Positions 1 to 64,000 of a stretch of DNA of 64,000 nt are shown here, piece by piece; positions within the stretch are counted from its first letter, which is position 1; the number at the start of each line of letters is the position of its first letter. Under the pieces are notes generated by a model. The model did no database searches and was not told where the DNA came from. It worked only from the letters and a program-made list of their open reading frames with translations. Origin of the DNA: a virus. Location: the IMG/VR virus record IMGVR_UViG_3300010049_000002. The stretch is one strand, 5' to 3'. Both the position numbers and the translations under genes were made by a program.

Positions 1-1
1 C

Positions 2-106
2 AAGAGGCGAGCCCGAAAGCCCAACCCCGATACGACCACCCTGGCCGTTCTAGGCGGCGGGGTCGCATTCATCGGCCTTGGCCTCTTCCTTCTCCTGAAG
101 AAGTAG
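2..106 (+). CDS. 3' end of small membrane protein with basic-xNP-TM module (5' end outside window)
   Basis: Frame 2 reads KRRARKPNPDTTTLAVLGGGVAFIGLGLFLLLKK*; same layout as N-terminus of 26478..27164 product (RKENPDTTTILIIGGLVIATGVGVYFLT). Confidence 0.4.
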   Translation, partial: KRRARKPNPDTTTLAVLGGGVAFIGLGLFLLLKK

Positions 107-382
107 CTTCCGGGCCTGGATAATCTCCCCGGAGATGGCTACGGCATCCTCCTGGGTCATCTTCCCCAGGTCCACCTGCTCCTGCAAATCCGGGCCGGTG
201 ATGTAGTGGGCCATGAAGCGCACGACGCCAGCCCGATGTTTCTCGGGGTCGAACAAATCCGCGCCCAAGAGCCGGTTCACATAGAGCGGGATAGCGTGGA
301 ACATCACCACGAAGCTTCGCCAGACGAAGAGCGCCAGCCCCTTGAACCCCTTAGGCCGATGGGTGAGGTGCATCACCATCAT
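50..382 (-). CDS. hypothetical protein (110 aa)
   Basis: ORF 50..517 trimmed to MMVMHL start; AAGAGG SD; ATGA overlap with upstream stop at 379; 3' end overlaps convergent 2..106 ORF. Confidence 0.45.
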   Translation of the reverse strand: MMVMHLTHRPKGFKGLALFVWRSFVVMFHAIPLYVNRLLGADLFDPEKHRAGVVRFMAHYITGPDLQEQVDLGKMTQEDAVAISGEIIQARKLLLQEKEEAKADECDPAA

Positions 383-627
383 GACGGAACCTCTTGGCGC
401 ATCACGACCTGGGCCCCAAGGCGGCGCGACTCTTCGAACATCTGCCGGTGACGCACGCAGAGCCTCCCGAAGTCGATGGCGAGGCCCATCACCACCGTCG
501 CGGCCGACATCCCGCAAACGACTTGGGCTTCTTGATGCTCTAGCCGCCCCCCGTCGATGAGATGTTCATCGAGGTGCCGCGCGTAGACCTCGACCGCGCA
601 GAAGACGCAGGCATCCTCCGGTTTCAT
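379..627 (-). CDS. hypothetical protein (82 aa)
   Basis: Internal ATG (MKPEDACVFC..) of ORF 379..954; ATGA coupling at both ends. Confidence 0.45.
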   Translation of the reverse strand: MKPEDACVFCAVEVYARHLDEHLIDGGRLEHQEAQVVCGMSAATVVMGLAIDFGRLCVRHRQMFEESRRLGAQVVMRQEVPS

Positions 628-851
628 CGCCGATGCCGGTGGTCGTCGTCGGGGGGCGGAGCCGGGGCTGGGGCGCTCGCCTGGGGAATCAGCCGGGTAA
701 TCAAGCCAATTATCGCTCCAATCAGGCCAATGAGCCCGCTCAAGTCGATGGCCGCTTGGACGTCGGCCGGATGCCAGTGACTCCACGCCGCAGCTCCCGC
801 TGCAATCGCTCCGTCCACCTGCACGATGGCCTTGATGGTCTTCCAATTCAT
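624..851 (-). CDS. small membrane protein (75 aa)
   Basis: MNWKTIKAIV.. with hydrophobic helix LSGLIGLIGAIIGLITRLI; ATGA coupling both ends. Confidence 0.45.
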   Translation of the reverse strand: MNWKTIKAIVQVDGAIAAGAAAWSHWHPADVQAAIDLSGLIGLIGAIIGLITRLIPQASAPAPAPPPDDDHRHRR

Positions 852-1039
852 TGGGGCTCCTTCTTGAAGGTGGGCTGCGCGTAGTCGGGGTCCCCGTAGA
901 CTTTGTTGACCCGGCTCTTGCAGCCGGCGCAGAGGGTCCGGCCCATGGCCGCAATCATCGCGGCCTCCCCATGAACGCGGGCAATCTCGCGGAGCCTGGC
1001 CGCACACGTCTGGCAGAGCGGGACCTTGACCTGGGCCAT
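848..1039 (-). CDS. small CxxC..CxxC zinc-ribbon-like protein (63 aa)
   Basis: CQTC ... CAGC pairs; ATG start; coupled to downstream gene. Confidence 0.5.
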   Translation of the reverse strand: MAQVKVPLCQTCAARLREIARVHGEAAMIAAMGRTLCAGCKSRVNKVYGDPDYAQPTFKKEPQ

Positions 1040-1052
1040 CAGAGCGCTCCTG

Positions 1053-2540
1053 TCATCGGGGAGCTCCCCAACCTTGGGGTTGAGCCTGGGGTTGAGGCCC
1101 CTGGGGCATCGGCGGCATCGGGGGAGGAGCCATTGGAGCCATTGGAGCCATTGGAGCCATTGGAGCCATTGGAGCCACGTGGGGTGTCCCGTCGATGGCC
1201 CCCGGCGGGATATGGGAGACCACTTGGGGGCCCTGGGGGGCGCCGGCCACCTTCCGGACGACCTCCTGGACGGCCTGGCCGAGGCCTTCAGCTATCCCCA
1301 TCAGCTTCTCGGCGAAGATGGGATTCGTCATGGCGAGGCCCATCAAGGAAGGCCCACCCGATTCTTTGTCCAAAGCCAGCTTCACCGGCTGGCCATTCGA
1401 CCAATTGGCCCCGACTGGATAGCTTTTCCAGGGAACACCATCTTCGGGGTTCTCCGGGGGGACAATCTGGGCCGGTGGTTCGTCCCCCGGCTCCTCATCC
1501 CTTGGCGGAGCCCCGGCGCCGATGGATTTCTTGATGCCCTTCTCCATCTCGCCGACGAAGGTCTTGAGAGATGTCTCGAAGATGGAACCGACCGCCTGCT
1601 CCACCATCTTGGCCAATCCGGCTCCTGGCCCACTCGGAGCGGCCGGCATTGGAGCGGCAACCTGTGGCGGGTTCGCCATCCCGGCCCCTCGGAGGCCCTG
1701 GAGGACGCGGTTCGTTATCCGCTCCACGAGCTCATCGTCGGTCAGGCGCGGGGGATTGGCCAAGCCTGGAGGGGCCGGTGGGATGACGGGGTCGCGGCGC
1801 TCCTTGGCGGCGGAGAGCGCCTCCGAGAGGGCCCCCCGGAGGTAGGAGAGTTCCCCGAGCGTGGCCGCATCGACCGCCGGTGGAGCCTGGGGGGGATAGC
1901 CAAAGCCCCAAGGGGGAGGGGCCTGCCAGGGCGACGGGTAAGCGCCATAGCCCTCCGGAGCTCGAGGCGCAGCCGATGGCCCCGGGGGAACGGGGGGAAG
2001 GCCCAGCCCCGGAGAAGCCTCCACGCGCTCGGCCTGCTCGGCGGCGGCCATCATGGCGCGACACTCAGGACCCGAAGGCATAGGCAACCGACCGCTCGTC
2101 AGCAATGCCCCCGTGCCCTTCTTGAAGAAGAGCAAATCGTAGGTCGCCGGCTGGTCTGTGGTGGGGAGGTGCACATACCGGGTGATGAAATTTATCAACG
2201 CCTGGCCGGGCAGGGTGGTCCCGCTCCCCGCAACAGCCGAACCGGAGAAGCCCTGCCCAATCGGCTGGGCCAGCCCCGAAGCATGAGGGGGCCAGGTCCT
2301 CCTCACCTGGATGGTCACGTCGAAGGGGGAGCGCGTTGGTAATGCCGGGTCGTTCGACCCTGGGAGCCATTCGCAGACTTGATTCCAAACCAAATCCGCT
2401 TCGCTGACGCCGCTCCTGGCGAAGCTCTGGGGAGCCGAGGGGGCCTTTCCCGCGGGCCGCTCAAGGGGCCCATTGAGCTTTTTCTTCTTCGGAGCCTCCT
2501 CGTCATCGGGGCTCGGCGGGCTGACAACCTCCTCCGTCAT
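1053..2540 (-). CDS. hypothetical virion-module protein with Pro-rich and (MAP)5 C-terminus (495 aa)
   Basis: Long ORF, ATG start overlapping upstream stop; non-repetitive core, C-terminal PMAPMAPMAPMAPMAPPPMPPMPQGPQPQ. Confidence 0.6.
   Translation of the reverse strand: MTEEVVSPPSPDDEEAPKKKKLNGPLERPAGKAPSAPQSFARSGVSEADLVWNQVCEWLPGSNDPALPTRSPFDVTIQVRRTWPPHASGLAQPIGQGFSGSAVAGSGTTLPGQALINFITRYVHLPTTDQPATYDLLFFKKGTGALLTSGRLPMPSGPECRAMMAAAEQAERVEASPGLGLPPVPPGPSAAPRAPEGYGAYPSPWQAPPPWGFGYPPQAPPAVDAATLGELSYLRGALSEALSAAKERRDPVIPPAPPGLANPPRLTDDELVERITNRVLQGLRGAGMANPPQVAAPMPAAPSGPGAGLAKMVEQAVGSIFETSLKTFVGEMEKGIKKSIGAGAPPRDEEPGDEPPAQIVPPENPEDGVPWKSYPVGANWSNGQPVKLALDKESGGPSLMGLAMTNPIFAEKLMGIAEGLGQAVQEVVRKVAGAPQGPQVVSHIPPGAIDGTPHVAPMAPMAPMAPMAPMAPPPMPPMPQGPQPQAQPQGWGAPR
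1126..1179. repeat. 9-bp tandem repeat GGAGCCATT x5 plus one imperfect unit
   Basis: Direct reading of 1126..1179; encodes (MAP)n on the minus strand. Confidence 0.9.
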
Positions 2541-3481
2541 AGGAGAATCTCCGGCTCCAGCGCTGACACTGGCGACATGAGGGCCTGCTCGAATATCGGC
2601 GTGAAGAGATTCCGGAAGGGGAGCGCCTGGCGCTCGACGTCGATGAAGGGGTCATCAGACAACGGAAACAAATGCTGAAACCATGGGGTCAGAACGACGT
2701 CCGGCATGCTAACGAAGCCCGCCCCCCCGCGGGTGACTCGAATCTCATCGAGCTCGAGGATGAGATGAATCTCCGCCCCCGAGCCGGTCCCCTGCGGGTC
2801 GACGACAATCGCCGTCGGCATCTCAGCGAGGCCCCTCCCCGGGTCGAGGGTGTTGACCCCGACGAGGCTCCCCCCCGCACTGAAGACCGGCTGGAGCTGG
2901 GGGAGGATGGGGAAGTCGGCCGCGATGTTCATGGCCCCCGGCGGCAAAGCCGTTCCCTCGGGCTTCCCATAGAGGTTCGGGTCATTGGTGGTGGCCCGGA
3001 GCCTCCCCACCATCCTGATGAAGGAGTCCGGCGAGTAGCCCGCCCCCCCAGCCAAAGGCTCCGCGTGGTTCAGCTTCAGGTAGGCGAAGGCCTGGGCGGG
3101 CTGGTTCAGGGAATAGCTGTCCATGCTGACCCCACCGCCGGTCGGAGGGGGTGCGAGCCGGCCCCCCGCGAAGGTCACCACCGGGGGCTGTACATAGTCA
3201 AACCCCGTGTTGGTGACCGTGACGCTGGCGATGGGCGAGGCGCTGTTCCCACTCAAAGCGTTGGCCTGAGCGAAGCCATCATCCAGGGGATTCAGGCCCA
3301 AGAGGATGGTCCGGACCACGGGGTTGGCTGGAGGCACAACATGCCCGTCATCCACCAGCCTTACCCCCAGGAAGTTCAGGACATCCCGGGGCAGGCCCAC
3401 ATTGCCCATGATGGTTGCCGCCTCGGCGGGGGTGAGGCCCGCCAGGAAGGCGACGTACTGCAATCGGACCGCGCTACTCAT
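2537..3481 (-). CDS. putative structural protein (314 aa)
   Basis: Two G.G(F/Y)..xP.VV(T/L) blocks (TNTGFDYVQPPVVTFAGG; RGGAGFVSMPDVVLT) of the kind seen in phage structural proteins; coupled to neighbours. Confidence 0.55.
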   Translation of the reverse strand: MSSAVRLQYVAFLAGLTPAEAATIMGNVGLPRDVLNFLGVRLVDDGHVVPPANPVVRTILLGLNPLDDGFAQANALSGNSASPIASVTVTNTGFDYVQPPVVTFAGGRLAPPPTGGGVSMDSYSLNQPAQAFAYLKLNHAEPLAGGAGYSPDSFIRMVGRLRATTNDPNLYGKPEGTALPPGAMNIAADFPILPQLQPVFSAGGSLVGVNTLDPGRGLAEMPTAIVVDPQGTGSGAEIHLILELDEIRVTRGGAGFVSMPDVVLTPWFQHLFPLSDDPFIDVERQALPFRNLFTPIFEQALMSPVSALEPEILL

Positions 3482-4077
3482 GACGGCGGGGCCTGGGCCG
3501 GGGTTGGCGTCGGGGCAGGCTTCTCCGGGGTCGTGCCGTTCGTAGCTTCCTCCGGCTCCTCGTCCTCGGGTTCCGCCCCGGTGAAGGTCGCGTCATCGCC
3601 CGCGAGGTGCGCGCCATCCTCGAGGGCTTCCACCAGCTCGTCGCGCTTCAGCATCTCCTCCGACTGGCCCGCGATGTAGTCAATCATCATCTGGGTCTCG
3701 CCGCCGGCGAGTTCATTGCCATCAGCGACGACAGCTTGCGCCAATACGTCCCAGGTCATCGTCTCGGCGACATAGGTGGGCGCGACCCGGGTCAGGGTGT
3801 AGCGGGTCGGCCTTCTGTCCTGCCAATCCGAGGGGCGCGGGGTTGGGGGCGGGAGCGGAATGGAGTAGACCTTTATCACCTGCTCTGTTTGAAAGATGGC
3901 CAGTACCCCCGAGTAGCTGTCGAAGGGAACGGGCTTACTGACCTCGAACATGGTCGGCACCCCCGTCTGGGGATTTGCGAACCAAGCGCAGGAACGCCCT
4001 ACCGGGAGCTCGTCGGGCTCCACAATCATGTGGTCGGTGAGGTAGTCGCGGAAATCCTCGACGGTCTGGATGGGCAT
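3478..4077 (-). CDS. hypothetical protein, acidic C-terminus (199 aa)
   Basis: ATG start, first gene of minus-strand block diverging from 4213 gene. Confidence 0.6.
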   Translation of the reverse strand: MPIQTVEDFRDYLTDHMIVEPDELPVGRSCAWFANPQTGVPTMFEVSKPVPFDSYSGVLAIFQTEQVIKVYSIPLPPPTPRPSDWQDRRPTRYTLTRVAPTYVAETMTWDVLAQAVVADGNELAGGETQMMIDYIAGQSEEMLKRDELVEALEDGAHLAGDDATFTGAEPEDEEPEEATNGTTPEKPAPTPTPAQAPPS

Positions 4078-4133
4078 TTGGGCTCCAACCTGCGGCGCAG
4101 AAGAACCGGGGTCAAGGATAACGGGCAGGGAAA

Positions 4134-4146
4134 CCCGTGACCCGGT
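4134..4146 (+). promoter_or_regulatory. heptad-repeat motif copy CCCGTGACCCGGT followed by TAGAAT
   Basis: Divergent intergenic gap 4078..4212; same motif at 10 other intergenic sites. Confidence 0.55.
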
Positions 4147-4176
4147 TAGAATTAGCGCTCAGGCCGGCAGGCCTCC

Positions 4177-4206
4177 TTGCCCCTGGCCCCCGCCAGCCGG
4201 TACAAT
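4177..4206 (+). promoter_or_regulatory. sigma70-like promoter candidate (TTGCCC-N18-TACAAT), possibly leaderless for ATG 4213
   Basis: TACAAT ends 6 nt before ATG 4213; no SD in between. Confidence 0.4.
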
Positions 4207-4212
4207 CCCGTC

Positions 4213-4626
4213 ATGAGACAAGGGTTCAATCCGAGCGACGGGACGTTCTATCTGGTCCACCTCGCGCGGGCCCTCGCTTCCTCCGCCACCAACCCGCCGA
4301 CCCCACCGACTCCGCCGCCGACCCCGCCCACCGAGCAGTTCATCACCGCCCGCGGGGTGCTGCCCGTCGCGTCGCCACCGACCATCCCGCCCCTGACCGA
4401 CGCCCCGCTCGTCTACACCCTGACCGGCGCTCTGCCCGGCGATTTCATCATCGCGACGCCCAGCCCCAGCGTGGGCGGCACCGTCGCCGGGGTCATCGTC
4501 GGGACGGCGGTCTGTATCTTCCCCGACCTGGTGCAGCTCGACCTCGTCAACGGGGTGCAGGGGAGCCCCCCGGCCGACGTGAGCGCGCTGGCGTTCGACC
4601 TCGTGGCCATCCGGACGACGACCTAG
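4213..4626 (+). CDS. small spike/fibre-family protein (137 aa) with shared N-terminal FNP..FY..LA.A module
   Basis: MRQGFNPSDGTFYLVHLARALA matches N-termini at 59984, 60883, 61289; Pro/Thr linker; C-terminal PGDF.. head similar to 60897..61289 product. Confidence 0.55.
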   Translation: MRQGFNPSDGTFYLVHLARALASSATNPPTPPTPPPTPPTEQFITARGVLPVASPPTIPPLTDAPLVYTLTGALPGDFIIATPSPSVGGTVAGVIVGTAVCIFPDLVQLDLVNGVQGSPPADVSALAFDLVAIRTTT

Positions 4627-4635
4627 GCCGACGAG

Positions 4636-5844
4636 CTAAAACCCGAGCGTCGCCTCGACGATGGCCAGCTCCGTGTCGAGCTCCCTCTTCGTGATGCCCG
4701 GCTTGTCAGCGATGAGCTTCTTCCGGAGCGCCGCACGCACTCCTGCGGGGTCGGAGAGCATCTCGTCGATGGCCGCGTCGACCTCTTCTTGCGTCTTCGG
4801 TGTCTTGCTGAAGTCCACGGGCTTCCTCATCGTGTAGTAGTTGGGCCTGCCAAACCTAGCATAATTCCAGCCCGGTGGGGCGGACTCATCGTTGAACGGC
4901 GACTCGGTCTCGACAACGAAGCCATTGCGCTGATAGAGGTCCCGGAGGCCTTCGCCGAAGCACTCGAGGTAGTTTACCCCCTCGTGCTCGATGGCGAACC
5001 GGAGCATCCGTTCACCCATGCCCTTTCGGCCGCCCGCGTTGAAAAGTGCGGTACCCTCGACCCGCCCATCACCGTGGTCCTTGACCGCGATGCCGGCGAG
5101 GCCGTCGGGCGCGAGCAGGCGAGCCTTCATCGCCTGGAGCTCCTTGACCGAATAGTGCGTGACGAAGCCCGACGCCGGGTTGCTCGGGCCCATCGCGCGC
5201 TCGAACGCCTTGCGGAACTCCTTGGCGGTGGCCCGCAGGACTTCCGGGTCGCCGGTGGGGATTGGATTGGGCTCGGTGAGCCCGACCGAGACCTCCTCCT
5301 TGAATGTGTATTCCTTCTTCTCGACAATCGAATAGCAACTCGATGTTCCAATCACCACGTGGTCGAGGAACATCACCCCCTTGCCATAGGGCTTGGTGGC
5401 TTGCTGTATCTGCCGCGTGAGCTGCTTGTCCGCGGTGCTCGGCCGAGCCTTCCCACTGGGGTGGTTGTGGGCCACGATGAAGCCCTCGCAGCCGGATTCT
5501 AGGACCGCCCTCAAAACGTCTTCGACCCCGACGACGGTTGAGCTCCTCTGCCCCCTCGCAACTTCGTAGGGAGGAGTCTTCAATTCACACCGCAAGTCGA
5601 GTGGCAAAACGAGAAAAACCTCCTGGTCCTCTTGCCGTAGGCGCGGGGCCAAGAAGGCATATACTTTTTCCGTATTATCGAGTGGGCCCACCCGCTTGGA
5701 GAGAGCCAGCGCCGCCTCATGGGTCTTGGGGTCACGGGACACGCGCGCGAAGGGGATGACGCTCTCATGGGGAGCCTCGTGGACCACCTCGACGCTCTCG
5801 GCGGGTTCCCGCGCCCCCGGGCCTTGGATGACGGTCTTGGCCAT
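4636..5844 (-). CDS. RadC-like JAB/JAMM domain fused to GNAT acetyltransferase-like domain (402 aa)
   Basis: JAMM signature HNHPSGKARPSTAD; later GNAT motif A-like GGRKGMGERMLRFAIE..GF; ATG start. Confidence 0.75.
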   Translation of the reverse strand: MAKTVIQGPGAREPAESVEVVHEAPHESVIPFARVSRDPKTHEAALALSKRVGPLDNTEKVYAFLAPRLRQEDQEVFLVLPLDLRCELKTPPYEVARGQRSSTVVGVEDVLRAVLESGCEGFIVAHNHPSGKARPSTADKQLTRQIQQATKPYGKGVMFLDHVVIGTSSCYSIVEKKEYTFKEEVSVGLTEPNPIPTGDPEVLRATAKEFRKAFERAMGPSNPASGFVTHYSVKELQAMKARLLAPDGLAGIAVKDHGDGRVEGTALFNAGGRKGMGERMLRFAIEHEGVNYLECFGEGLRDLYQRNGFVVETESPFNDESAPPGWNYARFGRPNYYTMRKPVDFSKTPKTQEEVDAAIDEMLSDPAGVRAALRKKLIADKPGITKRELDTELAIVEATLGF

Positions 5845-5867
5845 GGGCTAGAGGATACCACCATGCC

Positions 5868-6188
5868 TTGTTGTCAAGGGGCTCCCGGGGTACCCTGACC
5901 CGTATGGAAGCGGGTCTCGTCGAGCAGAACCTCATCGTTCTCAGCTCCCGGCCCTTCAGCCTCGGGGCCGAGCATCGCCCCTACATGGTCTTGAGCCGCG
6001 GAGGGAGCGGCCCCTTCAACTGCCAGAACTGCAAGGCCTTCTCCCAGGACGAGCACGGCTGCTATCGCTGCTCGAGCCCGGAGTTTCAGGCCTTCATGGG
6101 GACGAGCCTGCTGCCTGATGAAAATGGCCGCCCGCTCGACGACCCGACGCGGTCTTGTTCGGACTGGTACCAGCCACGAGAGAAGTAA
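5868..6188 (+). CDS. Cys-rich hypothetical protein; start uncertain (TTG 5868 or ATG 5904)
   Basis: CQNC..C..C..C pattern; ORF track. Confidence 0.4.
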   Translation: MLSRGSRGTLTRMEAGLVEQNLIVLSSRPFSLGAEHRPYMVLSRGGSGPFNCQNCKAFSQDEHGCYRCSSPEFQAFMGTSLLPDENGRPLDDPTRSCSDWYQPREK

Positions 6189-6196
6189 GAGTCCCG

Positions 6197-6847
6197 ATGC
6201 CCCAGCTAGACCCCGCCCAGGCCGCGACCTACTACCTGGCCCGCCTGCCCCGGCGTAGCTCTGGCCAGCCCGCCGCTTTCCGCTTTGGCGCCCTCGACCT
6301 CTCCGGGATGACCCTACCCAGTAGCCTGCCCTACACCATCGCGCGCATCACTCCGCGCAACCAGATACCCTACGGCATAGGACCGTGGACGATACCTGCG
6401 GGCGGCAAGTTTGAGGACACCATCGACCTCGGCGCCCTGACCAACGACGACATTGTCCTCGTGAATATCGCGCAGCTCCCGACGGCGGGTAGCTCTTTGA
6501 TACTAGACCCCATCGCCTACCAGTACCTGGGGACGGTGACCTACCGCATCCGCAATCCAACGACCACCGATGTCACGATTCCCGACCTCCAACGGGGAAT
6601 CATTCAGTTCGTTGTCGTCAGAAAGAACCCCGGCAGCTATCTCACGACAGTCCCGATGACCGTCCCGGGGGCCCAGCCGGGCGACCTCGTCTTCGCCTCG
6701 GGCCTGCTTGGAGATGGAATCGGGGTCGCGGGGGCGGCTGTGACTGGAGTTGATTCCGTTTCGGTGAGCCTGTTCAACCTGACCGACACCCCCCAGATGC
6801 TGGGAGCGGGGTCGCTTTTGAGCGTCATGGTCCTCTCGGCCGGATAG
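6197..6847 (+). CDS. spike/fibre-family protein (216 aa)
   Basis: Trimmed to MPQLDPAQAATYYLARL (family N-terminus); C-terminal QPGDLVF.. head resembling 4213 and 60897 products. Confidence 0.55.
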   Translation: MPQLDPAQAATYYLARLPRRSSGQPAAFRFGALDLSGMTLPSSLPYTIARITPRNQIPYGIGPWTIPAGGKFEDTIDLGALTNDDIVLVNIAQLPTAGSSLILDPIAYQYLGTVTYRIRNPTTTDVTIPDLQRGIIQFVVVRKNPGSYLTTVPMTVPGAQPGDLVFASGLLGDGIGVAGAAVTGVDSVSVSLFNLTDTPQMLGAGSLLSVMVLSAG

Positions 6848-6860
6848 CCCCCTCCTCGAG

Positions 6861-7142
6861 CTACTCACGGTGGGCCTCCCGCAGCCTCCGTTCGACGCGG
6901 AGTAGGACAAGGTAGCCGAGCAAATCCAGCTCCACGTCCTCGCCCGCGGCGCTCCCCCGGGCCAGCCTGGAGAGCTTGTCATCGAGCCTCACCCGAATCG
7001 CCTCATCGGGCGGGGCCTTGGAGAAGATACGCAGCGGCCGGAGGGCCGAATCACCGTACGCCTCGTTCTTGGCAAGAAGCAGCGCCTTGAGCGCGTCGCA
7101 CTCCTTCTCGATGAGGGCCCGGGTGGCTCCGTCGTCATCCAT
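6861..7142 (-). CDS. DUF1599/Nmad1-like (MazG-fold-like) small protein (93 aa), tentative
   Basis: KNEAYGDS..RIFS...IRVRLDDKLSRL resembles my memory of the DUF1599 pattern (K.hDYG .. DK..R). Confidence 0.45.
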   Translation of the reverse strand: MDDDGATRALIEKECDALKALLLAKNEAYGDSALRPLRIFSKAPPDEAIRVRLDDKLSRLARGSAAGEDVELDLLGYLVLLRVERRLREAHRE

Positions 7143-7368
7143 CGTCTTCCCCCTTGATGCCCCTCCAGGCGCTCTCGCCAGCCAGAAAGAAAACCGCGAT
7201 GGCCCCCAGGACCTCCGACCAGGTGGTGAAGCTCGAGGGCCTAGTCACCGCGGACCACCAGACGGGATGGCAATCGCCGTCGCCCCAGCGGCGATTAGGA
7301 GCCGCCAGGCCCTCATCGGCTCCCCCCTCGGTTGCCCCTCCGCCAGCGGTCGATGCCTTCCTTCGCAC
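7135..7368 (-). CDS. possible small membrane protein (77 aa)
   Basis: ORF track only; hydrophobic segment VLGAIAVFFLAG; start unclear. Confidence 0.25.
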   Translation of the reverse strand: MRRKASTAGGGATEGGADEGLAAPNRRWGDGDCHPVWWSAVTRPSSFTTWSEVLGAIAVFFLAGESAWRGIKGEDDG

Positions 7369-7801
7369 CCAGCAGGGCGGCTACCAACAATTCCGAGATG
7401 GCCTCGCCCAGGCTAGGCCTAGCCGGCGACTCATCTTCCCCTTCGAAGCCCGCCTCGTCGATGGATTGCCACAGCCGGGCATGGCTTGTTGGCCGGAAGG
7501 GGATGGGCTCATCTTCATCCGGGGTGGACTGAACTCGCCCAGCCAGTCGTTCGGCCGTCTCGCGGCGGTCCGCTTCGAATCGTTCCGTTTGGGTCAAAGG
7601 CTTCATGGGTACCTTCTCCGGGTCAATCAGGCTGATGGGTTGAAAGAGCGAACCGTCCATGGGCGGCGTCCGGCTGTCGCGCGCCAGCTGGACGCAGAAC
7701 ACGCAGAAGGGCCGGTGGACGTTGTCGACGGGGAGAAACCACTCGGCCGGCCGCCCGCAGGCCCGCCCCTCGATGGGCCAGTCACAAGTGAAGGTTGTCA
7801 T
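7313..7801 (-). CDS. hypothetical protein (162 aa)
   Basis: Trimmed to MTTFTCDW; ATGA overlap with upstream stop at 7798. Confidence 0.5.
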   Translation of the reverse strand: MTTFTCDWPIEGRACGRPAEWFLPVDNVHRPFCVFCVQLARDSRTPPMDGSLFQPISLIDPEKVPMKPLTQTERFEADRRETAERLAGRVQSTPDEDEPIPFRPTSHARLWQSIDEAGFEGEDESPARPSLGEAISELLVAALLGAKEGIDRWRRGNRGGSR

Positions 7802-8361
7802 GGCGCTCCGCCCTCCCCGTCGAGGAAGCTCTCCTCGGGCCGACCGAACTCCTTGTCGATGTCCTCGAGGCGCGGCCGAGTCCACAGCCGCCAGACCCAC
7901 CCCCGCAGGGTTGCCAAGGCGAGGCCCAGCAAGGCCCCGCCGAGCCCGATGGGCCAGAGCACCAAGGCCTTTGGAACCCACTCCATGCCCGCGCAGATTC
8001 CCAACGCCAGGACCGTCAGCCCGGTCCCCCAGCGCCAGACCATCCGGGTCTCCCGCTCCCGGAGCTGGGCCACCCGCTCAAACTTCCTGACGGCCTCCTT
8101 GGCCTGAGCCAGCTGCTTGAGGACCGCCCGCCGGGGGGGAATGAGCTCGAAGAGGGCCAAAGGGCCCTCGGTCGTGGGCCCATCGAGAGGCTTGGCCAGC
8201 TCCAGCACGGCCCCAAGCGTTTTCTCGGCGGAGAGGTACTCGCTCGCGCACCCATCGCAGATAAGCCGGGTTGCGAAGGCGTTCCGGAACACGTAGGAGA
8301 CAGGCTCCCCGCAGAGCCGGTCCCCCCTTCTTGTTTCGCATCGGAGCATGGCGGGCAGCAT
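7798..8361 (-). CDS. membrane protein (187 aa)
   Basis: Trimmed to MLPAMLRCE (TGATG coupling with upstream stop); two hydrophobic helices near C-terminus. Confidence 0.5.
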   Translation of the reverse strand: MLPAMLRCETRRGDRLCGEPVSYVFRNAFATRLICDGCASEYLSAEKTLGAVLELAKPLDGPTTEGPLALFELIPPRRAVLKQLAQAKEAVRKFERVAQLRERETRMVWRWGTGLTVLALGICAGMEWVPKALVLWPIGLGGALLGLALATLRGWVWRLWTRPRLEDIDKEFGRPEESFLDGEGGAP

Positions 8362-8630
8362 CACCCATGCCCCATCTCGAGGTCGGAGAGGGACCCGAGC
8401 CCCGTGGCCCATAAGAGCCCTTGAACGAACCCAAGCCTCCGGAGGCGCATCCCGTCGCCCTCGCCCTCGGGAAGCTCAGAAGCCCGGATAGCCAGCCAGA
8501 GCGCCTGCTCCAGCATCTCTTCCCGGTCCGGCCAGGTCTTATTGGCAGGGAGCTTTCTCGCCTCCACCCCGCAGGAGTAGAGCTCCGCAATCCAGACCTT
8601 CAATGTCTCCTCGATGTTCTCTTCAGTCAT
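8361..8630 (-). CDS. hypothetical protein (89 aa)
   Basis: Internal ATG MTEENIEETL of ORF 8361..9161; overlaps upstream stop. Confidence 0.5.
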   Translation of the reverse strand: MTEENIEETLKVWIAELYSCGVEARKLPANKTWPDREEMLEQALWLAIRASELPEGEGDGMRLRRLGFVQGLLWATGLGSLSDLEMGHG

Positions 8631-8814
8631 CGCGCCGCTCCCCGTGTTCGTCGTTGTAGCGGGAGGGCATGCGTCTTCTCCACTCCCGGAGCATCTCGTC
8701 GGCCTGGACGGCAGCGTCACGCGGAAGGACCGGCGACGGCTGGCCCAGGAGGACCACGGCGAACGCGGTCCAGGTCTGCACTTCATCGACATTCTTGAAC
8801 TTGATATCAGCCAT
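8623..8814 (-). CDS. hypothetical protein (63 aa)
   Basis: Internal ATG MADIKFKN of ORF 8623..8874. Confidence 0.45.
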   Translation of the reverse strand: MADIKFKNVDEVQTWTAFAVVLLGQPSPVLPRDAAVQADEMLREWRRRMPSRYNDEHGERRDD

Positions 8815-9034
8815 GGTTCCTCTCGATGGTGTCTCCACAGATGATGCAGATGTCCCGGACGTAGGTCCGTACAATGAGCAGGTCCCGCGTGATGACGTCG
8901 CTCGGGATGGCTCCGTGCTTCATGCCCTCGAGGAGCCGGTCGATGACGTGGTCGGCGGAACGGTTGGGCGCCTCGTCGAACCGTCCTTCGAACCGGTGGT
9001 GGCCGAACAAGGTGGTGCACCGGACCCGGCTCAT
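8807..9034 (-). CDS. hypothetical protein (75 aa)
   Basis: ORF track; coupled to neighbours. Confidence 0.5.
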   Translation of the reverse strand: MSRVRCTTLFGHHRFEGRFDEAPNRSADHVIDRLLEGMKHGAIPSDVITRDLLIVRTYVRDICIICGDTIERNHG

Positions 9035-9264
9035 GGCTCCGGCTCGTCGGGAGGGTCATCCTCCCAGGGCTCCATGTCCTCGAACTTGTCGATGCCCCAC
9101 TCGGAGTTGTGCCAGGCCCCATCGAACTGCAAGGCCCCGCATTGGGGGCACCAATCAGCATTCTTGACCAGCTCCCGGCCGACCCAGATGCCGCTATAGC
9201 TCAAATCTGGGACTGCACCGTAGGCCGCCTCGATACGGACGCCGTTCGGGTGGGAGCAGCTCAC
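9031..9264 (-). CDS. small WCPxCG zinc-ribbon paralog 1 (77 aa)
   Basis: MSCSHPNGVRI...WCPQCGAL; paralogous to the next two genes. Confidence 0.6.
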   Translation of the reverse strand: MSCSHPNGVRIEAAYGAVPDLSYSGIWVGRELVKNADWCPQCGALQFDGAWHNSEWGIDKFEDMEPWEDDPPDEPEP

Positions 9265-9572
9265 GGTGTCTTCTCCTTGGGAGGCCCCAGGTCATTGCGG
9301 CTCGCTTCCCACTGATGCTTCTCGCAAACAGCCCCGACCACCTCCTCCCGAGGGAAGTCCCTCAGGTAGGCCATCATCCAGGAGGCCCCCTGGACCGCAG
9401 CTTGGGCTGCATCGTCACCGTGCTTGCAGAAGTCGGCAACCGCGCAGAAGGGGCATCGCATCTTCTGGAGCTCCGGCAGGCGCCACTTGTCGCCGACCGC
9501 GAGGAGCGCGCCGCAGTTCGGGCACCAATCGATGCCCTTTATCCGGACGCCATCGGAGTGGGTGCAGCTCAC
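9261..9572 (-). CDS. small WCPxCG zinc-ribbon paralog 2 (103 aa)
   Basis: MSCTHSDGVRI..WCPNCGAL. Confidence 0.6.
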   Translation of the reverse strand: MSCTHSDGVRIKGIDWCPNCGALLAVGDKWRLPELQKMRCPFCAVADFCKHGDDAAQAAVQGASWMMAYLRDFPREEVVGAVCEKHQWEASRNDLGPPKEKTP

Positions 9573-9838
9573 GGCTCACCTCCACGCCGCTCCAGGGCCT
9601 CCAGCGGCTCCTGATGCTTCTCGCCGGTCCACGGCGCGTGCCACTGCCCGCCGAAGAGCAGCGAGCCGCAGTCGGGGCACCACTCGGCCCGGAGGAACTC
9701 GTCGCGCTTCGCCTGGAAGCTCAAGGAGCCGTCGGCGCTCGGGCTAGGAATGAACCGGCCGATGGACAGACGCGCCCAGGGGCCAAACGGTGCGGGGTCG
9801 ATTTGGAAGGCCTTGTTGTGGCTACAGCTCGCGGTCAT
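9569..9838 (-). CDS. small WCPxCG zinc-ribbon paralog 3 (89 aa)
   Basis: MTASCSHNKAFQI...WCPDCGSL. Confidence 0.55.
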   Translation of the reverse strand: MTASCSHNKAFQIDPAPFGPWARLSIGRFIPSPSADGSLSFQAKRDEFLRAEWCPDCGSLLFGGQWHAPWTGEKHQEPLEALERRGGEP

Positions 9839-10059
9839 TCGGCTCCAGCCCCAATCCGCTCCATGAGCTCCCCGTAGAAATCATCTGCCAAATCAATGGT
9901 CATCGTCTTGGCGTCGCCCATGTCGAAGTCGTGGTCGTCGCCGGTCATGAAGGACGCTACTACCGTTGCCGCGGCCTCCAGGCACTCCAGCCAGTGGTGG
10001 GCCTGCTGGGCGGTGTGAAGCTCGGGGAAACCCACTTCCTCATCACTCTTCTTGGTCAT
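9835..10059 (-). CDS. acidic hypothetical protein (74 aa)
   Basis: AAGGAG SD upstream of ATG; first gene downstream of the repeat region. Confidence 0.55.
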   Translation of the reverse strand: MTKKSDEEVGFPELHTAQQAHHWLECLEAAATVVASFMTGDDHDFDMGDAKTMTIDLADDFYGELMERIGAGAE

Positions 10060-10726
10060 AGTTTCTTCTCCTTGGAAATGCCCTTACGGAACCAGCGATA
10101 CGCCACGAGACAGAACGTAGCCACACGTCACGGCAATAAGTTCTAGAGATGCCCTTACAGTACTGAGCGATACGCAACGAGACACGACGAAACGAGACAC
10201 TAAAAAACCGCGCCCTACAAAACCGCGCCGCACATAGCGGAACGCCACTGCGCGTAACCGACCCAACAGCGCGCGAGCCAACGCAACCTGACAAACGTCG
10301 CACCCGCACAGCCTCGAACATCCGCTTCTCCTCGTCGGAGACAAGTATTTTCATTTGGTTGGTTCGTTCCGCCATCTAGAAATGTCCTTACAGAACCGGA
10401 CTAGAGGTGACAGCACCACGCGCGACGACACATTGCCGCACCCCAATGAAACCCGCACTCTACTCGACGCAACCGTACGCAACGCAACGCCACAATACGG
10501 GACAGAACACCACCCAACGACATTGGAGTTCTTAGAAATGCCCTTACAGAACCGCACGAGGCATAACAGTGCCCCACGCAACCTGACACCGCCCAACGAC
10601 ACCCCGCGCAACCGGAAGCCACCTAACGTCACGCCACGTCATTATAAAAGCCATTACAGAAGATTGCCCGACGCGACACAACAACGCCATACGTAGCCAC
10701 ACCCGACAAAAGACACCGGAGGGGAC
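10060..10726. repeat. noncoding A+C-skewed region with five same-orientation copies of a 20-mer (AGAAATGCCCTTACAGAACC)
   Basis: Copies at 10074, 10145, 10378, 10534 and a degenerate copy at 10644. Extra shared words: CGCAACCTGAC at 10282 and 10577, ACGTAGCCACAC at 10115 and 10691. Plus strand is visibly T-poor. Confidence 0.8.
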
Positions 10727-11338
10727 CTAAGCCGCGAGTTCTTCCTCCTTCTGTTTCTCCCAGCATTGAATTACATATTGACCGTAAACGCCCTTCCGGT
10801 TAGGGCGAAAGTCCCCCAAGCCGCACCGCCTTCCCGCCTTGTCCCAGAGCTCCCGGATGGTGTTCTCCCCAATCTCGTGGTCGTCGATGAGAATCCTCGC
10901 CCCGAAGCTCCAGGCGTCGAAGCGCGGCCGACAGATGGCCACGGCCTCGCCCCCGTTCGGGTTTCGGCCTTGCTTGACGTCCGCCTCCCAGGTCGCGGGC
11001 TTCTCGGTGTTCGGGACGTAGAGGGGCATCACGAAATCCAACAGCGTCATGAGCCCGGGCAGTACCGTGGCTTTCGCCGTCGAGATTTGTCTCTTGGCAT
11101 CGAGCCGGACGAAGACCCCGGCCGCAATCAAGCAGGCCATGAGCATATCCCCCGGCAAGATGCACAGGTCCCCGTGCATGTAGACCTTGGTCTGGGCCTC
11201 CTCGCGCGGGGTCCGTGTGGTCCCGACGTTGGCGGCCTTGGGCTTCTTGATTTTCGTCCGGATGGTCTCGAGGGTGTTCTCGTCCATCCTATTGAACAAT
11301 AGCGGCGTGATTCCTCGACAGCGTATATTGATTAGCAT
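10727..11338 (-). CDS. conserved-looking hypothetical protein (203 aa) with Gly-rich C-terminal GLGDFRPNRKGVYG motif
   Basis: Trimmed to MLINIR (AAAGGA SD); sits between two A+C-skewed noncoding segments next to the polymerase. Confidence 0.6.
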   Translation of the reverse strand: MLINIRCRGITPLLFNRMDENTLETIRTKIKKPKAANVGTTRTPREEAQTKVYMHGDLCILPGDMLMACLIAAGVFVRLDAKRQISTAKATVLPGLMTLLDFVMPLYVPNTEKPATWEADVKQGRNPNGGEAVAICRPRFDAWSFGARILIDDHEIGENTIRELWDKAGRRCGLGDFRPNRKGVYGQYVIQCWEKQKEEELAA

Positions 11339-11395
11339 TGGATTTTTTCCTTTTTCCCCTTGCGGGGCCTTACAAAAGAGGAGGGCACATCGCAT

Positions 11396-11484
11396 AACGA
11401 GAACCTAGCGAACGTCGCGTAACCTGACGTAACAACACCCAACCCGACATGACGATACCTGGCGTCACCAGACGTAACCCGACG
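11396..11484. repeat. second A+C-skewed noncoding segment (GACGTAAC / CGTAACCTGAC words)
   Basis: CGTAACCTGAC at 11418 matches words in 10060..10726; weak 20-mer relic GCCTTACAAAAG at 11367. Confidence 0.5.
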
Positions 11485-14187
11485 TTATTCAAAGTCCCTC
11501 CATCTAAGCCCGACCTTCAAGTCAATGTCCTGAATGAACTCAACCCCTCCAGGTATTCGCACAGGCTCTGACCAAATCTCTTTTATAGCCTTAGTGGCCT
11601 TGTCGACCTTGTCTTCCGGGCACTCGTACACAGAACTGTCGTACTGATACAGACAATGCCGTATGCCCCCCGGGAGCCGCTGGTCGGTCAGGGCCAGCCG
11701 CTCGTTCATCACGTCGGCCACCCCGCTCTGCACGGGGAAATTAGCCACTTCCTGCGGCTTGGGGAAGTGGCCGAGCCACCTTTTCCGACCGAGGAACGGG
11801 GAACGCAAATAGCCCTGCTCCGAGCACACCTTGATGTTCTCCCGCACGTATTCCCCGTAGCGCCAGTACTTCACCCGGATGGCGTCGATGGCATCCTGGC
11901 AGGTATCCAGGTCGATGGTGAAGCCGTGCTCGAGCAAGTGCTGATGGAGCCGCTCGGCCTCGGCGAGGTAGATGATGGCGAAGCCGCAGTTCTTCGCGAT
12001 GTCTCTGAGTTCCTTCCCCTTGCCTTTGGGGTCCTCCAGGCGTTCCAGAGCGCCGGGCATACCGCCGAACAAAATCTTGGCGTTCGCAGTGTGGATGTCC
12101 GACCTGCAGGCCTCGATAAAGGCCGCGTCGCCGCTCAAGGCGCTAGCAAATCTCATCTCGGATTGCCGCAAATCGTAATAAATCAGCCGATGGCCCGGAG
12201 CGGCGATGTAGATGTCCCGGCATTGGTACTCAGCGAGAGGCTCTTTCCGCTTCTTGGGGTTGCAGGTCTCCTTGTGGGTCATCCCATCGATGAGGGCCAA
12301 ACCGCAACCGGGACAATGCTGAAATCTTGGGATATTCAATAAGTTAGGTACCCGAGCGGAGGGCCGTCCGGTCTCAGTCCCATAACTCCTCCAGTGAGCG
12401 TGAACGCGACAATCTGCCCCTAAATGCAAACCATCTAAATATTCCTTTCTTACGTCATTCGCCGTCCTCCAGGCCATAATCAATCTGGCTAATTGGGCCG
12501 CCTTGTTGCTCCCCATCGCCAGCTTTTCCAGGGTGGCCTTGTTGACGGCCAAGAGCCCGGTCGGGGTCAGCTCTGTCAGATAGGTCGGGGTCTTCAGCTG
12601 CTTGAAGAGGGCCCTGCGCAGGTCCCCCGGCCGGCTGGGTGAGAAGGTCCGCCGGTCGAGCAGGGCCCGCATCTGGCCGAGTAGTGAAGCCGACCGCCGG
12701 CGGAGATGAACGGAGAGCTCCCGCTTCCGCTCCTGGTCCACGAGGAGCCCGTTGACCTGCATCTTCCTACACAAGAGCGCATGCCTCATGTCGTGCTCGT
12801 AGACGCGCCTTTCTACACTCAGGTTGTCCTGCATCCGAATCCAGGCCAGAGACCCTAAATGGATATCGGCGGCGCAGTACATGGGTAGGTCCGCCTCGGC
12901 GACCCCAAAACCCCTTACCCCCTTCTCCTCGGAGCCGACCTTGAACTTTATCTTCCAGGGGGCGGAGCTGTTGTAGATGGAGCTGACAAAAGATAGCGAC
13001 TTCGGCTTGTCGCTCGCGAAAGCAAAGTGGGCAATCAACGTGTCCTCGCGCTTGGAGTAGGTCACCCCGAATCGGGCCAAGGCGATTTCATCGAAGCTAG
13101 GGCCGTTGTGGGTGACGACCGTTCGGTCCTTGAGAGCGTCCCGCAAAACGGAGAACATCTCCGGGGCTAGGAACACCTGGTCGGGAGGCTTGGTGAGGAG
13201 AACAATCCGGCTCTTGAGGAGCCTCTTGACCTTCCCCTTGGCCACCCTCTCGATGTGCTGAACGTCGGCCAGCCCGACGCACGTGATTCCAACTTCTAGC
13301 GGGTCAGTTCCGTCCGTCTCGATATCACAGTTGATGACCGGGCCCATCTTGGCCAGGAGCCGTCGAGCCTTCTCCGGGTCGCTCGTCTCGATGAACGGCA
13401 CCGCGTCCTCAAGGGGGAACCCTTCCGGGCCGCTGGCAATCCACCGGGCCATCCTCCCGATGTCGATGCGTAGGACCGGCATCCAGCTATCGGCCCCCCG
13501 CAGAATCATGGCGGGATGAACGCTGGGGATGACAACCCGGCCCTGGAGGGTGGCCCGGCACTTCAGCAACGCGAGGGAATCTCGGGCCGACTCAATCCGC
13601 TCCGGAGATGCTGGCCGCACCTCCAGGAAGGTCCCGTCCCGCTGTACGACCGAGCCCTGGAGCCGGAGCAGGTTCCTCTGGGCGCTCTTTATCGACCCAT
13701 GGGGGATTTCGGCCGCATGCCAGACAAACCCACGGATTCTCATCACCGATGATTTCCCGAGCGTCGGCCGGCAGGCCTCGGAGCCCAGGGTGAGAATCGG
13801 CACCCCGGGGAACTCCCCTAGCTCTTGAGCCAATCGGCCCGCGCAGCAGGGGATGGCGCGCTTCAAAGCTTGGTCGTTGTCGGAGACGCAAAGGGCTGCG
13901 TTGGTGATGTGGCATTCATCGCGACGTAGCCCAGCTTCCCCCAGGCACTCATTGAGCAACCGGCCGCTGGGTCCCTTGAAGGGACCACCGAGGTTCATCT
14001 CATATCGGCCCGGGTTCATCCCGATGATGATGAGCTTCGGGCTCCCGCGAGCGCGCTCCGGGGGAACGGGCTTGGAGCCGCGAAGAGAGCATCGATGACA
14101 CTCAGCTCCTTGAGCCGCCGGCCAAGGGACCTCCGGGGGGTCAGGCGGGATGGCCGCAGAGAGGGCAGACAATCCCGCCGCCGTCAT
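11485..14187 (-). CDS. family-4 UDG-like domain fused to family A DNA polymerase with 3'-5' exonuclease (900 aa)
   Basis: UDG-like GMNPGRYE..GGPFKGPSGRLL, HPAMILRG. Exo DIETDG. Pol motif A DLRQSEMRF, motif B RDIAKNCGFAIIYL, motif C QYDSSVYE. Confidence 0.9.
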   Translation of the reverse strand: MTAAGLSALSAAIPPDPPEVPWPAAQGAECHRCSLRGSKPVPPERARGSPKLIIIGMNPGRYEMNLGGPFKGPSGRLLNECLGEAGLRRDECHITNAALCVSDNDQALKRAIPCCAGRLAQELGEFPGVPILTLGSEACRPTLGKSSVMRIRGFVWHAAEIPHGSIKSAQRNLLRLQGSVVQRDGTFLEVRPASPERIESARDSLALLKCRATLQGRVVIPSVHPAMILRGADSWMPVLRIDIGRMARWIASGPEGFPLEDAVPFIETSDPEKARRLLAKMGPVINCDIETDGTDPLEVGITCVGLADVQHIERVAKGKVKRLLKSRIVLLTKPPDQVFLAPEMFSVLRDALKDRTVVTHNGPSFDEIALARFGVTYSKREDTLIAHFAFASDKPKSLSFVSSIYNSSAPWKIKFKVGSEEKGVRGFGVAEADLPMYCAADIHLGSLAWIRMQDNLSVERRVYEHDMRHALLCRKMQVNGLLVDQERKRELSVHLRRRSASLLGQMRALLDRRTFSPSRPGDLRRALFKQLKTPTYLTELTPTGLLAVNKATLEKLAMGSNKAAQLARLIMAWRTANDVRKEYLDGLHLGADCRVHAHWRSYGTETGRPSARVPNLLNIPRFQHCPGCGLALIDGMTHKETCNPKKRKEPLAEYQCRDIYIAAPGHRLIYYDLRQSEMRFASALSGDAAFIEACRSDIHTANAKILFGGMPGALERLEDPKGKGKELRDIAKNCGFAIIYLAEAERLHQHLLEHGFTIDLDTCQDAIDAIRVKYWRYGEYVRENIKVCSEQGYLRSPFLGRKRWLGHFPKPQEVANFPVQSGVADVMNERLALTDQRLPGGIRHCLYQYDSSVYECPEDKVDKATKAIKEIWSEPVRIPGGVEFIQDIDLKVGLRWRDFE

Positions 14188-14432
14188 GAGGGCTCCCCGT
14201 CGCGCCTAAAAGGAGCCACCACCGCCGCCATCCCCTGGCACTCCGCCAAGAGCTCACAGACGAGCTTCGAGATTCTCTCCACCCGCTCGACCGGGCAATC
14301 GCCCCGGATGGTCACAGCCAACAATTCCCGGCCCCGCTCGTCGATGACCGAGCACTCGGTGAAGTCGGCCGAGAAGTTCATGGTGAAGGTGATGAACTTC
14401 TTCGTTGGCTCGGCGAAGAACTCCGCCATCAT
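14184..14432 (-). CDS. hypothetical protein (82 aa)
   Basis: ORF track; coupled to polymerase gene. Confidence 0.5.
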   Translation of the reverse strand: MMAEFFAEPTKKFITFTMNFSADFTECSVIDERGRELLAVTIRGDCPVERVERISKLVCELLAECQGMAAVVAPFRRDGEPS

Positions 14433-14803
14433 GGGTCCCCCACTCCGGTTTCGCAGATGTCGCCCTTGTCGCCCGGAGCCCGTCGCCAGCCAGGGAGCTT
14501 CCGGTATTCGACGGGGAGCCCGGCCTCTTCGTACATCGCGAGGCTGGCTTTCATCCCGGGGGAGATGCCAAGGTCTGTGTAAGCGACCACTCTATCGCCG
14601 GTGATTCCCCAGACCTGCCCCGCGATAATCCCCAGGTGCCGCTCGAACCCCACCTCGTCGTCGAGGCACTGGGGGTAGAGCAGATGGGAAGCGAATGGGG
14701 CCTCGTCGTGGTGCATGAGGCAGTCCCGCATGCACTCCCGCGCATAGCGAAGATTCCGCTCCACATCCCCAGCGAAGGGGGTCTCCAGGATGACCCTCTT
14801 CAC
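14429..14803 (-). CDS. nucleoside 2-deoxyribosyltransferase-like/DUF4406-like protein (124 aa), tentative
   Basis: Short Rossmann-like N-terminus KRVILETPFAGD and general layout; weak recognition only. Confidence 0.4.
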   Translation of the reverse strand: MKRVILETPFAGDVERNLRYARECMRDCLMHHDEAPFASHLLYPQCLDDEVGFERHLGIIAGQVWGITGDRVVAYTDLGISPGMKASLAMYEEAGLPVEYRKLPGWRRAPGDKGDICETGVGDP

Positions 14804-15003
14804 CTTGCTAGCCCCGGAAAGAGGGGGAGGGTTCTCTCTTCAGCAGATAGCTTCAACCCGCTCAGCCTGGAGGCGTTTTCCTTGAGCAGGTTCAAATACG
14901 CGAGCTCGACGAGGCTACCCAAAAGCTCATTGGGCTTGACCCCCTCCTCGTCCGCCAATTCCTTGAGCCACCTGGATTGCCTTTCTGAGAGATAGACCAG
15001 CAT
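14800..15003 (-). CDS. small DNA-binding-like (RHH-like) protein (67 aa)
   Basis: MLVYLSERQSRWLKELADEEG.. beta-helix-helix-like start. Confidence 0.45.
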   Translation of the reverse strand: MLVYLSERQSRWLKELADEEGVKPNELLGSLVELAYLNLLKENASRLSGLKLSAEERTLPLFPGLAR

Positions 15004-15035
15004 CTTCAGCCTCCATTGAGTTGTCAGCCGAGAAG

Positions 15036-15102
15036 TGGGGTGGCGCCGAATCGAACGGCGCTCCTATTCCTCCGCAGCCCGAACCATGAGCTACGTCACC
15101 CC
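15036..15102 (-). pseudogene. tRNA-like fragment (acceptor, D-arm-like and perfect T-arm, no anticodon arm)
   Basis: Minus strand GGGGTGACGTAGCTCATGGTTCGGGCTGCGGAGGAATAGGAGCGCCGTTCGATTCGGCGCCACCCCA. T-arm is CGCCG-TTCGATT-CGGCG. Only 14 nt where about 23 are needed. Confidence 0.3.
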
Positions 15103-15127
15103 GGGGGGCCTCATGGGGCCCTATGCC

Positions 15128-15751
15128 TTATCGCCGAGAAGCCTTGGCCGGCCCGGGGCCTTTATGCTTCACCTTGGGAGGCTCCTCCAAATCCGGTTCC
15201 TCCTCCACCGGTTCGTCCTCGATGGCCTCGGGCTCTTCCCGGCGCGGGGTTGGGGCCTGAATCCTGCCCCTTGGTTCGTTGTATTCGATGTTGCACCGGA
15301 CCACGCCGTCGGCTTGCTTCCTGTTGGTGACCCAGCCCGTCAGCTCCCGGCCATAGACTTCTTCAGCGAATTGCTCGACAGTTTCCGGGGTCATCCGGCT
15401 GAAGTCGACGGTGAGCTCCAGCTTATCGCGGAGCGCCCGGAGCTTGGCCTTCCCCTGATTCCCCCGGCTCGAGTCGTCCAACACAATGTAGTCGAGCAGC
15501 TCCACCATCACGCTGGATTTGCACTCGGCCGAGTCCTCGTAGGTCTCAATCAGTTTGACCTCCAAGACAATCATCGGCCGGGAGGGGTGGCTATTGGTCC
15601 ACTTCCAGATGGCCTTCCCGAACCGGAACTCGTACTTGCCCGCGTAGGCCTCGGGCTTCATCTCGTCGATGTTCATCCCGAAGTCGAAGCGCTTTCCCCC
15701 GTAATCGTTCGAAGCCTGCTGCTCGATGGCATTATTATTGTGATTGGGCAT
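15128..15751 (-). CDS. DUF669-like putative ssDNA-binding protein with acidic tail (207 aa)
   Basis: Position directly after Sak4-like ATPase; acidic C-terminus EPVEEEPDLEEPP; family call tentative. Confidence 0.5.
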   Translation of the reverse strand: MPNHNNNAIEQQASNDYGGKRFDFGMNIDEMKPEAYAGKYEFRFGKAIWKWTNSHPSRPMIVLEVKLIETYEDSAECKSSVMVELLDYIVLDDSSRGNQGKAKLRALRDKLELTVDFSRMTPETVEQFAEEVYGRELTGWVTNRKQADGVVRCNIEYNEPRGRIQAPTPRREEPEAIEDEPVEEEPDLEEPPKVKHKGPGPAKASRR

Positions 15752-16556
15752 TGCTCACCTTCCTCTCTTGGCTCATGGCCTTGGGCTTCGGAGGCTCATA
15801 GTCCTCCCCATCTGGCTCCGGGATGGAGCACCACTCGATGAACTGGCCGACATGCGCGGGGAGCACGTGGGAGCCCTTCTTGCTCCGGCACCCCGGGCCC
15901 CACCACCCGGCGGTCTCTGTCACGAAGACCCGGTTCTTGTGGCTCTTCTCGCTCCCCCTTGAGACTTCGAACCGGACGACGTCGTGGAAGGCGGAGCCGG
16001 TCCACTTCCGGGCCCACCGGTTGGGGAGCAAAGGCACAATTCCCCGGCCGCTGGGCGAGCCGTCCTCGCCATCCTCGCCGGTCGTCTCTTCGAAATGGGA
16101 GACGACAATCACGTGGGCGGGAATGGTGAGCAATAAATCGATGATGTGCTTGTATCGGCGCTTGAAGAGGCCGTGGGCCGCCCGCCCGTCTTCGTTCCCC
16201 TGCTTCGTCCTGCTCAGTTTCATCGCCTCCTCGAGCAGGTTGTCAGCAAGAAACGAGAGTGGGTCCAACACCACGCTGGCTATCTTCTTTTTCCTCGCAT
16301 CGTCCTTGGCCGCGACGATGTACTTGACCGCGAGGTCGTAGATGTCACCGGCGGCATTGGGCTGGACCAGCTCCGCGTCGAACGCCAAGGTCTCGCGCCG
16401 GGCGCCGTTCGCGGCCGACTTGTCCTCACATAGGAGAAGCCTGACCGGGGGTGGGGCGGTGGAGACAGCTGTCGTTGTCTTCCCTAGCTTACTTTCGCCC
16501 AGAATCAGAAGGCGTGAATAGGCATCGCGTCCCAGCTCGCTCGCTGGAATTGGCAT
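15735..16556 (-). CDS. Sak4-like AAA/RecA-type ATPase (273 aa)
   Basis: Walker A GESKLGKTT, Walker B-like SVVLDPLS; GGAGG SD. Confidence 0.7.
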   Translation of the reverse strand: MPIPASELGRDAYSRLLILGESKLGKTTTAVSTAPPPVRLLLCEDKSAANGARRETLAFDAELVQPNAAGDIYDLAVKYIVAAKDDARKKKIASVVLDPLSFLADNLLEEAMKLSRTKQGNEDGRAAHGLFKRRYKHIIDLLLTIPAHVIVVSHFEETTGEDGEDGSPSGRGIVPLLPNRWARKWTGSAFHDVVRFEVSRGSEKSHKNRVFVTETAGWWGPGCRSKKGSHVLPAHVGQFIEWCSIPEPDGEDYEPPKPKAMSQERKVSNAQSQ

Positions 16557-16627
16557 GTGTCCCTCCTACGCTGGATGGCGGGCAAAGAACCCCCACAGCC
16601 GTCGGAGGGCAACCGGATGCCGCCCCC

Positions 16628-16658
16628 GACACGGGTTCGCTCGCCCGTTACGGGTCAC
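16628..16658 (-). promoter_or_regulatory. heptad-motif copies (GACCCGTAAC..N..AACCCGTGTC on minus strand)
   Basis: About 70 nt upstream of ATPase start 16556. Confidence 0.5.
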
Positions 16659-16764
16659 ACCAATGGCACTCGGCCGTCGCCGCGTCAATGGGTCATCTGG
16701 AGCTTATTTTCTCCCCAGGGGAACGTCGATGGAACCGCTGGGGGATTTCTGGCGGGCTCATTCC

Positions 16765-16778
16765 AAACGGGTCACGGG
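16765..16778 (-). promoter_or_regulatory. heptad-repeat motif copy (CCCGTGACCCGTTT on minus strand)
   Basis: Noncoding stretch; followed by AGAAATCCCCC as at 37466. Confidence 0.5.
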
Positions 16779-16810
16779 AGACCTTCCTGGCCCCGCGGAG
16801 TCCCGAGCCG

Positions 16811-17017
16811 TCATTCCGTCAGGAGTCGGTCCAGGCACGCTCCCGAGCAGGTGACGACCATCTCCGGGGCGTGGTCGCCGGAAACGAATCCTAGGGCCGC
16901 TCCTGGAGGAGGCAGGAGCATCTCCGGAGCCTCGGGGTGGCGACTCGTGCTCGAGCGCAGGATGACGACCCGGTCGCACATGCAACACCGCTGGGGGCGC
17001 TTGGAGTCAATCCGCAT
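16811..17017 (-). CDS. possible small Cys-rich protein (68 aa)
   Basis: MRIDSKRPQRCCMCDR...TCSGAC; weak SD; sits in otherwise low-coding region. Confidence 0.25.
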   Translation of the reverse strand: MRIDSKRPQRCCMCDRVVILRSSTSRHPEAPEMLLPPPGAALGFVSGDHAPEMVVTCSGACLDRLLTE

Positions 17018-17233
17018 GGCCGCCGCCGGGGAGGGGTTTTGTGGGGGCCCCGTCGGGGGGCTTGGCCCCTCTCGGGAAAGGCATGTCCCCCAAAAAGAAG
17101 TAGCCCCCCCGGTCTCGGTCCGGAGGGGCCACCCAGCGTAGGCGCCCAGGTCCGCAGGAAAGGCGGTCTCTCTCAACAATGGGGGAGAAGGAGCGACTGC
17201 GGGGAAGGTACGACACCCCCGAGCCGAGGTCAA

Positions 17234-17246
17234 CCCGTGACCCGTG
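17234..17246 (+). promoter_or_regulatory. heptad-repeat motif copy CCCGTGACCCGTG
   Basis: Plus-oriented although flanking genes are minus; followed by hairpins and a T-run. Confidence 0.45.
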
Positions 17247-17285
17247 CCGGGGCGGGATTTTGGGGGCCCCCGGGGGAACTAGAAC

Positions 17286-17346
17286 CTATCTTTCCACTGG
17301 GAATCCCACCAGATAGACACCCCCAGTGACGGGGGGCGCGATTTTT
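17286..17346 (+). ncRNA. candidate short structured transcript or terminator (two hairpins plus T-run)
   Basis: CTATCT..TGGGAATCCCA..AGATAG (17286..17316) then CCCCCAGTGACGGGGGG (17320..17336) then ATTTTT. Confidence 0.25.
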
Positions 17347-17527
17347 GGTCCCAAAGAGAATTATTAAGAGAGAGAGTGTATATAGGTATGGAAGAGAAAA
17401 TGGCGCCCTTGGCGCCCCCTACTATATTCCTCTTAGATTCTTAGAGAATAGAAGCGAAGTCATCTGCAAAAGTGGCCGCCCCTATCCCGCCCCCTGCCTG
17501 GGGGAGCACCCGAGCGGGGTCAGCCCT

Positions 17528-18955
17528 TCAGCCCCCACCGTCTTTCTCATTGGTTTCGCTATCTTTTAGCAGACGCAGCGGCCGGTATCGCTTCCCATTC
17601 ACCTTCCCCTCGAGGTGTCCGAGGGCGTTCAGGCGACGGCCAAAAGCGTTCATGCTGGGCGCACGAAACCCTCGTTTTTCAGCCCATTCAGTGAGGCCCC
17701 CATAGAGGTCCGCGATTGGCGTCCAGCCATTTTCTCGGGTGACGGGACGCTTCAGAGTGACCGAGAGCCGGTCCTTGACGAACTCATAGATAGGGTCGGT
17801 CTCGGCCCGCCAGTCGTCGATGGCCTGGGGGTGGGACGCCGGGATGGTGTAGGCGCCTCTGGCGAGGGCCTTGGCTCCGGTTCTAATGAGCCACGAGACC
17901 ATCTGGGGCCTCTCGGTGGCCAGGACCTTCTCGGCGAGCCCCAGGACCCGCGCCGGGTCGCCGGTGAACCTCCGGTTGAACGTCAGCACCAGAGGCCGCC
18001 TCCAGAAGCCGTGGCTGCTATCGGCGAACCGGGGATACTCATTGCTGGCTAGGATGTGGCCGGCGATGGGCTTGAACTCGATGGGCTTCTCGCGGATGGG
18101 CCGCCCGCGCATCTTGTCGCCGGTGGTGATGGCCTTGAGGGTGACGGAATCCAACACCTCCCGCTGGTTCACCTCACTCACCGTGTTGAGAAGCTTCCCG
18201 CACAAATCCGCCCGGTCGTACTCATTCTCGAGTCGCTCCGGCCGGATGGAGCAGGTGGACCCGGTCGGGAAGCACCCGGTGATGAGCTCCAGGAGAGTGG
18301 ATTTCCCGTCTTCCCCCGGGCCCTTCAGCAGGAGCCATTGCTGAAGACGTGTAGCCGCCCCTAGGAGGCACACCCCCGCGAACTCCCCCACCAGTTGCAC
18401 CTTCTCCGGCCCGTCGTCATCGGGCTTGAACATCCCCCGGAGCGCATCGAGGAGCAGGGCGGGTTCCTCCTCCGTGTAGGGGAAGTCGTATGCGAACCGG
18501 ACCAGGTGCTCGGGCGAGTGGTCCCGGAAGCCAATCTCACCCTCACCCGTGACGTAGACGAAGGCGTCGCGGAACGGCAGGCCGGGGGACGTGCCGGTGA
18601 AGAACTCGCGGCTCCACGCCAGGCCCCGCAAGCACCAGAGGGCCCCTTTGAGGTCGGCGGCCTTCAGGTGAATCACGTGCTTTCCGAAGGGGGTCCGGTC
18701 GTAGCGCTCCAGGGTTCTGGCGAGTTCTTCCTCTGAGATTCGCGCCCAGATGCCTACCGGGTCGTACCGGTAGAAAGCGCCCTCATCGTAGACGGGGGCG
18801 ATGACCTTCCCATCGAGGTTCACCGAGAACTCGTGCTGGAGGGCCTTGGCATACTGGATATGGCCCTTGCCCTTCAATCTGTAGGGTGACTTGGCGGCCT
18901 TGGGGGGCGCCTTCTGCGGCTCCTCCGGGGTCTTTCGGTTTTCATTGTCGTTCAT
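17528..18955 (-). CDS. D5/P4-family SF3 helicase-primase-like protein (475 aa)
   Basis: Walker A GPGEDGKST; LNTVSE..GDKMRGRPIREKPIEFKP..HILASNEYP block typical of phage/plasmid primase P4 C-terminal region; trimmed to MNDNEN (AAGGAGGA SD). Confidence 0.8.
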   Translation of the reverse strand: MNDNENRKTPEEPQKAPPKAAKSPYRLKGKGHIQYAKALQHEFSVNLDGKVIAPVYDEGAFYRYDPVGIWARISEEELARTLERYDRTPFGKHVIHLKAADLKGALWCLRGLAWSREFFTGTSPGLPFRDAFVYVTGEGEIGFRDHSPEHLVRFAYDFPYTEEEPALLLDALRGMFKPDDDGPEKVQLVGEFAGVCLLGAATRLQQWLLLKGPGEDGKSTLLELITGCFPTGSTCSIRPERLENEYDRADLCGKLLNTVSEVNQREVLDSVTLKAITTGDKMRGRPIREKPIEFKPIAGHILASNEYPRFADSSHGFWRRPLVLTFNRRFTGDPARVLGLAEKVLATERPQMVSWLIRTGAKALARGAYTIPASHPQAIDDWRAETDPIYEFVKDRLSVTLKRPVTRENGWTPIADLYGGLTEWAEKRGFRAPSMNAFGRRLNALGHLEGKVNGKRYRPLRLLKDSETNEKDGGG

Positions 18956-19112
18956 CACACCATCCTCCTTCCACGCCCGTAACGGGTCTGTGGAAATCTT
19001 GTTGAGAGCTCCTCCGGACCTCCTTCCCTTCAGAACCAGGACGCTACGCCGGGTTGACATTAGCCACCGGGTGCACATAACTCAAGCCACACACGGGATA
19101 CGGGTTGACGAT

Positions 19113-19298
19113 ATGCGGACGTCTACGAGGCAGGTGAGGACCCACTTCAACATGCGCCTGAGCGCCGAGGAGCGCTCCATGGTCGCGGAGCTTGCCCATG
19201 GACACGGCCTCAATTGGTCGGACTTCATTCGCCAGCTGATTCGGGCCGCATACTCCGCCCGGCATGTCGAAAGGAGAGCCCCCGATGAGGAACGGTAA
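19113..19298 (+). CDS. ribbon-helix-helix (MobC/CopG-like) protein (61 aa)
   Basis: THFNMRLSAEERSMVAELAHGHGLNWSDFIRQLI. Confidence 0.6.
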   Translation: MRTSTRQVRTHFNMRLSAEERSMVAELAHGHGLNWSDFIRQLIRAAYSARHVERRAPDEER

Positions 19299-19851
19299 GG
19301 TTCAGAGCCTCATCGACCGGGCTCTGCACCCCCGAACGCCAGTCGAGGAGGCCCGGACGAGCGCCATCATTGCCCTGCGCCAAGCGGTCTCCCAGGGACT
19401 TTTGTCATCCGGCATCCGGCTGGAGCCCCAGGTCGACAAGCGGGCCTTGGAGGACGCGGAGGCCACCGGCTACGCCCGAGGGATTGTCGAGGGGGTCAGG
19501 AAAGGCATCGCCGAGGGGGAGAAGCGCGCTTCAAGCGAAGCAAGGCGCATTGGGTTCGACGAGGGGAGGGCCGTCGGGATTGTCCAGGGGGCCGCAGAGG
19601 CGATGGACAAAGCCCGAAGGGCCTACCAAGAGGGCTTCGACGCGGGACGGGCGGAGGCCCTCGGGCACATCTCGGTCGACGTCGAGGCCTTCGGCAGGAT
19701 GCCAGAGGCCAAACCATCCAGGGCCCGGAAAATCATCCAAGCCAAGTATGCCGGCAGCTGCAACTACTGCGGGGTCTATTGGGATGTCGGTGAGCCGATT
19801 GCCTGGGCGAAGGGCCGGGGGGCCACCTGCGTCAACTGCCAGGAGAGATAA
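19285..19851 (+). CDS. hypothetical protein with C-terminal CxxC..CxxC motif (188 aa)
   Basis: AAAGGAG SD before ATG 19285; alternative ATG 19264. Confidence 0.55.
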   Translation: MRNGKVQSLIDRALHPRTPVEEARTSAIIALRQAVSQGLLSSGIRLEPQVDKRALEDAEATGYARGIVEGVRKGIAEGEKRASSEARRIGFDEGRAVGIVQGAAEAMDKARRAYQEGFDAGRAEALGHISVDVEAFGRMPEAKPSRARKIIQAKYAGSCNYCGVYWDVGEPIAWAKGRGATCVNCQER

Positions 19852-19853
19852 TC

Positions 19854-20270
19854 ATGACTCAGAAGGGCGACTTTTGGTCGGTGACGAACGAGGACATCCA
19901 CAAGGCCCTGGAGGAGCTCCAGAAGAAGGTCGCGGAGTCGAAAAGGGCCTCGACGACAGCCGCGCCGCGAATCGACATAGCGGCACAGAGGGACCAATGC
20001 GACCCCGAGTGGGCCCCGATGAGCCCCACCACCGAGCTGGAGCTGAAAATCCAGGCCCTGGAGATTGAATCCAAGATGTGGCGGGGCCGGGCGGAGACCG
20101 CGGAAAGGGAGCACCGGGCGACCGCGGCGCGCCTCGACACCATGACGGACCGCGCGATGGGGGTACACAGGCATAACATGTTCTTGGCCGACGAGTGCGG
20201 AAAGCTCAAAAGCGAGAACGAGGGCCTGCTGGCCGAGAACGCGCGCCTCCGGAGGAAGCATGGGCGCTGA
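19854..20270 (+). CDS. coiled-coil protein (138 aa)
   Basis: Heptad-like charged sequence; ORF track. Confidence 0.55.
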   Translation: MTQKGDFWSVTNEDIHKALEELQKKVAESKRASTTAAPRIDIAAQRDQCDPEWAPMSPTTELELKIQALEIESKMWRGRAETAEREHRATAARLDTMTDRAMGVHRHNMFLADECGKLKSENEGLLAENARLRRKHGR

Positions 20271-20499
20271 GCCGCCTCTGGGCTTTGACCTGCTCTGCGT
20301 GGGCAAGTTCCACGCGGCCGACCTGCACCCGTCCTACGGCGCCGCGGGACTACTACATGAACACGTCCTTGAGTTCCGACACGAGCCGGAGGGGGGTCTC
20401 AAGATGCGGCCCATCACGCCAGACTATCTCCGGGTGAAGTGTCCGAAGGAGGCCTGGGACCAGTTCGAGGTGGGGAAGGTCTACCGGGTGGTCCCATGA
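20260..20499 (+). CDS. hypothetical protein (79 aa)
   Basis: ORF track; overlaps neighbours by a few nt. Confidence 0.45.
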   Translation: MGAEPPLGFDLLCVGKFHAADLHPSYGAAGLLHEHVLEFRHEPEGGLKMRPITPDYLRVKCPKEAWDQFEVGKVYRVVP

Positions 20500-20759
20500 C
20501 AATTCCCTCAAAAGAGCGCGAATGGCGGGAGTGGGCCTGCCGGAAGATTGCCCGCCTCGACGCCGAGTGCGAGCAGCTCCTGGCGCAGCTCGAATCCTTG
20601 AGAGCCAGAAAGACGGCGGATGGCAGGCCCCGATGCGACTGTGGCTGGCTCCTACCACACCGCTTCGAATGTCTTGGTCATATGTCCATCCTCCGGGTCG
20701 AGTGCCCGGAATGCGGAGAGCGCTACCTCATCAAGTCCCCCAAGGAGGCCACCCAATGA
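20496..20759 (+). CDS. small zinc-ribbon-like protein (87 aa)
   Basis: Trimmed to MTIPSKER; CDC...CPEC. Confidence 0.5.
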   Translation: MTIPSKEREWREWACRKIARLDAECEQLLAQLESLRARKTADGRPRCDCGWLLPHRFECLGHMSILRVECPECGERYLIKSPKEATQ

Positions 20760-21934
20760 GGGGCGACAACGGCGCGGAGCTGCTCGAAGAGCTGGAGCGG
20801 GAACCCCGGGGCGAATCAACCCAGGAAGACCCTGAGATTGTCCCGACGGCGAGCCGGACCGACCTGCTATTCGCCTGCACCTATCCCTGGGGCCGGCGGG
20901 CTCCAAAGACTGACCCGGGACCCCCGGCCAGATTCGGGCTCGCGTTTCATAAGGCCATGGAGCTTCTCTTCAGCGAAGGGGCCTACGACCCGGAGACCAT
21001 CGCTTCTCGCCATGGGATAGACGCCGAGGAGCTGCGCACGCGCGTTGAGCCGTCCTATTCGGTCCTCCGCAAGTGGCTCACGGAGAACCTGTTCGACCTC
21101 AAGTTCATCCGTCCCCAAACCGAGGTCAGCGTGGCCTACAATCCCTGGGAGGATACGGCCCGGGACTGCCTGCCTCCGACCGAGGAGACCCACGAGTACT
21201 CCGACCGCAGGCCGGGGGAGATTCCCGGGACCGCGGACCTCGTGGCCGCCGCCCAGGGCGACCGCTCGAAGATTCTGGGCGACCCCTCAAAGGTCCTGGT
21301 CGTCGACTACAAATCCGGCTGGGACGTCGGAGCGAGCTGGCAACCTCATACCCCCGCGGAGTCGGGCCAGCTCCGGTCCCTGGCCCTGGCCTTCTCCAGG
21401 CTCTGGGGGGCCAAGGAACTCTTCGTCGCCTTCCTCCACGCTCCGGCCGGGGGCGCCCCCGAGGTTCTCTCCGACCGGTTGACATTGGAAGACCTCGAGG
21501 AGCACCGGAGGAACCTGCGCCGGGCCATGGGCCAGATTGGCTCCGGCTGGATGAGGCCTAGAGAGTGGTGCGCCCACTGCCCGGGGTTCAGTATTTGTCC
21601 TGCGCAGAGCAATGCTTTGGTGGCCTTGAACAGACCCCCGGGACCTCTCTCGGCGAGCCGCGTTGGGGCCATCCACCAAGCGACGGGGCTCTACGACAAA
21701 CTTCGGGAGCGGCTGAGAGACGAGATAAGAGCCTGGGTGAAACAACATGGCCCGGGAATCCGCCCCGACGGCCAAATCGTCGACCTGGTCGAGACCGAGA
21801 CGACGAACCTCTCCCAGGCCAGCATCGAGAGAGCCTTGGGCCCGCTGAAAGGTGCCAAAGAGATAGAGCGCCTCAATAAGCTTGGGTGCATTGAGAAGAA
21901 GAAACGGGTCGAGCTTCGAGCGAGGAAACAATGA
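20756..21934 (+). CDS. Cas4/RecB-like PD-(D/E)XK exonuclease with Fe-S-type Cys cluster (392 aa)
   Basis: GTADLV and VVDYKSG nuclease motifs; CAHCPGFSIC (CxxCx5C) plus N-terminal Cys; AAGGAGG SD. Confidence 0.75.
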   Translation: MRGDNGAELLEELEREPRGESTQEDPEIVPTASRTDLLFACTYPWGRRAPKTDPGPPARFGLAFHKAMELLFSEGAYDPETIASRHGIDAEELRTRVEPSYSVLRKWLTENLFDLKFIRPQTEVSVAYNPWEDTARDCLPPTEETHEYSDRRPGEIPGTADLVAAAQGDRSKILGDPSKVLVVDYKSGWDVGASWQPHTPAESGQLRSLALAFSRLWGAKELFVAFLHAPAGGAPEVLSDRLTLEDLEEHRRNLRRAMGQIGSGWMRPREWCAHCPGFSICPAQSNALVALNRPPGPLSASRVGAIHQATGLYDKLRERLRDEIRAWVKQHGPGIRPDGQIVDLVETETTNLSQASIERALGPLKGAKEIERLNKLGCIEKKKRVELRARKQ

Positions 21935-22548
21935 CCATCGCTAGACTCCCGCCGCCTGTGAAGCGCAAACGTGTCGATACCATCTGGCTCACCCGGGAGA
22001 TTTGGAACAGCTACGAAAAGCCCGAGGCCCAACGTCCCACCAAAGACGAGTTACCGAAGGTCGCGGAGGTCGCACGGGAAATCAAGGTGACCGGGGTGTT
22101 TCCCGGCATCCTGACCATCGGCCTCTTCGCTGGGAAGGAATGGGTCATCGACGGCTTGCACCGGGGCGCCGGATTCATGCAGAGCGGCCGGAGCGAAGTC
22201 TTGTGCGACGTCCACTACATTGAATGCGCGTCGCAAGCAGATATCGCCAAGGAGTTCATCAAGCACCAGACCTCGATTGTGCGATTCCTGCCCGACGACA
22301 GGCTCCGCGCGCTCGAGGTGGCCGGTTGCGCCGCACTCTCCGTCATCCGCGGGGCATGCCCCTTCGTCGGATATGGCAACCTTCGCCGCAGCGGGTCTGC
22401 TACGCCACGCCATCGTGCTATTGGACGTCGAGAGGGGTGGGGTCGTGCTCAGGGGAAAGCCCCATATCCTCCTCGCGGGCCCGCGGCGGCCCACCGACGT
22501 CTTACCCGACGAGGCCCAGCAGCTGCTCGTGGATTTCGATTGTCTTGA
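21931..22548 (+). CDS. ParB-like nuclease domain protein; 3' third looks out of frame
   Basis: VIDGLHRGAGF (DGxHR) motif; tail after about 22375 is Arg-rich nonsense while the +1 frame reads protein-like. Confidence 0.55.
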   Translation: MTIARLPPPVKRKRVDTIWLTREIWNSYEKPEAQRPTKDELPKVAEVAREIKVTGVFPGILTIGLFAGKEWVIDGLHRGAGFMQSGRSEVLCDVHYIECASQADIAKEFIKHQTSIVRFLPDDRLRALEVAGCAALSVIRGACPFVGYGNLRRSGSATPRHRAIGRREGWGRAQGKAPYPPRGPAAAHRRLTRRGPAAARGFRLS

Positions 22549-22618
22549 CCTAGATGAGCCGGTCGAGAAGGTCGTCGATGACCTGGTCGGGCTTTATGTG
22601 GATTTGTGGAAAAAATAA
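22373..22618 (+). CDS. separate 81-aa ORF or frameshifted C-terminus of the ParB-like gene
   Basis: MATFAAAGLLRHAIVLLDVERGG...DDLVGLYVDLWKK in +1 frame relative to 21931 ORF. Confidence 0.4.
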   Translation: MATFAAAGLLRHAIVLLDVERGGVVLRGKPHILLAGPRRPTDVLPDEAQQLLVDFDCLDLDEPVEKVVDDLVGLYVDLWKK

Positions 22619-22627
22619 GGTGTAGCC

Positions 22628-22960
22628 ATGAGAGACTACTGGCATGACGGGATTGTCCTGCGCATCCGACCCAAGAACCCACCGGAGGGGGATTATCCCA
22701 ACGGGCTCCTGTTCGGCGACGCACTGCTCTTTCTCCAATTGCTGGAAAAGCGCCTCCCCCCCAAGAAGGAGAAGGGCTACCACCACGGGCTGGTGTATAC
22801 CCGCGATGGAGCCTTCTGCGTCGAGCTCTGGGAGCCGGACGGCATCCGATGGCAGGTTCAGCTGACCAGCGAGGACTTGAGAGGAGTCTCCGTCGAGGAG
22901 CTGGTGGAGAATCTCGCGAGGAGGGTGGAGGAGGGCATGGGGTGGCCCAAGACGAAGTGA
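22628..22960 (+). CDS. hypothetical protein (110 aa)
   Basis: ORF track, ATG start. Confidence 0.5.
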   Translation: MRDYWHDGIVLRIRPKNPPEGDYPNGLLFGDALLFLQLLEKRLPPKKEKGYHHGLVYTRDGAFCVELWEPDGIRWQVQLTSEDLRGVSVEELVENLARRVEEGMGWPKTK

Positions 22961-22977
22961 TTTGGCTGGAAAAGCTG

Positions 22978-23229
22978 ATGCCCACCACCAACCGCCCCGG
23001 CGAGAAGACCCTGCACCTCTTCTGCGCCAACCACCACCATCGGGACCATGAAAGCAAGAAGCCCACGACCATGCATCGCCACGGGACGCACGTCCTATTC
23101 GAGGCGAAGTCTCACACGAACGGCGAGCGCCCGGTGGTTGTCGACATAAAACACGGCATCACCGTCGACGTCTTCGCGTGCGAGGTGTGCGGCTACGTGG
23201 AACTCTACGCCCAGCCGGAGGAAGAATGA
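22978..23229 (+). CDS. hypothetical His-rich small protein (83 aa)
   Basis: Trimmed to MPTTNRPG; C-terminal CEVCG. Confidence 0.45.
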   Translation: MPTTNRPGEKTLHLFCANHHHRDHESKKPTTMHRHGTHVLFEAKSHTNGERPVVVDIKHGITVDVFACEVCGYVELYAQPEEE

Positions 23230-23495
23230 CCATCTGGCTCCGGGCCCGCGCCCGCGACTGCGGGATGTACGAACTGCACGCCGATAAAGCCCCGACGGCG
23301 AGAGACCTCCGGAGCATCATCCGGGTCTTGGGGGTCATGGCGGCATACGAAGAGGGCTCCGACATCGACAAGGTCATCGCTTGGCTAGACAAGCAGCCAG
23401 ACCTATTGGGCCTGGATGTCGGCAAGCGGCTCCGAAAGGCGCTCCTAGGCGGGGACCAGCCCGAGGGAGAGCACTGCGGGCCGGAAGTCGGCTAG
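23226..23495 (+). CDS. hypothetical protein (89 aa)
   Basis: ATGA coupling with previous gene. Confidence 0.5.
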   Translation: MTIWLRARARDCGMYELHADKAPTARDLRSIIRVLGVMAAYEEGSDIDKVIAWLDKQPDLLGLDVGKRLRKALLGGDQPEGEHCGPEVG

Positions 23496-23504
23496 AATCT
23501 TCTC

Positions 23505-24059
23505 ATGGGAAAGCCGCACGACTCCCCGGACTGCCCCTGCGCCGCCTGCCGGGAGCGGCTGGACAGCGCCGGGACCGCGGCCAGCTCCCATTGGAGGGCT
23601 TTCCAGAACTATCTCGCCCGTCGCTACGAGTGGGTCCGGCCGCGCCCGAGCCTGTACTCGTCCTGGGTCGTCTTCTCACCCAGTGAGTTGCCTGGCGCCT
23701 GGACCGCGCACGCCCTGGAGTTCGACGTCATCACGCAGGGAAACAGCCCCGAGCACACCTACCAGATGGCGCTCGAGGCGGTCGAGATGGTACTCACCGA
23801 CGACATCGCGCGCGGGGCCGACCCGTTCGCCCGTCGTGCCCCGGACGAGTACTGGGACCGGCTCTTCGACCTCCGGGAGCACGGTGAGAAGGTGGACCCT
23901 TCCATGAAGCTCTCCGAGCTGATGAAGCCCCCTCGCCCATTCGCCGCCCTGGTGATGTTTCGGTCAGGCCGGGACCAGCCGCCGGAAAGCCTTTGGGTTG
24001 GTGAGGTACCAAGCCAGCAAACCGCTCCCGGCGACGATGGCGACCCCAATCGCGACTGA
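23505..24059 (+). CDS. hypothetical protein with HicB/UPF0150-like core (184 aa), tentative
   Basis: AHALEFDVITQGNSPEHTYQMALEAVEMVL resembles the HicB-fold pattern; 3' 96 nt overlap the convergent lysozyme gene. Confidence 0.45.
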   Translation: MGKPHDSPDCPCAACRERLDSAGTAASSHWRAFQNYLARRYEWVRPRPSLYSSWVVFSPSELPGAWTAHALEFDVITQGNSPEHTYQMALEAVEMVLTDDIARGADPFARRAPDEYWDRLFDLREHGEKVDPSMKLSELMKPPRPFAALVMFRSGRDQPPESLWVGEVPSQQTAPGDDGDPNRD

Positions 24060-24491
24060 CCCCCAGGGGAACCCCGGTGGCGGATTCCCCGTCGAGCTAT
24101 TCAGGCTGGGGTCATAAAACGCCTTGTAGTTCCCGTTGTTGAAGGTCGACCAAGGCCCGAAGTTCTGGCCCCCGTTCGGAGCCTTCAGCCAGACCTGGTA
24201 GGCGGCCTGGGCATTATAATTTGGGTCGAGCAGGTTCCCGCCGGAGTCGAGGTCCGGATGGAATGCCACATCGATTTGCCAGAGGCCTTTCGATGGCCCC
24301 TGCACGTTCGGCCCCGTGTCCCCAATCGCTCCGTCGTCGGCGAACCCCTGCCCACACTGCCCCGGGCAGAGACTCGTGTCGCTGGAGAGACATTGGCTCT
24401 CGGCCATGGCAATCGCCGCGGCCATCGCCGGGTCGGGGAACCCAGCTCCAGCCGCCAGCCAGACGAGCTGTTCAATGGTCCAACATCCCAT
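23964..24491 (-). CDS. lysozyme-like/lytic transglycosylase with C-terminal TM anchor (175 aa)
   Basis: AIAMAESQ ... GLWQIDVAFH motifs; C-terminal helix VAIGVAIVAGSGLLAWYL; trimmed to ATG (GAGAGG SD). Confidence 0.7.
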   Translation of the reverse strand: MGCWTIEQLVWLAAGAGFPDPAMAAAIAMAESQCLSSDTSLCPGQCGQGFADDGAIGDTGPNVQGPSKGLWQIDVAFHPDLDSGGNLLDPNYNAQAAYQVWLKAPNGGQNFGPWSTFNNGNYKAFYDPSLNSSTGNPPPGFPWGSVAIGVAIVAGSGLLAWYLTNPKAFRRLVPA

Positions 24492-24517
24492 GGGGCCTCT
24501 CGAACCGGCCAACGTAA

Positions 24518-24530
24518 CCCGTCACCCGTA
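24518..24530 (+). promoter_or_regulatory. heptad-repeat motif copy CCCGTCACCCGTA
   Basis: Divergent gap between 24491 and 24585. Confidence 0.5.
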
Positions 24531-24584
24531 TCAGGCTACCCCAAGCTTTCCCCGGGTGGTAGGCTCCTTGTCAAGGAGAACCTC

Positions 24585-25670
24585 ATGGCCAAGAGAAACC
24601 CCATTGACGGGAGCATCCTGCTGGAGGGGGCGGCAATCGGTGCGCTGGGGTGGACCGGCGGCCAGATGATTCTGAACCAGGCAAGGAACCAGGCCTGGGG
24701 CAGCCCGCCAGGCACGCCGGGAGTCAATCCCATCACCCAGACCGCCCCGGCCACCTGGGCCTCGGGCGCTTTGGGGGGCGCGGGAGTGGGGTTGGGAGTC
24801 GCCGGGCTCGCGGCGGCGGCGTCCGGGGGCGGAACGGAGACGCTCCTCGTCGGGCTCGTCGGAGCGGCGGCGGGCATCTTCGGAGCCATGTCCATCGCGA
24901 GCAACCCCCAGACGGTGGGCCTGGCGGGGCTCGGAGCAAGGAGCCGGCGGCCGATTCCGCCAGTGATGCGGCAACACTCGCCAACCGCTTCCGTGGGCCG
25001 GCGCGCTCCCAGCGTCCGGGAGATGACCCGGGCCCTTCCCCCGGGCCTGCGGGAAAGCCACGGGTATGGGTGCGTCAACTGCCCGGACAACCAACCGGCT
25101 AGCGTCGCTGGACCCTACCAGGGAGCGCACCCGCCGCTGCCTCTGCATCCCTACCATCCCCATTTGTCGCCCCGCACCATGGGGGAGGCGGAGAATGTCC
25201 GGCGATTGCTCCCGCCCGAGCCGTGGACGCCCATGGCCATGATGTGGGACAACGACGATTACAACTTCCCCCAGCAGGCCCAAGCCGCCGCGCAGATGGT
25301 CCCCACATCCGCCGCGCCAACGCCAGGCCCTCCGGCGCAGAACCAGACCGTCGTCCCGGTGGCCCCCGTGCAACCGGCCCCTGGGGTCCCCGCCGGCTCT
25401 GCGGATACCGCCCTCCCGCAGGCCCCAGCCCCTACTACCCCGGTCGGAGCCGCCCCTTGGGCTTCTCACCGCATCGCCCAACAGCATCCGGCGCCCAGCG
25501 TTCCCATCGGAGCGGTGCATCCCGTTCAAAGAATCCCCTTCCAGATGCAGCCGGTGCAGCACACGCCGTTCCCGAACAACCGGATAGCGGCCCAGCATCC
25601 CGCTCCATCGGTGCCCATCGGAGCCCCCGGATATCCGGCCGGGAGCTGGGAAGCCTACCACCGGCGATAA
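24585..25670 (+). CDS. membrane protein with N-terminal KRNP-TM module and Pro/Gln-rich tail (361 aa)
   Basis: MAKRNPIDGSILLEGAAIGALGW; AAGGAG SD; repeated HPAPSVPIGA segments. Confidence 0.6.
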   Translation: MAKRNPIDGSILLEGAAIGALGWTGGQMILNQARNQAWGSPPGTPGVNPITQTAPATWASGALGGAGVGLGVAGLAAAASGGGTETLLVGLVGAAAGIFGAMSIASNPQTVGLAGLGARSRRPIPPVMRQHSPTASVGRRAPSVREMTRALPPGLRESHGYGCVNCPDNQPASVAGPYQGAHPPLPLHPYHPHLSPRTMGEAENVRRLLPPEPWTPMAMMWDNDDYNFPQQAQAAAQMVPTSAAPTPGPPAQNQTVVPVAPVQPAPGVPAGSADTALPQAPAPTTPVGAAPWASHRIAQQHPAPSVPIGAVHPVQRIPFQMQPVQHTPFPNNRIAAQHPAPSVPIGAPGYPAGSWEAYHRR

Positions 25671-25671
25671 A

Positions 25672-25989
25672 ATGCGCCGAGCTCTCTCCAGAAAGAAGAA
25701 TCCCCCCTCCTCCGCCGAGGCGGTGCTGGGTGTCCTGGTCATGGCCGGCTTTGGCGCCGCGGTGGCGGCGGGGTCTTCTGCGCTCGCGGGCGCAACCACC
25801 CAGGCGACTCCGAAGACCAGTGACCTCGCCGTGATGGGCGCTGCCATCGGGACCGCGTGGGGCGGCATCACCGAGGGTTTGGCCGCCGGGCGGGGGGAGT
25901 ACATGATTCTGGGGTTGGCGCTTGGTGGTGGGATTGTCTTCGCGTTCAAACAGAGCCAGGGGCAGAGCGCTCCACCCCCGGGGGCTTGA
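25672..25989 (+). CDS. small multi-TM protein with RKKNP-TM module (105 aa)
   Basis: MRRALSRKKNPPSSAEAVLGVLVMAGFGAAVAAG. Confidence 0.55.
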   Translation: MRRALSRKKNPPSSAEAVLGVLVMAGFGAAVAAGSSALAGATTQATPKTSDLAVMGAAIGTAWGGITEGLAAGRGEYMILGLALGGGIVFAFKQSQGQSAPPPGA

Positions 25990-25992
25990 GCG

Positions 25993-26481
25993 ATGCCCCT
26001 GATTCATGGCTATTCGGATGCCACCCGGTCGAAGAACATCAAGAAGCTCCGGCGGGAGGGCTATTCGTCCAAACAAGCCTCCGCCATTGCGTATCGGGTC
26101 CAACGGCAAGAACTGAGAAAGCACCACATGTCCACTCGGAAGCTGGCCAAGCGTTCTCGGGACAAGCCTCGAGCTCGAAGACGCAAGGAGGCCAAGGAGA
26201 ATCCCTCCCCCGCGATGGATACGGCCATCAAGTGGCTCGGGGGTGGGGCGTTGGTGGGTGGCGCTCTGGGAGCCTTCGTCGGCATCGGCGCGGGGCCCAC
26301 CAACAACACGATAGCTTCCGCGATGGGTGGAGCCGCATCAGCGGTGGGGCTGGTGGCGATAGGGGGCCTCGTCTACGGCCTGGTGGAACCCAAAGACCGC
26401 GATGCCGCCTTCGCCACGGCAGGCCTCGGGCTCGCTGGGTCCATCCTCCTGGGCGTCATCACCAACATGAGGGGCATATGA
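25993..26481 (+). CDS. basic N-terminal (KQAxAIAY motif) protein with KENP-TM module (162 aa)
   Basis: SSKQASAIAYRVQR; ..RARRRKEAKENPSP..WLGGGALVGGALGAFVGIGAG. Confidence 0.55.
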   Translation: MPLIHGYSDATRSKNIKKLRREGYSSKQASAIAYRVQRQELRKHHMSTRKLAKRSRDKPRARRRKEAKENPSPAMDTAIKWLGGGALVGGALGAFVGIGAGPTNNTIASAMGGAASAVGLVAIGGLVYGLVEPKDRDAAFATAGLGLAGSILLGVITNMRGI

Positions 26482-27164
26482 GTCGGCGACGGAGCAGCAG
26501 GCGGGTTCAGAAGCGGAAAGAGAACCCGGACACGACGACCATCCTCATCATCGGGGGGCTCGTGATAGCTACCGGTGTCGGGGTCTACTTCCTCACCCGG
26601 CCCCAGCAACAGCAGAATGGGGGCGGCAACGGTGGAGGAGGCGGGGGAGGCAATAATCCCCCGCCCCCCACCGGCATCACCTACGGCGGCAATACCTTCA
26701 GCCTGACCGACGTCTGCGCTCGAGCGGGCCAGACGGCCGCCCAGACCGGAGCTGACCCGAGCATCTGGGCCGCGCTCTGCCAAGAGCACGGAGGCACACC
26801 AGCTCCTCCACCGACAACCCCGCCGCCGACCAACACCCTGCCCCCCGCAGCGTCGACCGCCACCGACTCCACCGTCGTCTGGACCGACCCCCACGGCGTT
26901 CCGTACACGCGCCTGCAGGCCTGTCAGCTGTCGATTGTCCCTGGGGGGTACGGCGGCAAGACACCAAGCCAGTGGTACGACCTCTGCTCGTCGAACGGCG
27001 GGTCGGGGCCGACTATGGTCGGTGTCAACGATAACACCGTCGTCTATGGGCCGGACCCGGGGGGCGTCACCTATACGCGCAAGAAGGCCTGCCAGCTGGC
27101 CCAGGGCGGCGGTACGTTCTGGCCGGCTCTTTGCAAAATGTACGGCGGCACCCCAGGACCCTGA
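26478..27164 (+). CDS. KENP-TM anchored protein with three 2-Cys repeat domains (228 aa)
   Basis: MSRRRSSRRVQKRKENPDTTTILIIGGLVIATGVGVYFLT; three C..(W/F)..LC...GG(T/S) units; ATGA coupling. Confidence 0.65.
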   Translation: MSRRRSSRRVQKRKENPDTTTILIIGGLVIATGVGVYFLTRPQQQQNGGGNGGGGGGGNNPPPPTGITYGGNTFSLTDVCARAGQTAAQTGADPSIWAALCQEHGGTPAPPPTTPPPTNTLPPAASTATDSTVVWTDPHGVPYTRLQACQLSIVPGGYGGKTPSQWYDLCSSNGGSGPTMVGVNDNTVVYGPDPGGVTYTRKKACQLAQGGGTFWPALCKMYGGTPGP

Positions 27165-27166
27165 CC

Positions 27167-27637
27167 ATGAGCAAGAGAATCCAAAGAAGAAAGAGCAAGG
27201 AGAACCCCAACGTCGTGCCGATGTTGGTCATCGGGGGGCTGGTCATCGCCGCGGGGGTGGGCGTCTACTTCCTCACCCAGCAACAATCTGGAGGGGGAGG
27301 AGGAAGCTCTACCCCGAACATCTCCGTCCAGGGCAAGAACTTCACCCTTGCGCAAATCTGCGCGAACGCGGGTCTGCCCCAGAGCCAGACCAACGTCGAC
27401 CCGGCGACCTTCGCCTCGCTCTGCACCCAGCATGGGGGGACACCCGCCGCCGCGCCGACCGGCCCCAACATGACCGTGGCCAAATTCCCGAATGGCACCG
27501 TCAACGTCACCCGGGCGATGGCCTGCGGGTGGGGCAAGTTCGCACAGACGGCGCCCACCGGCTCCATCGCCGGGAAGACCTACGCTCAGTGGGCAACTCT
27601 CTGCACGCAAAACGGCGGAACGGTAGGGGGGAGCTGA
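27167..27637 (+). CDS. KENP-TM anchored protein with two 2-Cys repeat domains (156 aa)
   Basis: MSKRIQRRKSKENPNVVPMLVIGGLVIAAGVGVYFLT; paralog of previous gene. Confidence 0.65.
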   Translation: MSKRIQRRKSKENPNVVPMLVIGGLVIAAGVGVYFLTQQQSGGGGGSSTPNISVQGKNFTLAQICANAGLPQSQTNVDPATFASLCTQHGGTPAAAPTGPNMTVAKFPNGTVNVTRAMACGWGKFAQTAPTGSIAGKTYAQWATLCTQNGGTVGGS

Positions 27638-27638
27638 G

Positions 27639-28202
27639 ATGGCGAGACGCAAATCGAACCCAATCAGCAATACCACCTGGCTCCTGGTTGGGGGAGGGGT
27701 GCTGGTGGTCGGCGGTGTCGCGTTCTGGGCCATGACCCGCAGGACGACCCCTCCACCTGGGGGGCCGCGGAACTTCACCCAGAGCACCGGCGGCGGATGT
27801 GACCCAGGCTACGTGCTAGGGCCCGATGGCAACTGCTGGGCACCGTGCCAAAACGGGAGCGCGCCTGATGCCAACGGGTGCTGCCCGGAGGACTACCAGA
27901 ACGGCAACTGCGGCGGAGGGGGAGGCGGTGGCGGTGGCGGGCAGGTCTACGATGACAACACGGTGGTCGGGACCGATGTGAATGGGAATAATGTCACCAG
28001 GTGGCAGGCCTGCCAGTGGGCCGTGCAGTATGCGACCAACTCGATAGCGGGCAACACCAGCGACAATCTGAACAAGGCCGGGCTCCTGGCCGGGGCGTGT
28101 CAGGCCTTCCAGGGAACCTTCAACGCGCCGTTCGGAGTCAGCCTCCAGATTCAGACCCCGCCGATTGGGGTTCTGCAGTCGAATCTGCCGACGGCCCCCT
28201 GA
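27639..28202 (+). CDS. KSNP-TM anchored Cys-rich protein with poly-Gly run (187 aa)
   Basis: [32 protein letters not shown]; G10 run; one 2-Cys unit. Confidence 0.6.
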
Positions 28203-28205
28203 GCC

Positions 28206-28772
28206 ATGCCGCTTGAGAAGGACCCCGCGCTCCAGTATTTGGCCCGGCTGGCGCTGGCGAGGAGCGGAATGCCTGGCCCACCGGGACCTCCGGGGCCGCC
28301 GGGCGAGCCGGGCGAGGATGGGCCCCCGGGCATCGATGGGCCCCCCGGAGAACCAGGCCAGGATGGGCCCCCCGGGCCTCCGGGTTTGAACGCCGGCAAC
28401 ATCATCGGTCCGGTCAGTAACACGTCCGTCGCCACCAGTGTGTCATCAGCCTCTATCGACCTCCCAGGGCCCTCTGGATATATGCCTCGTAGCTCCGGGA
28501 CTGTCCTATTTTGGGCCACGGTCAACGGCACGATGGATGCAACTCCAGGGTTCATCGTCCTGGACGTCCAGTTAGATGGGGGGACAGTAGTATCTTCCGC
28601 GAGGACCGGCGGGACAGTGATACCGAACGGCGTATTTACCGTAGTCAATCTCGGGACCGCTCAACTTCCGCTGGATGGGAGTCCTCACTTCTTGAGAGTT
28701 GCTTCAAGCACCACGGCCGGAACCTACACCGTCCAGGCCGGCAGCCTCACAATTTTCGCTGTCGAGCTCTAA
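28206..28772 (+). CDS. collagen-like (GXY) fibre protein 1 (188 aa)
   Basis: [40 protein letters not shown] then beta-rich head; N-terminus [18 protein letters not shown]. Confidence 0.75.
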
Positions 28773-29308
28773 TGCCGCTCAGTGACGAGTACCTCACCAA
28801 GCTTGCGGTTGGAAGACCGGTGGTTCCGGGACCCCAGGGTGCTCGGGGTGTTGACGGCACTCCAGGCAACCCAGGCGCGAACGGCGCTACAGGGATACCG
28901 GGCGAGGATGGAAATCCAGGGCCCGCAGGTGAGAGCACGGCCAACTACCTATTTACGGCGCAGAACACGGCTAGCAGCGGAACGAGTATATCGACAACTA
29001 CGGTAAACTACACATCCCACGGCTCTGGTATCATCATCGTATGGCTCATGGCCAATATCGCTAGGCTGGTGGAAAGCGCGACACAAGGGTCATTGACGAT
29101 AAGGCTCTATGTCAATGGATCAGGGCAGCCAGTTAAATTTGTGCGATTTGATGCTGTCAATGGGATACGTGGGGCGGGTCAGATTTTCTTGTGGGTGGTG
29201 GCGATAACCACAGGAAGCACCGCAGCCTTTTATGCGAATGCATCGGGTACTTTGACAACAAATGCCCAACTCGGAAACCTGAGACTTCTCGGCCTGGAAT
29301 TGACCTGA
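28772..29308 (+). CDS. collagen-like (GXY) fibre protein 2 (178 aa)
   Basis: GPQGARGVDGTPGNPGANGATGIPGEDGNPGPAG; start overlaps previous stop (TAATG). Confidence 0.75.
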   Translation: MPLSDEYLTKLAVGRPVVPGPQGARGVDGTPGNPGANGATGIPGEDGNPGPAGESTANYLFTAQNTASSGTSISTTTVNYTSHGSGIIIVWLMANIARLVESATQGSLTIRLYVNGSGQPVKFVRFDAVNGIRGAGQIFLWVVAITTGSTAAFYANASGTLTTNAQLGNLRLLGLELT

Positions 29309-29313
29309 AGAGG

Positions 29314-30936
29314 CTAGGCTCCAACGGCTTGTTCGTAGAGCCTCCTAAGCCTCTCCATCGCGCTCTCCTTCCTGGCATCCATCAACTCTCTCAAGTCGGC
29401 ATCCAGCTGGTCGTCGCCCTTCCCGAGGGCCCCGTTCATGGCATCTAGCTTATCGATGACAGCCTTCCGGATGACGTCATCGGCGCTGCCTCTTGCTATC
29501 GGAATTTGAATCAAGACCTTCTGGCCTTTGAACCTCCCAAACCGATTCTCGAACTGCAGCAGGGTAGTCGCGAGATAGCTCAACTCCGCGATGACGACGT
29601 TGCCCGCATAGGATAGGAGATTGACCCCCTCCTTGCAGGAGTCAAAAGTTAGACATAGGCAGTCCGGCTGAGATTTGTAAATCAATTCCCGTTTCTCCAC
29701 CGGCAGGCCCCCATGACTCACCTTCACCCGCGCCTCGGGGCAGCGCCCAGAGACTGCCCCGGCAATCCCCTCGGCGATGGAGCGCCGGTGGCTCCCCACG
29801 ACCACCTTAGCCCCAGCCTCCAGGTGTAGCGCTACAAGCGCCACCACCATGTCGAACTTCCCCTCGGCGGCAAGCCCCAACGCCTTCTGGAAGGCCTTCT
29901 CTTTGAATTCGATGGGGGCAATAAAGCGAGGGTCTATCTCCGTCGAGAAGACCTGCCTCGTCCGCGGGGGGAGTTCCAGCTCCACGTCGCTCTTCGTCCT
30001 CCGGAGCATGAACCCCCAGGGCCTAGCCGGGGACCACATGAGCCGCTCATTGAGCTCCTCGAGGTTGGAAGAGCCGTCCCATTTCCATACCGTTTTGAAG
30101 ATGCCCACCCCATCTTCCCGCATCTGAATCTGCTCCTGGCGCCCGCCACAATACCGGAGCCCGTATTTGAAGAAGCTCTTGCCGAGACGGCCCGGGGATA
30201 TCACTTCCAATGGCCCGAAGAACTGCTTCACGCGGTTGGAAATCGGCGTGCCCGTGAGCATCATCCGGTGGGAACACTTCTCCCCCAGCTCCCTGGCGGC
30301 CTTGGAGCGCCTCGCCTCGAGGTCCACCAACCTGTGGCCTTCATCGAGGATGAGCGTCTTGACCCCCCAAGCGATGAGGCTCTCCGCCCAGGCGTGGAGA
30401 ATCTCGTAGTGGACCACGCAGACGTCGAGGGATGGGTCGATGGGCGACGGCTTGGTGCCTTGGAGCCCCCCGCGCTTGGCCGCCGGCCACCACTTCTCCA
30501 GCTCCCCGCCCTCCGACAGCCAGACCCCGCGCACGGCGTTGGGGCAAACGATGACGGTCTTCTGGCGGAGGGCCCTTGCTGCTGTCGCCGCTTGGCTACT
30601 CTTGCCGAGCCCCATGCTGTCCGCGAGGATGCAGCCCTCGGAGCTCTTCTGAAGGAGGAAGTCGACCCCCACCCGCTGGTAGTCCCGGAGGCCCTTGGAG
30701 GCGGTCAGGAGCCCAGAAGGCCCGACCAGCCCGGACCAGTCGCCGTGAATCACGAGGCCCCGCTGGTGGGCGTTCTTCGCGGTCACATGCACCGCGTCCG
30801 GGTAGCCCACCAAGCAGCGCAAGGCCTTGTCCCAGCGCATCCCCGGGACCTTGTCGGCCTCCTCTTTCAACACCTGAGAGAAGCCCGAGGAGCGCAGAGC
30901 CCATAAAGGCCCACCCACGTGCTGGATTTGAATCAC
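29314..30936 (-). CDS. SNF2-family helicase (540 aa)
   Basis: Motif I ADSMGLGKS, motif II LILDEGHRL, C-terminal helicase lobe. Confidence 0.85.
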   Translation of the reverse strand: MIQIQHVGGPLWALRSSGFSQVLKEEADKVPGMRWDKALRCLVGYPDAVHVTAKNAHQRGLVIHGDWSGLVGPSGLLTASKGLRDYQRVGVDFLLQKSSEGCILADSMGLGKSSQAATAARALRQKTVIVCPNAVRGVWLSEGGELEKWWPAAKRGGLQGTKPSPIDPSLDVCVVHYEILHAWAESLIAWGVKTLILDEGHRLVDLEARRSKAARELGEKCSHRMMLTGTPISNRVKQFFGPLEVISPGRLGKSFFKYGLRYCGGRQEQIQMREDGVGIFKTVWKWDGSSNLEELNERLMWSPARPWGFMLRRTKSDVELELPPRTRQVFSTEIDPRFIAPIEFKEKAFQKALGLAAEGKFDMVVALVALHLEAGAKVVVGSHRRSIAEGIAGAVSGRCPEARVKVSHGGLPVEKRELIYKSQPDCLCLTFDSCKEGVNLLSYAGNVVIAELSYLATTLLQFENRFGRFKGQKVLIQIPIARGSADDVIRKAVIDKLDAMNGALGKGDDQLDADLRELMDARKESAMERLRRLYEQAVGA

Positions 30937-31103
30937 CGGCGAGAGCCCCCGAGAGAAAGGGCCACCCGGCAGCTCTCGAAAGGAGCCCCGCCCAGGGGGG
31001 TAGGCGAGGGGGGAACGAGCAGCGCGCCGGGCGCCCTTTGACCCTTGTAGCAGGGCCTGTCGCCGGGGGCCTTATTTTTTACTAAAGGACAAGCAGGGCC
31101 AGC

Positions 31104-31397
31104 CTATTTGTTCTGCTTGCTGACCCACCGCAGGACGCGCTCCCGCTCCCGCTCGCTTTGGATGACTCCGGGCGCTCCAGCCCTGAGCGGGAGATACTGG
31201 ACCAGCCAGCCGCTCCGTTTGAACCGCTCGGAGAACCCCGGGATGGGGACGTAGGTACAAAGCCCCCGCTCTTTCAGCCGGTCCAGCTTGTCGAGGGTCA
31301 CAATGCTCGAGTTCGTATCCACCACGTGGATGTGGCCGGCGTAGATGTCGTCCAGCAGGATGCGGTCTTCGGGGGCGATTCCTAGCCGATGGGCCAT
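31104..31397 (-). CDS. hypothetical protein (97 aa)
   Basis: ORF track; immediately upstream of SNF2 gene. Confidence 0.5.
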   Translation of the reverse strand: MAHRLGIAPEDRILLDDIYAGHIHVVDTNSSIVTLDKLDRLKERGLCTYVPIPGFSERFKRSGWLVQYLPLRAGAPGVIQSERERERVLRWVSKQNK

Positions 31398-31442
31398 CTC
31401 TCCGGCGTAGCCATAAGGGCTGAGAGCGTCAACGGTCTAGTG

Positions 31443-31937
31443 TCACCCCTTGGTGTCATCCTTCCGGGGGACAAACTGGTCGGAGGAGACAGCTGCGACG
31501 GCGTCGCGCAGGGCCTGGAGCATCGCGATGCGCCGGTCCAGAGACTCGATGAACTCGCTCATGGTGGTGCTGGGGCCGGCGAGCGGGGGCTCACCCACGA
31601 ACCCCGATGGGGATGACGCGGGCTGAGATGCCGCAACGCGCTGGCCGACCTCGACGGCCATCTGCGCCCATTTCCTGCCCGACGCCTTGTCGACGCGGTT
31701 GGCTCTCTGGAGGTAGGTCTCCCCTCGGCCGCGCCTGGGGAGGAAGTCGGGGTACTCCTCAAGGAACAGTCTCCGGCGCTCTTTCGGGTCCACGACGTCG
31801 GGGTGCCAGTCGGGGTGCGCGTCGACAGGGGAAATATGGTGTTGCCAGCCCATCGCGCCAAATCGGAACGCATATCCACAAATGGGACATACCTTCTTCG
31901 GAGGACCAGAATACGGCTCCTCCTTTTTCTTGGTCAT
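31443..31937 (-). CDS. hypothetical protein, paralog of 35771..36358 (164 aa)
   Basis: CPICGYAFRFGAMGWQHHI..HPDWHP..RRRLFLEEYPDFLPRRGR matches CPLGCGHVFRYGVNGWHHHI..HPHWHP..RKALFLDEFPDFLPKRGR. Confidence 0.6.
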   Translation of the reverse strand: MTKKKEEPYSGPPKKVCPICGYAFRFGAMGWQHHISPVDAHPDWHPDVVDPKERRRLFLEEYPDFLPRRGRGETYLQRANRVDKASGRKWAQMAVEVGQRVAASQPASSPSGFVGEPPLAGPSTTMSEFIESLDRRIAMLQALRDAVAAVSSDQFVPRKDDTKG

Positions 31938-31992
31938 GGCCCGGATTTATGCGGCTGGGGCCACAACGTCAATCCCGCAGTGTATAGGCACT

Positions 31993-32026
31993 CAATTACC
32001 GGTTAGTGCTTATCCATTAGTAATTG
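31993..32026. repeat. inverted repeat CAATTAC-N20-GTAATTG in an AT-richer gap (att or operator candidate)
   Basis: Direct reading; contains TTACCGGTTAG also seen after heptad motifs at 4141 and 58955. Confidence 0.5.
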
Positions 32027-32292
32027 GGATAGGGCTCCGGCCAGGGGCGGTCGAGGGGCCCCCGGGCGACGGATGAACCTCGGGCGAGCCCCGGGAGGCT
32101 TTGGCAGCCCCGCGGTGTCAAGACGAAATGGACCTCGAGGGGCTTGTAGCGCCGGCGGGCCTGCACCGCCAGCCTGGACCTTGGGGGGTTCAGGGGGCTG
32201 GGCGGGCGGTTTGGGGGGAAATCGGAAGGGAAGATTCCGATTTGGGGCCCCTTGAACGCGGCCTCTGGGGGACCCACCCTCCGGGCGACCCA

Positions 32293-32568
32293 ATGCTCTC
32301 CCGCGCACAACGACGCCTCATCCGCCAGACCATCGGGTCGGCCCCAGCCCCACCGCCGGCTCCGCTTGAGAGGGCGGGCTACTCAATAGCCGAGGCCGCT
32401 CAGGTGGTAGGCGTCCGGCCGGCGACGCTCCGGCGGATGGTCGAGCGCTACGCCCAGGTCGAGGGCGACGAGGTCGTGTCGCGCTTGACCGGCATGACCG
32501 TCAGAAAGCGCGGCGGCCTGGGCCGGTGGGTCGTTACCCTCGACCCGTGGCTGAAAGGCCCGGCCTAG
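32293..32568 (+). CDS. helix-turn-helix DNA-binding protein (91 aa), excisionase/regulator-like
   Basis: YSIAEAAQVVGVRPATLRRMVERY; converges on and overlaps serine recombinase stop. Confidence 0.5.
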   Translation: MLSRAQRRLIRQTIGSAPAPPPAPLERAGYSIAEAAQVVGVRPATLRRMVERYAQVEGDEVVSRLTGMTVRKRGGLGRWVVTLDPWLKGPA

Positions 32569-34181
32569 GCCACCGCCGAGAGTTCAATGGTTCGTTCAAC
32601 AGCCCTGCGGCTACTGTTCAAACCATTGAAGTCGACGTCGCAGCCGGCCAGGCCTGCGTAGGTCCCCGTCCCGTGGAGCTTCCAGGCTCTTTTCCCTTGG
32701 ATTGTGACCAGGCTTGCCCGGAGCCGCTGGCCGCCCAGCAGGACCCGGACAGCCTCCGCGGCCTCGCGGCCCCCCTTGGCCAGGCTCTGGCGCAATTGCT
32801 CGGCCTGCTTCTCCAGGTTGGCGACGAGCCTTCGGGCATCCAACTCCGGAGGGCCAGCCTTCAACCGCTCCAGGCTCTTCTCCAAGGTCGCCAGCCGCGC
32901 CTTCTCCTTGTCCAAAGCCTCGTAGATGTCCCCCCGGTGGGCTTGTGGGGCGGTGGCGACGGCGTCGATGAGGTTGGCCTTGCGTCTCTTGGCGCTGGTG
33001 ATTTCCGCCTCGATGCGCTTTCGGTCGTCGGCCCGCTTGGGGGTCGTCCGGAGCTCCTTCCGGAGCCGGTCGCAGGTCTGCTTGATTCGTTCGGGGGTCA
33101 GCATCCCCGCCGCCATTTCGATGACCGCCTTCTCGACCCGCCAGGCGACACGCATCCCGATGCCAGGACAGGCTTTGGTCCGCGTGTGGTTGCAGTGATA
33201 AGACCGGGTGGGGCCGGAACCGGTCGCCGCGATACACCCCCCGCAGAGGCCGCAGGCGATGACGCCCGAGCAGACGTTGAACACGGTCCCCTTTCGCTCG
33301 GTGAAGTGCCATGGCCTGTTGGTCCGAGCGTGCGCCATCGCAGCCTCGAGGCGGGTGATTTGCTCCGGGGAGAGAATCGCCAGGTCCGGGAGCTCGTAGC
33401 GCTGGCCGGAGAACATCCGGTACCCCCGGTAATACGGATTCTTCAGGACGAACAAAACAGAGCTCATGACCCAGGGCCCCTCGGCCGACCGGAGGCCCTC
33501 GTCATTCAGGATGATGGCTGTCCGCCGGTAGCTCTCGGTCTGGAGGAACACATCGAAGAGCCGGCGGACGACAGCTAGCTCCGGCTCGTGCTTGACGGCC
33601 CATTTGCCGGGCCGGTCGCCAGTGCCCCGTGCGTCGGCGATGGTCACGGTTTTGAGCCGGTAGCCGAATGGCGGTTTGCCGGTGGCCCGGCCCTCGTTGG
33701 CGCGCTTTTGCAGATTCTCCTTAGACCGGTAGCTCGCGGCGAGTCTCTCTCCTTCGCCCCGGAAGCTATCGACGGTCGTCAGAAGCAGGTCGGGACCGCG
33801 GATACCGACCTCCTTGCCCTCCCGGTACTTCCAGACCTTGACCCCCACGGCGTGTAGGTCGCTCAGGATGGCGATGGACCGGTGGGCCTCGAGGCGCGAT
33901 AGCCGGTCGAGGGCCCGGACGACGATGACGTCGAACTCTCGCCGTTTGGCCGCCGCCAGCATCGCCTGGAGCGCCTTGCGTTCCTCGGTGCCGCCCGAGA
34001 CGCCGTCGTCGACGTAGACGTGGCCTTCATCGAGGCGCCACGCCTGGGCGGCGATTGCCTCGCGAGCGTTCTCCTCCTGGACCCGACAGGATTCGATGCC
34101 TAGCTGCTGGCCGCGAAGGTCCTCCTTGGAGAGACGTACGTAGATGGCGGCCCGGAGGGCGGTGGTCGAGGGCTTGTTCAT
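32565..34181 (-). CDS. large serine recombinase/integrase (538 aa)
   Basis: AAIYVRLSKED, DDGVSGG, VVVRALDRLSR resolvase motifs; recombinase domain, Cys zinc ribbon (CGLCGG..CNH..C), coiled-coil C-terminus. Confidence 0.9.
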   Translation of the reverse strand: MNKPSTTALRAAIYVRLSKEDLRGQQLGIESCRVQEENAREAIAAQAWRLDEGHVYVDDGVSGGTEERKALQAMLAAAKRREFDVIVVRALDRLSRLEAHRSIAILSDLHAVGVKVWKYREGKEVGIRGPDLLLTTVDSFRGEGERLAASYRSKENLQKRANEGRATGKPPFGYRLKTVTIADARGTGDRPGKWAVKHEPELAVVRRLFDVFLQTESYRRTAIILNDEGLRSAEGPWVMSSVLFVLKNPYYRGYRMFSGQRYELPDLAILSPEQITRLEAAMAHARTNRPWHFTERKGTVFNVCSGVIACGLCGGCIAATGSGPTRSYHCNHTRTKACPGIGMRVAWRVEKAVIEMAAGMLTPERIKQTCDRLRKELRTTPKRADDRKRIEAEITSAKRRKANLIDAVATAPQAHRGDIYEALDKEKARLATLEKSLERLKAGPPELDARRLVANLEKQAEQLRQSLAKGGREAAEAVRVLLGGQRLRASLVTIQGKRAWKLHGTGTYAGLAGCDVDFNGLNSSRRAVERTIELSAVA

Positions 34182-34555
34182 CGAGCACCTCGGGCAATGA
34201 ACATCTTGGCCAGCTCCTGGGCGATAGGGTCATCGGGCGGGACGTCCATGGCCGGGATGCTACCAGCCTTACAGATGAGGATGGCTTCCGCCTGGTTCGG
34301 CGCATCGACGAAGACAACCGGAGCCCGGTAGATGATTTCCTCGTCGGCCTCGAGGGCGATGGGCTCGGCGGGTAGGCCCTCTGGCGAGAGGGCGATACGC
34401 AGTTCCCCCCTGGCACCACGGAGCATCCGTCGGAACCGGTCGGGCGCAGCCGAGAAAATGACGGCCGGAATGGTGTGCGGGCGTAGCGGCTCGAGGGCAA
34501 TGAGCCGGGGCCGGGGCCTGGCCTTCTTGACCGAGGGCCCCCTCCGGCGGGTCAC
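34178..34555 (-). CDS. hypothetical protein (125 aa), GTG start
   Basis: GTGA coupling with upstream stop at 34552; ATGA-type overlap with recombinase start. Confidence 0.4.
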   Translation of the reverse strand: MTRRRGPSVKKARPRPRLIALEPLRPHTIPAVIFSAAPDRFRRMLRGARGELRIALSPEGLPAEPIALEADEEIIYRAPVVFVDAPNQAEAILICKAGSIPAMDVPPDDPIAQELAKMFIARGAR

Positions 34556-34869
34556 GGCCCGGGCTCCCGCATCACAAAGCCAGGCGCCTGCATAAAGTAC
34601 GTCGCCGCCCCTATCTGCCGCGCCAGGGCCAGCCACCGGCGCTCGTCCGCGGCCATCAGCCGCCACCGGAGCTCGGCGAGCCACTGCTCGGGGCCCATCG
34701 GGGTCTCGCGCTCCCGGCGGCGCTGCAGGATGCGCGCGGATGCCAGCCGGTCGGCGGGGCTCGTCTTGCGAAAGAGCACGACCCCGCGCTCGTGCCGACC
34801 GCCATGAATCCGGACGCCGTGGTGTACGATGGCCCGCTTCTCGTAGAGGTTCAGTTCGTCCGGTCTCAT
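34552..34869 (-). CDS. hypothetical protein (105 aa)
   Basis: Trimmed to MRPDELNLYEK; ATGA coupling. Confidence 0.45.
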   Translation of the reverse strand: MRPDELNLYEKRAIVHHGVRIHGGRHERGVVLFRKTSPADRLASARILQRRRERETPMGPEQWLAELRWRLMAADERRWLALARQIGAATYFMQAPGFVMREPGP

Positions 34870-35252
34870 GATGAGACCCCCCAGCGCCGCAGCTGCTCCA
34901 GGCGCGCTCGTTCCTCCCGGCCCAGCTCGCCCCGCAAGGCCACCCGCTCCAGCCGGTCGAGGGTCGCCCGCTTCATCACGTCCGCGGTGACGCCCAGCGC
35001 CTCCCAGCACTTCCTCGGCCCCCTCTGCAGGTACTCCGCGCACGCCCGGTCCCAAGCCTGCACCTGGCATTCGCAGAAGGCGCCGCGGTTGGCCGCCACC
35101 ACTACGCCCACGCGCGCCCACCCGTAGGCCATCATGTCCGCCCGCTCGAAGCTGTCGATGCTCCGGAGCATCACGTCGCGGCGCCAGGCAGCTTCAGTGG
35201 GGGCCATCGGCTGTTGGTCGATATCTCGCCCACACTTCCGACATTGTTTCAT
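34866..35252 (-). CDS. hypothetical protein with N-terminal CxxC (128 aa)
   Basis: Trimmed to MKQCRKCGRD. Confidence 0.45.
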   Translation of the reverse strand: MKQCRKCGRDIDQQPMAPTEAAWRRDVMLRSIDSFERADMMAYGWARVGVVVAANRGAFCECQVQAWDRACAEYLQRGPRKCWEALGVTADVMKRATLDRLERVALRGELGREERARLEQLRRWGVSS

Positions 35253-35262
35253 GTGGATAACC

Positions 35263-35568
35263 CTATTCCCGCGGATAGCGAAGGAGCCCCGTACAGGTGA
35301 GCTCCACATACCAGGCCTCGATACCCCACTCCCGCACCGCATAAGAAATCGGAATCACCTCGACGAATCCCGCCTCCTCCAGGCTCCGAAGTTCCTCCCG
35401 GGAGACGAGCCCGGCGTCGACCTGGGCCGGGTCGGAGCGGCCCCGGAAGATAATCTCGAGCACCTCCCGGTCGGAGCGGCTGGGGGGCAGCCTCGTCGCT
35501 TTGGCGAGGTCAGGAGCAATCGGGGTTGCTGCGCGGAGGTTCCTGCTGCTCGTGGGGTGTTTGGCCAT
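35263..35568 (-). CDS. hypothetical protein (101 aa)
   Basis: Trimmed to MAKHPTSS (AAAGGGA SD). Confidence 0.45.
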   Translation of the reverse strand: MAKHPTSSRNLRAATPIAPDLAKATRLPPSRSDREVLEIIFRGRSDPAQVDAGLVSREELRSLEEAGFVEVIPISYAVREWGIEAWYVELTCTGLLRYPRE

Positions 35569-35708
35569 GGGCTTTTTGTCCCTTTCCCGAAGACGAGATG
35601 CCGCCGTCCCATAGGAAACCCCCCGCAGGGCAGACCTCGGTTGGGCGGGCCTTCCGGCTACCCACCTGCATCCACCCCTCATGTAGGCCCCCGCTGGTCG
35701 GCCCAATC

Positions 35709-35737
35709 ACTGACTGGCCAAGTTATGACCAGTCAGT
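35709..35737. repeat. perfect 9-bp inverted repeat ACTGACTGG-N11-CCAGTCAGT
   Basis: Direct reading; lies in gap between 35771 gene stop and 35568 gene start. Confidence 0.6.
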
Positions 35738-35770
35738 AACGAACCGGCTTAGCGCCCCGACCGCCGCCGG

Positions 35771-36358
35771 TCAACGGTCTTCACGCCGAATCGTAGCAGG
35801 CTCGCCACTACTGGCCTCGGCCAGGCTGAGCATCGCCTGGAGCTTGCCGATTTCGGCCCGGATTTCCCGGACAACCCCTGGCCGGTCGGCTCGGAGCCGC
35901 TCGGCGAACTCTTCGATGGAGAGAGCCGACAACCGCGGGGCCGGCACCACGTACGGGCTGGAGGCCGGCTCGATAAGGCTCTTCTTGCCGGAGGGCTTTG
36001 GGGGCTTGGCCTGGGGCCTCGGGATGAGAACCCCCGGGACCGACATCCCCATCCGCTGGGCTCTAGTTGCTTCGATGCGCTCCTGGCGCTTCTCCCTCGT
36101 CTCCCGGCCCCGCTTGGGAAGGAAGTCCGGGAACTCGTCGAGGAAGAGAGCTTTTCGAACCTCCGGGTCGCGCTCCTCCGGGTGCCAGTGGGGGTGCCTG
36201 GCCCAGGGCCCGATGTGATGGTGCCAGCCATTGACGCCATAGCGAAAGACGTGGCCACACCCAAGGGGACACGGGCGGGGCTTCAGGGTTCCTTCCGGCT
36301 CTTCAGGCTCGGGGGGCTTAGGGGATTTGGGGGGTGGCAACTTCTTCTTGGAGGCCAT
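35771..36358 (-). CDS. hypothetical protein, paralog of 31443..31937 (195 aa)
   Basis: See 31443..31937. Confidence 0.6.
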   Translation of the reverse strand: MASKKKLPPPKSPKPPEPEEPEGTLKPRPCPLGCGHVFRYGVNGWHHHIGPWARHPHWHPEERDPEVRKALFLDEFPDFLPKRGRETREKRQERIEATRAQRMGMSVPGVLIPRPQAKPPKPSGKKSLIEPASSPYVVPAPRLSALSIEEFAERLRADRPGVVREIRAEIGKLQAMLSLAEASSGEPATIRREDR

Positions 36359-36424
36359 TCGGGGGTTCCTTTCAAAAAGGAGCGACCCGCGGGGACCTGC
36401 CCCGAAGGCCGCCCCTCTCGATTG

Positions 36425-36976
36425 CTACTCACAACAGAACGCGAGATTGCCGCTGGGGTCGTTCATTGCGGCCCCGCAAGTCAGCTGGGGGGCGAGCGCG
36501 CGCGGGGTCGAGCCGTTGCACAGGTATCCGGTGGCGACCGAGGAGCAGGGGACCGATGGCGCAAGCTGGCAGGCGCCGAAAGCGAGGCCGGTGCTGCTGC
36601 CGGTCGTGCAGAAGCTGCACTCGTTCATGCAGTCCAAACAGGCGCACGAGTCGACCCACTTCGTCCACTCGTCCCGGGCGGCCGTCGACTCGACGTCCTC
36701 GCAGGTGTTGACGCACGTCTGGTCGACCTGGCCGCTGCAGTGGTTGACGCAGTCGTTCAGCGAGACGCAGCTCGTGTCTCTACTGCAGGCGGTCGCTTGC
36801 GGCTTGCAGGCGTTCCCAGAAGCGGCCACAAGGCAGCTCTGACAGACCTGGCTGACCGTGGGGTTGTCGAGCGGAAGGGCGATGAGGTCGGACGGGGGGC
36901 CGCTCGTCGATGAGGAGTTCCCTGAGCAGGCGGGGATAAGTAAGAGGAATAAGAGGGTGGTGGTACTGCGATTCAT
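36425..36976 (-). CDS. Cys-rich secreted lipoprotein (183 aa)
   Basis: Signal peptide MNRSTTTLLFLLLIPAC (lipobox-like); many Cys in the mature part. Confidence 0.65.
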   Translation of the reverse strand: MNRSTTTLLFLLLIPACSGNSSSTSGPPSDLIALPLDNPTVSQVCQSCLVAASGNACKPQATACSRDTSCVSLNDCVNHCSGQVDQTCVNTCEDVESTAARDEWTKWVDSCACLDCMNECSFCTTGSSTGLAFGACQLAPSVPCSSVATGYLCNGSTPRALAPQLTCGAAMNDPSGNLAFCCE

Positions 36977-36979
36977 GAC

Positions 36980-37345
36980 TTACTCCGTTGGGGGTTCTTC
37001 TTTGGGGGGATTGTCTTCGGGGGGTTCTTCTTTAGGGGGTTCTTCTTGGGGAATGTCTTCGGGAAGGGGTTCTTCCGGAATGTCTTCCCGGATGTGTTCT
37101 CGCGTCAGGTCCTCGAGCGTTTTCCCCCGAACGAGCTTGGCCTGAGCGCGGATGGCATTGGACACCGCTATCGTGCGGCACCGCCCCGGAGCCAGGCCGG
37201 AGCTGATGCTTTCGAAGAGGCAGAGGATTTCCAAGTCGCCCGCGATATCGTCCGGAAGCCAGACGTCGACCCGCACCAGGCCCGCGGCCCGGCGGCCTGT
37301 TTTCTTCTGGCGCAGCTCCCTCGTGTTCTTCTTCTTGGCGGCCAT
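36980..37345 (-). CDS. hypothetical protein with basic N-terminus and PKEEPP repeats (121 aa)
   Basis: ORF track; repetitive EEPPKEEPPEDNPPKEEPP tail. Confidence 0.55.
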   Translation of the reverse strand: MAAKKKNTRELRQKKTGRRAAGLVRVDVWLPDDIAGDLEILCLFESISSGLAPGRCRTIAVSNAIRAQAKLVRGKTLEDLTREHIREDIPEEPLPEDIPQEEPPKEEPPEDNPPKEEPPTE

Positions 37346-37432
37346 CGTCGGTCGACCCGTTTATAGCTCAGTCTGTCGCTTTCCAGCAAGGTTTACCCGT
37401 GTGGCCGGCGGATGGGCTTGTCAATGGCCTGA

Positions 37433-37445
37433 CCCGTGACCCTTG
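37433..37445 (+). promoter_or_regulatory. heptad-repeat motif copy CCCGTGACCCTTG (half-site ACCCGTGT at 37395)
   Basis: Divergent gap 37346..37477; TAGAAAT box at 37466 ends 5-6 nt before ATG 37478. Confidence 0.55.
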
Positions 37446-37477
37446 TCGGGACAGAGCCGGCGCGGTAGAAATCCCCC

Positions 37478-37738
37478 ATGAGCAAAGAAAGAGACGCGGC
37501 CGAGCTTCCCGAGCTCGAAGAGGCGGTCAAGAAGACGGTCTTCGACACCATCACGGGCGAAGTGCAAACGTGGGTCAAGGGCATCGTCGACTACGAGCTC
37601 CAGACGCGGGAAGTGCGCGAGCTCCGGCCCTACGTGGCGGATTTGGTGCGTGACGCCCTTCGCGATGCGCTCAAGGAACGCGACAAGAAGAAGAGCCCGG
37701 ACGACACGCAGTCGACGAGCAGCGACGAGAACCTCTAG
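37478..37738 (+). CDS. hypothetical charged protein (86 aa), possibly leaderless
   Basis: ATG with no SD; ORF track. Confidence 0.55.
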   Translation: MSKERDAAELPELEEAVKKTVFDTITGEVQTWVKGIVDYELQTREVRELRPYVADLVRDALRDALKERDKKKSPDDTQSTSSDENL

Positions 37739-37914
37739 GGCTTCTGGCCTCGGCTCGGCTGGAGCATCTCATCGAGCGCCGCGTCGCACACCTCGCAGAC
37801 GTGGCCCCGTAGGCGGTCGACCCGTACTCGGGGAGACTTCTCGCCGTCGCAGTGCTCGCAGGGGGTGTTTGCCGGCCAGTGCGCGCCGGTGGTGTCCCAA
37901 TAGCGGCGGGTCAT
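37735..37914 (-). CDS. small CxxC protein (59 aa)
   Basis: Trimmed to MTRRYWDT; CEHC..CEVC; ATGA coupling. Confidence 0.45.
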   Translation of the reverse strand: MTRRYWDTTGAHWPANTPCEHCDGEKSPRVRVDRLRGHVCEVCDAALDEMLQPSRGQKP

Positions 37915-38132
37915 CGGCGGCCCCCGTCGCAGGTGCAGGCGTAGAGGTCGCCGCTCTCTCCCGGTGGAGCGCGCTCGACCACGGCGCAGAACCGGCCGCA
38001 CCTGGAACAGCGCGGCGGCAGGCGTTGGGCGACAAGGACGTGGTCCTCGAATTTGTTGCCGCACTTTGGGCACGGCCCGTCACCCGGCCCCGGCCATTCG
38101 TGCTCGCAGCGCCCGCAGATGAAGTGCGTCAT
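37911..38132 (-). CDS. small multi-CxxC zinc-ribbon protein (73 aa)
   Basis: CGRC..CPKC..CSRC..C.C. Confidence 0.5.
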   Translation of the reverse strand: MTHFICGRCEHEWPGPGDGPCPKCGNKFEDHVLVAQRLPPRCSRCGRFCAVVERAPPGESGDLYACTCDGGRR

Positions 38133-38332
38133 GGCTCCCCCCGGCCCAGGCCCCCGAGCTTGATAGGCCTGAGCGCTGCCGTGAAGCGGTGGTAGGCCCG
38201 GATGCGGTCCACCTCACGGACAGCTGTTTCTAGCCTCACGATGTACTCGAGCGCGGCTAAGAGGGCCGCCCGCATGTCGTCGCGCAGGTCCGGGTCGCTG
38301 GCGACGACATGGCGAAGCTCACTCAGGGTCAT
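38129..38332 (-). CDS. hypothetical protein (67 aa)
   Basis: ORF track; coupled. Confidence 0.5.
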   Translation of the reverse strand: MTLSELRHVVASDPDLRDDMRAALLAALEYIVRLETAVREVDRIRAYHRFTAALRPIKLGGLGRGEP

Positions 38333-38568
38333 TGGGGGGCCTCCTTCCAGAACCAGAACTTCCGGACGAAGTCGGCCACGCCTGCCCCGATGGTCGACGC
38401 CGGATAGGACGCCAACAGCATATCGCCGCTGAGCACTCGCAAGCGCCCCCTGCGCACCCCTAGCCGTGCCAGCTTCTTGCCGTCGCGGGAAATGAATCCG
38501 TCGTCGGATAGCTCAGCACCATAGCGGCGGAGCGTGGCGGTGACCCATTCGCGTTGCTCTGGAGTCAT
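38329..38568 (-). CDS. hypothetical protein (79 aa)
   Basis: Trimmed to MTPEQREW; ATGA coupling. Confidence 0.45.
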   Translation of the reverse strand: MTPEQREWVTATLRRYGAELSDDGFISRDGKKLARLGVRRGRLRVLSGDMLLASYPASTIGAGVADFVRKFWFWKEAPQ

Positions 38569-38753
38569 TGGTCGGTCTCCACAGCCCCGGGTTGTCGGAA
38601 TCGCACATAGCCGTTCTGGAACCAGAAGGCGGGCGCTGGTCGGGGTTCGTTCCACCGGTGGCCGCAGTCCTCGCAGCGCTTGACCAAGCTGCGCAGCTTG
38701 ACGAGCACCAAGACCGGTGGGCCGTGGCACTCGGGACAAAAGCTATCCCTCAT
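38565..38753 (-). CDS. small zinc-ribbon protein (62 aa)
   Basis: Trimmed to MRDSFCPECHG..CEDCG; ATGA coupling. Confidence 0.45.
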   Translation of the reverse strand: MRDSFCPECHGPPVLVLVKLRSLVKRCEDCGHRWNEPRPAPAFWFQNGYVRFRQPGAVETDQ

Positions 38754-39172
38754 GAGACGTACACCTTTCCGTCGTCGCCCACGTAGAAGTCCTGAGAGCC
38801 GAACGTCTTTGCGGCTTTGCTGAGCAGTTCCCCCGCGTCCCGGCCGCGGTCCCAGAATCCGGTCCCATGCCCGTTTCGGGTGAGGAAGAAGTCGTGCCCG
38901 GCCTCCTCCGCGCTCCACTCATCGAGGGAGATGCCTAGGTCCGCGCAGTAGCCGAGGAAGTTCTCGCAATCCTTTTTGACCTCCGCGAGCGCCTCCGGAG
39001 CGAGGTCGTCGGGCCCGAAGTTGTCCTCGAGCGGGTCGCCCCCGTCATCGCGGCCGCAATAGCCATTCTCGTCTAGCTGGTTGTCCGGATGGCCCTCTCC
39101 GAGATAGCCGTTATCGTTCGTCGCCCAGAGGGCGCAGTCGATGTAGCCACCGACGAATGCATCCAAGTCCAC
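38750..39172 (-). CDS. conserved hypothetical acidic protein (140 aa) with GHDFFLTRNGHGTGFWD motif
   Basis: Motif I recall from plasmid/phage accessory-region proteins; family name not recalled. Confidence 0.6.
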   Translation of the reverse strand: MDLDAFVGGYIDCALWATNDNGYLGEGHPDNQLDENGYCGRDDGGDPLEDNFGPDDLAPEALAEVKKDCENFLGYCADLGISLDEWSAEEAGHDFFLTRNGHGTGFWDRGRDAGELLSKAAKTFGSQDFYVGDDGKVYVS

Positions 39173-39184
39173 GTTGGCCTCCTT

Positions 39185-39319
39185 TCAATGCCAGTGATGG
39201 TGATGGTGGCCCCAGCCGCGCCGGGGACCTCGCCAGCCGTGGCGGTACCAGCCCCCGCGATGGTGCCAGCGGCTGAGCAGGAACAGTCCCCCGAAGAGCC
39301 ATAAAACGATGAGAGCCAT
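39185..39319 (-). CDS. tiny membrane peptide with His/Trp/Arg/Gly tail (44 aa)
   Basis: Not in ORF track (<60 aa): MALIVLWLFGGLFLLSRWHHRGGWYRHGWRGPRRGWGHHHHHWH*; AAAGGA SD. Confidence 0.4.
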   Translation of the reverse strand: MALIVLWLFGGLFLLSRWHHRGGWYRHGWRGPRRGWGHHHHHWH

Positions 39320-39332
39320 GGGCGTTGTCCTT

Positions 39333-39533
39333 TCAGGCTTCTGAGACCAGGACGTCACTCCCCTCGGGAACGTCCCCCCGTTCGTCGAGCATCCGGGCGA
39401 CCTCGCTCCGGAGCCATGGGTGGCCGGGCGACCAGAGGAAGACCTTCACGCGCTTGCCGGTGTTGGTTTTGAACTCGACCCGGTAGCGGCGATGGGTCAC
39501 GCCCTCGACAACGAGTTCGCGGGGGCGCTTCAT
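39333..39533 (-). CDS. hypothetical protein (66 aa)
   Basis: ORF track; ATGA coupling. Confidence 0.5.
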   Translation of the reverse strand: MKRPRELVVEGVTHRRYRVEFKTNTGKRVKVFLWSPGHPWLRSEVARMLDERGDVPEGSDVLVSEA

Positions 39534-40066
39534 GGCTTCCCCGCGAGGATGCGACGGCCCTCCGCCTCGTAGGCGCTCCGCGCGCGCTCGACTTGGTCCG
39601 CGTCCGGTTCTTCGCCCAGCAGCTTATCGAGGGCGGTCCGATGCTCGCCGGACCACTGTCCGTCAAAAGTCAGGCCATCGTCCGCGTGCTCGGCGCAGAC
39701 ACGGGCGTCCCGACGGGCGAGGTCGCGGGCCCACTCATGCACCAGCTTTCTGGCCCGGCGCGTCTCCCACTCGCCTCCTATCCCGCAGAAGTCGTTCCAC
39801 CCCTCATCGCCCAGCCAGCGGAGGATTTCCTCCTCCAATTCGTAGTCCTTCCTGCCCTCGTCGAGGGTCTTTCCGCCCGTGACCTGACAGGTGTCGTCTC
39901 CGGCTCCGCCGAACCTCGCTTGTTGGACCTCGACCTCGTAGCCCTCGAGCCACGGTGCCTCACTCAGGGTGTCGTCTACGAAGTCTCGCCAGCAATCGAA
40001 GTCCGTCCCGTCGACGTCGCCCATGCTCGCGCTGGAAAGGGTGATGATGATGCGCCTCGCTGCCAT
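39530..40066 (-). CDS. hypothetical acidic protein (178 aa)
   Basis: ORF track. Confidence 0.55.
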   Translation of the reverse strand: MAARRIIITLSSASMGDVDGTDFDCWRDFVDDTLSEAPWLEGYEVEVQQARFGGAGDDTCQVTGGKTLDEGRKDYELEEEILRWLGDEGWNDFCGIGGEWETRRARKLVHEWARDLARRDARVCAEHADDGLTFDGQWSGEHRTALDKLLGEEPDADQVERARSAYEAEGRRILAGKP

Positions 40067-40156
40067 GATTCGCTCCGTTGGGTGAGAGAATAGCTCAGTC
40101 TGCCATGAGCCGGCCGCCCCCCCCGGCGCGGCTCAGCTCCCCCCCTTTGGGCCCCC

Positions 40157-40444
40157 CTACCGGTGGCCCGGCCGGAAGCCCCCAAAGCCCCCGTGGCCCC
40201 CGCCGAACCCCGGCCGGTAGCCTCCCCCGGGCCGGGGGCCGATGTGCCCGAACGGGCGCCCGCCATGGCCGAAGCTTCCGCCATGCCCCCCGTAGCCGCC
40301 CCCGTAGGAGTGGCCGTAGCCGCCCCCGCGGCCTCCGCCGTAGCCTCCGCCTCCGCGCCCGCCGTAGCCGCGCCCAGCCGCGCTCGCGATGGGACTCAGG
40401 GCAAAGATGCCGAGGAACGCGCCGAGGATGATGATGCTTTTCAT
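40157..40444 (-). CDS. secreted Gly/Tyr/Arg/His-rich peptide (95 aa)
   Basis: Signal peptide MKSIIILGAFLGIFALSPIASA then GRGYGGRGGGGYGGGRGGGYGHSYGGGYGGHGG.. Confidence 0.55.
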   Translation of the reverse strand: MKSIIILGAFLGIFALSPIASAAGRGYGGRGGGGYGGGRGGGYGHSYGGGYGGHGGSFGHGGRPFGHIGPRPGGGYRPGFGGGHGGFGGFRPGHR

Positions 40445-40677
40445 GGTCGGGACTCCTTTTCATAATCGTGTTCGAAGACAAGCTTTCGTCCGAACGGATA
40501 GCGCTCGTCTTCCTGGTAGATTTCCGCGCGCTCGACGCGGCCCTCGCTGACGAGCGCCTGCAGTCGGGCGTCCGCCTCGGCGCGGGAGTCGAACATCTCT
40601 TCGTAGCTCCCGTGCTTGAACGCTGAGGGGTATGGCTCTAGCCCGGCGTACGGGAGGTAAGATAGTAGGTGTCGCAT
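40441..40677 (-). CDS. hypothetical protein (78 aa)
   Basis: Trimmed to MRHLLSYLPY. Confidence 0.5.
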   Translation of the reverse strand: MRHLLSYLPYAGLEPYPSAFKHGSYEEMFDSRAEADARLQALVSEGRVERAEIYQEDERYPFGRKLVFEHDYEKESRP

Positions 40678-40679
40678 GG

Positions 40680-40835
40680 TCAGTCCCCCTCGTCGCAATC
40701 GCAGCAGCGCCGGTTGCATCGGCCTCGCCCCGTGACGATGACCGGGGGCTCACGGCGGTCCCCTCGACCGCTCGCGGCGGCAAGGACGATGACGAATCCA
40801 ATCAGGATGAGAAACAGGGGAAACATGTGGTGCAT
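40680..40835 (-). CDS. tiny membrane peptide with Cys-rich tail (51 aa)
   Basis: Not in ORF track: MHHMFPLFLILIGFVIVLAAASGRGDRREPPVIVTGRGRCNRRCCDCDEGD*; AAGGAG SD. Confidence 0.4.
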   Translation of the reverse strand: MHHMFPLFLILIGFVIVLAAASGRGDRREPPVIVTGRGRCNRRCCDCDEGD

Positions 40836-40847
40836 GGTGGTGACTCC

Positions 40848-40964
40848 TTATTGAGAGACGAGAGTGGTAATCGGTTTATTCAGATGGTCGGCTCTAACCT
40901 GTTGCCGAATGTTGAGGGCCAGGCTGGCCAGGAGGAGGGCGATAATCAGCGATTCGAGTTTCAT
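40848..40964 (-). CDS. tiny membrane peptide (38 aa)
   Basis: MKLESLIIALLLASLALNIRQQ..; same TGACCATG junction as at 40675. Confidence 0.35.
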   Translation of the reverse strand: MKLESLIIALLLASLALNIRQQVRADHLNKPITTLVSQ

Positions 40965-40966
40965 GG

Positions 40967-41362
40967 TCAGTGCTCCGCGCCGGCAACGTTGTCGAAGTGC
41001 TCGCCGAGGAACCGACGGAGGCGCGGGGCCATCCGCACGCAAGCGGCGTGAATCCTCTCCGCCTTGCGGCTATCGGAGTCGTACCCAAGGTCGGAGCAAA
41101 ACTCTTCGAACGACTGTTCCCCGGCGTTTGCGTCAATGACCAGGCAGGCCAGAACATCCGCCGCGGTAGGTTCCCTCGTGCTGGCCGGGCCCATAAAGAA
41201 GTCGACGGTGAGCTGTCTCCGGCCTCCGCCCGCGGTGCGACGGGTCAAAGTCACGCGGTACGGGTGCGTCCCCGGTTGCCAGCCTTCCGGTACCTCCGCT
41301 CCGCCATATTGGGATTCGGCCGTGATTCCGAGCTTCTCGCAGAGCGCCTCTAGCTGACTCAT
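40967..41362 (-). CDS. hypothetical protein (131 aa)
   Basis: Trimmed to MSQLEALCEK. Confidence 0.5.
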   Translation of the reverse strand: MSQLEALCEKLGITAESQYGGAEVPEGWQPGTHPYRVTLTRRTAGGGRRQLTVDFFMGPASTREPTAADVLACLVIDANAGEQSFEEFCSDLGYDSDSRKAERIHAACVRMAPRLRRFLGEHFDNVAGAEH

Positions 41363-41444
41363 TGATGCCTCCAATACCCCATGCCCCGGCCCGCCGGTTG
41401 TCCGGCGAGTGCGGGGCGGGGCAGGGGGCTTGGCGGCCCAGGCG

Positions 41445-42125
41445 CTACTCGTCGCTGTCGTCGTCGTCGTCTTCCGGCTCATCGGCCGGCACATAGACGG
41501 ACCACTTGCAGTAAAACTGACTCTGCTCGTCCTTGTGAAAGATGAATCGCCGGTAACCCTTCGCGACTAGCTCCTTCGCGACCTTCTTCGGGTCGTCGGT
41601 CTGCCCCGGGTGAAACCCGGTTTCATAGGAATCCTCATTCAGCCGGACGTACCCATGGTCCGTCGGGTCAATCGAGGCGATAGAATTGAACCCCTGCCCG
41701 TCGGCCAAGCCGCGGAGATACTCCGCCGGGTCCAGGCAATCGGTGCAGGTGATATCCCCGTCACCCACAACGAATTCCGGTTGCCAGCCGTAGGAGTCCG
41801 GCTCGGTTTTAATCAGGCGCCCGCAATCGCCACAGGTGGTCACCTCGTCAGACCAGTCAATCTCGGCGCCGGCTTTCTCCAGAAGGTCTCCGAGGCGCTT
41901 CATCAGGGTTTTCGCCCGCTCGGAGTAGCTGTTATCATGGTAGCCTCCGATATCGTTCCAGTCGGCGTACCATATACCGCCTTTTGGGGCCTCGCGTCGG
42001 TCCGCCCACTCGGCCGCCCACCCGACGTTCTCGACCTCATTGGAGAACACGTGGGTGCCATACTGCTTGTCGAACCGCTTCGCGTCGGCGCGGGCGGCTT
42101 CATAGACTCGGGATGCGGTGACCAT
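41445..42125 (-). CDS. hypothetical acidic protein with CxxC..CxxC (226 aa)
   Basis: ORF track; poly-Asp C-terminus. Confidence 0.6.
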   Translation of the reverse strand: MVTASRVYEAARADAKRFDKQYGTHVFSNEVENVGWAAEWADRREAPKGGIWYADWNDIGGYHDNSYSERAKTLMKRLGDLLEKAGAEIDWSDEVTTCGDCGRLIKTEPDSYGWQPEFVVGDGDITCTDCLDPAEYLRGLADGQGFNSIASIDPTDHGYVRLNEDSYETGFHPGQTDDPKKVAKELVAKGYRRFIFHKDEQSQFYCKWSVYVPADEPEDDDDDSDE

Positions 42126-42154
42126 CGGAGAACCTTCCTTTTTGATTCGTGAGA

Positions 42155-42370
42155 CTATGGGCGGTAAGATTCGAGGCTACGGGCGGTAAGCTCCACCTGC
42201 TCCAGCTGCCCCGCCATATCGTCCAGCCGCCGCTGGATAACACCTAGAGCCTCGCTGCACGTGAGCGGCATGTCGCTGGCGTATCGCGCGTCCGCTACCT
42301 CGCAGATTGCGTGCTGCAATGCGGTAAAAGCGGCGTGAATTAGTTCGGACGGTGCTTTGGGTGTGACCAT
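42155..42370 (-). CDS. hypothetical protein (71 aa)
   Basis: ORF track. Confidence 0.5.
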   Translation of the reverse strand: MVTPKAPSELIHAAFTALQHAICEVADARYASDMPLTCSEALGVIQRRLDDMAGQLEQVELTARSLESYRP

Positions 42371-42388
42371 GTGCAGATTCCTTTCGGG

Positions 42389-42589
42389 CTAGCGACAGAC
42401 GTAACCGCACTTCTTGCAGGTATTGAAGGAGTAGTTGACCAACATGCGTAGCGTCACCCGCTTTCCGGCCCCACCGCACGCCTTGCAGGTGACGGTGTGA
42501 GACGGGTCCTCTGCGGTACCCTTCCCGAAGTACAGCGGGTTCGCGTCCAGCCTTGCCTGTAACCTCTGCTGCCAAACGGGCTTCGCCAT
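42389..42589 (-). CDS. small zinc-ribbon protein (66 aa)
   Basis: CKACGG..CKKCG. Confidence 0.5.
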   Translation of the reverse strand: MAKPVWQQRLQARLDANPLYFGKGTAEDPSHTVTCKACGGAGKRVTLRMLVNYSFNTCKKCGYVCR

Positions 42590-42599
42590 GAGGTGCCTG

Positions 42600-42629
42600 C
42601 CTTCCTTCTGTCAGCCTTCCTTCTGTCAG
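42600..42629. repeat. 15-bp tandem duplication CCTTCCTTCTGTCAG x2 (duplicated SD region on minus strand)
   Basis: Direct reading; lies immediately 5' of ATG 42589. Confidence 0.85.
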
Positions 42630-42644
42630 TCTGAAAGGGTCGAC

Positions 42645-42980
42645 TCAGAATATATTCACGTTGTCCGGACAACGCAACCTGAATGCCTTCACTTCCGCCA
42701 GCGCTTCGTCGGCGGAGCCATAGGGCCCCATCCAGCTGGTCGTATCCGTGTAGCCCGGGGCCGACAAGCGGCTGTACCACCCTTCCTTGCGCTCAACCTC
42801 GCGGACGGTGGAGCCTTCCAAGTAGTCGCGAAGGTCCGCCTTGACCCTTCCGGGGCCGTGAACACCCATCGCCGCGAGGTCGAGAATCCCGCACACATTC
42901 TGGGGCACAAGCTCCAGCCCTACTTCCGTCTCTACGTGGTACATGACAAGATGTTCCGCAACAGGCACCATGAATCCCAT
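42645..42980 (-). CDS. hypothetical protein (111 aa)
   Basis: ORF track; first gene of the minus-strand accessory block. Confidence 0.55.
   Translation of the reverse strand: MGFMVPVAEHLVMYHVETEVGLELVPQNVCGILDLAAMGVHGPGRVKADLRDYLEGSTVREVERKEGWYSRLSAPGYTDTTSWMGPYGSADEALAEVKAFRLRCPDNVNIF
42659..42674. promoter_or_regulatory. perfect 16-bp palindrome CGTTGTCCGGACAACG (operator candidate), copy 1
   Basis: Followed on minus strand by TGAA-TATATT (-10-like); second copy at 43032. Confidence 0.45.
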
Positions 42981-43031
42981 AGTCTCGTCTCCCTTCTTGC
43001 CTAGTTAGACGCAGGGGCGGGCGTGTTTATT

Positions 43032-43046
43032 CGTTGTCCGGACAAC
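43032..43046. promoter_or_regulatory. palindrome CGTTGTCCGGACAAC (operator candidate), copy 2
   Basis: Upstream of ATG 42980 on minus strand; flanked by a T7/A7 tract. Confidence 0.45.
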
Positions 43047-43055
43047 TTTTTTTAT

Positions 43056-43105
43056 GGGGCCTACCCCCCAACAAGCGGGGCCTGACCCCATGGGGCGAAA
43101 TCCCC
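43056..43105. repeat. three tandem GGGG-N4/6-CCCC mini-palindromes
   Basis: GGGGCCTACCCC, GGGGCCTGACCCC, GGGGCGAAATCCCC read directly. Confidence 0.7.
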
Positions 43106-43309
43106 TTGTTTCTGGCCCTCGTCGTCGGCTAGGACATGACATATTCTGTCACGTCTCGTGCCAGCCTGAGCCTAGCCCATGTCCGGCCCGGGACCGTGCC
43201 CCGCCCCGGTCCGGAATCGGCCCTAGGGACGCGTCTTCTCAATCCCCGCTACTCCCCCCCTAGGCTAGTGGCCAATCGGCCCTCCTAAGGGCCATTCCGG
43301 CCCGCCTGT

Positions 43310-43322
43310 CCCGTGACCCGTT
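43310..43322 (+). promoter_or_regulatory. heptad-repeat motif copy CCCGTGACCCGTT
   Basis: 52 nt upstream of integrase ATG; TATATT box at about 43354. Confidence 0.55.
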
Positions 43323-43373
43323 GCGGGCCGGCGCCCCCGGGAGTAGCCTAAGGTATATTAGCGCCAACACGGG

Positions 43374-44780
43374 ATGGCTGAGATGGGTATAAAAGATAAT
43401 GATTCCGGATACTTAGACACGAAAGCGCGCATCATGGCGGCGATACGGGGCAAGGGCTACTCCCCCCCGGCTACCCAGCGAGAGCCCGACCCGCCCGCGG
43501 AAGCTATACCGGCCGACGAAGATAGCCCCGATAGCGAACCGGTCGAAGAGCCCACCGAGCAGGAGCTCCTGGAGGCGGCGGGAATCCCGAGCCACGTAGC
43601 GGCGGCGATAGCGGCCCCGGACGAGGGCGCGCCCGGCGAGCTACCGGAGGTGGGCGCGGATGCTAACGGGGCCCCGGGGGCTCCAAGCCGAGCGCTGGCC
43701 CTGCGCACCGATTTGCTCCCGCCCGGCGCAGGGGTGCTCTGCGCGCTTGAGGACGACCCGGGCCTCTACTGCATGCAGAGCTACCTGGCGTCGCGGGTTT
43801 CCGGCGACAGCAAACGAACGATGCTCCAATCCCTGCAAAGGGTCGCCCGGATGCTCAACACCACCCCGGACAAAATCGCCTGGCACAAGCTCCGGTTCCA
43901 GCACACCGATGCGATTCGAGCAAAGCTCCTCGACTGCGGCTACTCCCGCGCGACGGTGATGATGACGCTGGCCGGCCTGAAGGGGGTGCTTCGTCAAGCA
44001 AAGCGGCTCGGGCTCATGTCCGTCGAGGATTACGACCGGGCCACGGACTGGGACCCGGCGACGGGCGTTTCGCTCCCCCCCGGGCGCGAGCTCTTGGCCG
44101 TCGACATCCAGAGCATCCAAGCCTATCTCGGCCAGCTTGAGGGCACGGCGTACGGGGCGTATCTGGAGGCCGTCTTCGCGCTCTGCCTGGGCCTGGGATT
44201 GCGCGGCGACGAGGCTTCCAACGTGCTGACGGTCGGCCTGGACCTTGGGAAAGCAACGTTGAAGCTCCTGGGCAAGGGCCACAAGGAGGACGAGGTTCCG
44301 CTAGGGCCCGCGGAGAGCCGGGCGCTAAGCTCCTGGCTCGCCTGGCGCAAGTTCTTCGAACGTCGGCACCGCGTTCCCCACCTGCTTCTCAGGGTCCAGC
44401 CGAACGACACCGTGATGAAGAGCCGGCCCACCTGCGACCGAAAGCAGCTCGAGTACCTGTGCCGCCGCGTCGCCCGCGAGGCCGGGGTCAAGCACTTCTC
44501 GCCCCACGACTTGCGGCGGACCTTCTGCACCCGGGCCATCCGCGAGAGTGGGGGCGACCTCGCGACGGTCCAGCGGCTCATGCGCCACGCCGACATCGGT
44601 ACCACGAAACGCTATGACCGGCGAAGCGACGAGGAGCGCCACGCCGCCCGGCAGAAGTGGACCATCTGGCGGCCCCCGGAGCCGGTCGAGCCCGAGCCGC
44701 TTGAGGAGCCCGAGCCGCCGGAGAGCCCGCCGGAAACTCGCAAGCCCGGGTTCCGGTTGCTCCCCGGGGGCAAGACTTGA
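43374..44780 (+). CDS. int: tyrosine recombinase/integrase (468 aa)
   Basis: LGLRGDE (box I Arg), HDLRRTF, LMRHADIGTTKRY (His-x-x-Arg..Tyr) catalytic signature. Confidence 0.9.
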   Translation: MAEMGIKDNDSGYLDTKARIMAAIRGKGYSPPATQREPDPPAEAIPADEDSPDSEPVEEPTEQELLEAAGIPSHVAAAIAAPDEGAPGELPEVGADANGAPGAPSRALALRTDLLPPGAGVLCALEDDPGLYCMQSYLASRVSGDSKRTMLQSLQRVARMLNTTPDKIAWHKLRFQHTDAIRAKLLDCGYSRATVMMTLAGLKGVLRQAKRLGLMSVEDYDRATDWDPATGVSLPPGRELLAVDIQSIQAYLGQLEGTAYGAYLEAVFALCLGLGLRGDEASNVLTVGLDLGKATLKLLGKGHKEDEVPLGPAESRALSSWLAWRKFFERRHRVPHLLLRVQPNDTVMKSRPTCDRKQLEYLCRRVAREAGVKHFSPHDLRRTFCTRAIRESGGDLATVQRLMRHADIGTTKRYDRRSDEERHAARQKWTIWRPPEPVEPEPLEEPEPPESPPETRKPGFRLLPGGKT

Positions 44781-44823
44781 CCATTGGCTGGCCGACCGGC
44801 GGTCTCTGCTATGCTCGCCGGGC

Positions 44824-45516
44824 ATGCTCGGCAACTTCAGAACCCCCGGGGAGGTGAGGAAACTGGCCCTGGAGATGTCAGCCCTGCTCTTCGACCATTG
44901 CGGGGAAGGGCCGTTCGGTGACGAACAGGTCCTTGATAAGGCCCGCCAGCATCAGCTCTTCGGGGAGTTCCTGGAGCTAAGCGGGGGCCCGGGGCAGCTC
45001 CAGACCATCGCACAGTACCGCTGGGCGGAAAGCGGCTTCCCAGTCGTTTCCCTGGGCGAGAAGTTCGCGGCTGCCCTGCTCGTCACCAGCGCGAGCCTCG
45101 AGGCGGTCCAAGCTGTCATGCCGCCGTTCCCGGCCTTCTTCCTGGAGGTTCCAGTTGGCTTGATTCGATGCCGGGACCACGAGGGAAAGCCCGATGACGT
45201 CCTGGCCGCGTACGTCATGCGCTACCACCACCGCGGCCGGGGCCTCGACAACGCCTGGGCCTACTGCACCTGCTCGGCGAAGGGGACCGCGCTCTACCGA
45301 TTCGGCTGCACCTCGGAGGAGTTGCTTCCGCCGGAGCTGGTGGGGGACCTATCGATTGACGCCTTCGATGCCTTCGCGGGTGAGCTCACAGGGGTTGATG
45401 AACGGGCCATGGCAATGATGGGCCGGCTCATTGTGAACACCTGCCTGGCCTTCTCCGACCCGACGAACGTCAGGCCGCCCAAGGAGACCCGGGTTCGCCA
45501 TCGACTCTCCCTTTAG
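44824..45516 (+). CDS. hypothetical protein (230 aa)
   Basis: Trimmed to MLGNFRTPGE. Confidence 0.55.
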   Translation: MLGNFRTPGEVRKLALEMSALLFDHCGEGPFGDEQVLDKARQHQLFGEFLELSGGPGQLQTIAQYRWAESGFPVVSLGEKFAAALLVTSASLEAVQAVMPPFPAFFLEVPVGLIRCRDHEGKPDDVLAAYVMRYHHRGRGLDNAWAYCTCSAKGTALYRFGCTSEELLPPELVGDLSIDAFDAFAGELTGVDERAMAMMGRLIVNTCLAFSDPTNVRPPKETRVRHRLSL

Positions 45517-45553
45517 CGGGAGAAATGAGCCGACCCCCACCGCGCGGGTCTAC

Positions 45554-45775
45554 GTGCTGAGTCGCCCGGTGAAGCATGACTTCCGGGACCGGGTCCGGGA
45601 CTACGTGGAGGGCAAGAGCCACTCCGCCCCGAACGTGCAGGTGTTGGTCTCCGGCCACCACAAGATGCAGCCCCACGGGCCCGGCAACTCGCTCCGCAAG
45701 CTCATCTGGCGGGAGCCCTTCTGGCGCGGGCCGGAGGATGCGCCCATCGCCATCCGGCCCCACAAACTGGACTAG
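45554..45775 (+). CDS. hypothetical protein (73 aa)
   Basis: ORF track. Confidence 0.4.
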   Translation: MLSRPVKHDFRDRVRDYVEGKSHSAPNVQVLVSGHHKMQPHGPGNSLRKLIWREPFWRGPEDAPIAIRPHKLD

Positions 45776-45781
45776 GCCGCG

Positions 45782-46168
45782 CTAAACGCTGGAGCCGCCC
45801 CCGCCCGCGTCATTGGGATTGGGCGGAAGACACGAGCTGGTCTCCATGCTGTAGGTCCAGCCGGGGTCGCAGTACGGGATACAGGACGCGCTATCGACGT
45901 CGTAGACCTCGCCCTGGTCACAGGCCGGGGGAGCGCAGGAGCTCGTCGAGGGGTCGAACGTCCAGCCCGAGTCGCAGTTCTGGGTCCCCGTAGCCGGGGG
46001 CCGGTTCGGGGGATTCTGCTTGGCCGGGACGGACCCGGGCGGGCCGCCTCCTCCCCCGGTCTTCTGCATGCCTGTATAGATGAGATACCCCACCACTCCA
46101 GCCGCAACGAGGCCCCCCGCGATGAGAAGCCCGTTGGGGTTCTCTTTGGCTTTCCTGGAGCGACTCAT
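45782..46168 (-). CDS. KENP-TM anchored Cys-rich protein (128 aa)
   Basis: MSRSRKAKENPNGLLIAGGLVAAGVVGYLIY then Cys-rich ectodomain. Confidence 0.6.
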   Translation of the reverse strand: MSRSRKAKENPNGLLIAGGLVAAGVVGYLIYTGMQKTGGGGGPPGSVPAKQNPPNRPPATGTQNCDSGWTFDPSTSSCAPPACDQGEVYDVDSASCIPYCDPGWTYSMETSSCLPPNPNDAGGGGSSV

Positions 46169-46170
46169 GC

Positions 46171-46443
46171 TCAGACCGCGACAATCTTGGGGTCGGGCTG
46201 GTCGGCAAGGTCCCCCAAGCCCACCTCGACGTCGGCCAGGGCCACAATCGCGTCGGCGACCTGCTCCGGGGCCATGTCGAGCTCCTCGGCATCCAGGGTG
46301 AACAGGCGAAATTGCTGCGAGCCCTGAACCGGAGCCAGAGCGACCGACAGCCGGCCCTCGCCCAGGATGAGCGCGTGGTGCTGGCCCTCGAGCGGCGGGA
46401 GTCTCTCAGAGAGCAATTCCAGGAGCCGGAGGGCGCTACGCAT
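46171..46443 (-). CDS. hypothetical protein (90 aa)
   Basis: Trimmed to MRSALRLLEL. Confidence 0.45.
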   Translation of the reverse strand: MRSALRLLELLSERLPPLEGQHHALILGEGRLSVALAPVQGSQQFRLFTLDAEELDMAPEQVADAIVALADVEVGLGDLADQPDPKIVAV

Positions 46444-46448
46444 CGCGC

Positions 46449-46679
46449 TTAGGGCCGGTGGGTCCGGCTCCGGCTGGGAGGGATTCCCGGGGGAGGCTTG
46501 GCGGCTCCAGGCCCCCTCGCATAGGCGGCATTCCTGGCCGCGGTCTTGTCCCGCCACTCGCCGCAATTGCGGCATCGGCCATCCGGCCGTGCCCGGTCCC
46601 TTGGGGTGACCCCGCAATGATTGCACTTGGGCACCTGGGGAGTGGGCCTACCTCGGAATCGATGGGAATCCGCCGCCAT
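46449..46679 (-). CDS. possible CxxC..CxxC small protein (76 aa)
   Basis: CNHC..CRNC; overlaps upstream gene by 32 nt. Confidence 0.35.
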   Translation of the reverse strand: MAADSHRFRGRPTPQVPKCNHCGVTPRDRARPDGRCRNCGEWRDKTAARNAAYARGPGAAKPPPGIPPSRSRTHRP

Positions 46680-46848
46680 CTTCTTCTTCCTCTTCCAGCT
46701 TCTTGGCCTTGGCAGCCGCTTGGTGCTCGTCGTGAACCCGCTTCCAGCTCTCGATGGCTTGCTGGGTGAGCTTGTAGATGAGCCGGACCGTCACCTCGAC
46801 GCCGAACTTGGAGAGAAACTCCAAGAGGGGCTTGGCAATGTCAATCAT
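46648..46848 (-). CDS. hypothetical protein (66 aa)
   Basis: ORF track. Confidence 0.45.
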   Translation of the reverse strand: MIDIAKPLLEFLSKFGVEVTVRLIYKLTQQAIESWKRVHDEHQAAAKAKKLEEEEEDGGGFPSIPR

Positions 46849-47026
46849 CTTCTCCGGCCCGGCCCCGAGCGATGCTCCCAGCCCGCTTGGCGCCCTTCTT
46901 GACCCGTCGGTCGGCCTCTTCAGTCAGCTTGCCGACTTCCTCGAGGGCCCTTTCCACCCCCGCGGCCAGGACCTTCCCGCCGACGGATTTTAGCTCCTCC
47001 GCCATGGCCCTCATGAAGGGGTTCAT
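46841..47026 (-). CDS. hypothetical protein (61 aa)
   Basis: Trimmed to MNPFMRAMAEEL; ATGA coupling. Confidence 0.4.
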   Translation of the reverse strand: MNPFMRAMAEELKSVGGKVLAAGVERALEEVGKLTEEADRRVKKGAKRAGSIARGRAGEDD

Positions 47027-47220
47027 GCAAACCGGGCCTTCTCCTCGGAGAGGCTCAAAACCCTCAAGGGGTTTCCCTGGAGCCAGGCCAAGTCCTGCTC
47101 TGCGAGGGGACGCCTCCAGCCGAGGGGGGAGACAGCCTGGAGCAGAGCAAATTGCCGGCCTCGAGCGACGCCGATGTTGGCCCGTCCTCCCCACCGTCGG
47201 AGCCGGCTGGTCCACCTCAT
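47023..47220 (-). CDS. hypothetical basic protein (65 aa)
   Basis: ATGA coupling at both ends (GroES stop 47217; next start 47026). Confidence 0.4.
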   Translation of the reverse strand: MRWTSRLRRWGGRANIGVARGRQFALLQAVSPLGWRRPLAEQDLAWLQGNPLRVLSLSEEKARFA

Positions 47221-47540
47221 GGCTCTTCGACAATCTGAGCCAGGATGGCTTCATCCCGGGCCATGAGGAGCTCTTCGCCGTTCAATTCCACCACCGGGAA
47301 GGGGTTCCGGGCATTGAACACCACCCTATCCCCGGGGCGTATGTCCGGCATCGGCCACCGGGTCCCGTCTTTCAGGCGCATCCCCCGACCCATCGCAATG
47401 ACGGTCCCAAAGGAAGAAGGCTTGCGGTAGGCCGGGGGGATGACCAGTCCCCCCCGGGAGAACGCTGAAGGTTCGTCCGGCCGAATGAGTATCCGGTTCT
47501 GGAGAAGCCCCAGGCGCTCAGGGTCGAAGGTGGCGGTCAT
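47217..47540 (-). CDS. groES: GroES/Cpn10-like co-chaperonin (107 aa)
   Basis: NRILIRPDE..SRGGLVIP..FGTVIAMGRG..IRPGDRVVF..GEELLMARDEAILAQI aligns by eye with GroES. Confidence 0.8.
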   Translation of the reverse strand: MTATFDPERLGLLQNRILIRPDEPSAFSRGGLVIPPAYRKPSSFGTVIAMGRGMRLKDGTRWPMPDIRPGDRVVFNARNPFPVVELNGEELLMARDEAILAQIVEEP

Positions 47541-47776
47541 GCGGCGGAGTCCTCTTTGCGATTGCGACTCCGGGCCTGGCCACCCTTGCGGCCAATCTCG
47601 GCCATATGGGCCCTGTCCGAAGCTACCTTCTCGCCGCCCTTCCTGCCCGCCGCCGCGGCCTCGCGTGTGGTGAACTCGTGGGCCTTGCCAGCGGCGTGGG
47701 CCGCAATCCCGCCCTTGCGGGCAATCTCGGCCTGCTTGGCGGGGTCCATCGACGCGAAGCCGCGGGGTTTGCTCAT
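47537..47776 (-). CDS. KGG-repeat general stress protein (YciG-like) (79 aa)
   Basis: GFASMDPAKQAEIARKGG..GRKGGEK..IGRKGGQA. Confidence 0.75.
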   Translation of the reverse strand: MSKPRGFASMDPAKQAEIARKGGIAAHAAGKAHEFTTREAAAAGRKGGEKVASDRAHMAEIGRKGGQARSRNRKEDSAA

Positions 47777-47785
47777 GGCAGCGCC

Positions 47786-48781
47786 TTAGTCTCGGTTCCG
47801 GTCCCGGCCGCCGCGGTCGCCGCGGTCACCCCGGTCGCCGCGGTCGTCGCCCCGGCGGTCATCATCATCGCGCTCCCTGTCGTCGTCATCGCGCTCGCGG
47901 TCCCGGTCGTCATCGTCCCGGTCTCGCCGGTCGTCGTCGTCGTCCTCGCGCTCACGTTCTCCGCGCTCACGCTCACGTCGGCGCCCAAACCGGTCATGGT
48001 CCAGGCTCTCCCTCCAGGTGTGGTCGCCCTGGTGGACTTCGACCATCTTCTTGCCATCGCGTTCAAAGAGACGAACTCGGCCCTTGCCCCGGACGTGATG
48101 CCGGCGGCACATGTCGGCCGCCTGGCGAGCCGCGCACTCGTGGTCCTCGCGCTCGAACATGCTGCGCTCCTTCTCTTTCTCGTGGAACTTGCTCTCGTCT
48201 TCCTCGTCCTCGTCGCGCGAGCTCTTCTTGGCCTTGTGCTCGTCCTCGTCGTACTTGCGACGGTTCTCGTCCTCCTCGCGCTCCTTGTATTTGCGCTCGG
48301 CGTGGCCCTTCTGCTCGTCCTCTTCGTGCTCGCCTTCCTCGCGGTCGTACTCGACGCGCTTGTACTCGACGACGTGCTCGCGCTCGTGGTGCTTCTTCTC
48401 GTGCTCCCGCTCCCCGCTGCGCTCACGCTCGGCAGACTCGCGCTCATGGCGCTCATGCTCCTTGGAGGCGGACTCCTTTTCCTTGCGGCCGTACTCGGAG
48501 CGGGCGGATTCCTTCTCCTTGCGCTCGCGCTCCCGGGAGCGGTCCTCGTCCTCGGCGCGGGAACGCTTCTCTTCGCGCTCATGTCGGCCCTCGGAACGCT
48601 CGCCCCGCTCGCGCTTCTCGAAGTCGTCATCACGACTCTTGTCGCGGCCCTCGAAGCGGTCCTCCCGGCCTTCGCGACCTTCGCGCTCCTTCTTGCGCCA
48701 GCCCTCGTCGGAGCGACGCCGGAGGTGGTTTTCCAGGTCCTCGCGACCCAGGTCATCGATTTCAAAATTGATTCCAGCCAT
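47786..48781 (-). CDS. extreme mixed-charge (E/R/D/K/H) low-complexity protein (331 aa)
   Basis: MAGINFEIDDLGRED.. then ERER/EKE/DDDRRDR tracts; short Cys/His-containing non-repeat island; AAGGA SD; frame choice not certain. Confidence 0.55.
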   Translation of the reverse strand: MAGINFEIDDLGREDLENHLRRRSDEGWRKKEREGREGREDRFEGRDKSRDDDFEKRERGERSEGRHEREEKRSRAEDEDRSRERERKEKESARSEYGRKEKESASKEHERHERESAERERSGEREHEKKHHEREHVVEYKRVEYDREEGEHEEDEQKGHAERKYKEREEDENRRKYDEDEHKAKKSSRDEDEEDESKFHEKEKERSMFEREDHECAARQAADMCRRHHVRGKGRVRLFERDGKKMVEVHQGDHTWRESLDHDRFGRRRERERGEREREDDDDDRRDRDDDDRDRERDDDDRERDDDDRRGDDRGDRGDRGDRGGRDRNRD

Positions 48782-48820
48782 CTTCGTCATCCTTTCAAAG
48801 AGTCGTTGGAGGGGCCCCAA

Positions 48821-49954
48821 TCACCAGTTTTCCCAGCCCTCGTCATCCCAATCCCGCCCCCGCCGGCGGTCATCCCAGTCGCGCCCTCGGCGGCGGTCGT
48901 CCCAGTCGCGCCTTCGGCAGTCGTCCCAGTCCCGGTAGACGACGCGCGGGTAGTAGCGGCCGACCGGGTCGTGGGCGTGGTGCCAGTCGTTCTCGCGCTG
49001 CTGCGCGTAGAAGTTCCCGGCTCGGGGCGAGCAGTAGGCCATCGGACCGTAGCCCCTTCCGGGGCCATAACCGTAGCCATAGCCCCCCCGGCCGTAGCCG
49101 CCGGTATAGTAGTTGGCGCGCCCGTACCCGTAGCCCATGTAGCCGTCCCGATACGGGTAACGTCCCATGGCATATCGGTCCCCATAGAGATAGGGGTGTC
49201 GGGCCCCGTACGCGTAGGGCATGGGATAGTAGCGCCCGTCCCAATACGGGGCCGGGTAGGGGTAGTAGTAATCGCCCCGGCGGCGGTCGTCCCAGTCGTG
49301 CCGGCGGCGCTCATCCCAGTCCCCCCGGCGCCAGCCTCGGCGGCGGTCATCATCATCCCGTCGGTCGTCATCATCTCGCCGGCGGTCGTCGTCGTCTCGT
49401 CGTTCCCGGCGGCCTTCCCAGCGCTCATCGAAGTCGACGTGGTGCCGCTCCCGCCGCTCGCCCCGGTCGTCATCCCGGTCTCGGCGGCGGTCATCATCGT
49501 CTCGCCGGTCGTCCCAGTCTCGCCTGTCGTCTCGGTCTCGGTATGCCATCTGCATTTCCTCCCAATCGGGTTCTTGTGCTTCTCGAGCCCGGCGCTCCAG
49601 GCGCTCCCGGTCGCCGTAGGTAAAAATAGCGCGCCCGTAACCCGTGTCATCCCCCCACCAGCTCGCCCGTGTGGGTGCCAGGGACATTGGGTAGGATGAG
49701 GGGACCACCGGGGGGTTGGCCTCGCTGGAGACTCGGCCCGGGGTCACAATCATCTGCTGCGGACGGGGGTTGGCCGGGGTCGGTCTTTGCACCCCCTGAG
49801 CGCCCGCGGGGAATTGCCGTTGCGCCACCCGCCAGTTGGTGGTGATGCCAGCTCGTATCGTCGGGGAAAACCCGCGATACCACCGGGGGTTTGGAACCCG
49901 GAATGGCATCGGGCCCGCGGGGTTTCGTGTCGGGTCACCGGGGCGGCTGGGCAT
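48821..49954 (-). CDS. RD-repeat plus Tyr/Gly-rich low-complexity protein (377 aa)
   Basis: AAGGAG SD before ATG 49954; RDWDDRRR repeats, GYGYGRANYYTGGYGRGGYGYGYGPGRGYGP segment; alternative starts 50005 and 49549. Confidence 0.55.
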   Translation of the reverse strand: MPSRPGDPTRNPAGPMPFRVPNPRWYRGFSPTIRAGITTNWRVAQRQFPAGAQGVQRPTPANPRPQQMIVTPGRVSSEANPPVVPSSYPMSLAPTRASWWGDDTGYGRAIFTYGDRERLERRAREAQEPDWEEMQMAYRDRDDRRDWDDRRDDDDRRRDRDDDRGERRERHHVDFDERWEGRRERRDDDDRRRDDDDRRDDDDRRRGWRRGDWDERRRHDWDDRRRGDYYYPYPAPYWDGRYYPMPYAYGARHPYLYGDRYAMGRYPYRDGYMGYGYGRANYYTGGYGRGGYGYGYGPGRGYGPMAYCSPRAGNFYAQQRENDWHHAHDPVGRYYPRVVYRDWDDCRRRDWDDRRRGRDWDDRRRGRDWDDEGWENW

Positions 49955-50012
49955 TCTCGGCTCCTTGGCTTCTCGGGCAACTTCTCGGTGCCAGGTCAGT
50001 GACACCCTCCAG

Positions 50013-50651
50013 TCAAGTCTTGTGAATCATCGTCCAGGCGAGCAGGCCGCCGCCGACGAGGACCGCTCCGCCGATAATCCACGGGGTCCAGTCGGTGGGC
50101 TTGGCGGCCGGGGGATTCGTTCCGGTGGTGCTTGCCGGGGTGGTGGTGCTGGTCCCGCCCCCGCTGGTGGTCCCGCCCTGCTGGTTGGTCGAACCGCCAC
50201 CGCCCCCGGAGGCCTGCCCGACGCACCCCGGGGGAGCGGTGTTGGAGAAGGTCCCGGCCGGAGAGTCGGAGATGACCTGGTCGAGCGCGCTCATGGTGTT
50301 GGTCCCATAGAGGTCGTCGACCGCAATTGCAGGCGAGTATTCGGCGTTGTAGGCGGTCTGGAAGGCGGAGACGACGCCTCCTCCCGCAGGACACCCACCG
50401 TTGTTGTATTGGTTGAAGACGGCCTGCGCGGCGCTGATAAGGCTGCCCGAGGGCTGGCCGAACCCGAAGGCGACGTACCTCATGGGGCGCATCGTCACCC
50501 GCTCGCGGGCATACCAGGTTCCCTCATGGAGCAATGGCTGGGTGGCCCCCAGGCCCGGCGGAGCGAAGGGTGAAAGGAACCATCCACCGGCAGGGCCAAC
50601 CCTCGGGCGGACCAGGCTCATAATCTTGGGGGCGCTATTGGGGGGAATCAT
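50013..50651 (-). CDS. PG-binding-like protein with C-terminal TM anchor (212 aa)
   Basis: VSAFQTAYNAEYSPAIAVDDLYGTNTMSALDQV resembles the PG_binding_1 pattern; C-terminal WIIGGAVLVGGGLLAW. Confidence 0.5.
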   Translation of the reverse strand: MIPPNSAPKIMSLVRPRVGPAGGWFLSPFAPPGLGATQPLLHEGTWYARERVTMRPMRYVAFGFGQPSGSLISAAQAVFNQYNNGGCPAGGGVVSAFQTAYNAEYSPAIAVDDLYGTNTMSALDQVISDSPAGTFSNTAPPGCVGQASGGGGGSTNQQGGTTSGGGTSTTTPASTTGTNPPAAKPTDWTPWIIGGAVLVGGGLLAWTMIHKT

Positions 50652-51544
50652 TGGGGCCTCTCTATGCCGGTTCCAACCTCGAGAATCAGAGCGCCACCCA
50701 CCCGCCAGTAGATAGGCCGCTGGGCCGGCTCGACGTCGAAGAGGTGGTTCGCGATGAACTTCTCCTCCTGGGGGAGGCCATCGAACGGCGGGCTGGCGAC
50801 GTCGTACTGGCCGGCGGATTGATGCACGCTGGCGAAGAAGGCAATCGTTGATGGGCCATCCACTCGCATGTTGAGACTGCTCCAGGCCTGCGCCGCTCGC
50901 CAGGGGGCCCTTTGGTCATAAAAAGTGGGTTGATGCCCGGATTGGATGGACGTGCCGTAGGGCCGTCCAAGAGTCGGGGGAACGTATCGGGTGAGCTGGG
51001 TATAGATGCGATTCCCATCCGGGATGTCGTAATCCTCATAGAGCAGACATGGCCCATCCGCCCAAACTTCCTTGAAGGAGGGGAGGTCTCTATTGAGGGT
51101 CGGCGGGTCCCTCTGGATGGAGCCATCAGGAGGGATATTCCCATCCCCTCTGACGTTGGCGAAGCTTGGGGGTGGTCTAGCCACCCGCCGATTTGGAACC
51201 CGGGGGATGCCCTGCGCGTTCGGCCCCCCCAGCTGCCGGAGGTGCCAGGAGATGTTCCCATCAGGGAGTCTCCAGTTCGGGCTGGCGATTTCCAGCTCAT
51301 AGAACCGCCCAAGGCCAGGGGACCACCCGATGGAGCTGAACTGCCGGTAGCCTCGGATGATAGACGTCTCGCCCTCCCCCAGGGAAAAGGAGGCCAGAAG
51401 AAACAAATATCGGTGGTTCGCGTCGGGGGTCGGGAGCGTGGGGACCCGCAATCCGAAGCTAGACCATTCCCTGAAGCCAGAACTCCCAATGCCCTGGATG
51501 TATTCGTCGTAGCCTGCCGATGATATCTCGATAAGTTGGGCCAC
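50648..51544 (-). CDS. virion-module hypothetical protein (298 aa)
   Basis: ORF track; coupled to neighbours. Confidence 0.6.
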   Translation of the reverse strand: MAQLIEISSAGYDEYIQGIGSSGFREWSSFGLRVPTLPTPDANHRYLFLLASFSLGEGETSIIRGYRQFSSIGWSPGLGRFYELEIASPNWRLPDGNISWHLRQLGGPNAQGIPRVPNRRVARPPPSFANVRGDGNIPPDGSIQRDPPTLNRDLPSFKEVWADGPCLLYEDYDIPDGNRIYTQLTRYVPPTLGRPYGTSIQSGHQPTFYDQRAPWRAAQAWSSLNMRVDGPSTIAFFASVHQSAGQYDVASPPFDGLPQEEKFIANHLFDVEPAQRPIYWRVGGALILEVGTGIERPQ

Positions 51545-51556
51545 ATCATCGCTCCA

Positions 51557-52357
51557 TCAGTTGATGGCAATCATGCGGTCCACGTAACTTTGAGCTAATT
51601 CTATGCCAAACTCTGTTTGGAGCGCGCTAATGGCTTCCCGGGTCGTCATCACGACGAAGGATTGAGTCACCGGCTGCCAGGTCCGGAAGGTCACAATCAC
51701 CTCAATCGGCGCGTAGGGCAGGGCAATCCTGGCCTGGAAGTCCATCTTCAGCTGCTGCTGGTAGGTGAGTATCCACCCGCCTGGCCACCGGCAGCATCCG
51801 TTTATTACGTCCGCTATGTTGGCCAAGGGGGTGAATTTGACCACCGGGGAATATCGAGGTGCTCCCGTGACGCTCAAAGTTGCCTCAATCCCGCTGGTGA
51901 AGCCGAAGAAGAAATCACTCAGGCTCTGGAAGACGTTCTGGTTGGCGGTCAGGCTCAGGTTCTGGACCCGGGCCACCATGGAGTCGACGATGAGGTCCTG
52001 GGTTATCTTCTCGTCGGACCCCACATCGGGGACGATGGCAGTAGTTGTGTCTGGGAAGACCGCCCGGACGTTGATGGTCTGCGGGGCCAGCGGGATGCCC
52101 CGGGCTTTGCAGAGGGCCAACCTTGGGGACCCGCCCGCCAGCATCGTATAGACGCCCGCGGAGAGCGGGCCTAACCCGTCTCCATCGCCGCTGGTCGTCA
52201 TGTCCCCGCAACAGCCCAACCCGAACATCTTGGGGGAGGGCTTCCCGGGAGCCCCCAGCCCCGGTCCCTTCTGCACGATAGAGGGGAGCACCGCGAGCAG
52301 CCGTTCGAACTGCTCCGGGGTGAAGCTCGCGCCGAAGGGGCCGGGGGGGTGATTCAT
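51557..52357 (-). CDS. virion-module hypothetical protein (266 aa)
   Basis: ORF track. Confidence 0.6.
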   Translation of the reverse strand: MNHPPGPFGASFTPEQFERLLAVLPSIVQKGPGLGAPGKPSPKMFGLGCCGDMTTSGDGDGLGPLSAGVYTMLAGGSPRLALCKARGIPLAPQTINVRAVFPDTTTAIVPDVGSDEKITQDLIVDSMVARVQNLSLTANQNVFQSLSDFFFGFTSGIEATLSVTGAPRYSPVVKFTPLANIADVINGCCRWPGGWILTYQQQLKMDFQARIALPYAPIEVIVTFRTWQPVTQSFVVMTTREAISALQTEFGIELAQSYVDRMIAIN

Positions 52358-52373
52358 CGGGGTCGCTCAGAGC

Positions 52374-53843
52374 TCAGAGGGCGAACTTGATTCCGACGCA
52401 GGCGAAGATGGCATCCCGCAGGTCGGCATTGGACGACAGCTGCGTGTACCAGTCCTGGCTGACTTCGAAGCCGCGGATGGGCAGGGTCAGTTTCAGGTCG
52501 CCTCCCTGGAAGATGACCCGCTGGGCATCGACCTGCTGGGCGGCGTAGGTGCTAGCCTCCATCGTGGCCTCGAGCATCACCGTATTGACGCTGGTGAGGT
52601 TCGGGTCGTTGGTCCAGGTGAAGTCGGCGTTCCAATTGAGGTCTGGGGTGATGGCCGGAGGCGTCTGCCCGCCCAAACCTTGGGTAATCGAGAGGAATTG
52701 CCTCATCTGGTCGCCCTGCACGGAGTCGGTTTCCTGGAGGAAAATCCCAATCGGCACCCCTCGGGGAATCACATACGGAACGCACATCTTGCGGAACTCG
52801 GAGTTGCCCCGAAGCATGGAGCGGAGGTCCATCCCGCCGTAGGTCGCCGGGACGAGCTCGAAGTGCCGATTCGGGTTGAAGACCCCGAGGTTGACCGTCG
52901 GGTTGGCGTCGGTGGGCGGAGCCGCGAGAGGGTTCTGGATGCTGCTGGTGCTCCCCGACCTAACAAAGTCGACCGGCATGAAGTTCAAGGCGCTCCCCAG
53001 GGCGTCGTATCGCTTGTTCACATTCGAGACGAACGTCACGGTGTCGACTTGGGAATTGGACGCTGACCCCTCTTGGGCGTTGGGAGGCATGTAGGCCGTA
53101 TGCCTAAGCTGCTCGTCCATGATGTTGACGTGCTGGCCAATCTTCCAACGGTAGTTGTAGGCTCGAGCGAGGTGCCAGCCGACGTAGTTGGCCCACCATC
53201 CCCACCGGAGAATCGCCGGAACGAAGCTCATTCCCACATTGGGGCCATTGGGGTCAAACAATGCCCCGTTGAAGTAGTCGTTGCGGGTGAACACGTCCGG
53301 GCTGGGGGGCTTCTGGCCGCCCTGGGTCGGATGGTCGACCGCGTTTCCAATCACGGTCCAGCAGAGGGGCTCGGGCTCGATATGGAATCCCACATAGCAG
53401 GCCACAAAATTTACTTGAGTTTGACCCGTCTGGGCCATCGTGGTCTCGACGTAGTCAATCCCGAAGGGTGATTTCCCGCTTCCGAAGAGGTCAATCTCAG
53501 CGCCGAAGTTGACGGTGATGCTCTCGTCGACCTGGGGCCCGGTCATGGTCCAGCGGACTTGCTCAATCACGTCCATGTTCCACACGGGCGTCTGGCTAGA
53601 CTGCTGCATGGCATCGAGGATGGACCCCGCTCCCACCCTCAATTGCTCTGCGGTGCGAATCCGGCTCAAGTCGATGGCCACGCCGGCGCCGACCTGGTAG
53701 CGGTTGGCCGGCCGCTCCCGCACAACGGGCTTGGTCACCCGCGGGGGAACGGGACGCGTCTCCCATTGCTTCCTCACAAAGGGCGGCCTGGCGAGGGCCC
53801 GGCTGGGCTGGGCGGGACGATGTGCTGCTGCTCCAACTTTCAT
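52374..53843 (-). CDS. large virion-module protein, capsid candidate by size and position only (489 aa)
   Basis: Largest non-repetitive structural-block ORF; no family recognised by eye. Confidence 0.55.
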   Translation of the reverse strand: MKVGAAAHRPAQPSRALARPPFVRKQWETRPVPPRVTKPVVRERPANRYQVGAGVAIDLSRIRTAEQLRVGAGSILDAMQQSSQTPVWNMDVIEQVRWTMTGPQVDESITVNFGAEIDLFGSGKSPFGIDYVETTMAQTGQTQVNFVACYVGFHIEPEPLCWTVIGNAVDHPTQGGQKPPSPDVFTRNDYFNGALFDPNGPNVGMSFVPAILRWGWWANYVGWHLARAYNYRWKIGQHVNIMDEQLRHTAYMPPNAQEGSASNSQVDTVTFVSNVNKRYDALGSALNFMPVDFVRSGSTSSIQNPLAAPPTDANPTVNLGVFNPNRHFELVPATYGGMDLRSMLRGNSEFRKMCVPYVIPRGVPIGIFLQETDSVQGDQMRQFLSITQGLGGQTPPAITPDLNWNADFTWTNDPNLTSVNTVMLEATMEASTYAAQQVDAQRVIFQGGDLKLTLPIRGFEVSQDWYTQLSSNADLRDAIFACVGIKFAL

Positions 53844-53912
53844 GGCTCGATTTCCTTGGTAGAGCCGCCTACCCCACGGGCTCAGGCGGGTTTATTGCTC
53901 GGGAGTCGAAAC

Positions 53913-55619
53913 TCAGTCCCCGCCCTCGTCCGGGTATCCCCAGGTGAACGGGTTGAACTTGGGTTGCGGGGGGGCCGCCATGCCGTACGGACTCCCGCGA
54001 AGGGTCTCGGTGATGGCCGCGCGCGGGGGAGGGGGAGGCGGCGGTGGAACCGGCGGAGCGGTGGCGGGCACCGGCGGGAGGTTCACCTGCTGGGGAGGAA
54101 CCGCGGTCGGGGGAGGGGGAACGGTATTGGCGGTTGCCACTTCCCGGGGGAGTGAAGGCCAAGCGGCCCCAACTCCCCGGGCGGGATATCCAACCCCATG
54201 ATGGGAATGGGGCGCTCCGTGGCCGGCGGCTCCGTGACCGCCGCAGCCGGGGCAGGGATTGCCCGGCCCGCACCCACCGCATCCAGCCTTTTGAGGAGCT
54301 CCCAACGCTCGAATGGGCGCCCGCCGGCCCAACCCGGCGCTGGGGAGTTGCGGGCCAGTGGTGGGGAGCGTCCCACCCTTGACCGTCTGGAGGAGATTGG
54401 CGCGCATCTCTCCGTCGAAGAGCTGCTGGCCCATGGGGCTGGTCATGGTCATGGCCGCGAGGCCGTCGATGGCCATCTTTCCGAAGATGCGAACTCCGGC
54501 GCCATAACCGGCTATCGTCAATCCCGTCTTGAGGCCGGGCCCCTTGGCGAGACCTGCCCCACCCCAAAAGAGCAAAAGAACCCCGCCCGCCACCAGCATG
54601 CGCATGGGCGAGGCCCACATGGGCGCGGCTATCGCGGTGGGGTTGTAGAGGCCCTCATAAGGGCTCCCCGTGGGTCCCCGGGGGTCGGAGTAGATGACAT
54701 TCCCCGTGGAGTCCTTCTGCCCCGAGTCTTGGAGGGAATGGGTTGTGGCGAACCGGTCGACGATGTCGCCGACCATGAAGCCCGCCAGGGCGCTGAAGAA
54801 GTGCCCGACGTACTCGCCCTTTCCCTCGAGCGGATTCTCCAGGGTCGCGTGGGAGGAATGGCGCCGGTAGCGGCTAGGGTTCTTGCGCCGGCCCCGTCGA
54901 CGTTCGCTCGCCGGGGGACGCTCGGGGCCGTAGTGCGTCTCGTGCTCGATGGTCGCCCCGTGCGTGCCGTGCATCTTCGCGGGCGCGCGCCTCTTCTTCT
55001 TCCGGTGGCTCGACTTACCGCTCCGGCCTCGTGTGAATTGGCCCTTCTTGTTGCGCTTGGGGCCTCGGCCGGAGCTTCGTTTGCCGACCTTGCCTTTGCC
55101 CTTCCTGCCCCTCTTTCGACGTTGCCAGCCGAGCCTCGCCGCCTTCGCGTGGGCGGAGCGGTTGCCGTGCCAGGCCTCCCGCGCTCCGCTCTTCTTCTTC
55201 TTTTTGTAGGCCTTGCGCTTTCCCTTGCTGCGCTTGATGAAGCGGCCCTTGGAGTCGCGCTTCATGCGACCCGCGTGGCGCTTGCCCTTTCGACGCTGAT
55301 GGCCCTTGAGCGCGGCTTTGCGGTGGCCGGCCCGATTGCCGTGCCAAGCCTCCATCGCTCGACTGCGCCTACGACGCGAGGAACGACGGGGCTTCTTGCT
55401 CCCGGATTCGCTGGCCCGGGAGCTTCCCCGGCGACGAGCCGTCCGGCGCTTCCTGGGCTTCTCTCCGGCCCTGGCCCTCGAGGTCCGGCCCCGGCGCCGG
55501 GCGGTCTTCACCCGAGGCTTCTCACTGGCCTTCGCCCGACGGGCAGCCCTCGCCTTGCGGAGGTTGCGCATGCTGGCCTCGCGGGCTCTCGCGCTCTGCC
55601 GGCGCTTGGTCTTTGCCAT
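53913..55619 (-). CDS. hyper-basic (Lys/Arg) N-terminal domain fused to membrane domain and Pro-rich tail (568 aa)
   Basis: Trimmed to MAKTKRRQSA (GAGGA SD; motif copy lies upstream). Duplicated EAWHGNR..H.KAA..G.QRRK motif. RKNP and LENP precede hydrophobic segments. Confidence 0.6.
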   Translation of the reverse strand: MAKTKRRQSARAREASMRNLRKARAARRAKASEKPRVKTARRRGRTSRARAGEKPRKRRTARRRGSSRASESGSKKPRRSSRRRRSRAMEAWHGNRAGHRKAALKGHQRRKGKRHAGRMKRDSKGRFIKRSKGKRKAYKKKKKSGAREAWHGNRSAHAKAARLGWQRRKRGRKGKGKVGKRSSGRGPKRNKKGQFTRGRSGKSSHRKKKRRAPAKMHGTHGATIEHETHYGPERPPASERRRGRRKNPSRYRRHSSHATLENPLEGKGEYVGHFFSALAGFMVGDIVDRFATTHSLQDSGQKDSTGNVIYSDPRGPTGSPYEGLYNPTAIAAPMWASPMRMLVAGGVLLLFWGGAGLAKGPGLKTGLTIAGYGAGVRIFGKMAIDGLAAMTMTSPMGQQLFDGEMRANLLQTVKGGTLPTTGPQLPSAGLGRRAPIRALGAPQKAGCGGCGPGNPCPGCGGHGAAGHGAPHSHHGVGYPARGVGAAWPSLPREVATANTVPPPPTAVPPQQVNLPPVPATAPPVPPPPPPPPRAAITETLRGSPYGMAAPPQPKFNPFTWGYPDEGGD

Positions 55620-55696
55620 CACTGTTCCTCGAGTTGGCTTGCCTTGGGCTCCTTTCCTTTCAGAACCAGACGCTACGCTGGCCTTTAGTGTCTCCT

Positions 55697-55709
55697 GACG
55701 GGACACGGG
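55697..55709 (-). promoter_or_regulatory. heptad-repeat motif copy (CCCGTGTCCCGTC on minus strand, preceded by TTGACG)
   Basis: 78 nt upstream of ATG 55619. Confidence 0.5.
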
Positions 55710-55834
55710 CGTCAAGGACCGGGGGTTGACTTTCCCTTGGGAGCCCTGGGGGGCCTTGCCGGACGCGGCATACTCGGGGCCCTCCTCCCGGTTCTCGTCC
55801 AACATCCTTTGGTAGTCGGCCACCCCCCGATGGT

Positions 55835-55860
55835 GTCACGGGACACGGGTAAGGTCACGG
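55835..55860 (-). promoter_or_regulatory. heptad-repeat motif cluster (CCGTGACCTTACCCGTGTCCCGTGAC on minus strand)
   Basis: Gap after 55855 gene stop. Confidence 0.5.
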
Positions 55861-56415
55861 CTTGACGAATCCGCGAGCGTTCAAGACTGACCCCCGGGGG
55901 AGCTGAATCCGCCACCACCGGCCCCGACGGTAGAGCGTCACCCTTCCGTGATTGAACATCCCCTGGCCGAACCCGTGGTGATACCGGCCGGGGTGCGACC
56001 TTCCCCCGCGCGTGTAGTAGATATCGGTCACCGTCCCGACCCGTTGCCACCCTTGGAGCCCCCGGGGGGGAACTTTCGCGCTCCCGACCTTGGCCCGATA
56101 GCCGGACCCGAAGTAGGCCTGGGCATCATCATCGGGCGGGGCTCCCCGGTGGCCGCGAGCAATCGGCCCGAAAAGAACCGAGTTGCGGGGCCAGGCTTTC
56201 CCCTCCGGGTCGTGGAGCATGGTCCCGGGGAGAGTCACCTCCCGGCCATCGGACAAATCCACGAACACATTGCGCCCTTTGGCAATCAGCCGGCGGCGCC
56301 TCGGGGCCGTCTCGAGACCGACGGGATTCTCACGCCCTTCCCGAGAGACCAGCCAAGCCCCGAGCCCCAGGACCACGAGCGCCCCGATGACCAGCGGCAC
56401 CGAGCTCTGAGCCAT
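55855..56415 (-). CDS. N-terminally anchored protein (186 aa)
   Basis: MAQSSVPLVIGALVVLGLGAWLVSREGRENP. Confidence 0.55.
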   Translation of the reverse strand: MAQSSVPLVIGALVVLGLGAWLVSREGRENPVGLETAPRRRRLIAKGRNVFVDLSDGREVTLPGTMLHDPEGKAWPRNSVLFGPIARGHRGAPPDDDAQAYFGSGYRAKVGSAKVPPRGLQGWQRVGTVTDIYYTRGGRSHPGRYHHGFGQGMFNHGRVTLYRRGRWWRIQLPRGSVLNARGFVKP

Positions 56416-56418
56416 GGC

Positions 56419-56487
56419 TCACTTCCGGAGGAGAACCAGGAACACCGCCAAGAAGGCCGCCGCGGTGACCCAGAAGAGCAGCGTCAT
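56419..56487 (-). CDS. possible 22-aa TM peptide
   Basis: MTLLFWVTAAAFLAVFLVLLRK*; ATGA coupling with upstream stop. Confidence 0.3.
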   Translation of the reverse strand: MTLLFWVTAAAFLAVFLVLLRK

Positions 56488-56978
56488 GCCCGCCCTCGAG
56501 TGAAGTACCAGTAGGCTCCCCCACCGAGGGCCAACACACCGGCCGCGATGAGGACCACCGTCGTCGTGCTGATGCCCTGAGCCGGCGGGTTGTTGTTGTT
56601 GTTGCCACTCGGGGGTGGCGTCCCCGTCGTCTGGCACTGGTCCATGACGACCTGAATCTCGGCGTCGAGCGACATCAGGCGGTTGCCGATGTTGTCGATG
56701 GTCGTCGTGTCGTACGGATAGGAGTCCCAGAGGCTGGGGTCGATGGGGTTGACCGCGTCGCCGGTCTCCGCGGCCTGGATGGCGGCCGCCTCGTTGTTCA
56801 AATCGCTCTGGGCCTGATTGAAGCGGTTCTTCCAGTCAGGGAAGCCGGTCCAGTTGGGGCAGAAGTACTGGGAGAGTTTCGAAAGGGTGGCCTGCGCGCT
56901 GGATAGCGAATCAGCCGCGTCCTTGATGGTCGGGACGATGCTGGACCCGACCCCCCGGGCTGGAAGCCAAGGCATCAT
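56484..56978 (-). CDS. C-terminally anchored protein (164 aa)
   Basis: C-terminal VVLIAAGVLALGGGAYWYF; similar layout to next gene. Confidence 0.55.
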   Translation of the reverse strand: MMPWLPARGVGSSIVPTIKDAADSLSSAQATLSKLSQYFCPNWTGFPDWKNRFNQAQSDLNNEAAAIQAAETGDAVNPIDPSLWDSYPYDTTTIDNIGNRLMSLDAEIQVVMDQCQTTGTPPPSGNNNNNPPAQGISTTTVVLIAAGVLALGGGAYWYFTRGRA

Positions 56979-57433
56979 TCCTTCTTCTCCGGGGCTTCTC
57001 GAGGCGGTGGCGGAATGAGCTGGAGAATCGAGTAGAGGACGTACGCGCCCGTCAGGCCCCCGACGACGAAGGCGGTGTACTTCAGCGCGTTCAGAAACTG
57101 GTCGACCTGCGGGTTGGCGTCGGGGTCGACGACCGGGATGCCCAGGTTGCAGCCGGCCTTCTGGAGCTGCTGCTGCCAGGCGTACAGCGTCCGGGCGTAG
57201 ACCCGGGCCTGCTCATAGACCGCGTCACTCGAGGGGGTTATCCAGCCTGGGGTTGTGGTCTTGGCCCACTGGCTGGCGGTCATGTAGAAGCTGTTCCAGG
57301 CCTGGGCTTGCGTGCTGCTGAGAGCCGTACAGCTCAAAACGGCGTTGTTGGTCGAGTCGAGGTTCGTGGCAAGGCTCGTGAGCTGGGACGTCGCGGCCGC
57401 GGGGTCGATGAAGGTCGGAAGCAGGCCTCCCAT
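56975..57433 (-). CDS. C-terminally anchored protein (152 aa)
   Basis: C-terminal AFVVGGLTGAYVLYSIL. Confidence 0.55.
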   Translation of the reverse strand: MGGLLPTFIDPAAATSQLTSLATNLDSTNNAVLSCTALSSTQAQAWNSFYMTASQWAKTTTPGWITPSSDAVYEQARVYARTLYAWQQQLQKAGCNLGIPVVDPDANPQVDQFLNALKYTAFVVGGLTGAYVLYSILQLIPPPPREAPEKKE

Positions 57434-58602
57434 CAGCGCCTCCTCCTATGACCATGATGGCCGTGCCAGAAGTAGAAGCCCAAGCCCCCGACGACCGCGA
57501 TGCCGCCCGCGACGGCGAGCATGGTGCCCATCCCAACGGCAGCATCTTGGGGCGCAGCCGGGTCCGGGATACCGGCCGCCTGGGGGTGGAGCAGCGTCTG
57601 GGGGGTCGGAGCCGATGGGTTGATTTGCAGCGCCCCATCGATGAAGGACCGGTTCGTATCCGAGTCGAGGCTCCCGGAGCGCAGAGCCACCCCCTGGACG
57701 TACCACCACGCGTAGCCCTGCGCGTCGCCCGCCCCGGCGGAGGTCACGGCCTCGACATTCAAATCATTCGCGAAGAGATTCTCAACATCGCTCGACTGTG
57801 CGACGCTCCCATCGCTGTTCGGAGAAACGAGAACCTGGAACCGGTAGCGGTTGCCGTCGACCAGCTGGTAGGAGAAGCCGCCCGCGTCGGCGTTGGGGGT
57901 GTTCGTGAACGGCAGCTCGGCGAAGTCGGGGTCGGGCAGGGTGATGGGGGAAGACGCTTGGCCCAGGCTTCCCAGCCAAGGAGGCTTTCCGAAGGTCACA
58001 ATTCTCGCCTCCTGTTCAGGCAGCGCGCCGACCGGGCCGAAGGGGTCAATCCATGTCTCGTTGGCGGTCCCCAGGGTGCTCCCGAAGGGCAGATTGGTGC
58101 TGGGGTCCGCGTAGTGCCAGTCATCCCCGGTAAACACCGCGGTCAGAACATGGTCTTGTTTATCGGGGCCATAGGACTGCTTGACAATCTGGACGGGGAT
58201 ACCGACACTCAGGCAGAGTGACCCGTAAGCTGCCGTAAGTCCATCACAATCCTCGCCATTCAGGCATAGATTCGGCCGCAAGCATAACGTCGCTCCCGCT
58301 GATGGGATAAGCTCTGTTGCATAAGGGTCGGGGGCATAAACGGTCGCCTTTCTGAAGCACTCAAGCAAAGCCGCGGCCTGCTTGAACGGGGTGGTGGTGG
58401 CATCGCGGCCATCTAACCCGGCTTGTTTCAGGCAATCCAAGGCCCACCCGCGAACGGATGCATCGATGGCCCCATCCCGCATCTTGGAGGACATCTCCTC
58501 CAGGCTCATCTTTATCTGCTGGGCGTTGGTCCCCACGTAAGGCCGGACGGAGTTCTTTATCCCCGCCTGGGTCATGCTCTGGGGCCCGGGAGCGAAAGCC
58601 AT
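57433..58602 (-). CDS. transglutaminase-like Cys protease-fold protein with C-terminal TM anchor (389 aa)
   Basis: EDCDGLTAAYGSLCLSVGIPVQIV..DHVLTAV..WHYADPS fits the C-H-D core; C-terminal AVAGGIAVVGGLGFYFW. Confidence 0.65.
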   Translation of the reverse strand: MAFAPGPQSMTQAGIKNSVRPYVGTNAQQIKMSLEEMSSKMRDGAIDASVRGWALDCLKQAGLDGRDATTTPFKQAAALLECFRKATVYAPDPYATELIPSAGATLCLRPNLCLNGEDCDGLTAAYGSLCLSVGIPVQIVKQSYGPDKQDHVLTAVFTGDDWHYADPSTNLPFGSTLGTANETWIDPFGPVGALPEQEARIVTFGKPPWLGSLGQASSPITLPDPDFAELPFTNTPNADAGGFSYQLVDGNRYRFQVLVSPNSDGSVAQSSDVENLFANDLNVEAVTSAGAGDAQGYAWWYVQGVALRSGSLDSDTNRSFIDGALQINPSAPTPQTLLHPQAAGIPDPAAPQDAAVGMGTMLAVAGGIAVVGGLGFYFWHGHHGHRRRR

Positions 58603-58611
58603 GGCGAGCCC

Positions 58612-58932
58612 CTAGGGAACCCCGCGGGTCGCTGTGGGCTGGACGTGCGGGGGGGAGCCTTCCGTGTTCATCGGCAACACCGGGAACCCGGCATTGGCCG
58701 GCATGGAGCTCGAGGAGCTCTGAACCGGGAACCCTTGGGGGGTGGGTGGTCTCACCTGGCTCCCGTCCCACTTCCGATGGGCCCCGGCCCGGAGCTGGGT
58801 CTGGCCCCCCGAGGCGCCCATGAAGGCCCCGACGACAGCGCCCCCAGCCGTCAGGATGAACGAGCGCCCGAGTAGCCAGCCGACGAAGGCCCCCACGCCA
58901 GCCCCGACCGCGGCGCCCGTCTTGACATCCAT
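58612..58932 (-). CDS. Gly-zipper membrane protein (106 aa), possibly leaderless
   Basis: GAAVGAGVGAFVGWLLG..GGAVVGAFMGASGG; no SD. Confidence 0.55.
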   Translation of the reverse strand: MDVKTGAAVGAGVGAFVGWLLGRSFILTAGGAVVGAFMGASGGQTQLRAGAHRKWDGSQVRPPTPQGFPVQSSSSSMPANAGFPVLPMNTEGSPPHVQPTATRGVP

Positions 58933-58960
58933 ACGGGACAGGCTAGCGCACCTTGACTAA

Positions 58961-58979
58961 CCGGTCACGGGTCACGGGG
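58961..58979 (-). promoter_or_regulatory. heptad-repeat motif (CCCCGTGACCCGTGACCGG on minus strand) followed by TTAGTCA
   Basis: 29 nt upstream of ATG 58932. Confidence 0.55.
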
Positions 58980-59000
58980 TTCAGCCCGAGCCCCCCCGGG

Positions 59001-59984
59001 TCATCCCGCAATCAGCCCCTGGTCGCTGGACACGACCATCACGCACCCGCCCTGGAGGATGAGCGGGTTCACCGCGACGTCGCCGAAGCCCCAGAGAGTC
59101 ACCATCCACGTTCCTACGGGGAGGTTCTCGAAGACGGTGAAGTTGGTCACCGTCGTGTTGACGTCCGCCGGCATGTAGAGGCTCGTCTCCAGGCCCTGCG
59201 TCGTGTTTCCGGCCGTGTCTGACAGGTCCGGCCGGAGATAGACGTTCCCGGGGTTATTGGGGATGCCGGATTGGCGGTAGACCTGCGCCTGCGTCGTCAC
59301 CACCACCGTCTGGCCCTGGACCGTGGTCTGGAAGGCCTGGGCCTCGATGATGGGGGTGAGGTTGGTGAACGGGACGTCGGCGGGGTTCTGGTATTGAGGC
59401 AGAATCGTCGCCGCGCTCCCCCCACCAGTTCCCCCGGGCTCGGTGACAATCGCTTGGATGGCCCCGTAGCCGGCCTGCACGCGAACGGCGTTGGCAGCGG
59501 GCGTTCCAACCGGCGTCCCCGGGCTGGCCAGAGCGCTCACCGTGATGGTGTAGAGGCCGGCCGCGAGCGGGGTCGGGACGGCCCCCGGCTGAGCGCCTAC
59601 CGGTAGAACCGTGGAAGCTGTGAGCCAGATGAAGTCACCGGACTGGGAGATGATGCTCCGGGGGTTGGCCTCAATGGCGCTCGCTGGGTCGGCCTGGGGA
59701 GCGATGGAGAGGATGAGCTGAACCTCTTGCAAGACGGCATCCGGGTTGGTCGCCGTGACCCCCGCGAAGACGAAGATGCCGGAGATACCCTCATTCCCCG
59801 ACAGACTGATGTCGAGGCTGGCGATGGGCGTCAGGCCCGTGCTATCGATGGGGATGTCGTGGTCGTTGACGGCATAATACGTGGTGACGAGACCTCCGGC
59901 TGGGACTGGAGCCGAGGTCGCCGCGACGGCGAGGGCGGCCTTGTAGAAGGTGGCCGCAGTGGGATTGAACCCGGTGTTGCTCAT
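59001..59984 (-). CDS. spike/fibre-family protein (327 aa)
   Basis: MSNTGFNPTAATFYKAALAVAA family N-terminus; ATGA coupling. Confidence 0.65.
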   Translation of the reverse strand: MSNTGFNPTAATFYKAALAVAATSAPVPAGGLVTTYYAVNDHDIPIDSTGLTPIASLDISLSGNEGISGIFVFAGVTATNPDAVLQEVQLILSIAPQADPASAIEANPRSIISQSGDFIWLTASTVLPVGAQPGAVPTPLAAGLYTITVSALASPGTPVGTPAANAVRVQAGYGAIQAIVTEPGGTGGGSAATILPQYQNPADVPFTNLTPIIEAQAFQTTVQGQTVVVTTQAQVYRQSGIPNNPGNVYLRPDLSDTAGNTTQGLETSLYMPADVNTTVTNFTVFENLPVGTWMVTLWGFGDVAVNPLILQGGCVMVVSSDQGLIAG

Positions 59985-60883
59985 GAGGTGATGAGCACCT
60001 GCAAGATGGCCTCGCCCGGTGCCACCGCGAGTTCGTCCGTAGGCGTACCGACAACATCGGAAGCCACGACCGTTCGAACCGTGTGCGGACCCGCGGGCAC
60101 ATTCGTGTAGGCGCCCACAATCGGGAACCACGCCTCCCCTCCGACGCCGATATTCGCGGTATAAATCGGTCCGGCGATTTCCCCAGGCAGCCCGCGGTCG
60201 AGGAACGTCTGGGCGGTGGCAAAGCCCGCGGCGACGCCTTGCGATATGATTCGGACGTTGCCCGACGCGAAGATGGTGGACGGGGCAGCCAGTTGGATGT
60301 TGTCCACCGCGGCGATGATGGTCGCCGTGGGCGTCACCGGGGTGATGTCGGCGTTGCTGTTCGACAGCGCGACAACAGGGCTCGCCGCCCCCGGGGTGTT
60401 GTCGATGTCCAGGAGCAGCAGGCTCGTGCTCAAGTCGAAGACCCGGAGGTCATTCCCCGCCCCGCTGAGCAGCACCGTGTAGGCGATGTTCGGGTCGAGG
60501 TCGAAGGCCAGCGTCGATACGATGTTGGCCGAGAGGGTCGGGGGAATCACCCAGTCTGAGATGGTCTTCTCGGCGACGATGGTCCCGGTATCGTCCGCGA
60601 TGGCGAGCTGGAACCACGGCTCTGCGCTGTTGGCGGAGCTGATATTCTGATAGGGGATGATTCCGAACGCGACCACCGTTCTCGCATTGGGCGACGAGGG
60701 CAGCGCAATCTGTGCGATGACCGTGGGCGGTGGGGTGTTGGAGAGGTAGAGGTCCGACCCGTTGTCGTTGGTCGCGAAGAGGGGGATGACTCGGCTACCG
60801 GTGGTGACCGGTGTGCCCGCCTGCGCCAAAGCGAGGGCGAGCTCGGCCCGATAAAAAGTCGCCGGATTCGAAATCTGGGTCAT
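59981..60883 (-). CDS. spike/fibre-family protein (300 aa)
   Basis: MTQISNPATFYRAELALALAQAG. Confidence 0.65.
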   Translation of the reverse strand: MTQISNPATFYRAELALALAQAGTPVTTGSRVIPLFATNDNGSDLYLSNTPPPTVIAQIALPSSPNARTVVAFGIIPYQNISSANSAEPWFQLAIADDTGTIVAEKTISDWVIPPTLSANIVSTLAFDLDPNIAYTVLLSGAGNDLRVFDLSTSLLLLDIDNTPGAASPVVALSNSNADITPVTPTATIIAAVDNIQLAAPSTIFASGNVRIISQGVAAGFATAQTFLDRGLPGEIAGPIYTANIGVGGEAWFPIVGAYTNVPAGPHTVRTVVASDVVGTPTDELAVAPGEAILQVLITS

Positions 60884-60896
60884 GGCTTGCTCCTTT

Positions 60897-61289
60897 TCAG
60901 ACGAGCGTGGGGTTGCCCCGGACGAGCAGGAAATCGAACGGCTGGTCGAGCAACGTTCCGCCGGGGTCGGTGTTGTCGTTCTGGATGGCCAGGATGAGAA
61001 TCCCGGGCGCTGGAACATAGACGCTCGTCACCCACAAGCCGGCCGGTAGGGCCCCGAAGCTTCCCTGCCAGAGGACGAAGTCGCCGGGCATCACAATCGG
61101 CACCGTGAAGGTGAGGTTTGGCTGGTAGCCGGGCAGGATTGTGTTCGGGAAGCCGTTTGCCTGGACGGCCTTGGCGATGAGAAGCTGGGGCGCGTTCGCA
61201 GCCGCAGCGGCGGCGGCCGAGGCCTGCGCCAGGGCGACCTGCACCTTGTAGAAGATGGCGCTATTCGGGTTGAAGTCCTGGGTCGTCAT
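60897..61289 (-). CDS. small spike/fibre-family protein (130 aa)
   Basis: MTTQDFNPNSAIFYKVQVALAQASAA; PGDFVL.. head. Confidence 0.6.
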   Translation of the reverse strand: MTTQDFNPNSAIFYKVQVALAQASAAAAAAANAPQLLIAKAVQANGFPNTILPGYQPNLTFTVPIVMPGDFVLWQGSFGALPAGLWVTSVYVPAPGILILAIQNDNTDPGGTLLDQPFDFLLVRGNPTLV

Positions 61290-61296
61290 CGGGTCC

Positions 61297-61914
61297 TCAT
61301 AGTTTGGGCGCAGCCATCTGCGTCTGAATCTGCATGGTCATGGGCTTGCCCTTGGCGACCCCGGACGTTGCGTCGATGAGGGTCATCGAAACCGTGACCG
61401 TGCCCTCCCCCTGGGCGGTGATGACCATCCAGTCGGGGCCCCCCTGGCTGGTGAAAAAACTGCCCGAGATGATGTCGGTCTGGAACTGGTAGCGGGTGTT
61501 CATGTCCGAAGGCGGCCCCGGGGGGACAACGGCGAGCGTCTTTCCGAATGCGAGCTGCGAGCCTTGAGCCATCAGCCCGCCGGCGACTATCGGGGTCATG
61601 GGGACCTGGAAGTCCGCCTGGGGGACCGGCTGCGTGATGGTGACCGTCATCGGGATGGAGTCTTCCGGCCCGCTCGGGGTCGTGTGGCTGTAGTCGACCT
61701 CGAGCTGCCCAACGGCCGTGGCCTGAATCCAGAACCAGTTCTGGGCCTTCTGGGAGGTGAAGAAAGGCGCCGCCGGGGGCTTGGAACTGAACTCCCACCA
61801 GTTGCCGGCGCCCGGGTCTCCGGGCTGGTTGATGAGCAAAGACTGCCCGACGGCCAGCTGCGCCGGGGGCCCGGCGGCGACGGAGATGGAAGCATTGGGG
61901 GGCACGGTGGACAC
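61297..61914 (-). CDS. virion-module protein with internal duplication (205 aa)
   Basis: PFFTSQKAQNWFWIQATAVGQLEV vs SFFTSQGGPDWMVITAQGEGTVTV. Confidence 0.6.
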   Translation of the reverse strand: MSTVPPNASISVAAGPPAQLAVGQSLLINQPGDPGAGNWWEFSSKPPAAPFFTSQKAQNWFWIQATAVGQLEVDYSHTTPSGPEDSIPMTVTITQPVPQADFQVPMTPIVAGGLMAQGSQLAFGKTLAVVPPGPPSDMNTRYQFQTDIISGSFFTSQGGPDWMVITAQGEGTVTVSMTLIDATSGVAKGKPMTMQIQTQMAAPKL

Positions 61915-61937
61915 CGCTAGGCCTGCGGGGGCTGCAC

Positions 61938-62390
61938 CTATGGTGGTACCGGCGTGATGGCGGTCGCACCATAGGGCAAGGTCGTGGGGATGGGCATCTG
62001 CGTACCGTTGTAGGTGAGGGTCACATGCCAGTCGGAACCCACCAGAGTCGCGCTGTTGGTCCAGGTCCAGGGAGAGCCGACCTGCTGGACCTCCGATGAG
62101 ATGACAGATTGCCCCCCCTGCCCGACGACGGACGCGGGGATGGTCAGGACGTAGCTCGTCCCGGGAATCAGGGCGTTCAGCGGGGTCTGGAACGTGGACC
62201 CACCGCCGCCGGCATCATTGGGATTCGGGTTCGGACCGCTACCCCCATTGGACCCCGGGGATGTCTTCCGGGTGGCCAGATAAATCGCTACCCCGCCGAC
62301 GAGCAGAACCCCGACACCGATGGCAATCCAGACCTCGGTACTTGGATTCTCCTCCCGGCTCCGGGCTCGGGCTAGATGTCGGCGGGGCAT
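61938..62390 (-). CDS. EENP-TM anchored protein (150 aa)
   Basis: MPRRHLARARSREENPSTEVWIAIGVGVLLVGGVAIYLA. Confidence 0.6.
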   Translation of the reverse strand: MPRRHLARARSREENPSTEVWIAIGVGVLLVGGVAIYLATRKTSPGSNGGSGPNPNPNDAGGGGSTFQTPLNALIPGTSYVLTIPASVVGQGGQSVISSEVQQVGSPWTWTNSATLVGSDWHVTLTYNGTQMPIPTTLPYGATAITPVPP

Positions 62391-62391
62391 C

Positions 62392-63279
62392 TCAATTCAA
62401 GCTGGTGATGGGGGTGTGGCTGGGGAAGGACCCATACGCCGCGGCGGTGACTCCCGCGGAGCTGACCGGCGTTCCCCCCTGACCGTTCCACTGCGCGGTG
62501 GCGGTGAACTGGCCGGTGGGGATGGTCAGGAGCGCGGAGATGCTCCCAGGCAACGTGCTGATATCGCCCGAGCCCGCGTAGGAGATGATTTGAATCGCGC
62601 CCCAGCCGAAATTCTTGAGCGTCTGGGCCATCTCGCCCGCGCTCGGGGGGCCCAGGGTGCTGGAAGCCCCAGGGATGGTCCCGATGAAGGTGTACTGCTG
62701 CAGATTGCCCAGGCCCTCGGTGCCAACCAAGCTTCCCGCCTGGGGAGCCGTCGTGGGCTGCGCGGTCATCCCCGCCTGGGCCACCGGGTTCGTTGGCGGG
62801 AAGCTTCCGGCAATCGCCTGGACCCCGATGCCGCTTGGAACGGGGGCGCTTGGCTGGCCCCAGACTGCCGTGGCCACCAAGTTGGTGCTGGTCGTCGCCA
62901 AAGCGGGTTGTTGCGTAGCCGGGTCCACCGGCATCGTTTGAATCCCCTGCGCCTGGGGCCCAAACCAGATGATTTGCACGTTGGTCCAGCCGTTGGCCAC
63001 GAGGACGTTCGCCTGGGTCGCGGCATCGACCACCCCGGCGGAGACTGGAACGCTGAAGGTGTAGCTGTTTCCCTGGATGAACCAGGAAACTGGGCTGCCC
63101 TGGGTCTCGGTCACCGTCCCGCTTGGCAGGGGAGTCGACTGCGGCCCATAGCCTCCCTGAGAAGGTCCGTATCCAGGCAGGCCCGCCTGGGATTGCCGCG
63201 AGGTCATGACCACCGCGCCCACGACCAGGGCCGCCAACGCAGCGCCGCCCACCCAAAGCATGGTCTTTTCGTCTGCCAT
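62392..63279 (-). CDS. N-terminally anchored protein with internal duplication (295 aa)
   Basis: TM MLWVGGAALAALVVGAVVM; NSYTFSVP..ANGWTNVQIIWFG vs QQYTFIGT..NFGWGAIQIISYAG. Confidence 0.6.
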   Translation of the reverse strand: MADEKTMLWVGGAALAALVVGAVVMTSRQSQAGLPGYGPSQGGYGPQSTPLPSGTVTETQGSPVSWFIQGNSYTFSVPVSAGVVDAATQANVLVANGWTNVQIIWFGPQAQGIQTMPVDPATQQPALATTSTNLVATAVWGQPSAPVPSGIGVQAIAGSFPPTNPVAQAGMTAQPTTAPQAGSLVGTEGLGNLQQYTFIGTIPGASSTLGPPSAGEMAQTLKNFGWGAIQIISYAGSGDISTLPGSISALLTIPTGQFTATAQWNGQGGTPVSSAGVTAAAYGSFPSHTPITSLN

Positions 63280-63298
63280 CCCGTCACCCGTTACCGGT
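63280..63298 (+). promoter_or_regulatory. heptad-repeat motif CCCGTCACCCGTTACCGGT
   Basis: Divergent gap; abuts ATG of 62392..63279. Confidence 0.5.
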
Positions 63299-63395
63299 GA
63301 GGCTACCGCGAAGCATGGGGTTGGGCTAGCGTCAAGGGGATGAAACTGCGGGCGGATAGCCGACTCAGCGCGAGGGCCGGCGTGAGGGGTGTCCC

Positions 63396-64000
63396 GTGAG
63401 CGCGTGGCCCCAGCACTGGCCGGCGCCGGCTGGATTCGGCCGCCCCCCTGGGTTCGGTTTTAGTGCCCTGGAGGCCCAAGCCATCCGAGCCGCCGCGACC
63501 GCCGGTCCCATCGACGTCACGTCCGCGACCAAGCTCCTAGGTTCAGGCTCGCCCATTGGTCTGCAGGCCCTCATGAGCGCCCAGGGCCTGAGCCCCGACG
63601 CCGTTATGGCCATGGTCCAGCAGACGACCGACCAGCTGGTCTCCCAAGGCATGGCCGACGCCCAGGCGCTCTTCGACCAGAGCCAGACCCCGCAGGCCAA
63701 CGACGCGCGCATCGCCAACGGCGCCAACGCCTTGATGGACCTCATCACCAGCGGCTACGACCCCGACAAGCCGGCCGACAACCAGAAGATGATTATCGCC
63801 GTCGCGGGGGCGGTCTCGCTCATCATTCCGGTCGGGAGCATGATTGGCGGCATCATCCTCTTGGGCGACGCGGTCGCCATGGGCCTCGCCAACGTGCTGG
63901 TGGCCGTCGGCTTGATGCCTGCGTTCGGCTGCCACTCCAGCGGCAACTGGACCGAAGTGATGATTACCCAAGGCGCGCAGAGCTGGTTCAACCAGGGCAC
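63396..64000 (+). CDS. membrane protein, 3' end outside window; start uncertain (GTG 63396; first ATG 63573)
   Basis: Open frame from 63360 to the window end, not in ORF track. Reads ..LMSAQGLSPDAVMAMVQQTTDQL..IIAVAGAVSLIIPVGSMIGGIILLGDAVAMGLANVLVAVGL. Confidence 0.5.
   Translation, partial: MSAWPQHWPAPAGFGRPPGFGFSALEAQAIRAAATAGPIDVTSATKLLGSGSPIGLQALMSAQGLSPDAVMAMVQQTTDQLVSQGMADAQALFDQSQTPQANDARIANGANALMDLITSGYDPDKPADNQKMIIAVAGAVSLIIPVGSMIGGIILLGDAVAMGLANVLVAVGLMPAFGCHSSGNWTEVMITQGAQSWFNQG

Follow-up and report, generated by a model that had tools for sequence, protein, structure and literature searches.

A short repeat built on the pentamer CCCGT recurs in noncoding gaps across the window, i.e. 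the whole stretch of 64,000 nucleotides of viral DNA analysed here, and the question is whether it is a genuine signal and, if so, of what kind. A preliminary description had taken it for a promoter or operator code specific to this element. The phage is uncultured and comes from a metagenome; the window covers nearly all of its circular genome of ~65 kb and has a GC content of 65%. No close annotated relative of the phage was found and no host was identifiable.

The motif, CCCGT(G/C)(A/T)CCCGT, is 12 bases long and holds CCCGT twice, at a distance of 7 bases. The exact pattern CCCGTSWCCCGT has eight matches in the window, as compared with 0.08 expected, which shows that the tandem repeat is real; none of 100 shuffled windows reached eight copies, and dinucleotide-preserving shuffles never gave more than one. 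With up to one mismatch allowed, 17 matches were found against 2.97 expected. With the stored gene calls of the source contig taken as the gene map, 8.3% of the window is intergenic, and all eight exact copies fall in this part, as had been claimed. The one-mismatch search added intergenic sites at 4134, 19093, 37433 and 58960, the last being the 58967 site in a third register, to give the eleven intergenic sites of Table 1 (the site at 58957..58978 is counted as 58967-). The proposed comparison with coding DNA revealed five near-matches there (5734-, 17735-, 36264-, 38076+ and 49634+), close to the chance expectation of ~3, and enrichment in intergenic DNA. In an unbiased k-mer test, ACCCGT was the 6-mer with the highest intergenic enrichment (18 of 42 copies, p 2e-9). 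CCCGT is a common word in the window (198 copies), and lone CCCGT words, after the 22 repeat pentamers were taken out, showed no enrichment in intergenic DNA. The sequence flanking the 12-bp motif is almost information-free across the sites.

The list of sites in the preliminary description overlooked the minus-strand copy CCCGTATCCCGT at 19093-19104, which lies upstream of the primase gene, and the supposed tandem heptad at 16628-16658 is a palindrome, CCCGTTACGGG, accompanied by a lone CCCGT. The CCGGT-TAG continuation described at 58955, 31997, 4141 and 63291 was recovered exactly, as ACCGGTTAG, at 58957 and 31998 only; 4141 reads CCCGGTTAG, and 63291 reads ACCGGTGAG instead of continuing to TAG. 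The word said to follow two copies, AGAAATCCCCC, is present exactly at 16740 and 37467.

Table 1. Repeat sites in the window and genes for candidate binding proteins, in order of position.
Feature	Coordinates	Strand	Location	Neighbouring elements
Repeat CCCGTGA CCCGGTT	4134..4147	+	Divergent gap 4078-4176	TAGAAT (4147-4152) directly 3'; 31 nt downstream, sigma-70-like promoter TTGCCC(4177)-18-TACAAT(4206) and leaderless-type ATG 4213
Candidate binder gene	14800-15003	-
Inverted pentamer pair CCCGTTACGGG	16644..16654		AAA_24 gene 5' region	Lone CCCGT at 16631, minus strand, nearby
Repeat CCCGTGACCCGT	16767..16778	-	210 nt 5' of AAA_24 (Sak4-like) gene start 16556	TGGAAT (16765-16760) 1 nt on; AGAAATCCCCC at 16750-16740
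Repeat CCCGTGACCCGT	17234..17245	+	Origin-like gap downstream of primase gene	On minus strand abuts TTGACC (17233-17228)-17-TACCTT (17210-17205), promoter-like, leftward
Inverted pentamer pair CCCGTAACGGG	18976..18986		21 nt 5' of primase start codon (18955)
Repeat CCCGTATCCCGT	19093..19104	-	Divergent gap, primase operon / operon led by small RHH-like gene	On plus strand adjoins TTGACG (19105-19110)
RHH-like gene, 48-54 aa, candidate binding protein	19134..19298	+	Starts 30-47 nt from site 19093
Repeat CCCGTCACCCGT	24518..24529	+	Divergent gap 24492-24584	AGGCTACC 24533-24540; TAGGCT 24560-24565; gene start 24585 with Shine-Dalgarno
Candidate binder gene, HTH	32293-32568	+
Candidate binder gene	36980-37345	-
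Repeat CCCGTGACCCTT	37433..37444	+	Gap shared with lone CCCGT words 37356 and 37396	Overlaps TTGTCG (37443-37448); 17-nt spacer; TAGAAA (37466-37471); leaderless-type ATG 37478
Repeat CCCGTGACCCGT	43310..43321	+	Upstream of tyrosine integrase gene (43383)	Overlaps TTGCGG (43321-43326)-17-TAGCCT (43344-43349)
Repeat CCCGTGTCCCGT	55698..55709	-	5' of basic 568-aa gene (start 55619)	First 12 nt of 17-nt spacer from TTGACG (55715-55710) to GACACT (55692-55687)
Repeat CCCGTGTCCCGT	55838..55849	-	Gap 55620-55854, shared with 55698 site	Overlaps GTGACA (55839-55834); TACCAA (55814-55809) 23 nt downstream
Three-unit CCCGTGA CCCGTGA CCGGTTA(G)	58957..58978	-	68-nt gap 58933-59000	Holds GTGACC (58968-58963); 17-nt spacer; TAGCCT (58945-58940); 7 nt; leaderless-type ATG 58932
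Three-unit CCCGTCA CCCGTTA CCGGTGA	63280..63300	+	Abuts start codon (63279) of first gene of long leftward virion operon	AGGCTACC 63300-63307; TAGCGT 63327-63332; next plus-strand gene starts 63396

The sites are spread over 59 kb, one or two per gap, and occupy six of the eight divergent promoter-bearing gaps. The next start codon lies 31, 33, 34, 55, 61, 78, 104, 137, 210 or 218 nt away, not 12-100 nt as first stated. The agreement in direction between ten sites and the next gene is largely a matter of course and not significant, since six sites are in divergent gaps, in which a repeat faces a gene either way round. In same-direction gaps four of five sites agree with gene orientation and one is opposed, also not significant, and 17234+ has no plus-strand gene downstream. 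The inverted form CCCGTWACGGG occurs twice, as compared with 0.03 expected, both times in the 5' region of a replication operon that also bears the direct repeat; its centre spacing is 6 bp, versus 7 bp for the direct repeat.

A TAnnn[TA] hexamer 21-23 nt from the repeat edge was found at 6 of 22 site flanks (five forward, one reverse; background 3.9%, p 1.5e-4), an interval picked after the data had been seen, for which the corrected p is ~1e-3 to 1e-2. The -10 and -35 assignments are consensus matches, and the sigma-70-type consensus may not be that of the host. At 37433 and 58967, the -10-like hexamer is 6-7 nt ahead of an ATG that has no Shine-Dalgarno sequence; this is the layout to be expected of a leaderless mRNA, and it would put the repeat between about -35 and -46 with an overlap of 1-2 nt with the -35 hexamer. 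Distances from the repeat to -10-like hexamers fall in several classes (1-2, 21-23, 30 and 34-35 nt). A plausible -35 element lies on the opposite strand at two sites. When the repeat is read as its reverse complement, TTGAC adjoins it without a gap at 17234 and 19093. A fixed position at -40 together with weak -35 hexamers is also a signature of class II activators. Footprinting against a relative covered one intergenic region, that of 55698: in L021 the homologous gap keeps TTGACA-17-GAGACT with an unrelated spacer sequence. By sequence, the 55698 repeat is thus placed inside the spacer of a conserved promoter, where repressor operators classically lie.

Further comparison was made with the uncultured phages L015/L006, L016 and L017, whose primases are 50-55% identical to that of the window. 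The CCCGT repeat is absent from every related locus compared, in agreement with the proposal that it is element-specific. These relatives carry an undescribed repeat, GTCTC-N6-GTCTC, in 2-4 copies each per 21 kb, of which there is no copy in the window. It is located only in gaps or at gene edges and, like the CCCGT repeat, is present in the gap that separates the primase operon from the divergent one and in the gap upstream of AAA_24, at the same spacings to TAG-type hexamers, but the pentamer is another and the period is 11 bp rather than 7 bp. In L015 it lies 22 nt from TAGGCC/TAGGGC, equal to the window spacing, and 2 nt from TAGAAG (compare 1 nt to TAGAAT at window site 4134). It abuts start codons at L015 2873 and L017 12461, and its orientation in the relatives is mixed. 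The -10-like elements are retained while the repeat differs, and a motif swapped wholesale at kept positions is what is predicted for a phage regulator co-evolving with its operators.

The best explanation, to which we give an about even chance, is that the sites are predicted operators bound by a single sequence-specific regulator of the phage's own, which probably acts mainly as a repressor; protein binding, the identity of the protein and the sign of regulation are what we infer. One subunit or dimer would read each CCCGT pentamer, adjacent units being 7 bp apart and two or three in tandem, and at 16644 and 18976 the pentamer would be read in inverted form. The target promoters would consist of TTGnnn and TAnnnT separated by a spacer of 17-18 nt, several of them giving leaderless mRNAs. 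Since the sites lie on or against the -35 element or spacer of sigma-70-type promoters, occupancy of a site should govern how the host RNA polymerase initiates there; activation may occur at sites centred near -40. The earlier interpretation is thus partly supported. The term operator code is apt, as the motif is element-specific, noncoding-only, located in promoter-bearing gaps and set against -35/-10-like elements, but the core-promoter part of the claim does not stand, given the several distance classes, the opposite-strand -35 elements and the position of 55698 between -35 and -10.

An unlikely alternative is that the sites bind a phage-encoded activator (class II or lambda CII-like), which would sit just upstream of weak -35 elements and recruit the host RNA polymerase to timed replication, integrase and virion promoters. 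The repeat is indeed centred near -40 where its edge is 21-23 nt from a -10-like hexamer, the -35 hexamers TTGCGG, TTGTCG and GTGACC are weak, and abutment with TTGAC at two of eleven sites has a chance of ~2e-5, as we estimate it from base composition. The direct repeat bound by lambda CII, TTGC-N6-TTGC, straddles the -35 region of PRE, PI and PaQ, i.e. integrase and antisense promoters included. The window shares with it a direct repeat at or overlapping -35, a site at the integrase promoter and a site facing against the flanking genes, but the period is 7 bp instead of 10 bp, there are eleven sites, including those of replication and virion operons, instead of three, and one lies within a promoter spacer. 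The latter, 55698, and the repeats at 4134 and 16767, which end 1-2 nt before a -10-like hexamer, are not placed as an activator would be at a promoter with a 17-nt spacer. The inverted copies sit 3' of promoters, in 5' regions, the abutment of the relatives' equivalent repeat with start codons also speaks against activation, and joint switching on of integrase, replication and virion genes would be unusual.

It is improbable that the sites are iterons for a replication initiator, such as a P4-type primase-helicase, with 17234 as part of the origin and the other sites titrating the initiator or coupling replication to transcription. An AT-rich stretch (17340-17460) right after the primase gene is ~100 nt away from the 17234 site, and syntenic regions of relatives hold clustered iterons around an AT-rich core, with motif-like sets in L017 (CCCGTCACC, eight copies, two of which form a tandem pair of 8-bp period) and L016 (ACCCGTCCCT, five copies). 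However, the window motif is dispersed, and the origin-like region has one two-unit site and no cluster; the origin iterons of L015, L016 and L017 differ in sequence from the promoter-gap GTCTC repeat, and exact CCCGTCACC copies in L017 are found only in the origin-like region. A dedicated promoter class, read by a phage sigma factor or RNA polymerase or by an alternative sigma factor of the host, is very improbable. An asymmetric, strongly conserved motif ahead of many transcription units, with a fixed spacing to a TAG-type hexamer at a subset of sites, would suit it, but the spacing varies overall, a gap of 21-23 nt exceeds what a sigma-70-family -35/-10 pair allows, the flanks carry nearly no information, and the -10-like elements of the relatives are unchanged despite a different repeat. 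No gene in the window has the length that a single-subunit RNA polymerase requires, the DNA polymerase of 900 aa being the largest product, and no sigma factor matched at Pfam's cut-off among the ~95 of 109 products scanned, the other 14 being mostly from the virion/tail region. The sole sigma trace was Sigma70_r4_2 (E 0.041) in the HTH protein 32293-32568, and a PHROGs scan of about a quarter of the proteome gave replication-type and unknown families and nothing else. Hardly credible is a non-functional repeat, either a mobile or recombination-prone remnant or an effect of base composition: nothing specific favours it beyond the high GC content and the abundance of CCCGT, and against it are the shuffles with at most one exact copy, the location of all exact copies outside the 92% of coding DNA and the lone CCCGT words lacking intergenic enrichment. 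As the flanks are unconserved, the sites are not copies of a longer element.

Predicted operators of this kind have precedents. The 7-bp phasing, previously regarded as unusual for a classical dimeric repressor, is unusual for helix-turn-helix dimers, but the ribbon-helix-helix (RHH) protein omega (ParB of pSM19035) is a well-studied precedent, its binding sites being contiguous 7-bp heptads in both direct and inverted orientation (PMC9499535). Besides the contiguous 7-bp units in both arrangements, the window resembles pSM19035 in having sites at several promoters of one replicon, with predicted coordinated control, and a small RHH-like gene beside one site. The omega heptad, WATCACW, is unrelated to CCCGT; natural omega arrays number three and have 7-10 units, whereas the window has eleven dispersed sites of two or three units, inverted copies with a 6-bp centre spacing, no recognisable partition ATPase and a binder that is a candidate only. 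The stoperators/operators of Cluster A mycobacteriophages, bound by the L5 gp71-type immunity repressor (PMC9283540), are likewise short asymmetric motifs at many sites over a temperate phage genome, in promoter regions and short intergenic gaps within operons, and are phage-specific, differing between relatives of different immunity. However, a stoperator is a 13-mer that a two-domain monomer recognises, its consensus is unrelated to the tandem pentamer of the window, and the agreement with an orientation rule at four of five informative sites of the window is not significant, the relatives being mixed. No gp71-like protein was recognised in the window.

Our guess for the binding protein is a small RHH protein. 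The product of 19134-19298 gave weak NikA-like/DUF6290 Pfam matches below the cut-off, and its structure model (pLDDT 78) has a strand-forming N-terminus and two helices, with RHH proteins as the best, weak PDB matches (E 0.14-1). The model of the 36980-37345 product, with a pLDDT of 49, gave no usable information, and the small candidate binders are orphans.

The motif is genuine and most likely a binding site for one of the phage's own regulators, a type of signal that is already well known. On this reading, the regulator would shut down together the operons of the primase and of AAA_24/DNA polymerase, the integrase gene and the virion and tail promoters of internal position, in a manner akin to that of an immunity repressor or of the pSM19035 omega protein.

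Eight exact matches to CCCGTSWCCCGT were found in the window, as compared with 0.08 expected, and all eight are intergenic. With one mismatch allowed there are 17 matches, as compared with 3 expected; this set adds the intergenic copies at 4134, 19093 and 37433, a third register at 58960 and five coding matches, the last being at chance level. Gene boundaries were taken from the contig's stored gene calls, converted to window coordinates, and the intergenic share is 8.3% of the window. A k-mer test blind to the motif gave ACCCGT as the top intergenic-enriched hexamer, 18 of its 42 copies being intergenic (p 2e-9). Thus, the recurrent intergenic motif noticed in the preliminary description is real, and the comparison of intergenic with coding frequency proposed there came out in its favour. 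The list of sites given there is mostly retained, with 19093 added and with 16628–16658, a palindrome plus a single pentamer, removed. Several of its distances to the next gene were too small, the true values being larger.

Two CCCGT pentamers at a 7-bp period are present in 11 of 11 sites, and a third, degenerate unit occurs at 58967 and 63280. The conserved core is 12 bp with a weak preference for A just 5' of it; the remaining flanks are almost information-free, and hence the sites are not copies of a longer repeat. An inverted form, CCCGT(A/T)ACGGG, was found twice (0.03 expected), with the pentamer centres 6 bp rather than 7 bp apart. The primase start codon is 21 nt downstream of one copy, and the other is within the 210 nt that form the 5' region of the AAA_24 gene; both replication operons also carry the direct repeat upstream. 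This co-occurrence in the same two operons suggests that the predicted recognition unit is the pentamer rather than the 12-mer. Rfam gave no match at the gathering threshold, and the plus-strand stretch after 17234 folds no better than shuffled sequences. GTCAAGG was considered as a second motif and dismissed, since its total of 14 copies is no enrichment over the 8.8 expected; the intergenic ones are in part a -35 TTGAC read in reverse complement and in part Shine-Dalgarno context. GAGACAC showed no enrichment.

Repeat sites, candidate binding proteins, hairpins and iterons, in window coordinates except for the relatives L015, L016 and L017
Feature	Position	Strand	Description
Repeat site	4134	+	ends 1–2 nt before TAGAAT
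Repeat site	16767	-	ends 1–2 nt before TGGAAT
Repeat site	17234	+	21–23 nt class, reverse: ACGGGTCACGGG abutting TTGACC-17-TACCTT, leftward
Repeat site	19093	-	reverse complement likewise abuts TTGACG
Repeat site	24518	+	downstream box shared with 63280: AGGCTACC(C/G)C, 17–18 nt, TAG(G/C)(C/G)T
Repeat site	37433	+	21–23 nt class, forward: TAGAAA
Repeat site	43310	+	21–23 nt class, forward: TAGCCT
Repeat site	55698	-	21–23 nt class, forward: TAGCGT
Repeat site	55838	-	21–23 nt class, forward: TACCAA
Repeat site	58967	-	21–23 nt class, forward: TAGCCT
Repeat site	63280	+	downstream box shared with 24518
RHH-like candidate	19134–19298		48–54 aa; start codon 19134 or 19152, 30–47 nt from site 19093; sub-threshold Pfam
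HTH candidate	32293–32568		sub-threshold Pfam; Sigma70_r4_2 match, E 0.041
Candidate with weak RHH hints	36980–37345		Pfam
Terminator-like hairpin	17416–17402	-	
Terminator-like hairpin	17134–17098	-	strong
Terminator-like hairpin	17320–17336	+	
Iterons, L017	11537–11805		CCCGTCACC, 8 copies, inward-facing around AT-rich core
Iterons, L016	11798–12105		ACCCGTCCCT, 5 copies, inward-facing around AT-rich core
Iterons, L015	11504–11750		ACGGCATGT, 6 copies, inward-facing around AT-rich core

The phage has sigma-70-type promoter-like sequences of the high-GC kind (TTGnnn, a 17–18 nt spacer and TAnnnT). The first-in-operon genes at 4213, 5844, 5904, 37478 and 58932 have TAnnn(T/A) 6–7 nt before the ATG and lack a Shine-Dalgarno sequence, which suggests that these five genes may give leaderless mRNAs and that the host may use such mRNAs. 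The stored start TTG 4177 of gene 4177–4626 is probably wrong, ATG 4213 fitting better. A TAnnn(T/A) hexamer lies 21–23 nt from the repeat edge in 6 of the 22 flanks, as compared with a background of 3.9% (p 1.5e-4), the real significance being lower than this value because the range was picked after inspection. In this class the repeat is placed at about -35 to -46, sharing 1–2 nt with the -35 hexamer. Over all sites, the nearest TAnnnT or TAG hexamer lies 1–2, 21–23, 30 or 34–35 nt from the repeat, so that there is no constant spacing.

These distances rule out the motif as a -35 element. A core promoter of a sigma-70-family or phage RNA polymerase was likewise rejected, given the variable spacing and the location of site 55698 inside the spacer of a conserved putative promoter; of the promoter or operator code suggested originally, the operator is kept and the promoter as such is not. 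The evidence at 55698 comes from L021, a capsid-region relative, in which the gap upstream of the homologue of the 568-aa gene can be aligned with that of the window. Conserved between the two are the leader, a TTGAC(G/A) block and, exactly 17 nt after it, a GA(C/G)ACT block. Conservation does not extend to the 17-nt spacer: its first 12 nt in the window are the repeat CCCGTGTCCCGT, and the L021 counterpart is unrelated. As judged by this alignment, the repeat at 55698 has come to occupy the spacer of a putative promoter that is otherwise conserved, a classical repressor position, and the TAGCGT hexamer may then not be the -10 in use there. Features generic to operators are present, in that the sites overlap or abut promoter elements, position is kept while the flanks diverge, and relatives hold a different repeat in syntenic gaps.

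Several other elements were seen in noncoding regions. The 13-mer CAGACTGAGCTAT is identical on the minus strand at 37363–37375 and 40090–40102, 16–24 nt before the starts (37345 and 40066) of two leftward genes, and probably belongs to a second class of promoters, which lack the CCCGT repeat. A block common to the primase gene and the basic 568-aa gene, GCGTAGCGTC(C)TGGTTCTGAA(A/G)GGAA, is found in their 5' regions (minus strand, 19048–19020 and 55677–55650) and represents a promoter or leader segment that has been duplicated. An AT-rich element of 34 bp with 7-nt inverted ends, CAATTACCGGTTAGTGCTTATCCATTAGTAATTG, at 31993–32026 in the divergent gap beside the HTH gene 32293–32568, contains the word ACCGGTTAG singled out in the preliminary description and looks like a separate operator. 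Finally, the 667 nt at 10060–10726 contain no gene call, are low in GC and strongly strand-skewed, and hold 3–4 minus-strand copies of a ~23-nt repeat, GGTTC(T/C)GTAAGG(G/A)CATTTC, the last of which forms the 5' region of gene 9835–10059. This region may represent either a regulatory or partition array or small paralogous genes missed in gene calling.

The window is a rotated copy of the 65,174-bp contig k141_7338773 from an ENA metagenome, in which the DNA polymerase product was found. The contig ends overlap, and therefore the genome is circular or terminally redundant, ~65,051 bp in length. The ~1,051 bp outside the window (between 64000 and 1; 3552–4602 of the source piece L004) contain zero copies of the motif. 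Recognisable genes encode a family A DNA polymerase fused to a UDG domain, a DUF5906 P4-type primase, an AAA_24 (Sak4-like) ATPase, a PDDEXK exonuclease, RadC, an SNF2 helicase, a serine and a tyrosine recombinase, and GroES; a long leftward block consists of unannotatable genes, probably for the virion. The phage is temperate-looking and of an undescribed lineage. A near-identity search of the annotated phage collection gave no match, and the best matches of the DNA polymerase protein in that collection have ≤25% identity. A primase scan found no relative in IMG/VR and a few short loci among metagenome contigs, and the scan of genome contigs gave matches of only ~30% identity, none pointing to a host. 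PHROGs, searched with about a quarter of the proteome entered as polyproteins, returned replication-type and unknown families only. A 9-nt tandem repeat, GGAGCCATT, perfect over 5–6 copies at 1126–1177 within the 489-aa gene 1053–2522, codes for a (MAP)n run.

Primase relatives with 50–55% identity are located on 60–80 kb contigs with the same gene order as the window. Relatives of the structural region are closer than those of the replication region, the protein beside the basic 568-aa gene having 68–72% identity; more than 200 capsid-region relatives were found. The GroES (Cpn10) gene adjoins a gene for a KGG-repeat stress protein (window 47217–47776), and this pair is kept in the capsid-region relatives L021 and L022. 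The AAA_24 gene of L017 (13375–15294) encodes 639 aa with a faint LAGLIDADG match, which suggests a putative intein or homing-endonuclease insertion.

The CCCGT repeat is absent from all primase relatives examined. L015 (= L006), L016 and L017 have instead 2–4 exact copies each of GTCTC-N6-GTCTC per ~21 kb, of which the window has 0; in L015, four of four copies are in gaps, as compared with ~0.04 expected by our own estimate. All three carry the GTCTC repeat in the gap that separates the primase operon from the divergent operon, and L015 and L017 also have it upstream of AAA_24. These positions correspond to window sites 19093 and 16767/17234. In L015, the distance from the repeat to a following TAGGCC or TAGGGC is 22 nt and that to TAGAAG is 2 nt, which parallels the 21–23 and 1–2 nt classes of the window. 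The nearest capsid-region relatives (L021, L022 and L023) have neither repeat in the portions examined. Replacement of the repeat wholesale, with its positions kept, is not expected of a host-determined signal, and is expected of a phage regulator co-evolving with its operators.

Dispersed sites of an immunity repressor are a precedent for genome-wide silencing, as in the stoperators of Cluster A mycobacteriophages, which are 13 bp, asymmetric, present at more than 20 sites and tied in orientation to the direction of transcription (PMC9283540). In the window, six sites occupy divergent gaps and are uninformative, as they would face a gene in whichever direction they pointed; the agreement of ten sites with the direction of the next gene, remarked on before, is mostly automatic. 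In same-direction gaps, four of five sites are co-oriented (16767, 55698, 55838 and 58967) and one is opposite (17234), which is not significant, and the GTCTC repeat of the relatives is co-oriented in three cases and anti-oriented in three. Orientation was accordingly not taken as a property of the element, and the proposal that it follows transcription was rejected as unproven. The stoperator consensus is of the GGTGGMTGTCAAG type, and the window motif differs in being a 12-bp tandem pentamer at eleven sites with an unrelated consensus.

The phasing noted as unusual is so for HTH dimers; it has a precedent in omega, the RHH ParB protein of pSM19035, whose binding sites at several promoters are direct and inverted arrays of 7-bp heptads (PMC9499535). 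Like omega operators, the window repeat has contiguous 7-bp units, at least two per site; its inverted pentamers have a 6-bp rather than a 7-bp centre spacing. The omega heptad consensus is WATCACW, to which the window heptad is unrelated, and the RHH candidates of the phage are orphans with weak RHH signals. No homologue of omega was matched by Pfam, PHROG or structure.

DNA-binding signals in Pfam were weak and sub-threshold only, and Pfam gave nothing for 70 further small proteins. The model of 19134–19298 (pLDDT 78) corresponds to the helix-helix part of an RHH monomer, and its best PDB matches are the RHH proteins TacA, AtaR, Arc and CopG (E 0.14–1). For 36980–37345, no homologue was found among 5.8 billion proteins, and the single-sequence model was uninformative. 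No orthologues of the small DNA-binding candidates were found by tblastn in the examined parts of the relatives. No product is long enough for a phage RNA polymerase, the longest being the 900-aa DNA polymerase. No sigma factor was found at the Pfam cut-off among ~95 of 109 products scanned, a search that divergent orphans could escape; the Sigma70_r4_2 match is the sole trace.

Most likely, the sites are operators, predicted from sequence, of one phage-encoded regulator that reads CCCGT pentamers, adjacent units being 7 bp apart. Its main effect would be repression, as a genome-wide silencer over the replication, integrase and virion operons. Repression is favoured because the repeat occupies the spacer at 55698, sites 4134 and 16767 nearly abut -10-like hexamers, inverted copies sit in 5' regions, copies abut start codons (63280 in the window; L015 2873 and L017 12461 in relatives) and the sites are spread across all these operons. 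The subset centred at -40 with weak -35 hexamers would be equally expected from a class II-type activator, which is rather unlikely to be the regulator, and a dual regulator is possible.

An alternative reading takes the sites as replication iterons. The gap downstream of the primase gene (17018–17527), with terminators on either strand and an AT-rich core at 17340–17460, is syntenic with regions of relatives that look like origins and carry iterons, and the iterons of L017 and L016 resemble the window motif. However, only one two-unit site (17234) lies near this core, the other ten being dispersed without a cluster, and the relatives' iterons and promoter-gap repeat are different sequences; for these reasons this function is considered highly improbable. 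In the same gap, the leftward promoter-like TTGACC-17-TACCTT (17233–17205) followed by the 17134–17098 terminator could yield a ~105-nt RNA (fold z -1.9).

As a broader and doubtful conjecture, the operators may belong to the master switch of a family of soil phages that is large and uncharacterised (genomes of ~65–80 kb), with a small, as yet unknown regulator binding di- or tri-heptad CCCGT arrays and with wholesale regulator-operator swaps. Binding would be omega-like, each dimer reading one pentamer at 7-bp phasing. The swaps would lead from GTCTC with a period of 11 bp to CCCGT with one of 7 bp, the promoter architecture remaining fixed, making this an immunity-specificity system that evolves by replacement. 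New specificity may come from origin iterons, given CCCGTCACC in the origin-like region of L017. The mechanism is not new in kind, since dispersed phage-specific operators and 7-bp-phased operators are both known.

For a search for the regulator, the motif provides a 12-bp bait, e.g. CCCGTGACCCGT, as a target in EMSA or DAP-seq. If confirmed, it would be a ready map of regulated promoters in a lineage without cultured members, in which hardly any regulators can be annotated. The relatives suggest that operator specificity was exchanged while promoter positions stayed, which would make this family a tractable case of evolving phage immunity or regulatory specificity.

Follow-up and report, generated by a model that had tools for sequence, protein, structure and literature searches.

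The window, that is, the whole 64,000-nucleotide stretch of DNA analysed here, has a GC content of 65% and carries on its minus strand an open reading frame at 4636–5844 that starts with ATG and encodes 402 amino acids plus a stop codon (protein P0001). The GC values of its three codon positions (0.64/0.43/0.81) are typical of coding sequence, and the exact protein is recorded on two contigs, the longest of which measures 65,174 bp. This ORF is a genuine gene that joins a RadC-type zinc enzyme to an acetyltransferase-fold domain. Residues 1–28 (5761–5844) are predicted to be disordered, with pLDDT below 50 in the full-length model. They are followed by a RadC-type JAB/JAMM domain (residues ~29–180; 5305–5760; pLDDT 85–97), a flexible inter-domain linker (residues ~181–199; 5248–5304; pLDDT below 50 for residues 185–199), a predicted divergent GNAT-fold acyl-CoA N-acyltransferase-like domain (residues ~200–341; 4822–5247), and a C-terminal three-helix tail (residues 342–402; 4639–4821) that ends in TLGF-COOH. 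The full-length model has a pTM of 0.44, with pLDDT above 85 in the RadC and GNAT domains and below 50 in the linker. It depicts P0001 as beads on a string, with two probably independent domains and no confident packing between them.

A short divergent intergenic region (5845–5903) separates the gene from the plus-strand ORF at 5904–6188. The minus-strand ATG is preceded here by a TTGACA hexamer and by GGTGG and, judging from these letters, the region may hold the promoter and ribosome-binding site; a consensus promoter scan called no promoter in it. The ORFs on either side lie on the plus strand and look coding, namely 4213–4626 (GC3 0.92), 5868/5904–6188 (alternative starts, 94 residues from 5904; GC3 0.82) and 6197–6847 (GC3 0.80). 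Beyond them, the genes on both sides are again on the minus strand (3478–4077, 2537–3481 and 1053–2540 on one side; 6861–7142 up to the PolA gene at 11485–14187 on the other), so that the preliminary description of a lone minus-strand gene among plus-strand genes applies to the immediate flanks and not further out.

Among the protein families of the window we identified PolA+UDG, AAA_24, a DUF5906 primase-helicase-like protein, SNF2, a PD-(D/E)XK nuclease, and serine and tyrosine recombinases. The gene is a lone transcription unit adjoining the replication block; both it and its full-length relative, described below, border the replication module (PolA+UDG, AAA_24, DUF5906) on the downstream side. 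The neighbours scanned, including the 94-residue ORF at 5904–6188 (searched with PADLOC), matched no Pfam or PADLOC family. Pfam and PHROG searches recognised no portal, MuF, capsid, terminase or T4SS family in the element, and we saw no sign of packaging or injection. PHROG and Pfam scans of ten large ORFs in the 47–63 kb block returned nothing, and the element may thus be a virus or a plasmid. Megablast of window positions 1–12000 against phage records and tblastn of two conserved downstream proteins against phages also returned nothing.

Structure and active sites of the two domains

The first domain is RadC-type. Residues 56–176 match the Pfam RadC family PF04002 with an E-value of 3.6e-27 and a score of 95.1 bits (cut-off 22.1), covering profile positions 2–119 of 121, and the region also matches PHROG 10276 (E 4.1e-21). 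The nearest solved structure is a RadC protein (PDB 2qlc), recovered both by sequence (phmmer, E 1.7e-10) and by fold (Foldseek, E 5.5e-9, TM-score 0.84 by target, rmsd 2.4 Å over 123 columns). A JAMM signature in a RadC-like context had been proposed for this region, and a regular-expression match places it inside the PF04002 match: residues 126–139 read HNHPSGKARPSTAD and conform to the pattern HxH-x7-S-xx-D (H126-N-H128-x7-S136-x2-D139; 5428–5469, minus strand). Together with the upstream glutamate E75 (5620–5622, minus strand), the residues H126, H128, S136 and D139 make up a complete set of metal-binding and catalytic positions. The N-terminal helix-hairpin-helix module present in cellular homologues (PF20582) had no match in P0001 at E ≤ 10, and P0001 is therefore a RadC-domain protein and not a YicR orthologue. 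PADLOC models of Cap3-type JAB proteins matched residues 116–170 only, with 19.3 bits (E 2.4e-4) against 95 bits for the RadC model, and no deubiquitinase-type JAB appeared among the Foldseek matches listed for this domain. We therefore assign the JAB domain to the RadC type rather than to the Cap3 type. RadC proteins lack the groove that accommodates a ubiquitin tail, and nucleic-acid or nucleotide substrates have been proposed for them; no peptidase activity is known for the clade, and the repair role to which cellular RadC was first tied is disputed (Iyer et al, 2017; PMC5512222).

The second domain gave marginal scores in sequence comparisons. The Pfam family Acetyltransf_7 reached E 0.044 and 14.6 bits, below its gathering cut-off of 27; none of the Pfam GNAT families (Acetyltransf_1/7/10) exceeded its cut-off for P0001, and only 3 of 66 members of the GNAT family to which the domain belongs reached E ≤ 0.01 with the Pfam GNAT models. 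When solved structures were searched with a sequence profile, the GNAT match was likewise marginal (2qec, E 0.092). The GNAT fold is thus not established by sequence alone, and it is the AlphaFold model that decides. The AF2 model of this domain (pLDDT 93.2) has the topology β1-α1-α2-β2-β3-β4-α3-β5-α4-β6-β7. The top 50 structures in VIA-align were all GNAT enzymes (Z 10.8–13.6), with 3pgp (Z 13.6) and RimI 5isv (Z 12.7) among the best rows. Foldseek (probability 1.00) returned 93 PDB matches at E ≤ 1e-3, all GNAT among the matches listed, and the structural neighbours in the ESM Atlas include RimI and RimJ/L clusters. Residues ~200–341 are accordingly modelled as a divergent GNAT fold, which includes the region of residues ~230–340 whose fold the preliminary description had made decisive for its proposal. 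Since no Pfam GNAT model passes, the domain is filed under the GNAT superfamily by fold and not under any Pfam family, and since the Z-scores are tied among GNAT subfamilies, its substrate cannot be deduced from the fold.

The GNAT motif A-like core noted earlier maps onto this model: the GGRKGMG...NGF stretch (residues 271–309) corresponds to the β4-α3 loop and the α4 region. In the putative pyrophosphate loop, G272-R-K-G275-M-G277, the G-x-G element is present, as it is in the family consensus, and the first position of motif A is glycine, not glutamine or arginine. The α4 tyrosine is kept as Y304. In addition, the family has features of its own, a DHGDGR(I/V)E hairpin at residues 256–263 and the invariant residues H257, D259, G260, E263 and W326.

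The extra helical tail of the preliminary description is present in both the GNAT-domain and the full-length models, as helices spanning residues 352–364, 366–380 and 386–400. Twelve relatives have conserved this three-helix tail, which in every case forms the end of the protein and closes with GF. A tail-only query (residues 343–402; too short for the word index) returned only P0001. The window was also searched by tblastn for further copies of the tail, GNAT and RadC parts, and it holds no paralogue of them.

A conserved RadC locus and a shuffled GNAT cassette

A search for the same architecture found one full-length relative, P0267, which has RadC, GNAT and tail in the same order and is 49% identical to P0001 over 391 columns, the alignment beginning at residue 16. 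It lies on an independent, syntenic 91-kb contig from another sample. Retention of this order at 49% identity in a syntenic position argues that the fusion is under selection. In a second syntenic relative (L002) the RadC protein lacks the GNAT domain. Two related elements have the RadC gene at the corresponding place, with three conserved genes downstream of it; it lies downstream of a UDG-PolA gene in the ERZ1759910 relative, and UDG-PolA falls outside the 13 kb read for L002. The RadC gene thus holds a conserved position in this lineage. The plus-strand flanking genes, by contrast, are those missing from L002, which runs counter to the earlier view of the gene as a moron-like insert.

An exhaustive phmmer search identified the GNAT module in 1270 representative clusters (50% identity), usually at the C terminus of proteins of 150–2800 residues. 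It is a widespread phage domain family without a Pfam model of its own. Its partners include Phage_portal_3, Phage_Mu_F, Phage_min_cap2, the VG15 minor capsid protein, Zeta_toxin, NUDIX, 2H, ART and LPD39, as well as kinase-like and ParB-like proteins, both recognised by eye only. The best BFVD matches are viral proteins of ~1000–1400 residues, one of them titled [quoted passage not shown] In three further loci (L003, L004 and L005) the cassette is the sole feature common with the window. Homology of P0003, P0004 and P0005 to the cassette begins at residues ~196–200 of P0001, and the linker (residues ~181–199) is the junction at which the cassette meets other partners in relatives. The RadC relatives, for their part, have many other partners or none, and two of them (P0018 and P0027) combine RadC with a canonical GNAT domain. 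From these observations, we read GNAT, with or without the tail, as a mobile effector cassette shuffled between partners. The preliminary description had named separate genes for the two halves in relatives as evidence against its proposal; in relatives we found the GNAT domain absent or fused elsewhere, and never as a separate gene next to RadC.

With a query ending at residue 345, tblastn identified the same GNAT family in 29 Streptomyces phages, where it is a solo gene, annotated "acetyltransferase," that lies close to the right end of the genome and outside the head module. Given this location, some members of the family are probably produced inside the cell rather than packaged in the virion. 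Two GNAT families, one of them ART-adjacent, have been described in polyvalent proteins (Iyer et al, 2017; PMC5512222). Because the ART+GNAT part of P0183 had no match in phages by tblastn, we make no link between the present family and the ART-adjacent one.

Possible functions of the fusion

We propose, with a probability of roughly 0.6, that P0001 is a two-enzyme polyvalent effector in the sense of Iyer et al (2017) that serves host takeover or anti-defence in an uncultivated high-GC phage-like element. Such proteins are recognised by at least two conflict-type domains and by shuffling; here RadC and GNAT are joined in one ORF, and both halves have many partners. The first enzyme would be a JAB zinc hydrolase of the RadC clade, its metal and catalytic residues all in place, and the second a divergent GNAT acyltransferase followed by the three-helix tail, the positionally conserved RadC gene having presumably captured the GNAT cassette in this lineage. 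In tailed phages the GNAT module is attached to head proteins (portal, MuF, minor capsid) and to giant proteins with ART, 2H, NUDIX and Zeta-kinase domains, which suggests that these enzymes may reach the host with, or just after, the incoming genome; our sole ground for inferring delivery with the DNA is these head-protein fusions in other phages. Early in infection, the GNAT enzyme would use host acetyl-CoA to acylate a host or defence component, most likely a protein, at an amine, and RadC would separately process a nucleic-acid or nucleotide substrate. The sole purpose of the fusion would then be co-delivery or co-expression of the two enzymes.

A more specific proposal, which we consider doubtful, treats GNAT plus tail as a self-contained effector carried as virion cargo, with the GF-COOH tail acting as a packaging or docking signal. 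After its injection, the RadC-GNAT protein would inactivate a host defence or takeover target by acetylating it, in the way AcrVA5 acts. In viruses with no recognisable portal or MuF protein, the tail would replace the covalent head-protein fusion of tailed phages. If this were true, P0001 would for the first time offer a compact experimental way into the function of the RadC domain.

Several other explanations compete with the reading of P0001 as a small polyvalent effector. It is unlikely that the GNAT domain is a growth-arresting toxin, whether TacT/AtaT-like and directed at aminoacyl-tRNA or a MuF-type polymorphic payload, with RadC or a neighbour as regulator or immunity factor. In MuF, minor-capsid and portal proteins the same domain does take the variable slot at the C terminus, the site that holds the toxic domain in MuF polymorphic toxins (Jamet et al, 2017; PMC5576092), and Zeta-toxin-like kinases are frequent partners of the module. 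However, we found no partner gene, and no small downstream immunity or antitoxin gene, common to the window, L003, L004 and L005; the neighbours scanned lack Pfam or PADLOC matches, the full-length model has no confident RadC-GNAT contact, and acetyltransferases occur nowhere in the MuF-toxin paper. These points also weaken the earlier suggestion of a GNAT toxin regulated by the JAB domain. The companion suggestion, an anti-defence isopeptidase that cleaves the ubiquitin-like conjugates of CBASS Cap2 or Bil systems, with GNAT as a second hit, has very little probability. Characterised JAB enzymes are known as isopeptidases, and the intact JAMM site and the weak Cap3-type match would fit; set against these, the Cap3-type match is short and far below that to RadC, the closest structure is that of a RadC protein, and the RadC fold has no ubiquitin-tail groove.

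It is improbable that P0001 is a replication or repair accessory of the element with no role in host conflict, in which RadC would act on DNA ends beside the PolA block and GNAT on a viral protein or metabolite. The place of the gene and of its full-length relative beside the replication module agrees with this, as does the original assignment of cellular RadC to repair; that assignment is disputed, however, the partners of the GNAT module are overwhelmingly virion or effector modules, and the domain content of the locus varies among close relatives, which would be unusual for a core replication function. Another possibility is that RadC is a self-processing peptidase that cuts the linker and frees the GNAT-tail enzyme after delivery. 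The JAB fold is a metallopeptidase fold, the disordered linker coincides with the cassette junction, and peptidases that release other effector domains have been discussed (Iyer et al, 2017; PMC5512222). This possibility is nonetheless quite improbable, as the cassette also occurs with partners (kinase-like, ParB-like, portal and MuF) in which a peptidase is lacking, RadC relatives occur with many other partners or alone, and the RadC clade has no known peptidase activity. That the ORF is an assembly or frameshift artefact joining two genes is scarcely conceivable: only two proteins of the RadC+GNAT+tail architecture were found, yet they come from independent contigs of different samples and align across the junction, P0001 itself is recorded twice, and reading frame and GC3 are continuous.

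Relation to known systems

The preliminary description knew of no JAB-GNAT fusion. Our literature searches found no paper describing the exact RadC-GNAT fusion of P0001, and nothing relevant on RadC combined with anti-defence or acetyltransferase functions. In a wider sense the combination is less novel, given the RadC proteins with a canonical GNAT domain noted above. Three modest points make it useful. A fold and a name can be given to a large phage domain family, whose presence on portal, MuF, minor-capsid and giant polyvalent proteins points to acetylation as a common candidate activity of phage-delivered effectors. RadC is among the commonest unexplained domains of mobile elements and usually resides in proteins of 1700–4000 residues, compared with which a two-domain protein of 402 residues with a conserved relative is easier to handle. 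Finally, the GNAT module has cultured relatives in the Streptomyces phages of the Amela/Joe group and in Microbacterium phage UtzChips (gp4), so the acetyltransferase hypothesis is directly testable.

P0001 shares with the RadC/YicR family (PF04002; 2qlc from Chlorobium tepidum) the JAB fold, the HxH...S..D site and the upstream glutamate, and differs from it in lacking the cellular N-terminal helix-hairpin-helix and in carrying a C-terminal GNAT domain. The modelled GNAT domain shares the full topology of RimI/Naa10(Ard1)/PA4794-type protein acetyltransferases (5isv, 4pv6, 3pgp; Z 12–13.6 over 131–138 aligned residues) and the α4 tyrosine, and it has a G-x-G element in its putative pyrophosphate loop, whereas identity is only 10–16% and P0001 has its family-specific residues and the three-helix tail. 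The solo acetyltransferases of Streptomyces phages (Amela, Verse, Joe, Sitrop, Endor1 and others) belong to the same GNAT family (31–36% identity, E-values down to 3e-6) and lack RadC; the match stops short of the tail because the query ended at residue 345. AcrVA5 is a GNAT anti-CRISPR protein that acetylates Cas12a and acts as a solo protein. It offers a functional analogy, a mobile-element GNAT that disables a defence protein by acetylation, and is likened to P0001 only through the role proposed for the latter, whose GNAT domain is fused to RadC.

MuF polymorphic toxins and portal/MuF effectors (Jamet et al, 2017; Iyer et al, 2017) resemble P0001 in that relatives of its GNAT module take the C-terminal payload position in MuF, Phage_min_cap2, VG15 and portal proteins; P0001, on the other hand, has no MuF or portal part, and we found no immunity-like partner for it. 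The closest parallel is with the polyvalent proteins (Iyer, Burroughs, Anand, de Souza & Aravind, 2017; PMC5512222), in which several conflict-type enzyme domains are combined and shuffled within one polypeptide, as they are here. Their described repertoire includes RadC, GNAT, kinase, ART, 2H and portal/MuF fusions, so that RadC, earlier regarded as a functionally unexplained passenger, is, like GNAT, one of the listed building blocks. With only two enzyme domains in 402 residues, P0001 stands at the lower limit of this class. It is probably a small and rare example of the described multi-enzyme polyvalent proteins and not a new kind of system, and it leaves the existing picture of these proteins unchanged.

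Architecture of P0001 and its RadC domain

The ATG-initiated open frame at 4636–5844 on the minus strand encodes the 402-residue RadC-GNAT protein P0001. Its GC content by codon position (0.64/0.43/0.81) shows the pattern expected of a coding region in the window (65% GC), which is missing from the plus-strand frame 4789–5502 overlapping it. The features reported in the preliminary description, a JAMM motif, a GNAT-like stretch and a helical tail, were all located in this frame; the interpretation placed on them was supported in part. The stretch HNHPSGKARPSTAD (residues 126–139) matches HxH-x7-S-xx-D, with E75 as the usual upstream glutamate, and GGRKGMG...LYQRNGF spans residues 271–309.

The N-terminal half of P0001 is a RadC-clade JAB domain with intact active-site residues. 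Residues 56–176 match Pfam RadC (PF04002; E 3.6e-27, 95 bits versus a cut-off of 22), and this half also matches PHROG 10276 (E 4.1e-21) and the sequence of the solved RadC homologue 2qlc (E 1.7e-10). The domain has pLDDT values of 85–97 in the AlphaFold model of the whole protein and superimposed on 2qlc with a TM-score of 0.84 by target and an rmsd of 2.4 Å over 123 columns. No deubiquitinase-type JAB appeared among the structure matches listed for the domain. Assignment as a YicR orthologue was rejected because a Pfam scan of P0001 did not find the HhH module typical of cellular RadC/YicR. A Cap3-type isopeptidase was likewise rejected, as the PADLOC models of defence-type (Cap3-like) JABs reached 19 bits at most, around the HxH motif.

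The full-length model was built on alignment A4, whose register was checked and found correct, and had a pTM of 0.44; pLDDT fell below 50 at residues 1–28, 35–37, 185–199 and 344–348. According to this model, P0001 is composed of two well-folded domains connected by a flexible linker, without confident mutual contact.

The GNAT domain, its tail and its partners

Sequence comparisons weakly suggest a GNAT domain. Acetyltransf_7 matched P0001 at E 0.044, under the cut-off, E ≤ 0.01 to GNAT Pfam models was reached by 3 of 66 family members, and a search of solved structures with the family profile matched the GNAT 2qec at E 0.092. The family was gathered by an exhaustive phmmer search with residues 190–402, which matched 1270 representative clusters at E ≤ 1e-3, of which 197 passed E ≤ 1e-10. 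The 66 members were aligned (A1), and folding of residues 195–402 gave a model with mean pLDDT of 93.2, pTM of 0.79 and the complete GNAT order of strands and helices. Foldseek returned 93 PDB matches at E ≤ 1e-3, those listed all being GNATs. VIA-align, which is independent of Foldseek, aligned 118–143 residues with Z-scores of 10.8–13.6; its top three include PA4794 (3pgp, Z 13.6) and RimI (5isv, Z 12.7), directly followed by Ard1/Naa10-type enzymes. The preliminary description had named absence of a GNAT fold as grounds for abandoning its reading; the fold is present by model, Foldseek and VIA-align alike.

Near-invariant residues in A1 (P0001 numbering) are G251, H257, D259, G260, E263, G289, N291, L300, Y304, G308, F309, A322, W326 and P334. 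E263 lies at the start of beta4, which we take to be the position of the general base in several GNATs, and Y304 presumably occupies that of the alpha4 tyrosine found in many of them. The tail (residues 342–402) is modeled as three helices. Its conservation is confined to the closest relatives; in these it is always at the very end of the protein, and its last residues read (T)(L/V/I)GF or GV(N/G)F.

Elsewhere, the GNAT cassette is joined to Phage_portal_3 (P0039, P0126, P0127 and P0152), to NUDIX and Zeta_toxin (P0147), or to a 2H phosphoesterase with or without an ADP-ribosyltransferase (P0182 and P0183). Partners among 35 mid-sized carriers include Zeta_toxin (five proteins), Phage_min_cap2 (three), and Phage_Mu_F, LPD39 and DUF7178 (one each). 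Phage_Mu_F accompanies it in 99% of the 128 members of an ESM Atlas cluster, and a VG15 “minor capsid protein” domain does so in gp4 of Microbacterium phage UtzChips, encoded between portal and scaffold. The top BFVD matches are long viral proteins, one named after a large-polyvalent-protein domain. Among cultured phages, the solo-gene form occurs in 29 Streptomyces phage records annotated “acetyltransferase”, and the GNAT domain is also found in Limnohabitans phage DC33 and Haloarcula tailed virus 2.

Relatives and genomic setting

Both halves occurred together in P0001 alone among 266 proteins retrieved, and no protein of the near length class covered more than 54% of it. The sole full-length relative came from a search of longer proteins: P0267 (705 aa) aligns over 391 columns with 49% identity (E 4e-122), from RadC through linker and GNAT to the tail. 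Its 91-kb contig (ENA ERZ1759910) is syntenic: UDG-PolA lies upstream of RadC-GNAT, which is followed by genes of 78, 207, 278, 541 and 464 aa. The PolA gene of the window (11485–14187, minus strand) encodes a 900-aa family-A DNA polymerase with an N-terminal uracil-DNA-glycosylase-superfamily domain, and its counterpart on this contig has 878 aa. The contig also features a ThyX gene between PolA and RadC-GNAT and a 1126-aa helicase gene with intein and LAGLIDADG matches.

A second syntenic locus, L002, has four conserved genes in common with the window. Its counterpart of 10727–11395 is 71% identical, and those of the three consecutive minus-strand genes downstream of RadC (1053–4077; 199, 314 and 495 aa) are 46, 38 and 34% identical. 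The RadC domain of L002 is 62% identical to that of P0001; the protein (P0013, 314 aa) stops at the end of this domain, and its N-terminal extension differs. On ERZ1759910, genes of similar size (207, 278 and 541 aa) hold the place equivalent to the 1053–4077 trio. The trio products gave no Pfam family and no phage tblastn match; the 314-aa product has weak PHROG matches to “head closure Hc2” (E 4.2e-5) and virion structural proteins.

The closest GNAT-tail copies (L003, L004 and L005) have nothing else in common with the window. At loci of this type, the cassette is solo or follows domains that by eye are ParB-like (P0003, L004:8285–9712; DGHHR) or protein-kinase-like (P0008, P0009 and P0012, L005 and L006; glycine-rich loop with VVKI, DLH..N); a Pfam scan of these N-terminal domains gave no match. 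In the RadC subfamily, P0018 and P0027 have canonical Pfam GNATs ahead of their RadC domain. The RadC gene thus holds a fixed position at which modules are gained and lost, and the GNAT-tail cassette moves between unrelated elements.

P0002, P0015, P0018 and P0027, all of the RadC subfamily, have a conserved N-terminal segment in common (TYE..VRKTL..LG..DPD ... ERHRHEV), which belongs to no Pfam family and may serve these multi-domain proteins as an adaptor module. L004 encodes a 622-aa protein with a weak AcrVA2-like Pfam match (13160–15028, minus strand), 3.5 kb from the ParB-like-GNAT-tail gene, and a short stretch at L004 13169–13330 resembles window 45608–45769 (54% identity, tblastx).

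The RadC-GNAT gene is a solitary minus-strand unit, since the nearest ORFs on both sides (4213–4626, 5868/5904–6188 and 6197–6847) lie on the plus strand, with a GC3 resembling that of coding sequence. It diverges from 5904–6188 across a gap of ~60 bp, and a weak terminator-like hairpin lies at its stop. The 5904–6188 ORF (~94 aa from the first ATG; GC3 0.82 over 5868–6188) encodes a Cys-rich stretch (CxxC ... C..C) and had no match in a PADLOC scan. The wider block on either side is minus-strand, and the plus-strand flanking genes have no counterparts in L002; these genes look like insertions, and RadC-GNAT like the resident. The description of a lone minus-strand gene among plus-strand genes holds at the immediate flanks and fails in the wider block, and the moron-like placement proposed with it is not supported.

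The window encodes the PolA-UDG fusion, AAA_24, DUF5906, PD-(D/E)XK, SNF2, and serine and tyrosine recombinases; ten large ORFs in 45800–63300 belong to no Pfam or PHROG family. No capsid, portal, terminase or conjugation/T4SS gene was recognisable within it, so it may represent a virus or another mobile element.

Proposed function and comparison with polyvalent proteins

Two folded enzyme domains with signature residues largely intact, a flexible linker, modular shuffling and a fusion kept at 49% identity are established for P0001. We read it as a polyvalent effector, with a probability of about 0.6 for this reading as a whole; any specific target is far less certain. The GNAT would acylate an amine on a host component using acetyl- or acyl-CoA. 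Its fold matches are tied among subfamilies and do not fix the substrate; the RimI/Naa-like structural neighbours suggest that the target is most likely a protein. RadC would work independently of it, with a nucleic acid or nucleotide as substrate. P0001 would act early, either particle-borne or made at once; purely as a hypothesis, the role of the tail might be docking or packaging.

Our literature search found no paper on this RadC-GNAT fusion. In our reading, P0001 is a new member of an already known class, the polyvalent proteins, a group defined for phages and conjugative elements whose members combine several domains, among them peptidases, ARTs, kinases, GNATs, ParB, RadC and 2H (Iyer et al, 2017; PMC5512222). 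These are often packaged and delivered along with DNA, and fusion to a portal or MuF protein is the sign of a delivered one; RadC was argued to lack the ubiquitin-tail groove, with nucleic acids or nucleotides as probable substrates (Iyer et al, 2017). Compared with the proteins described there, it is a small departure that RadC is joined here to a GNAT which elsewhere accompanies phage head proteins.
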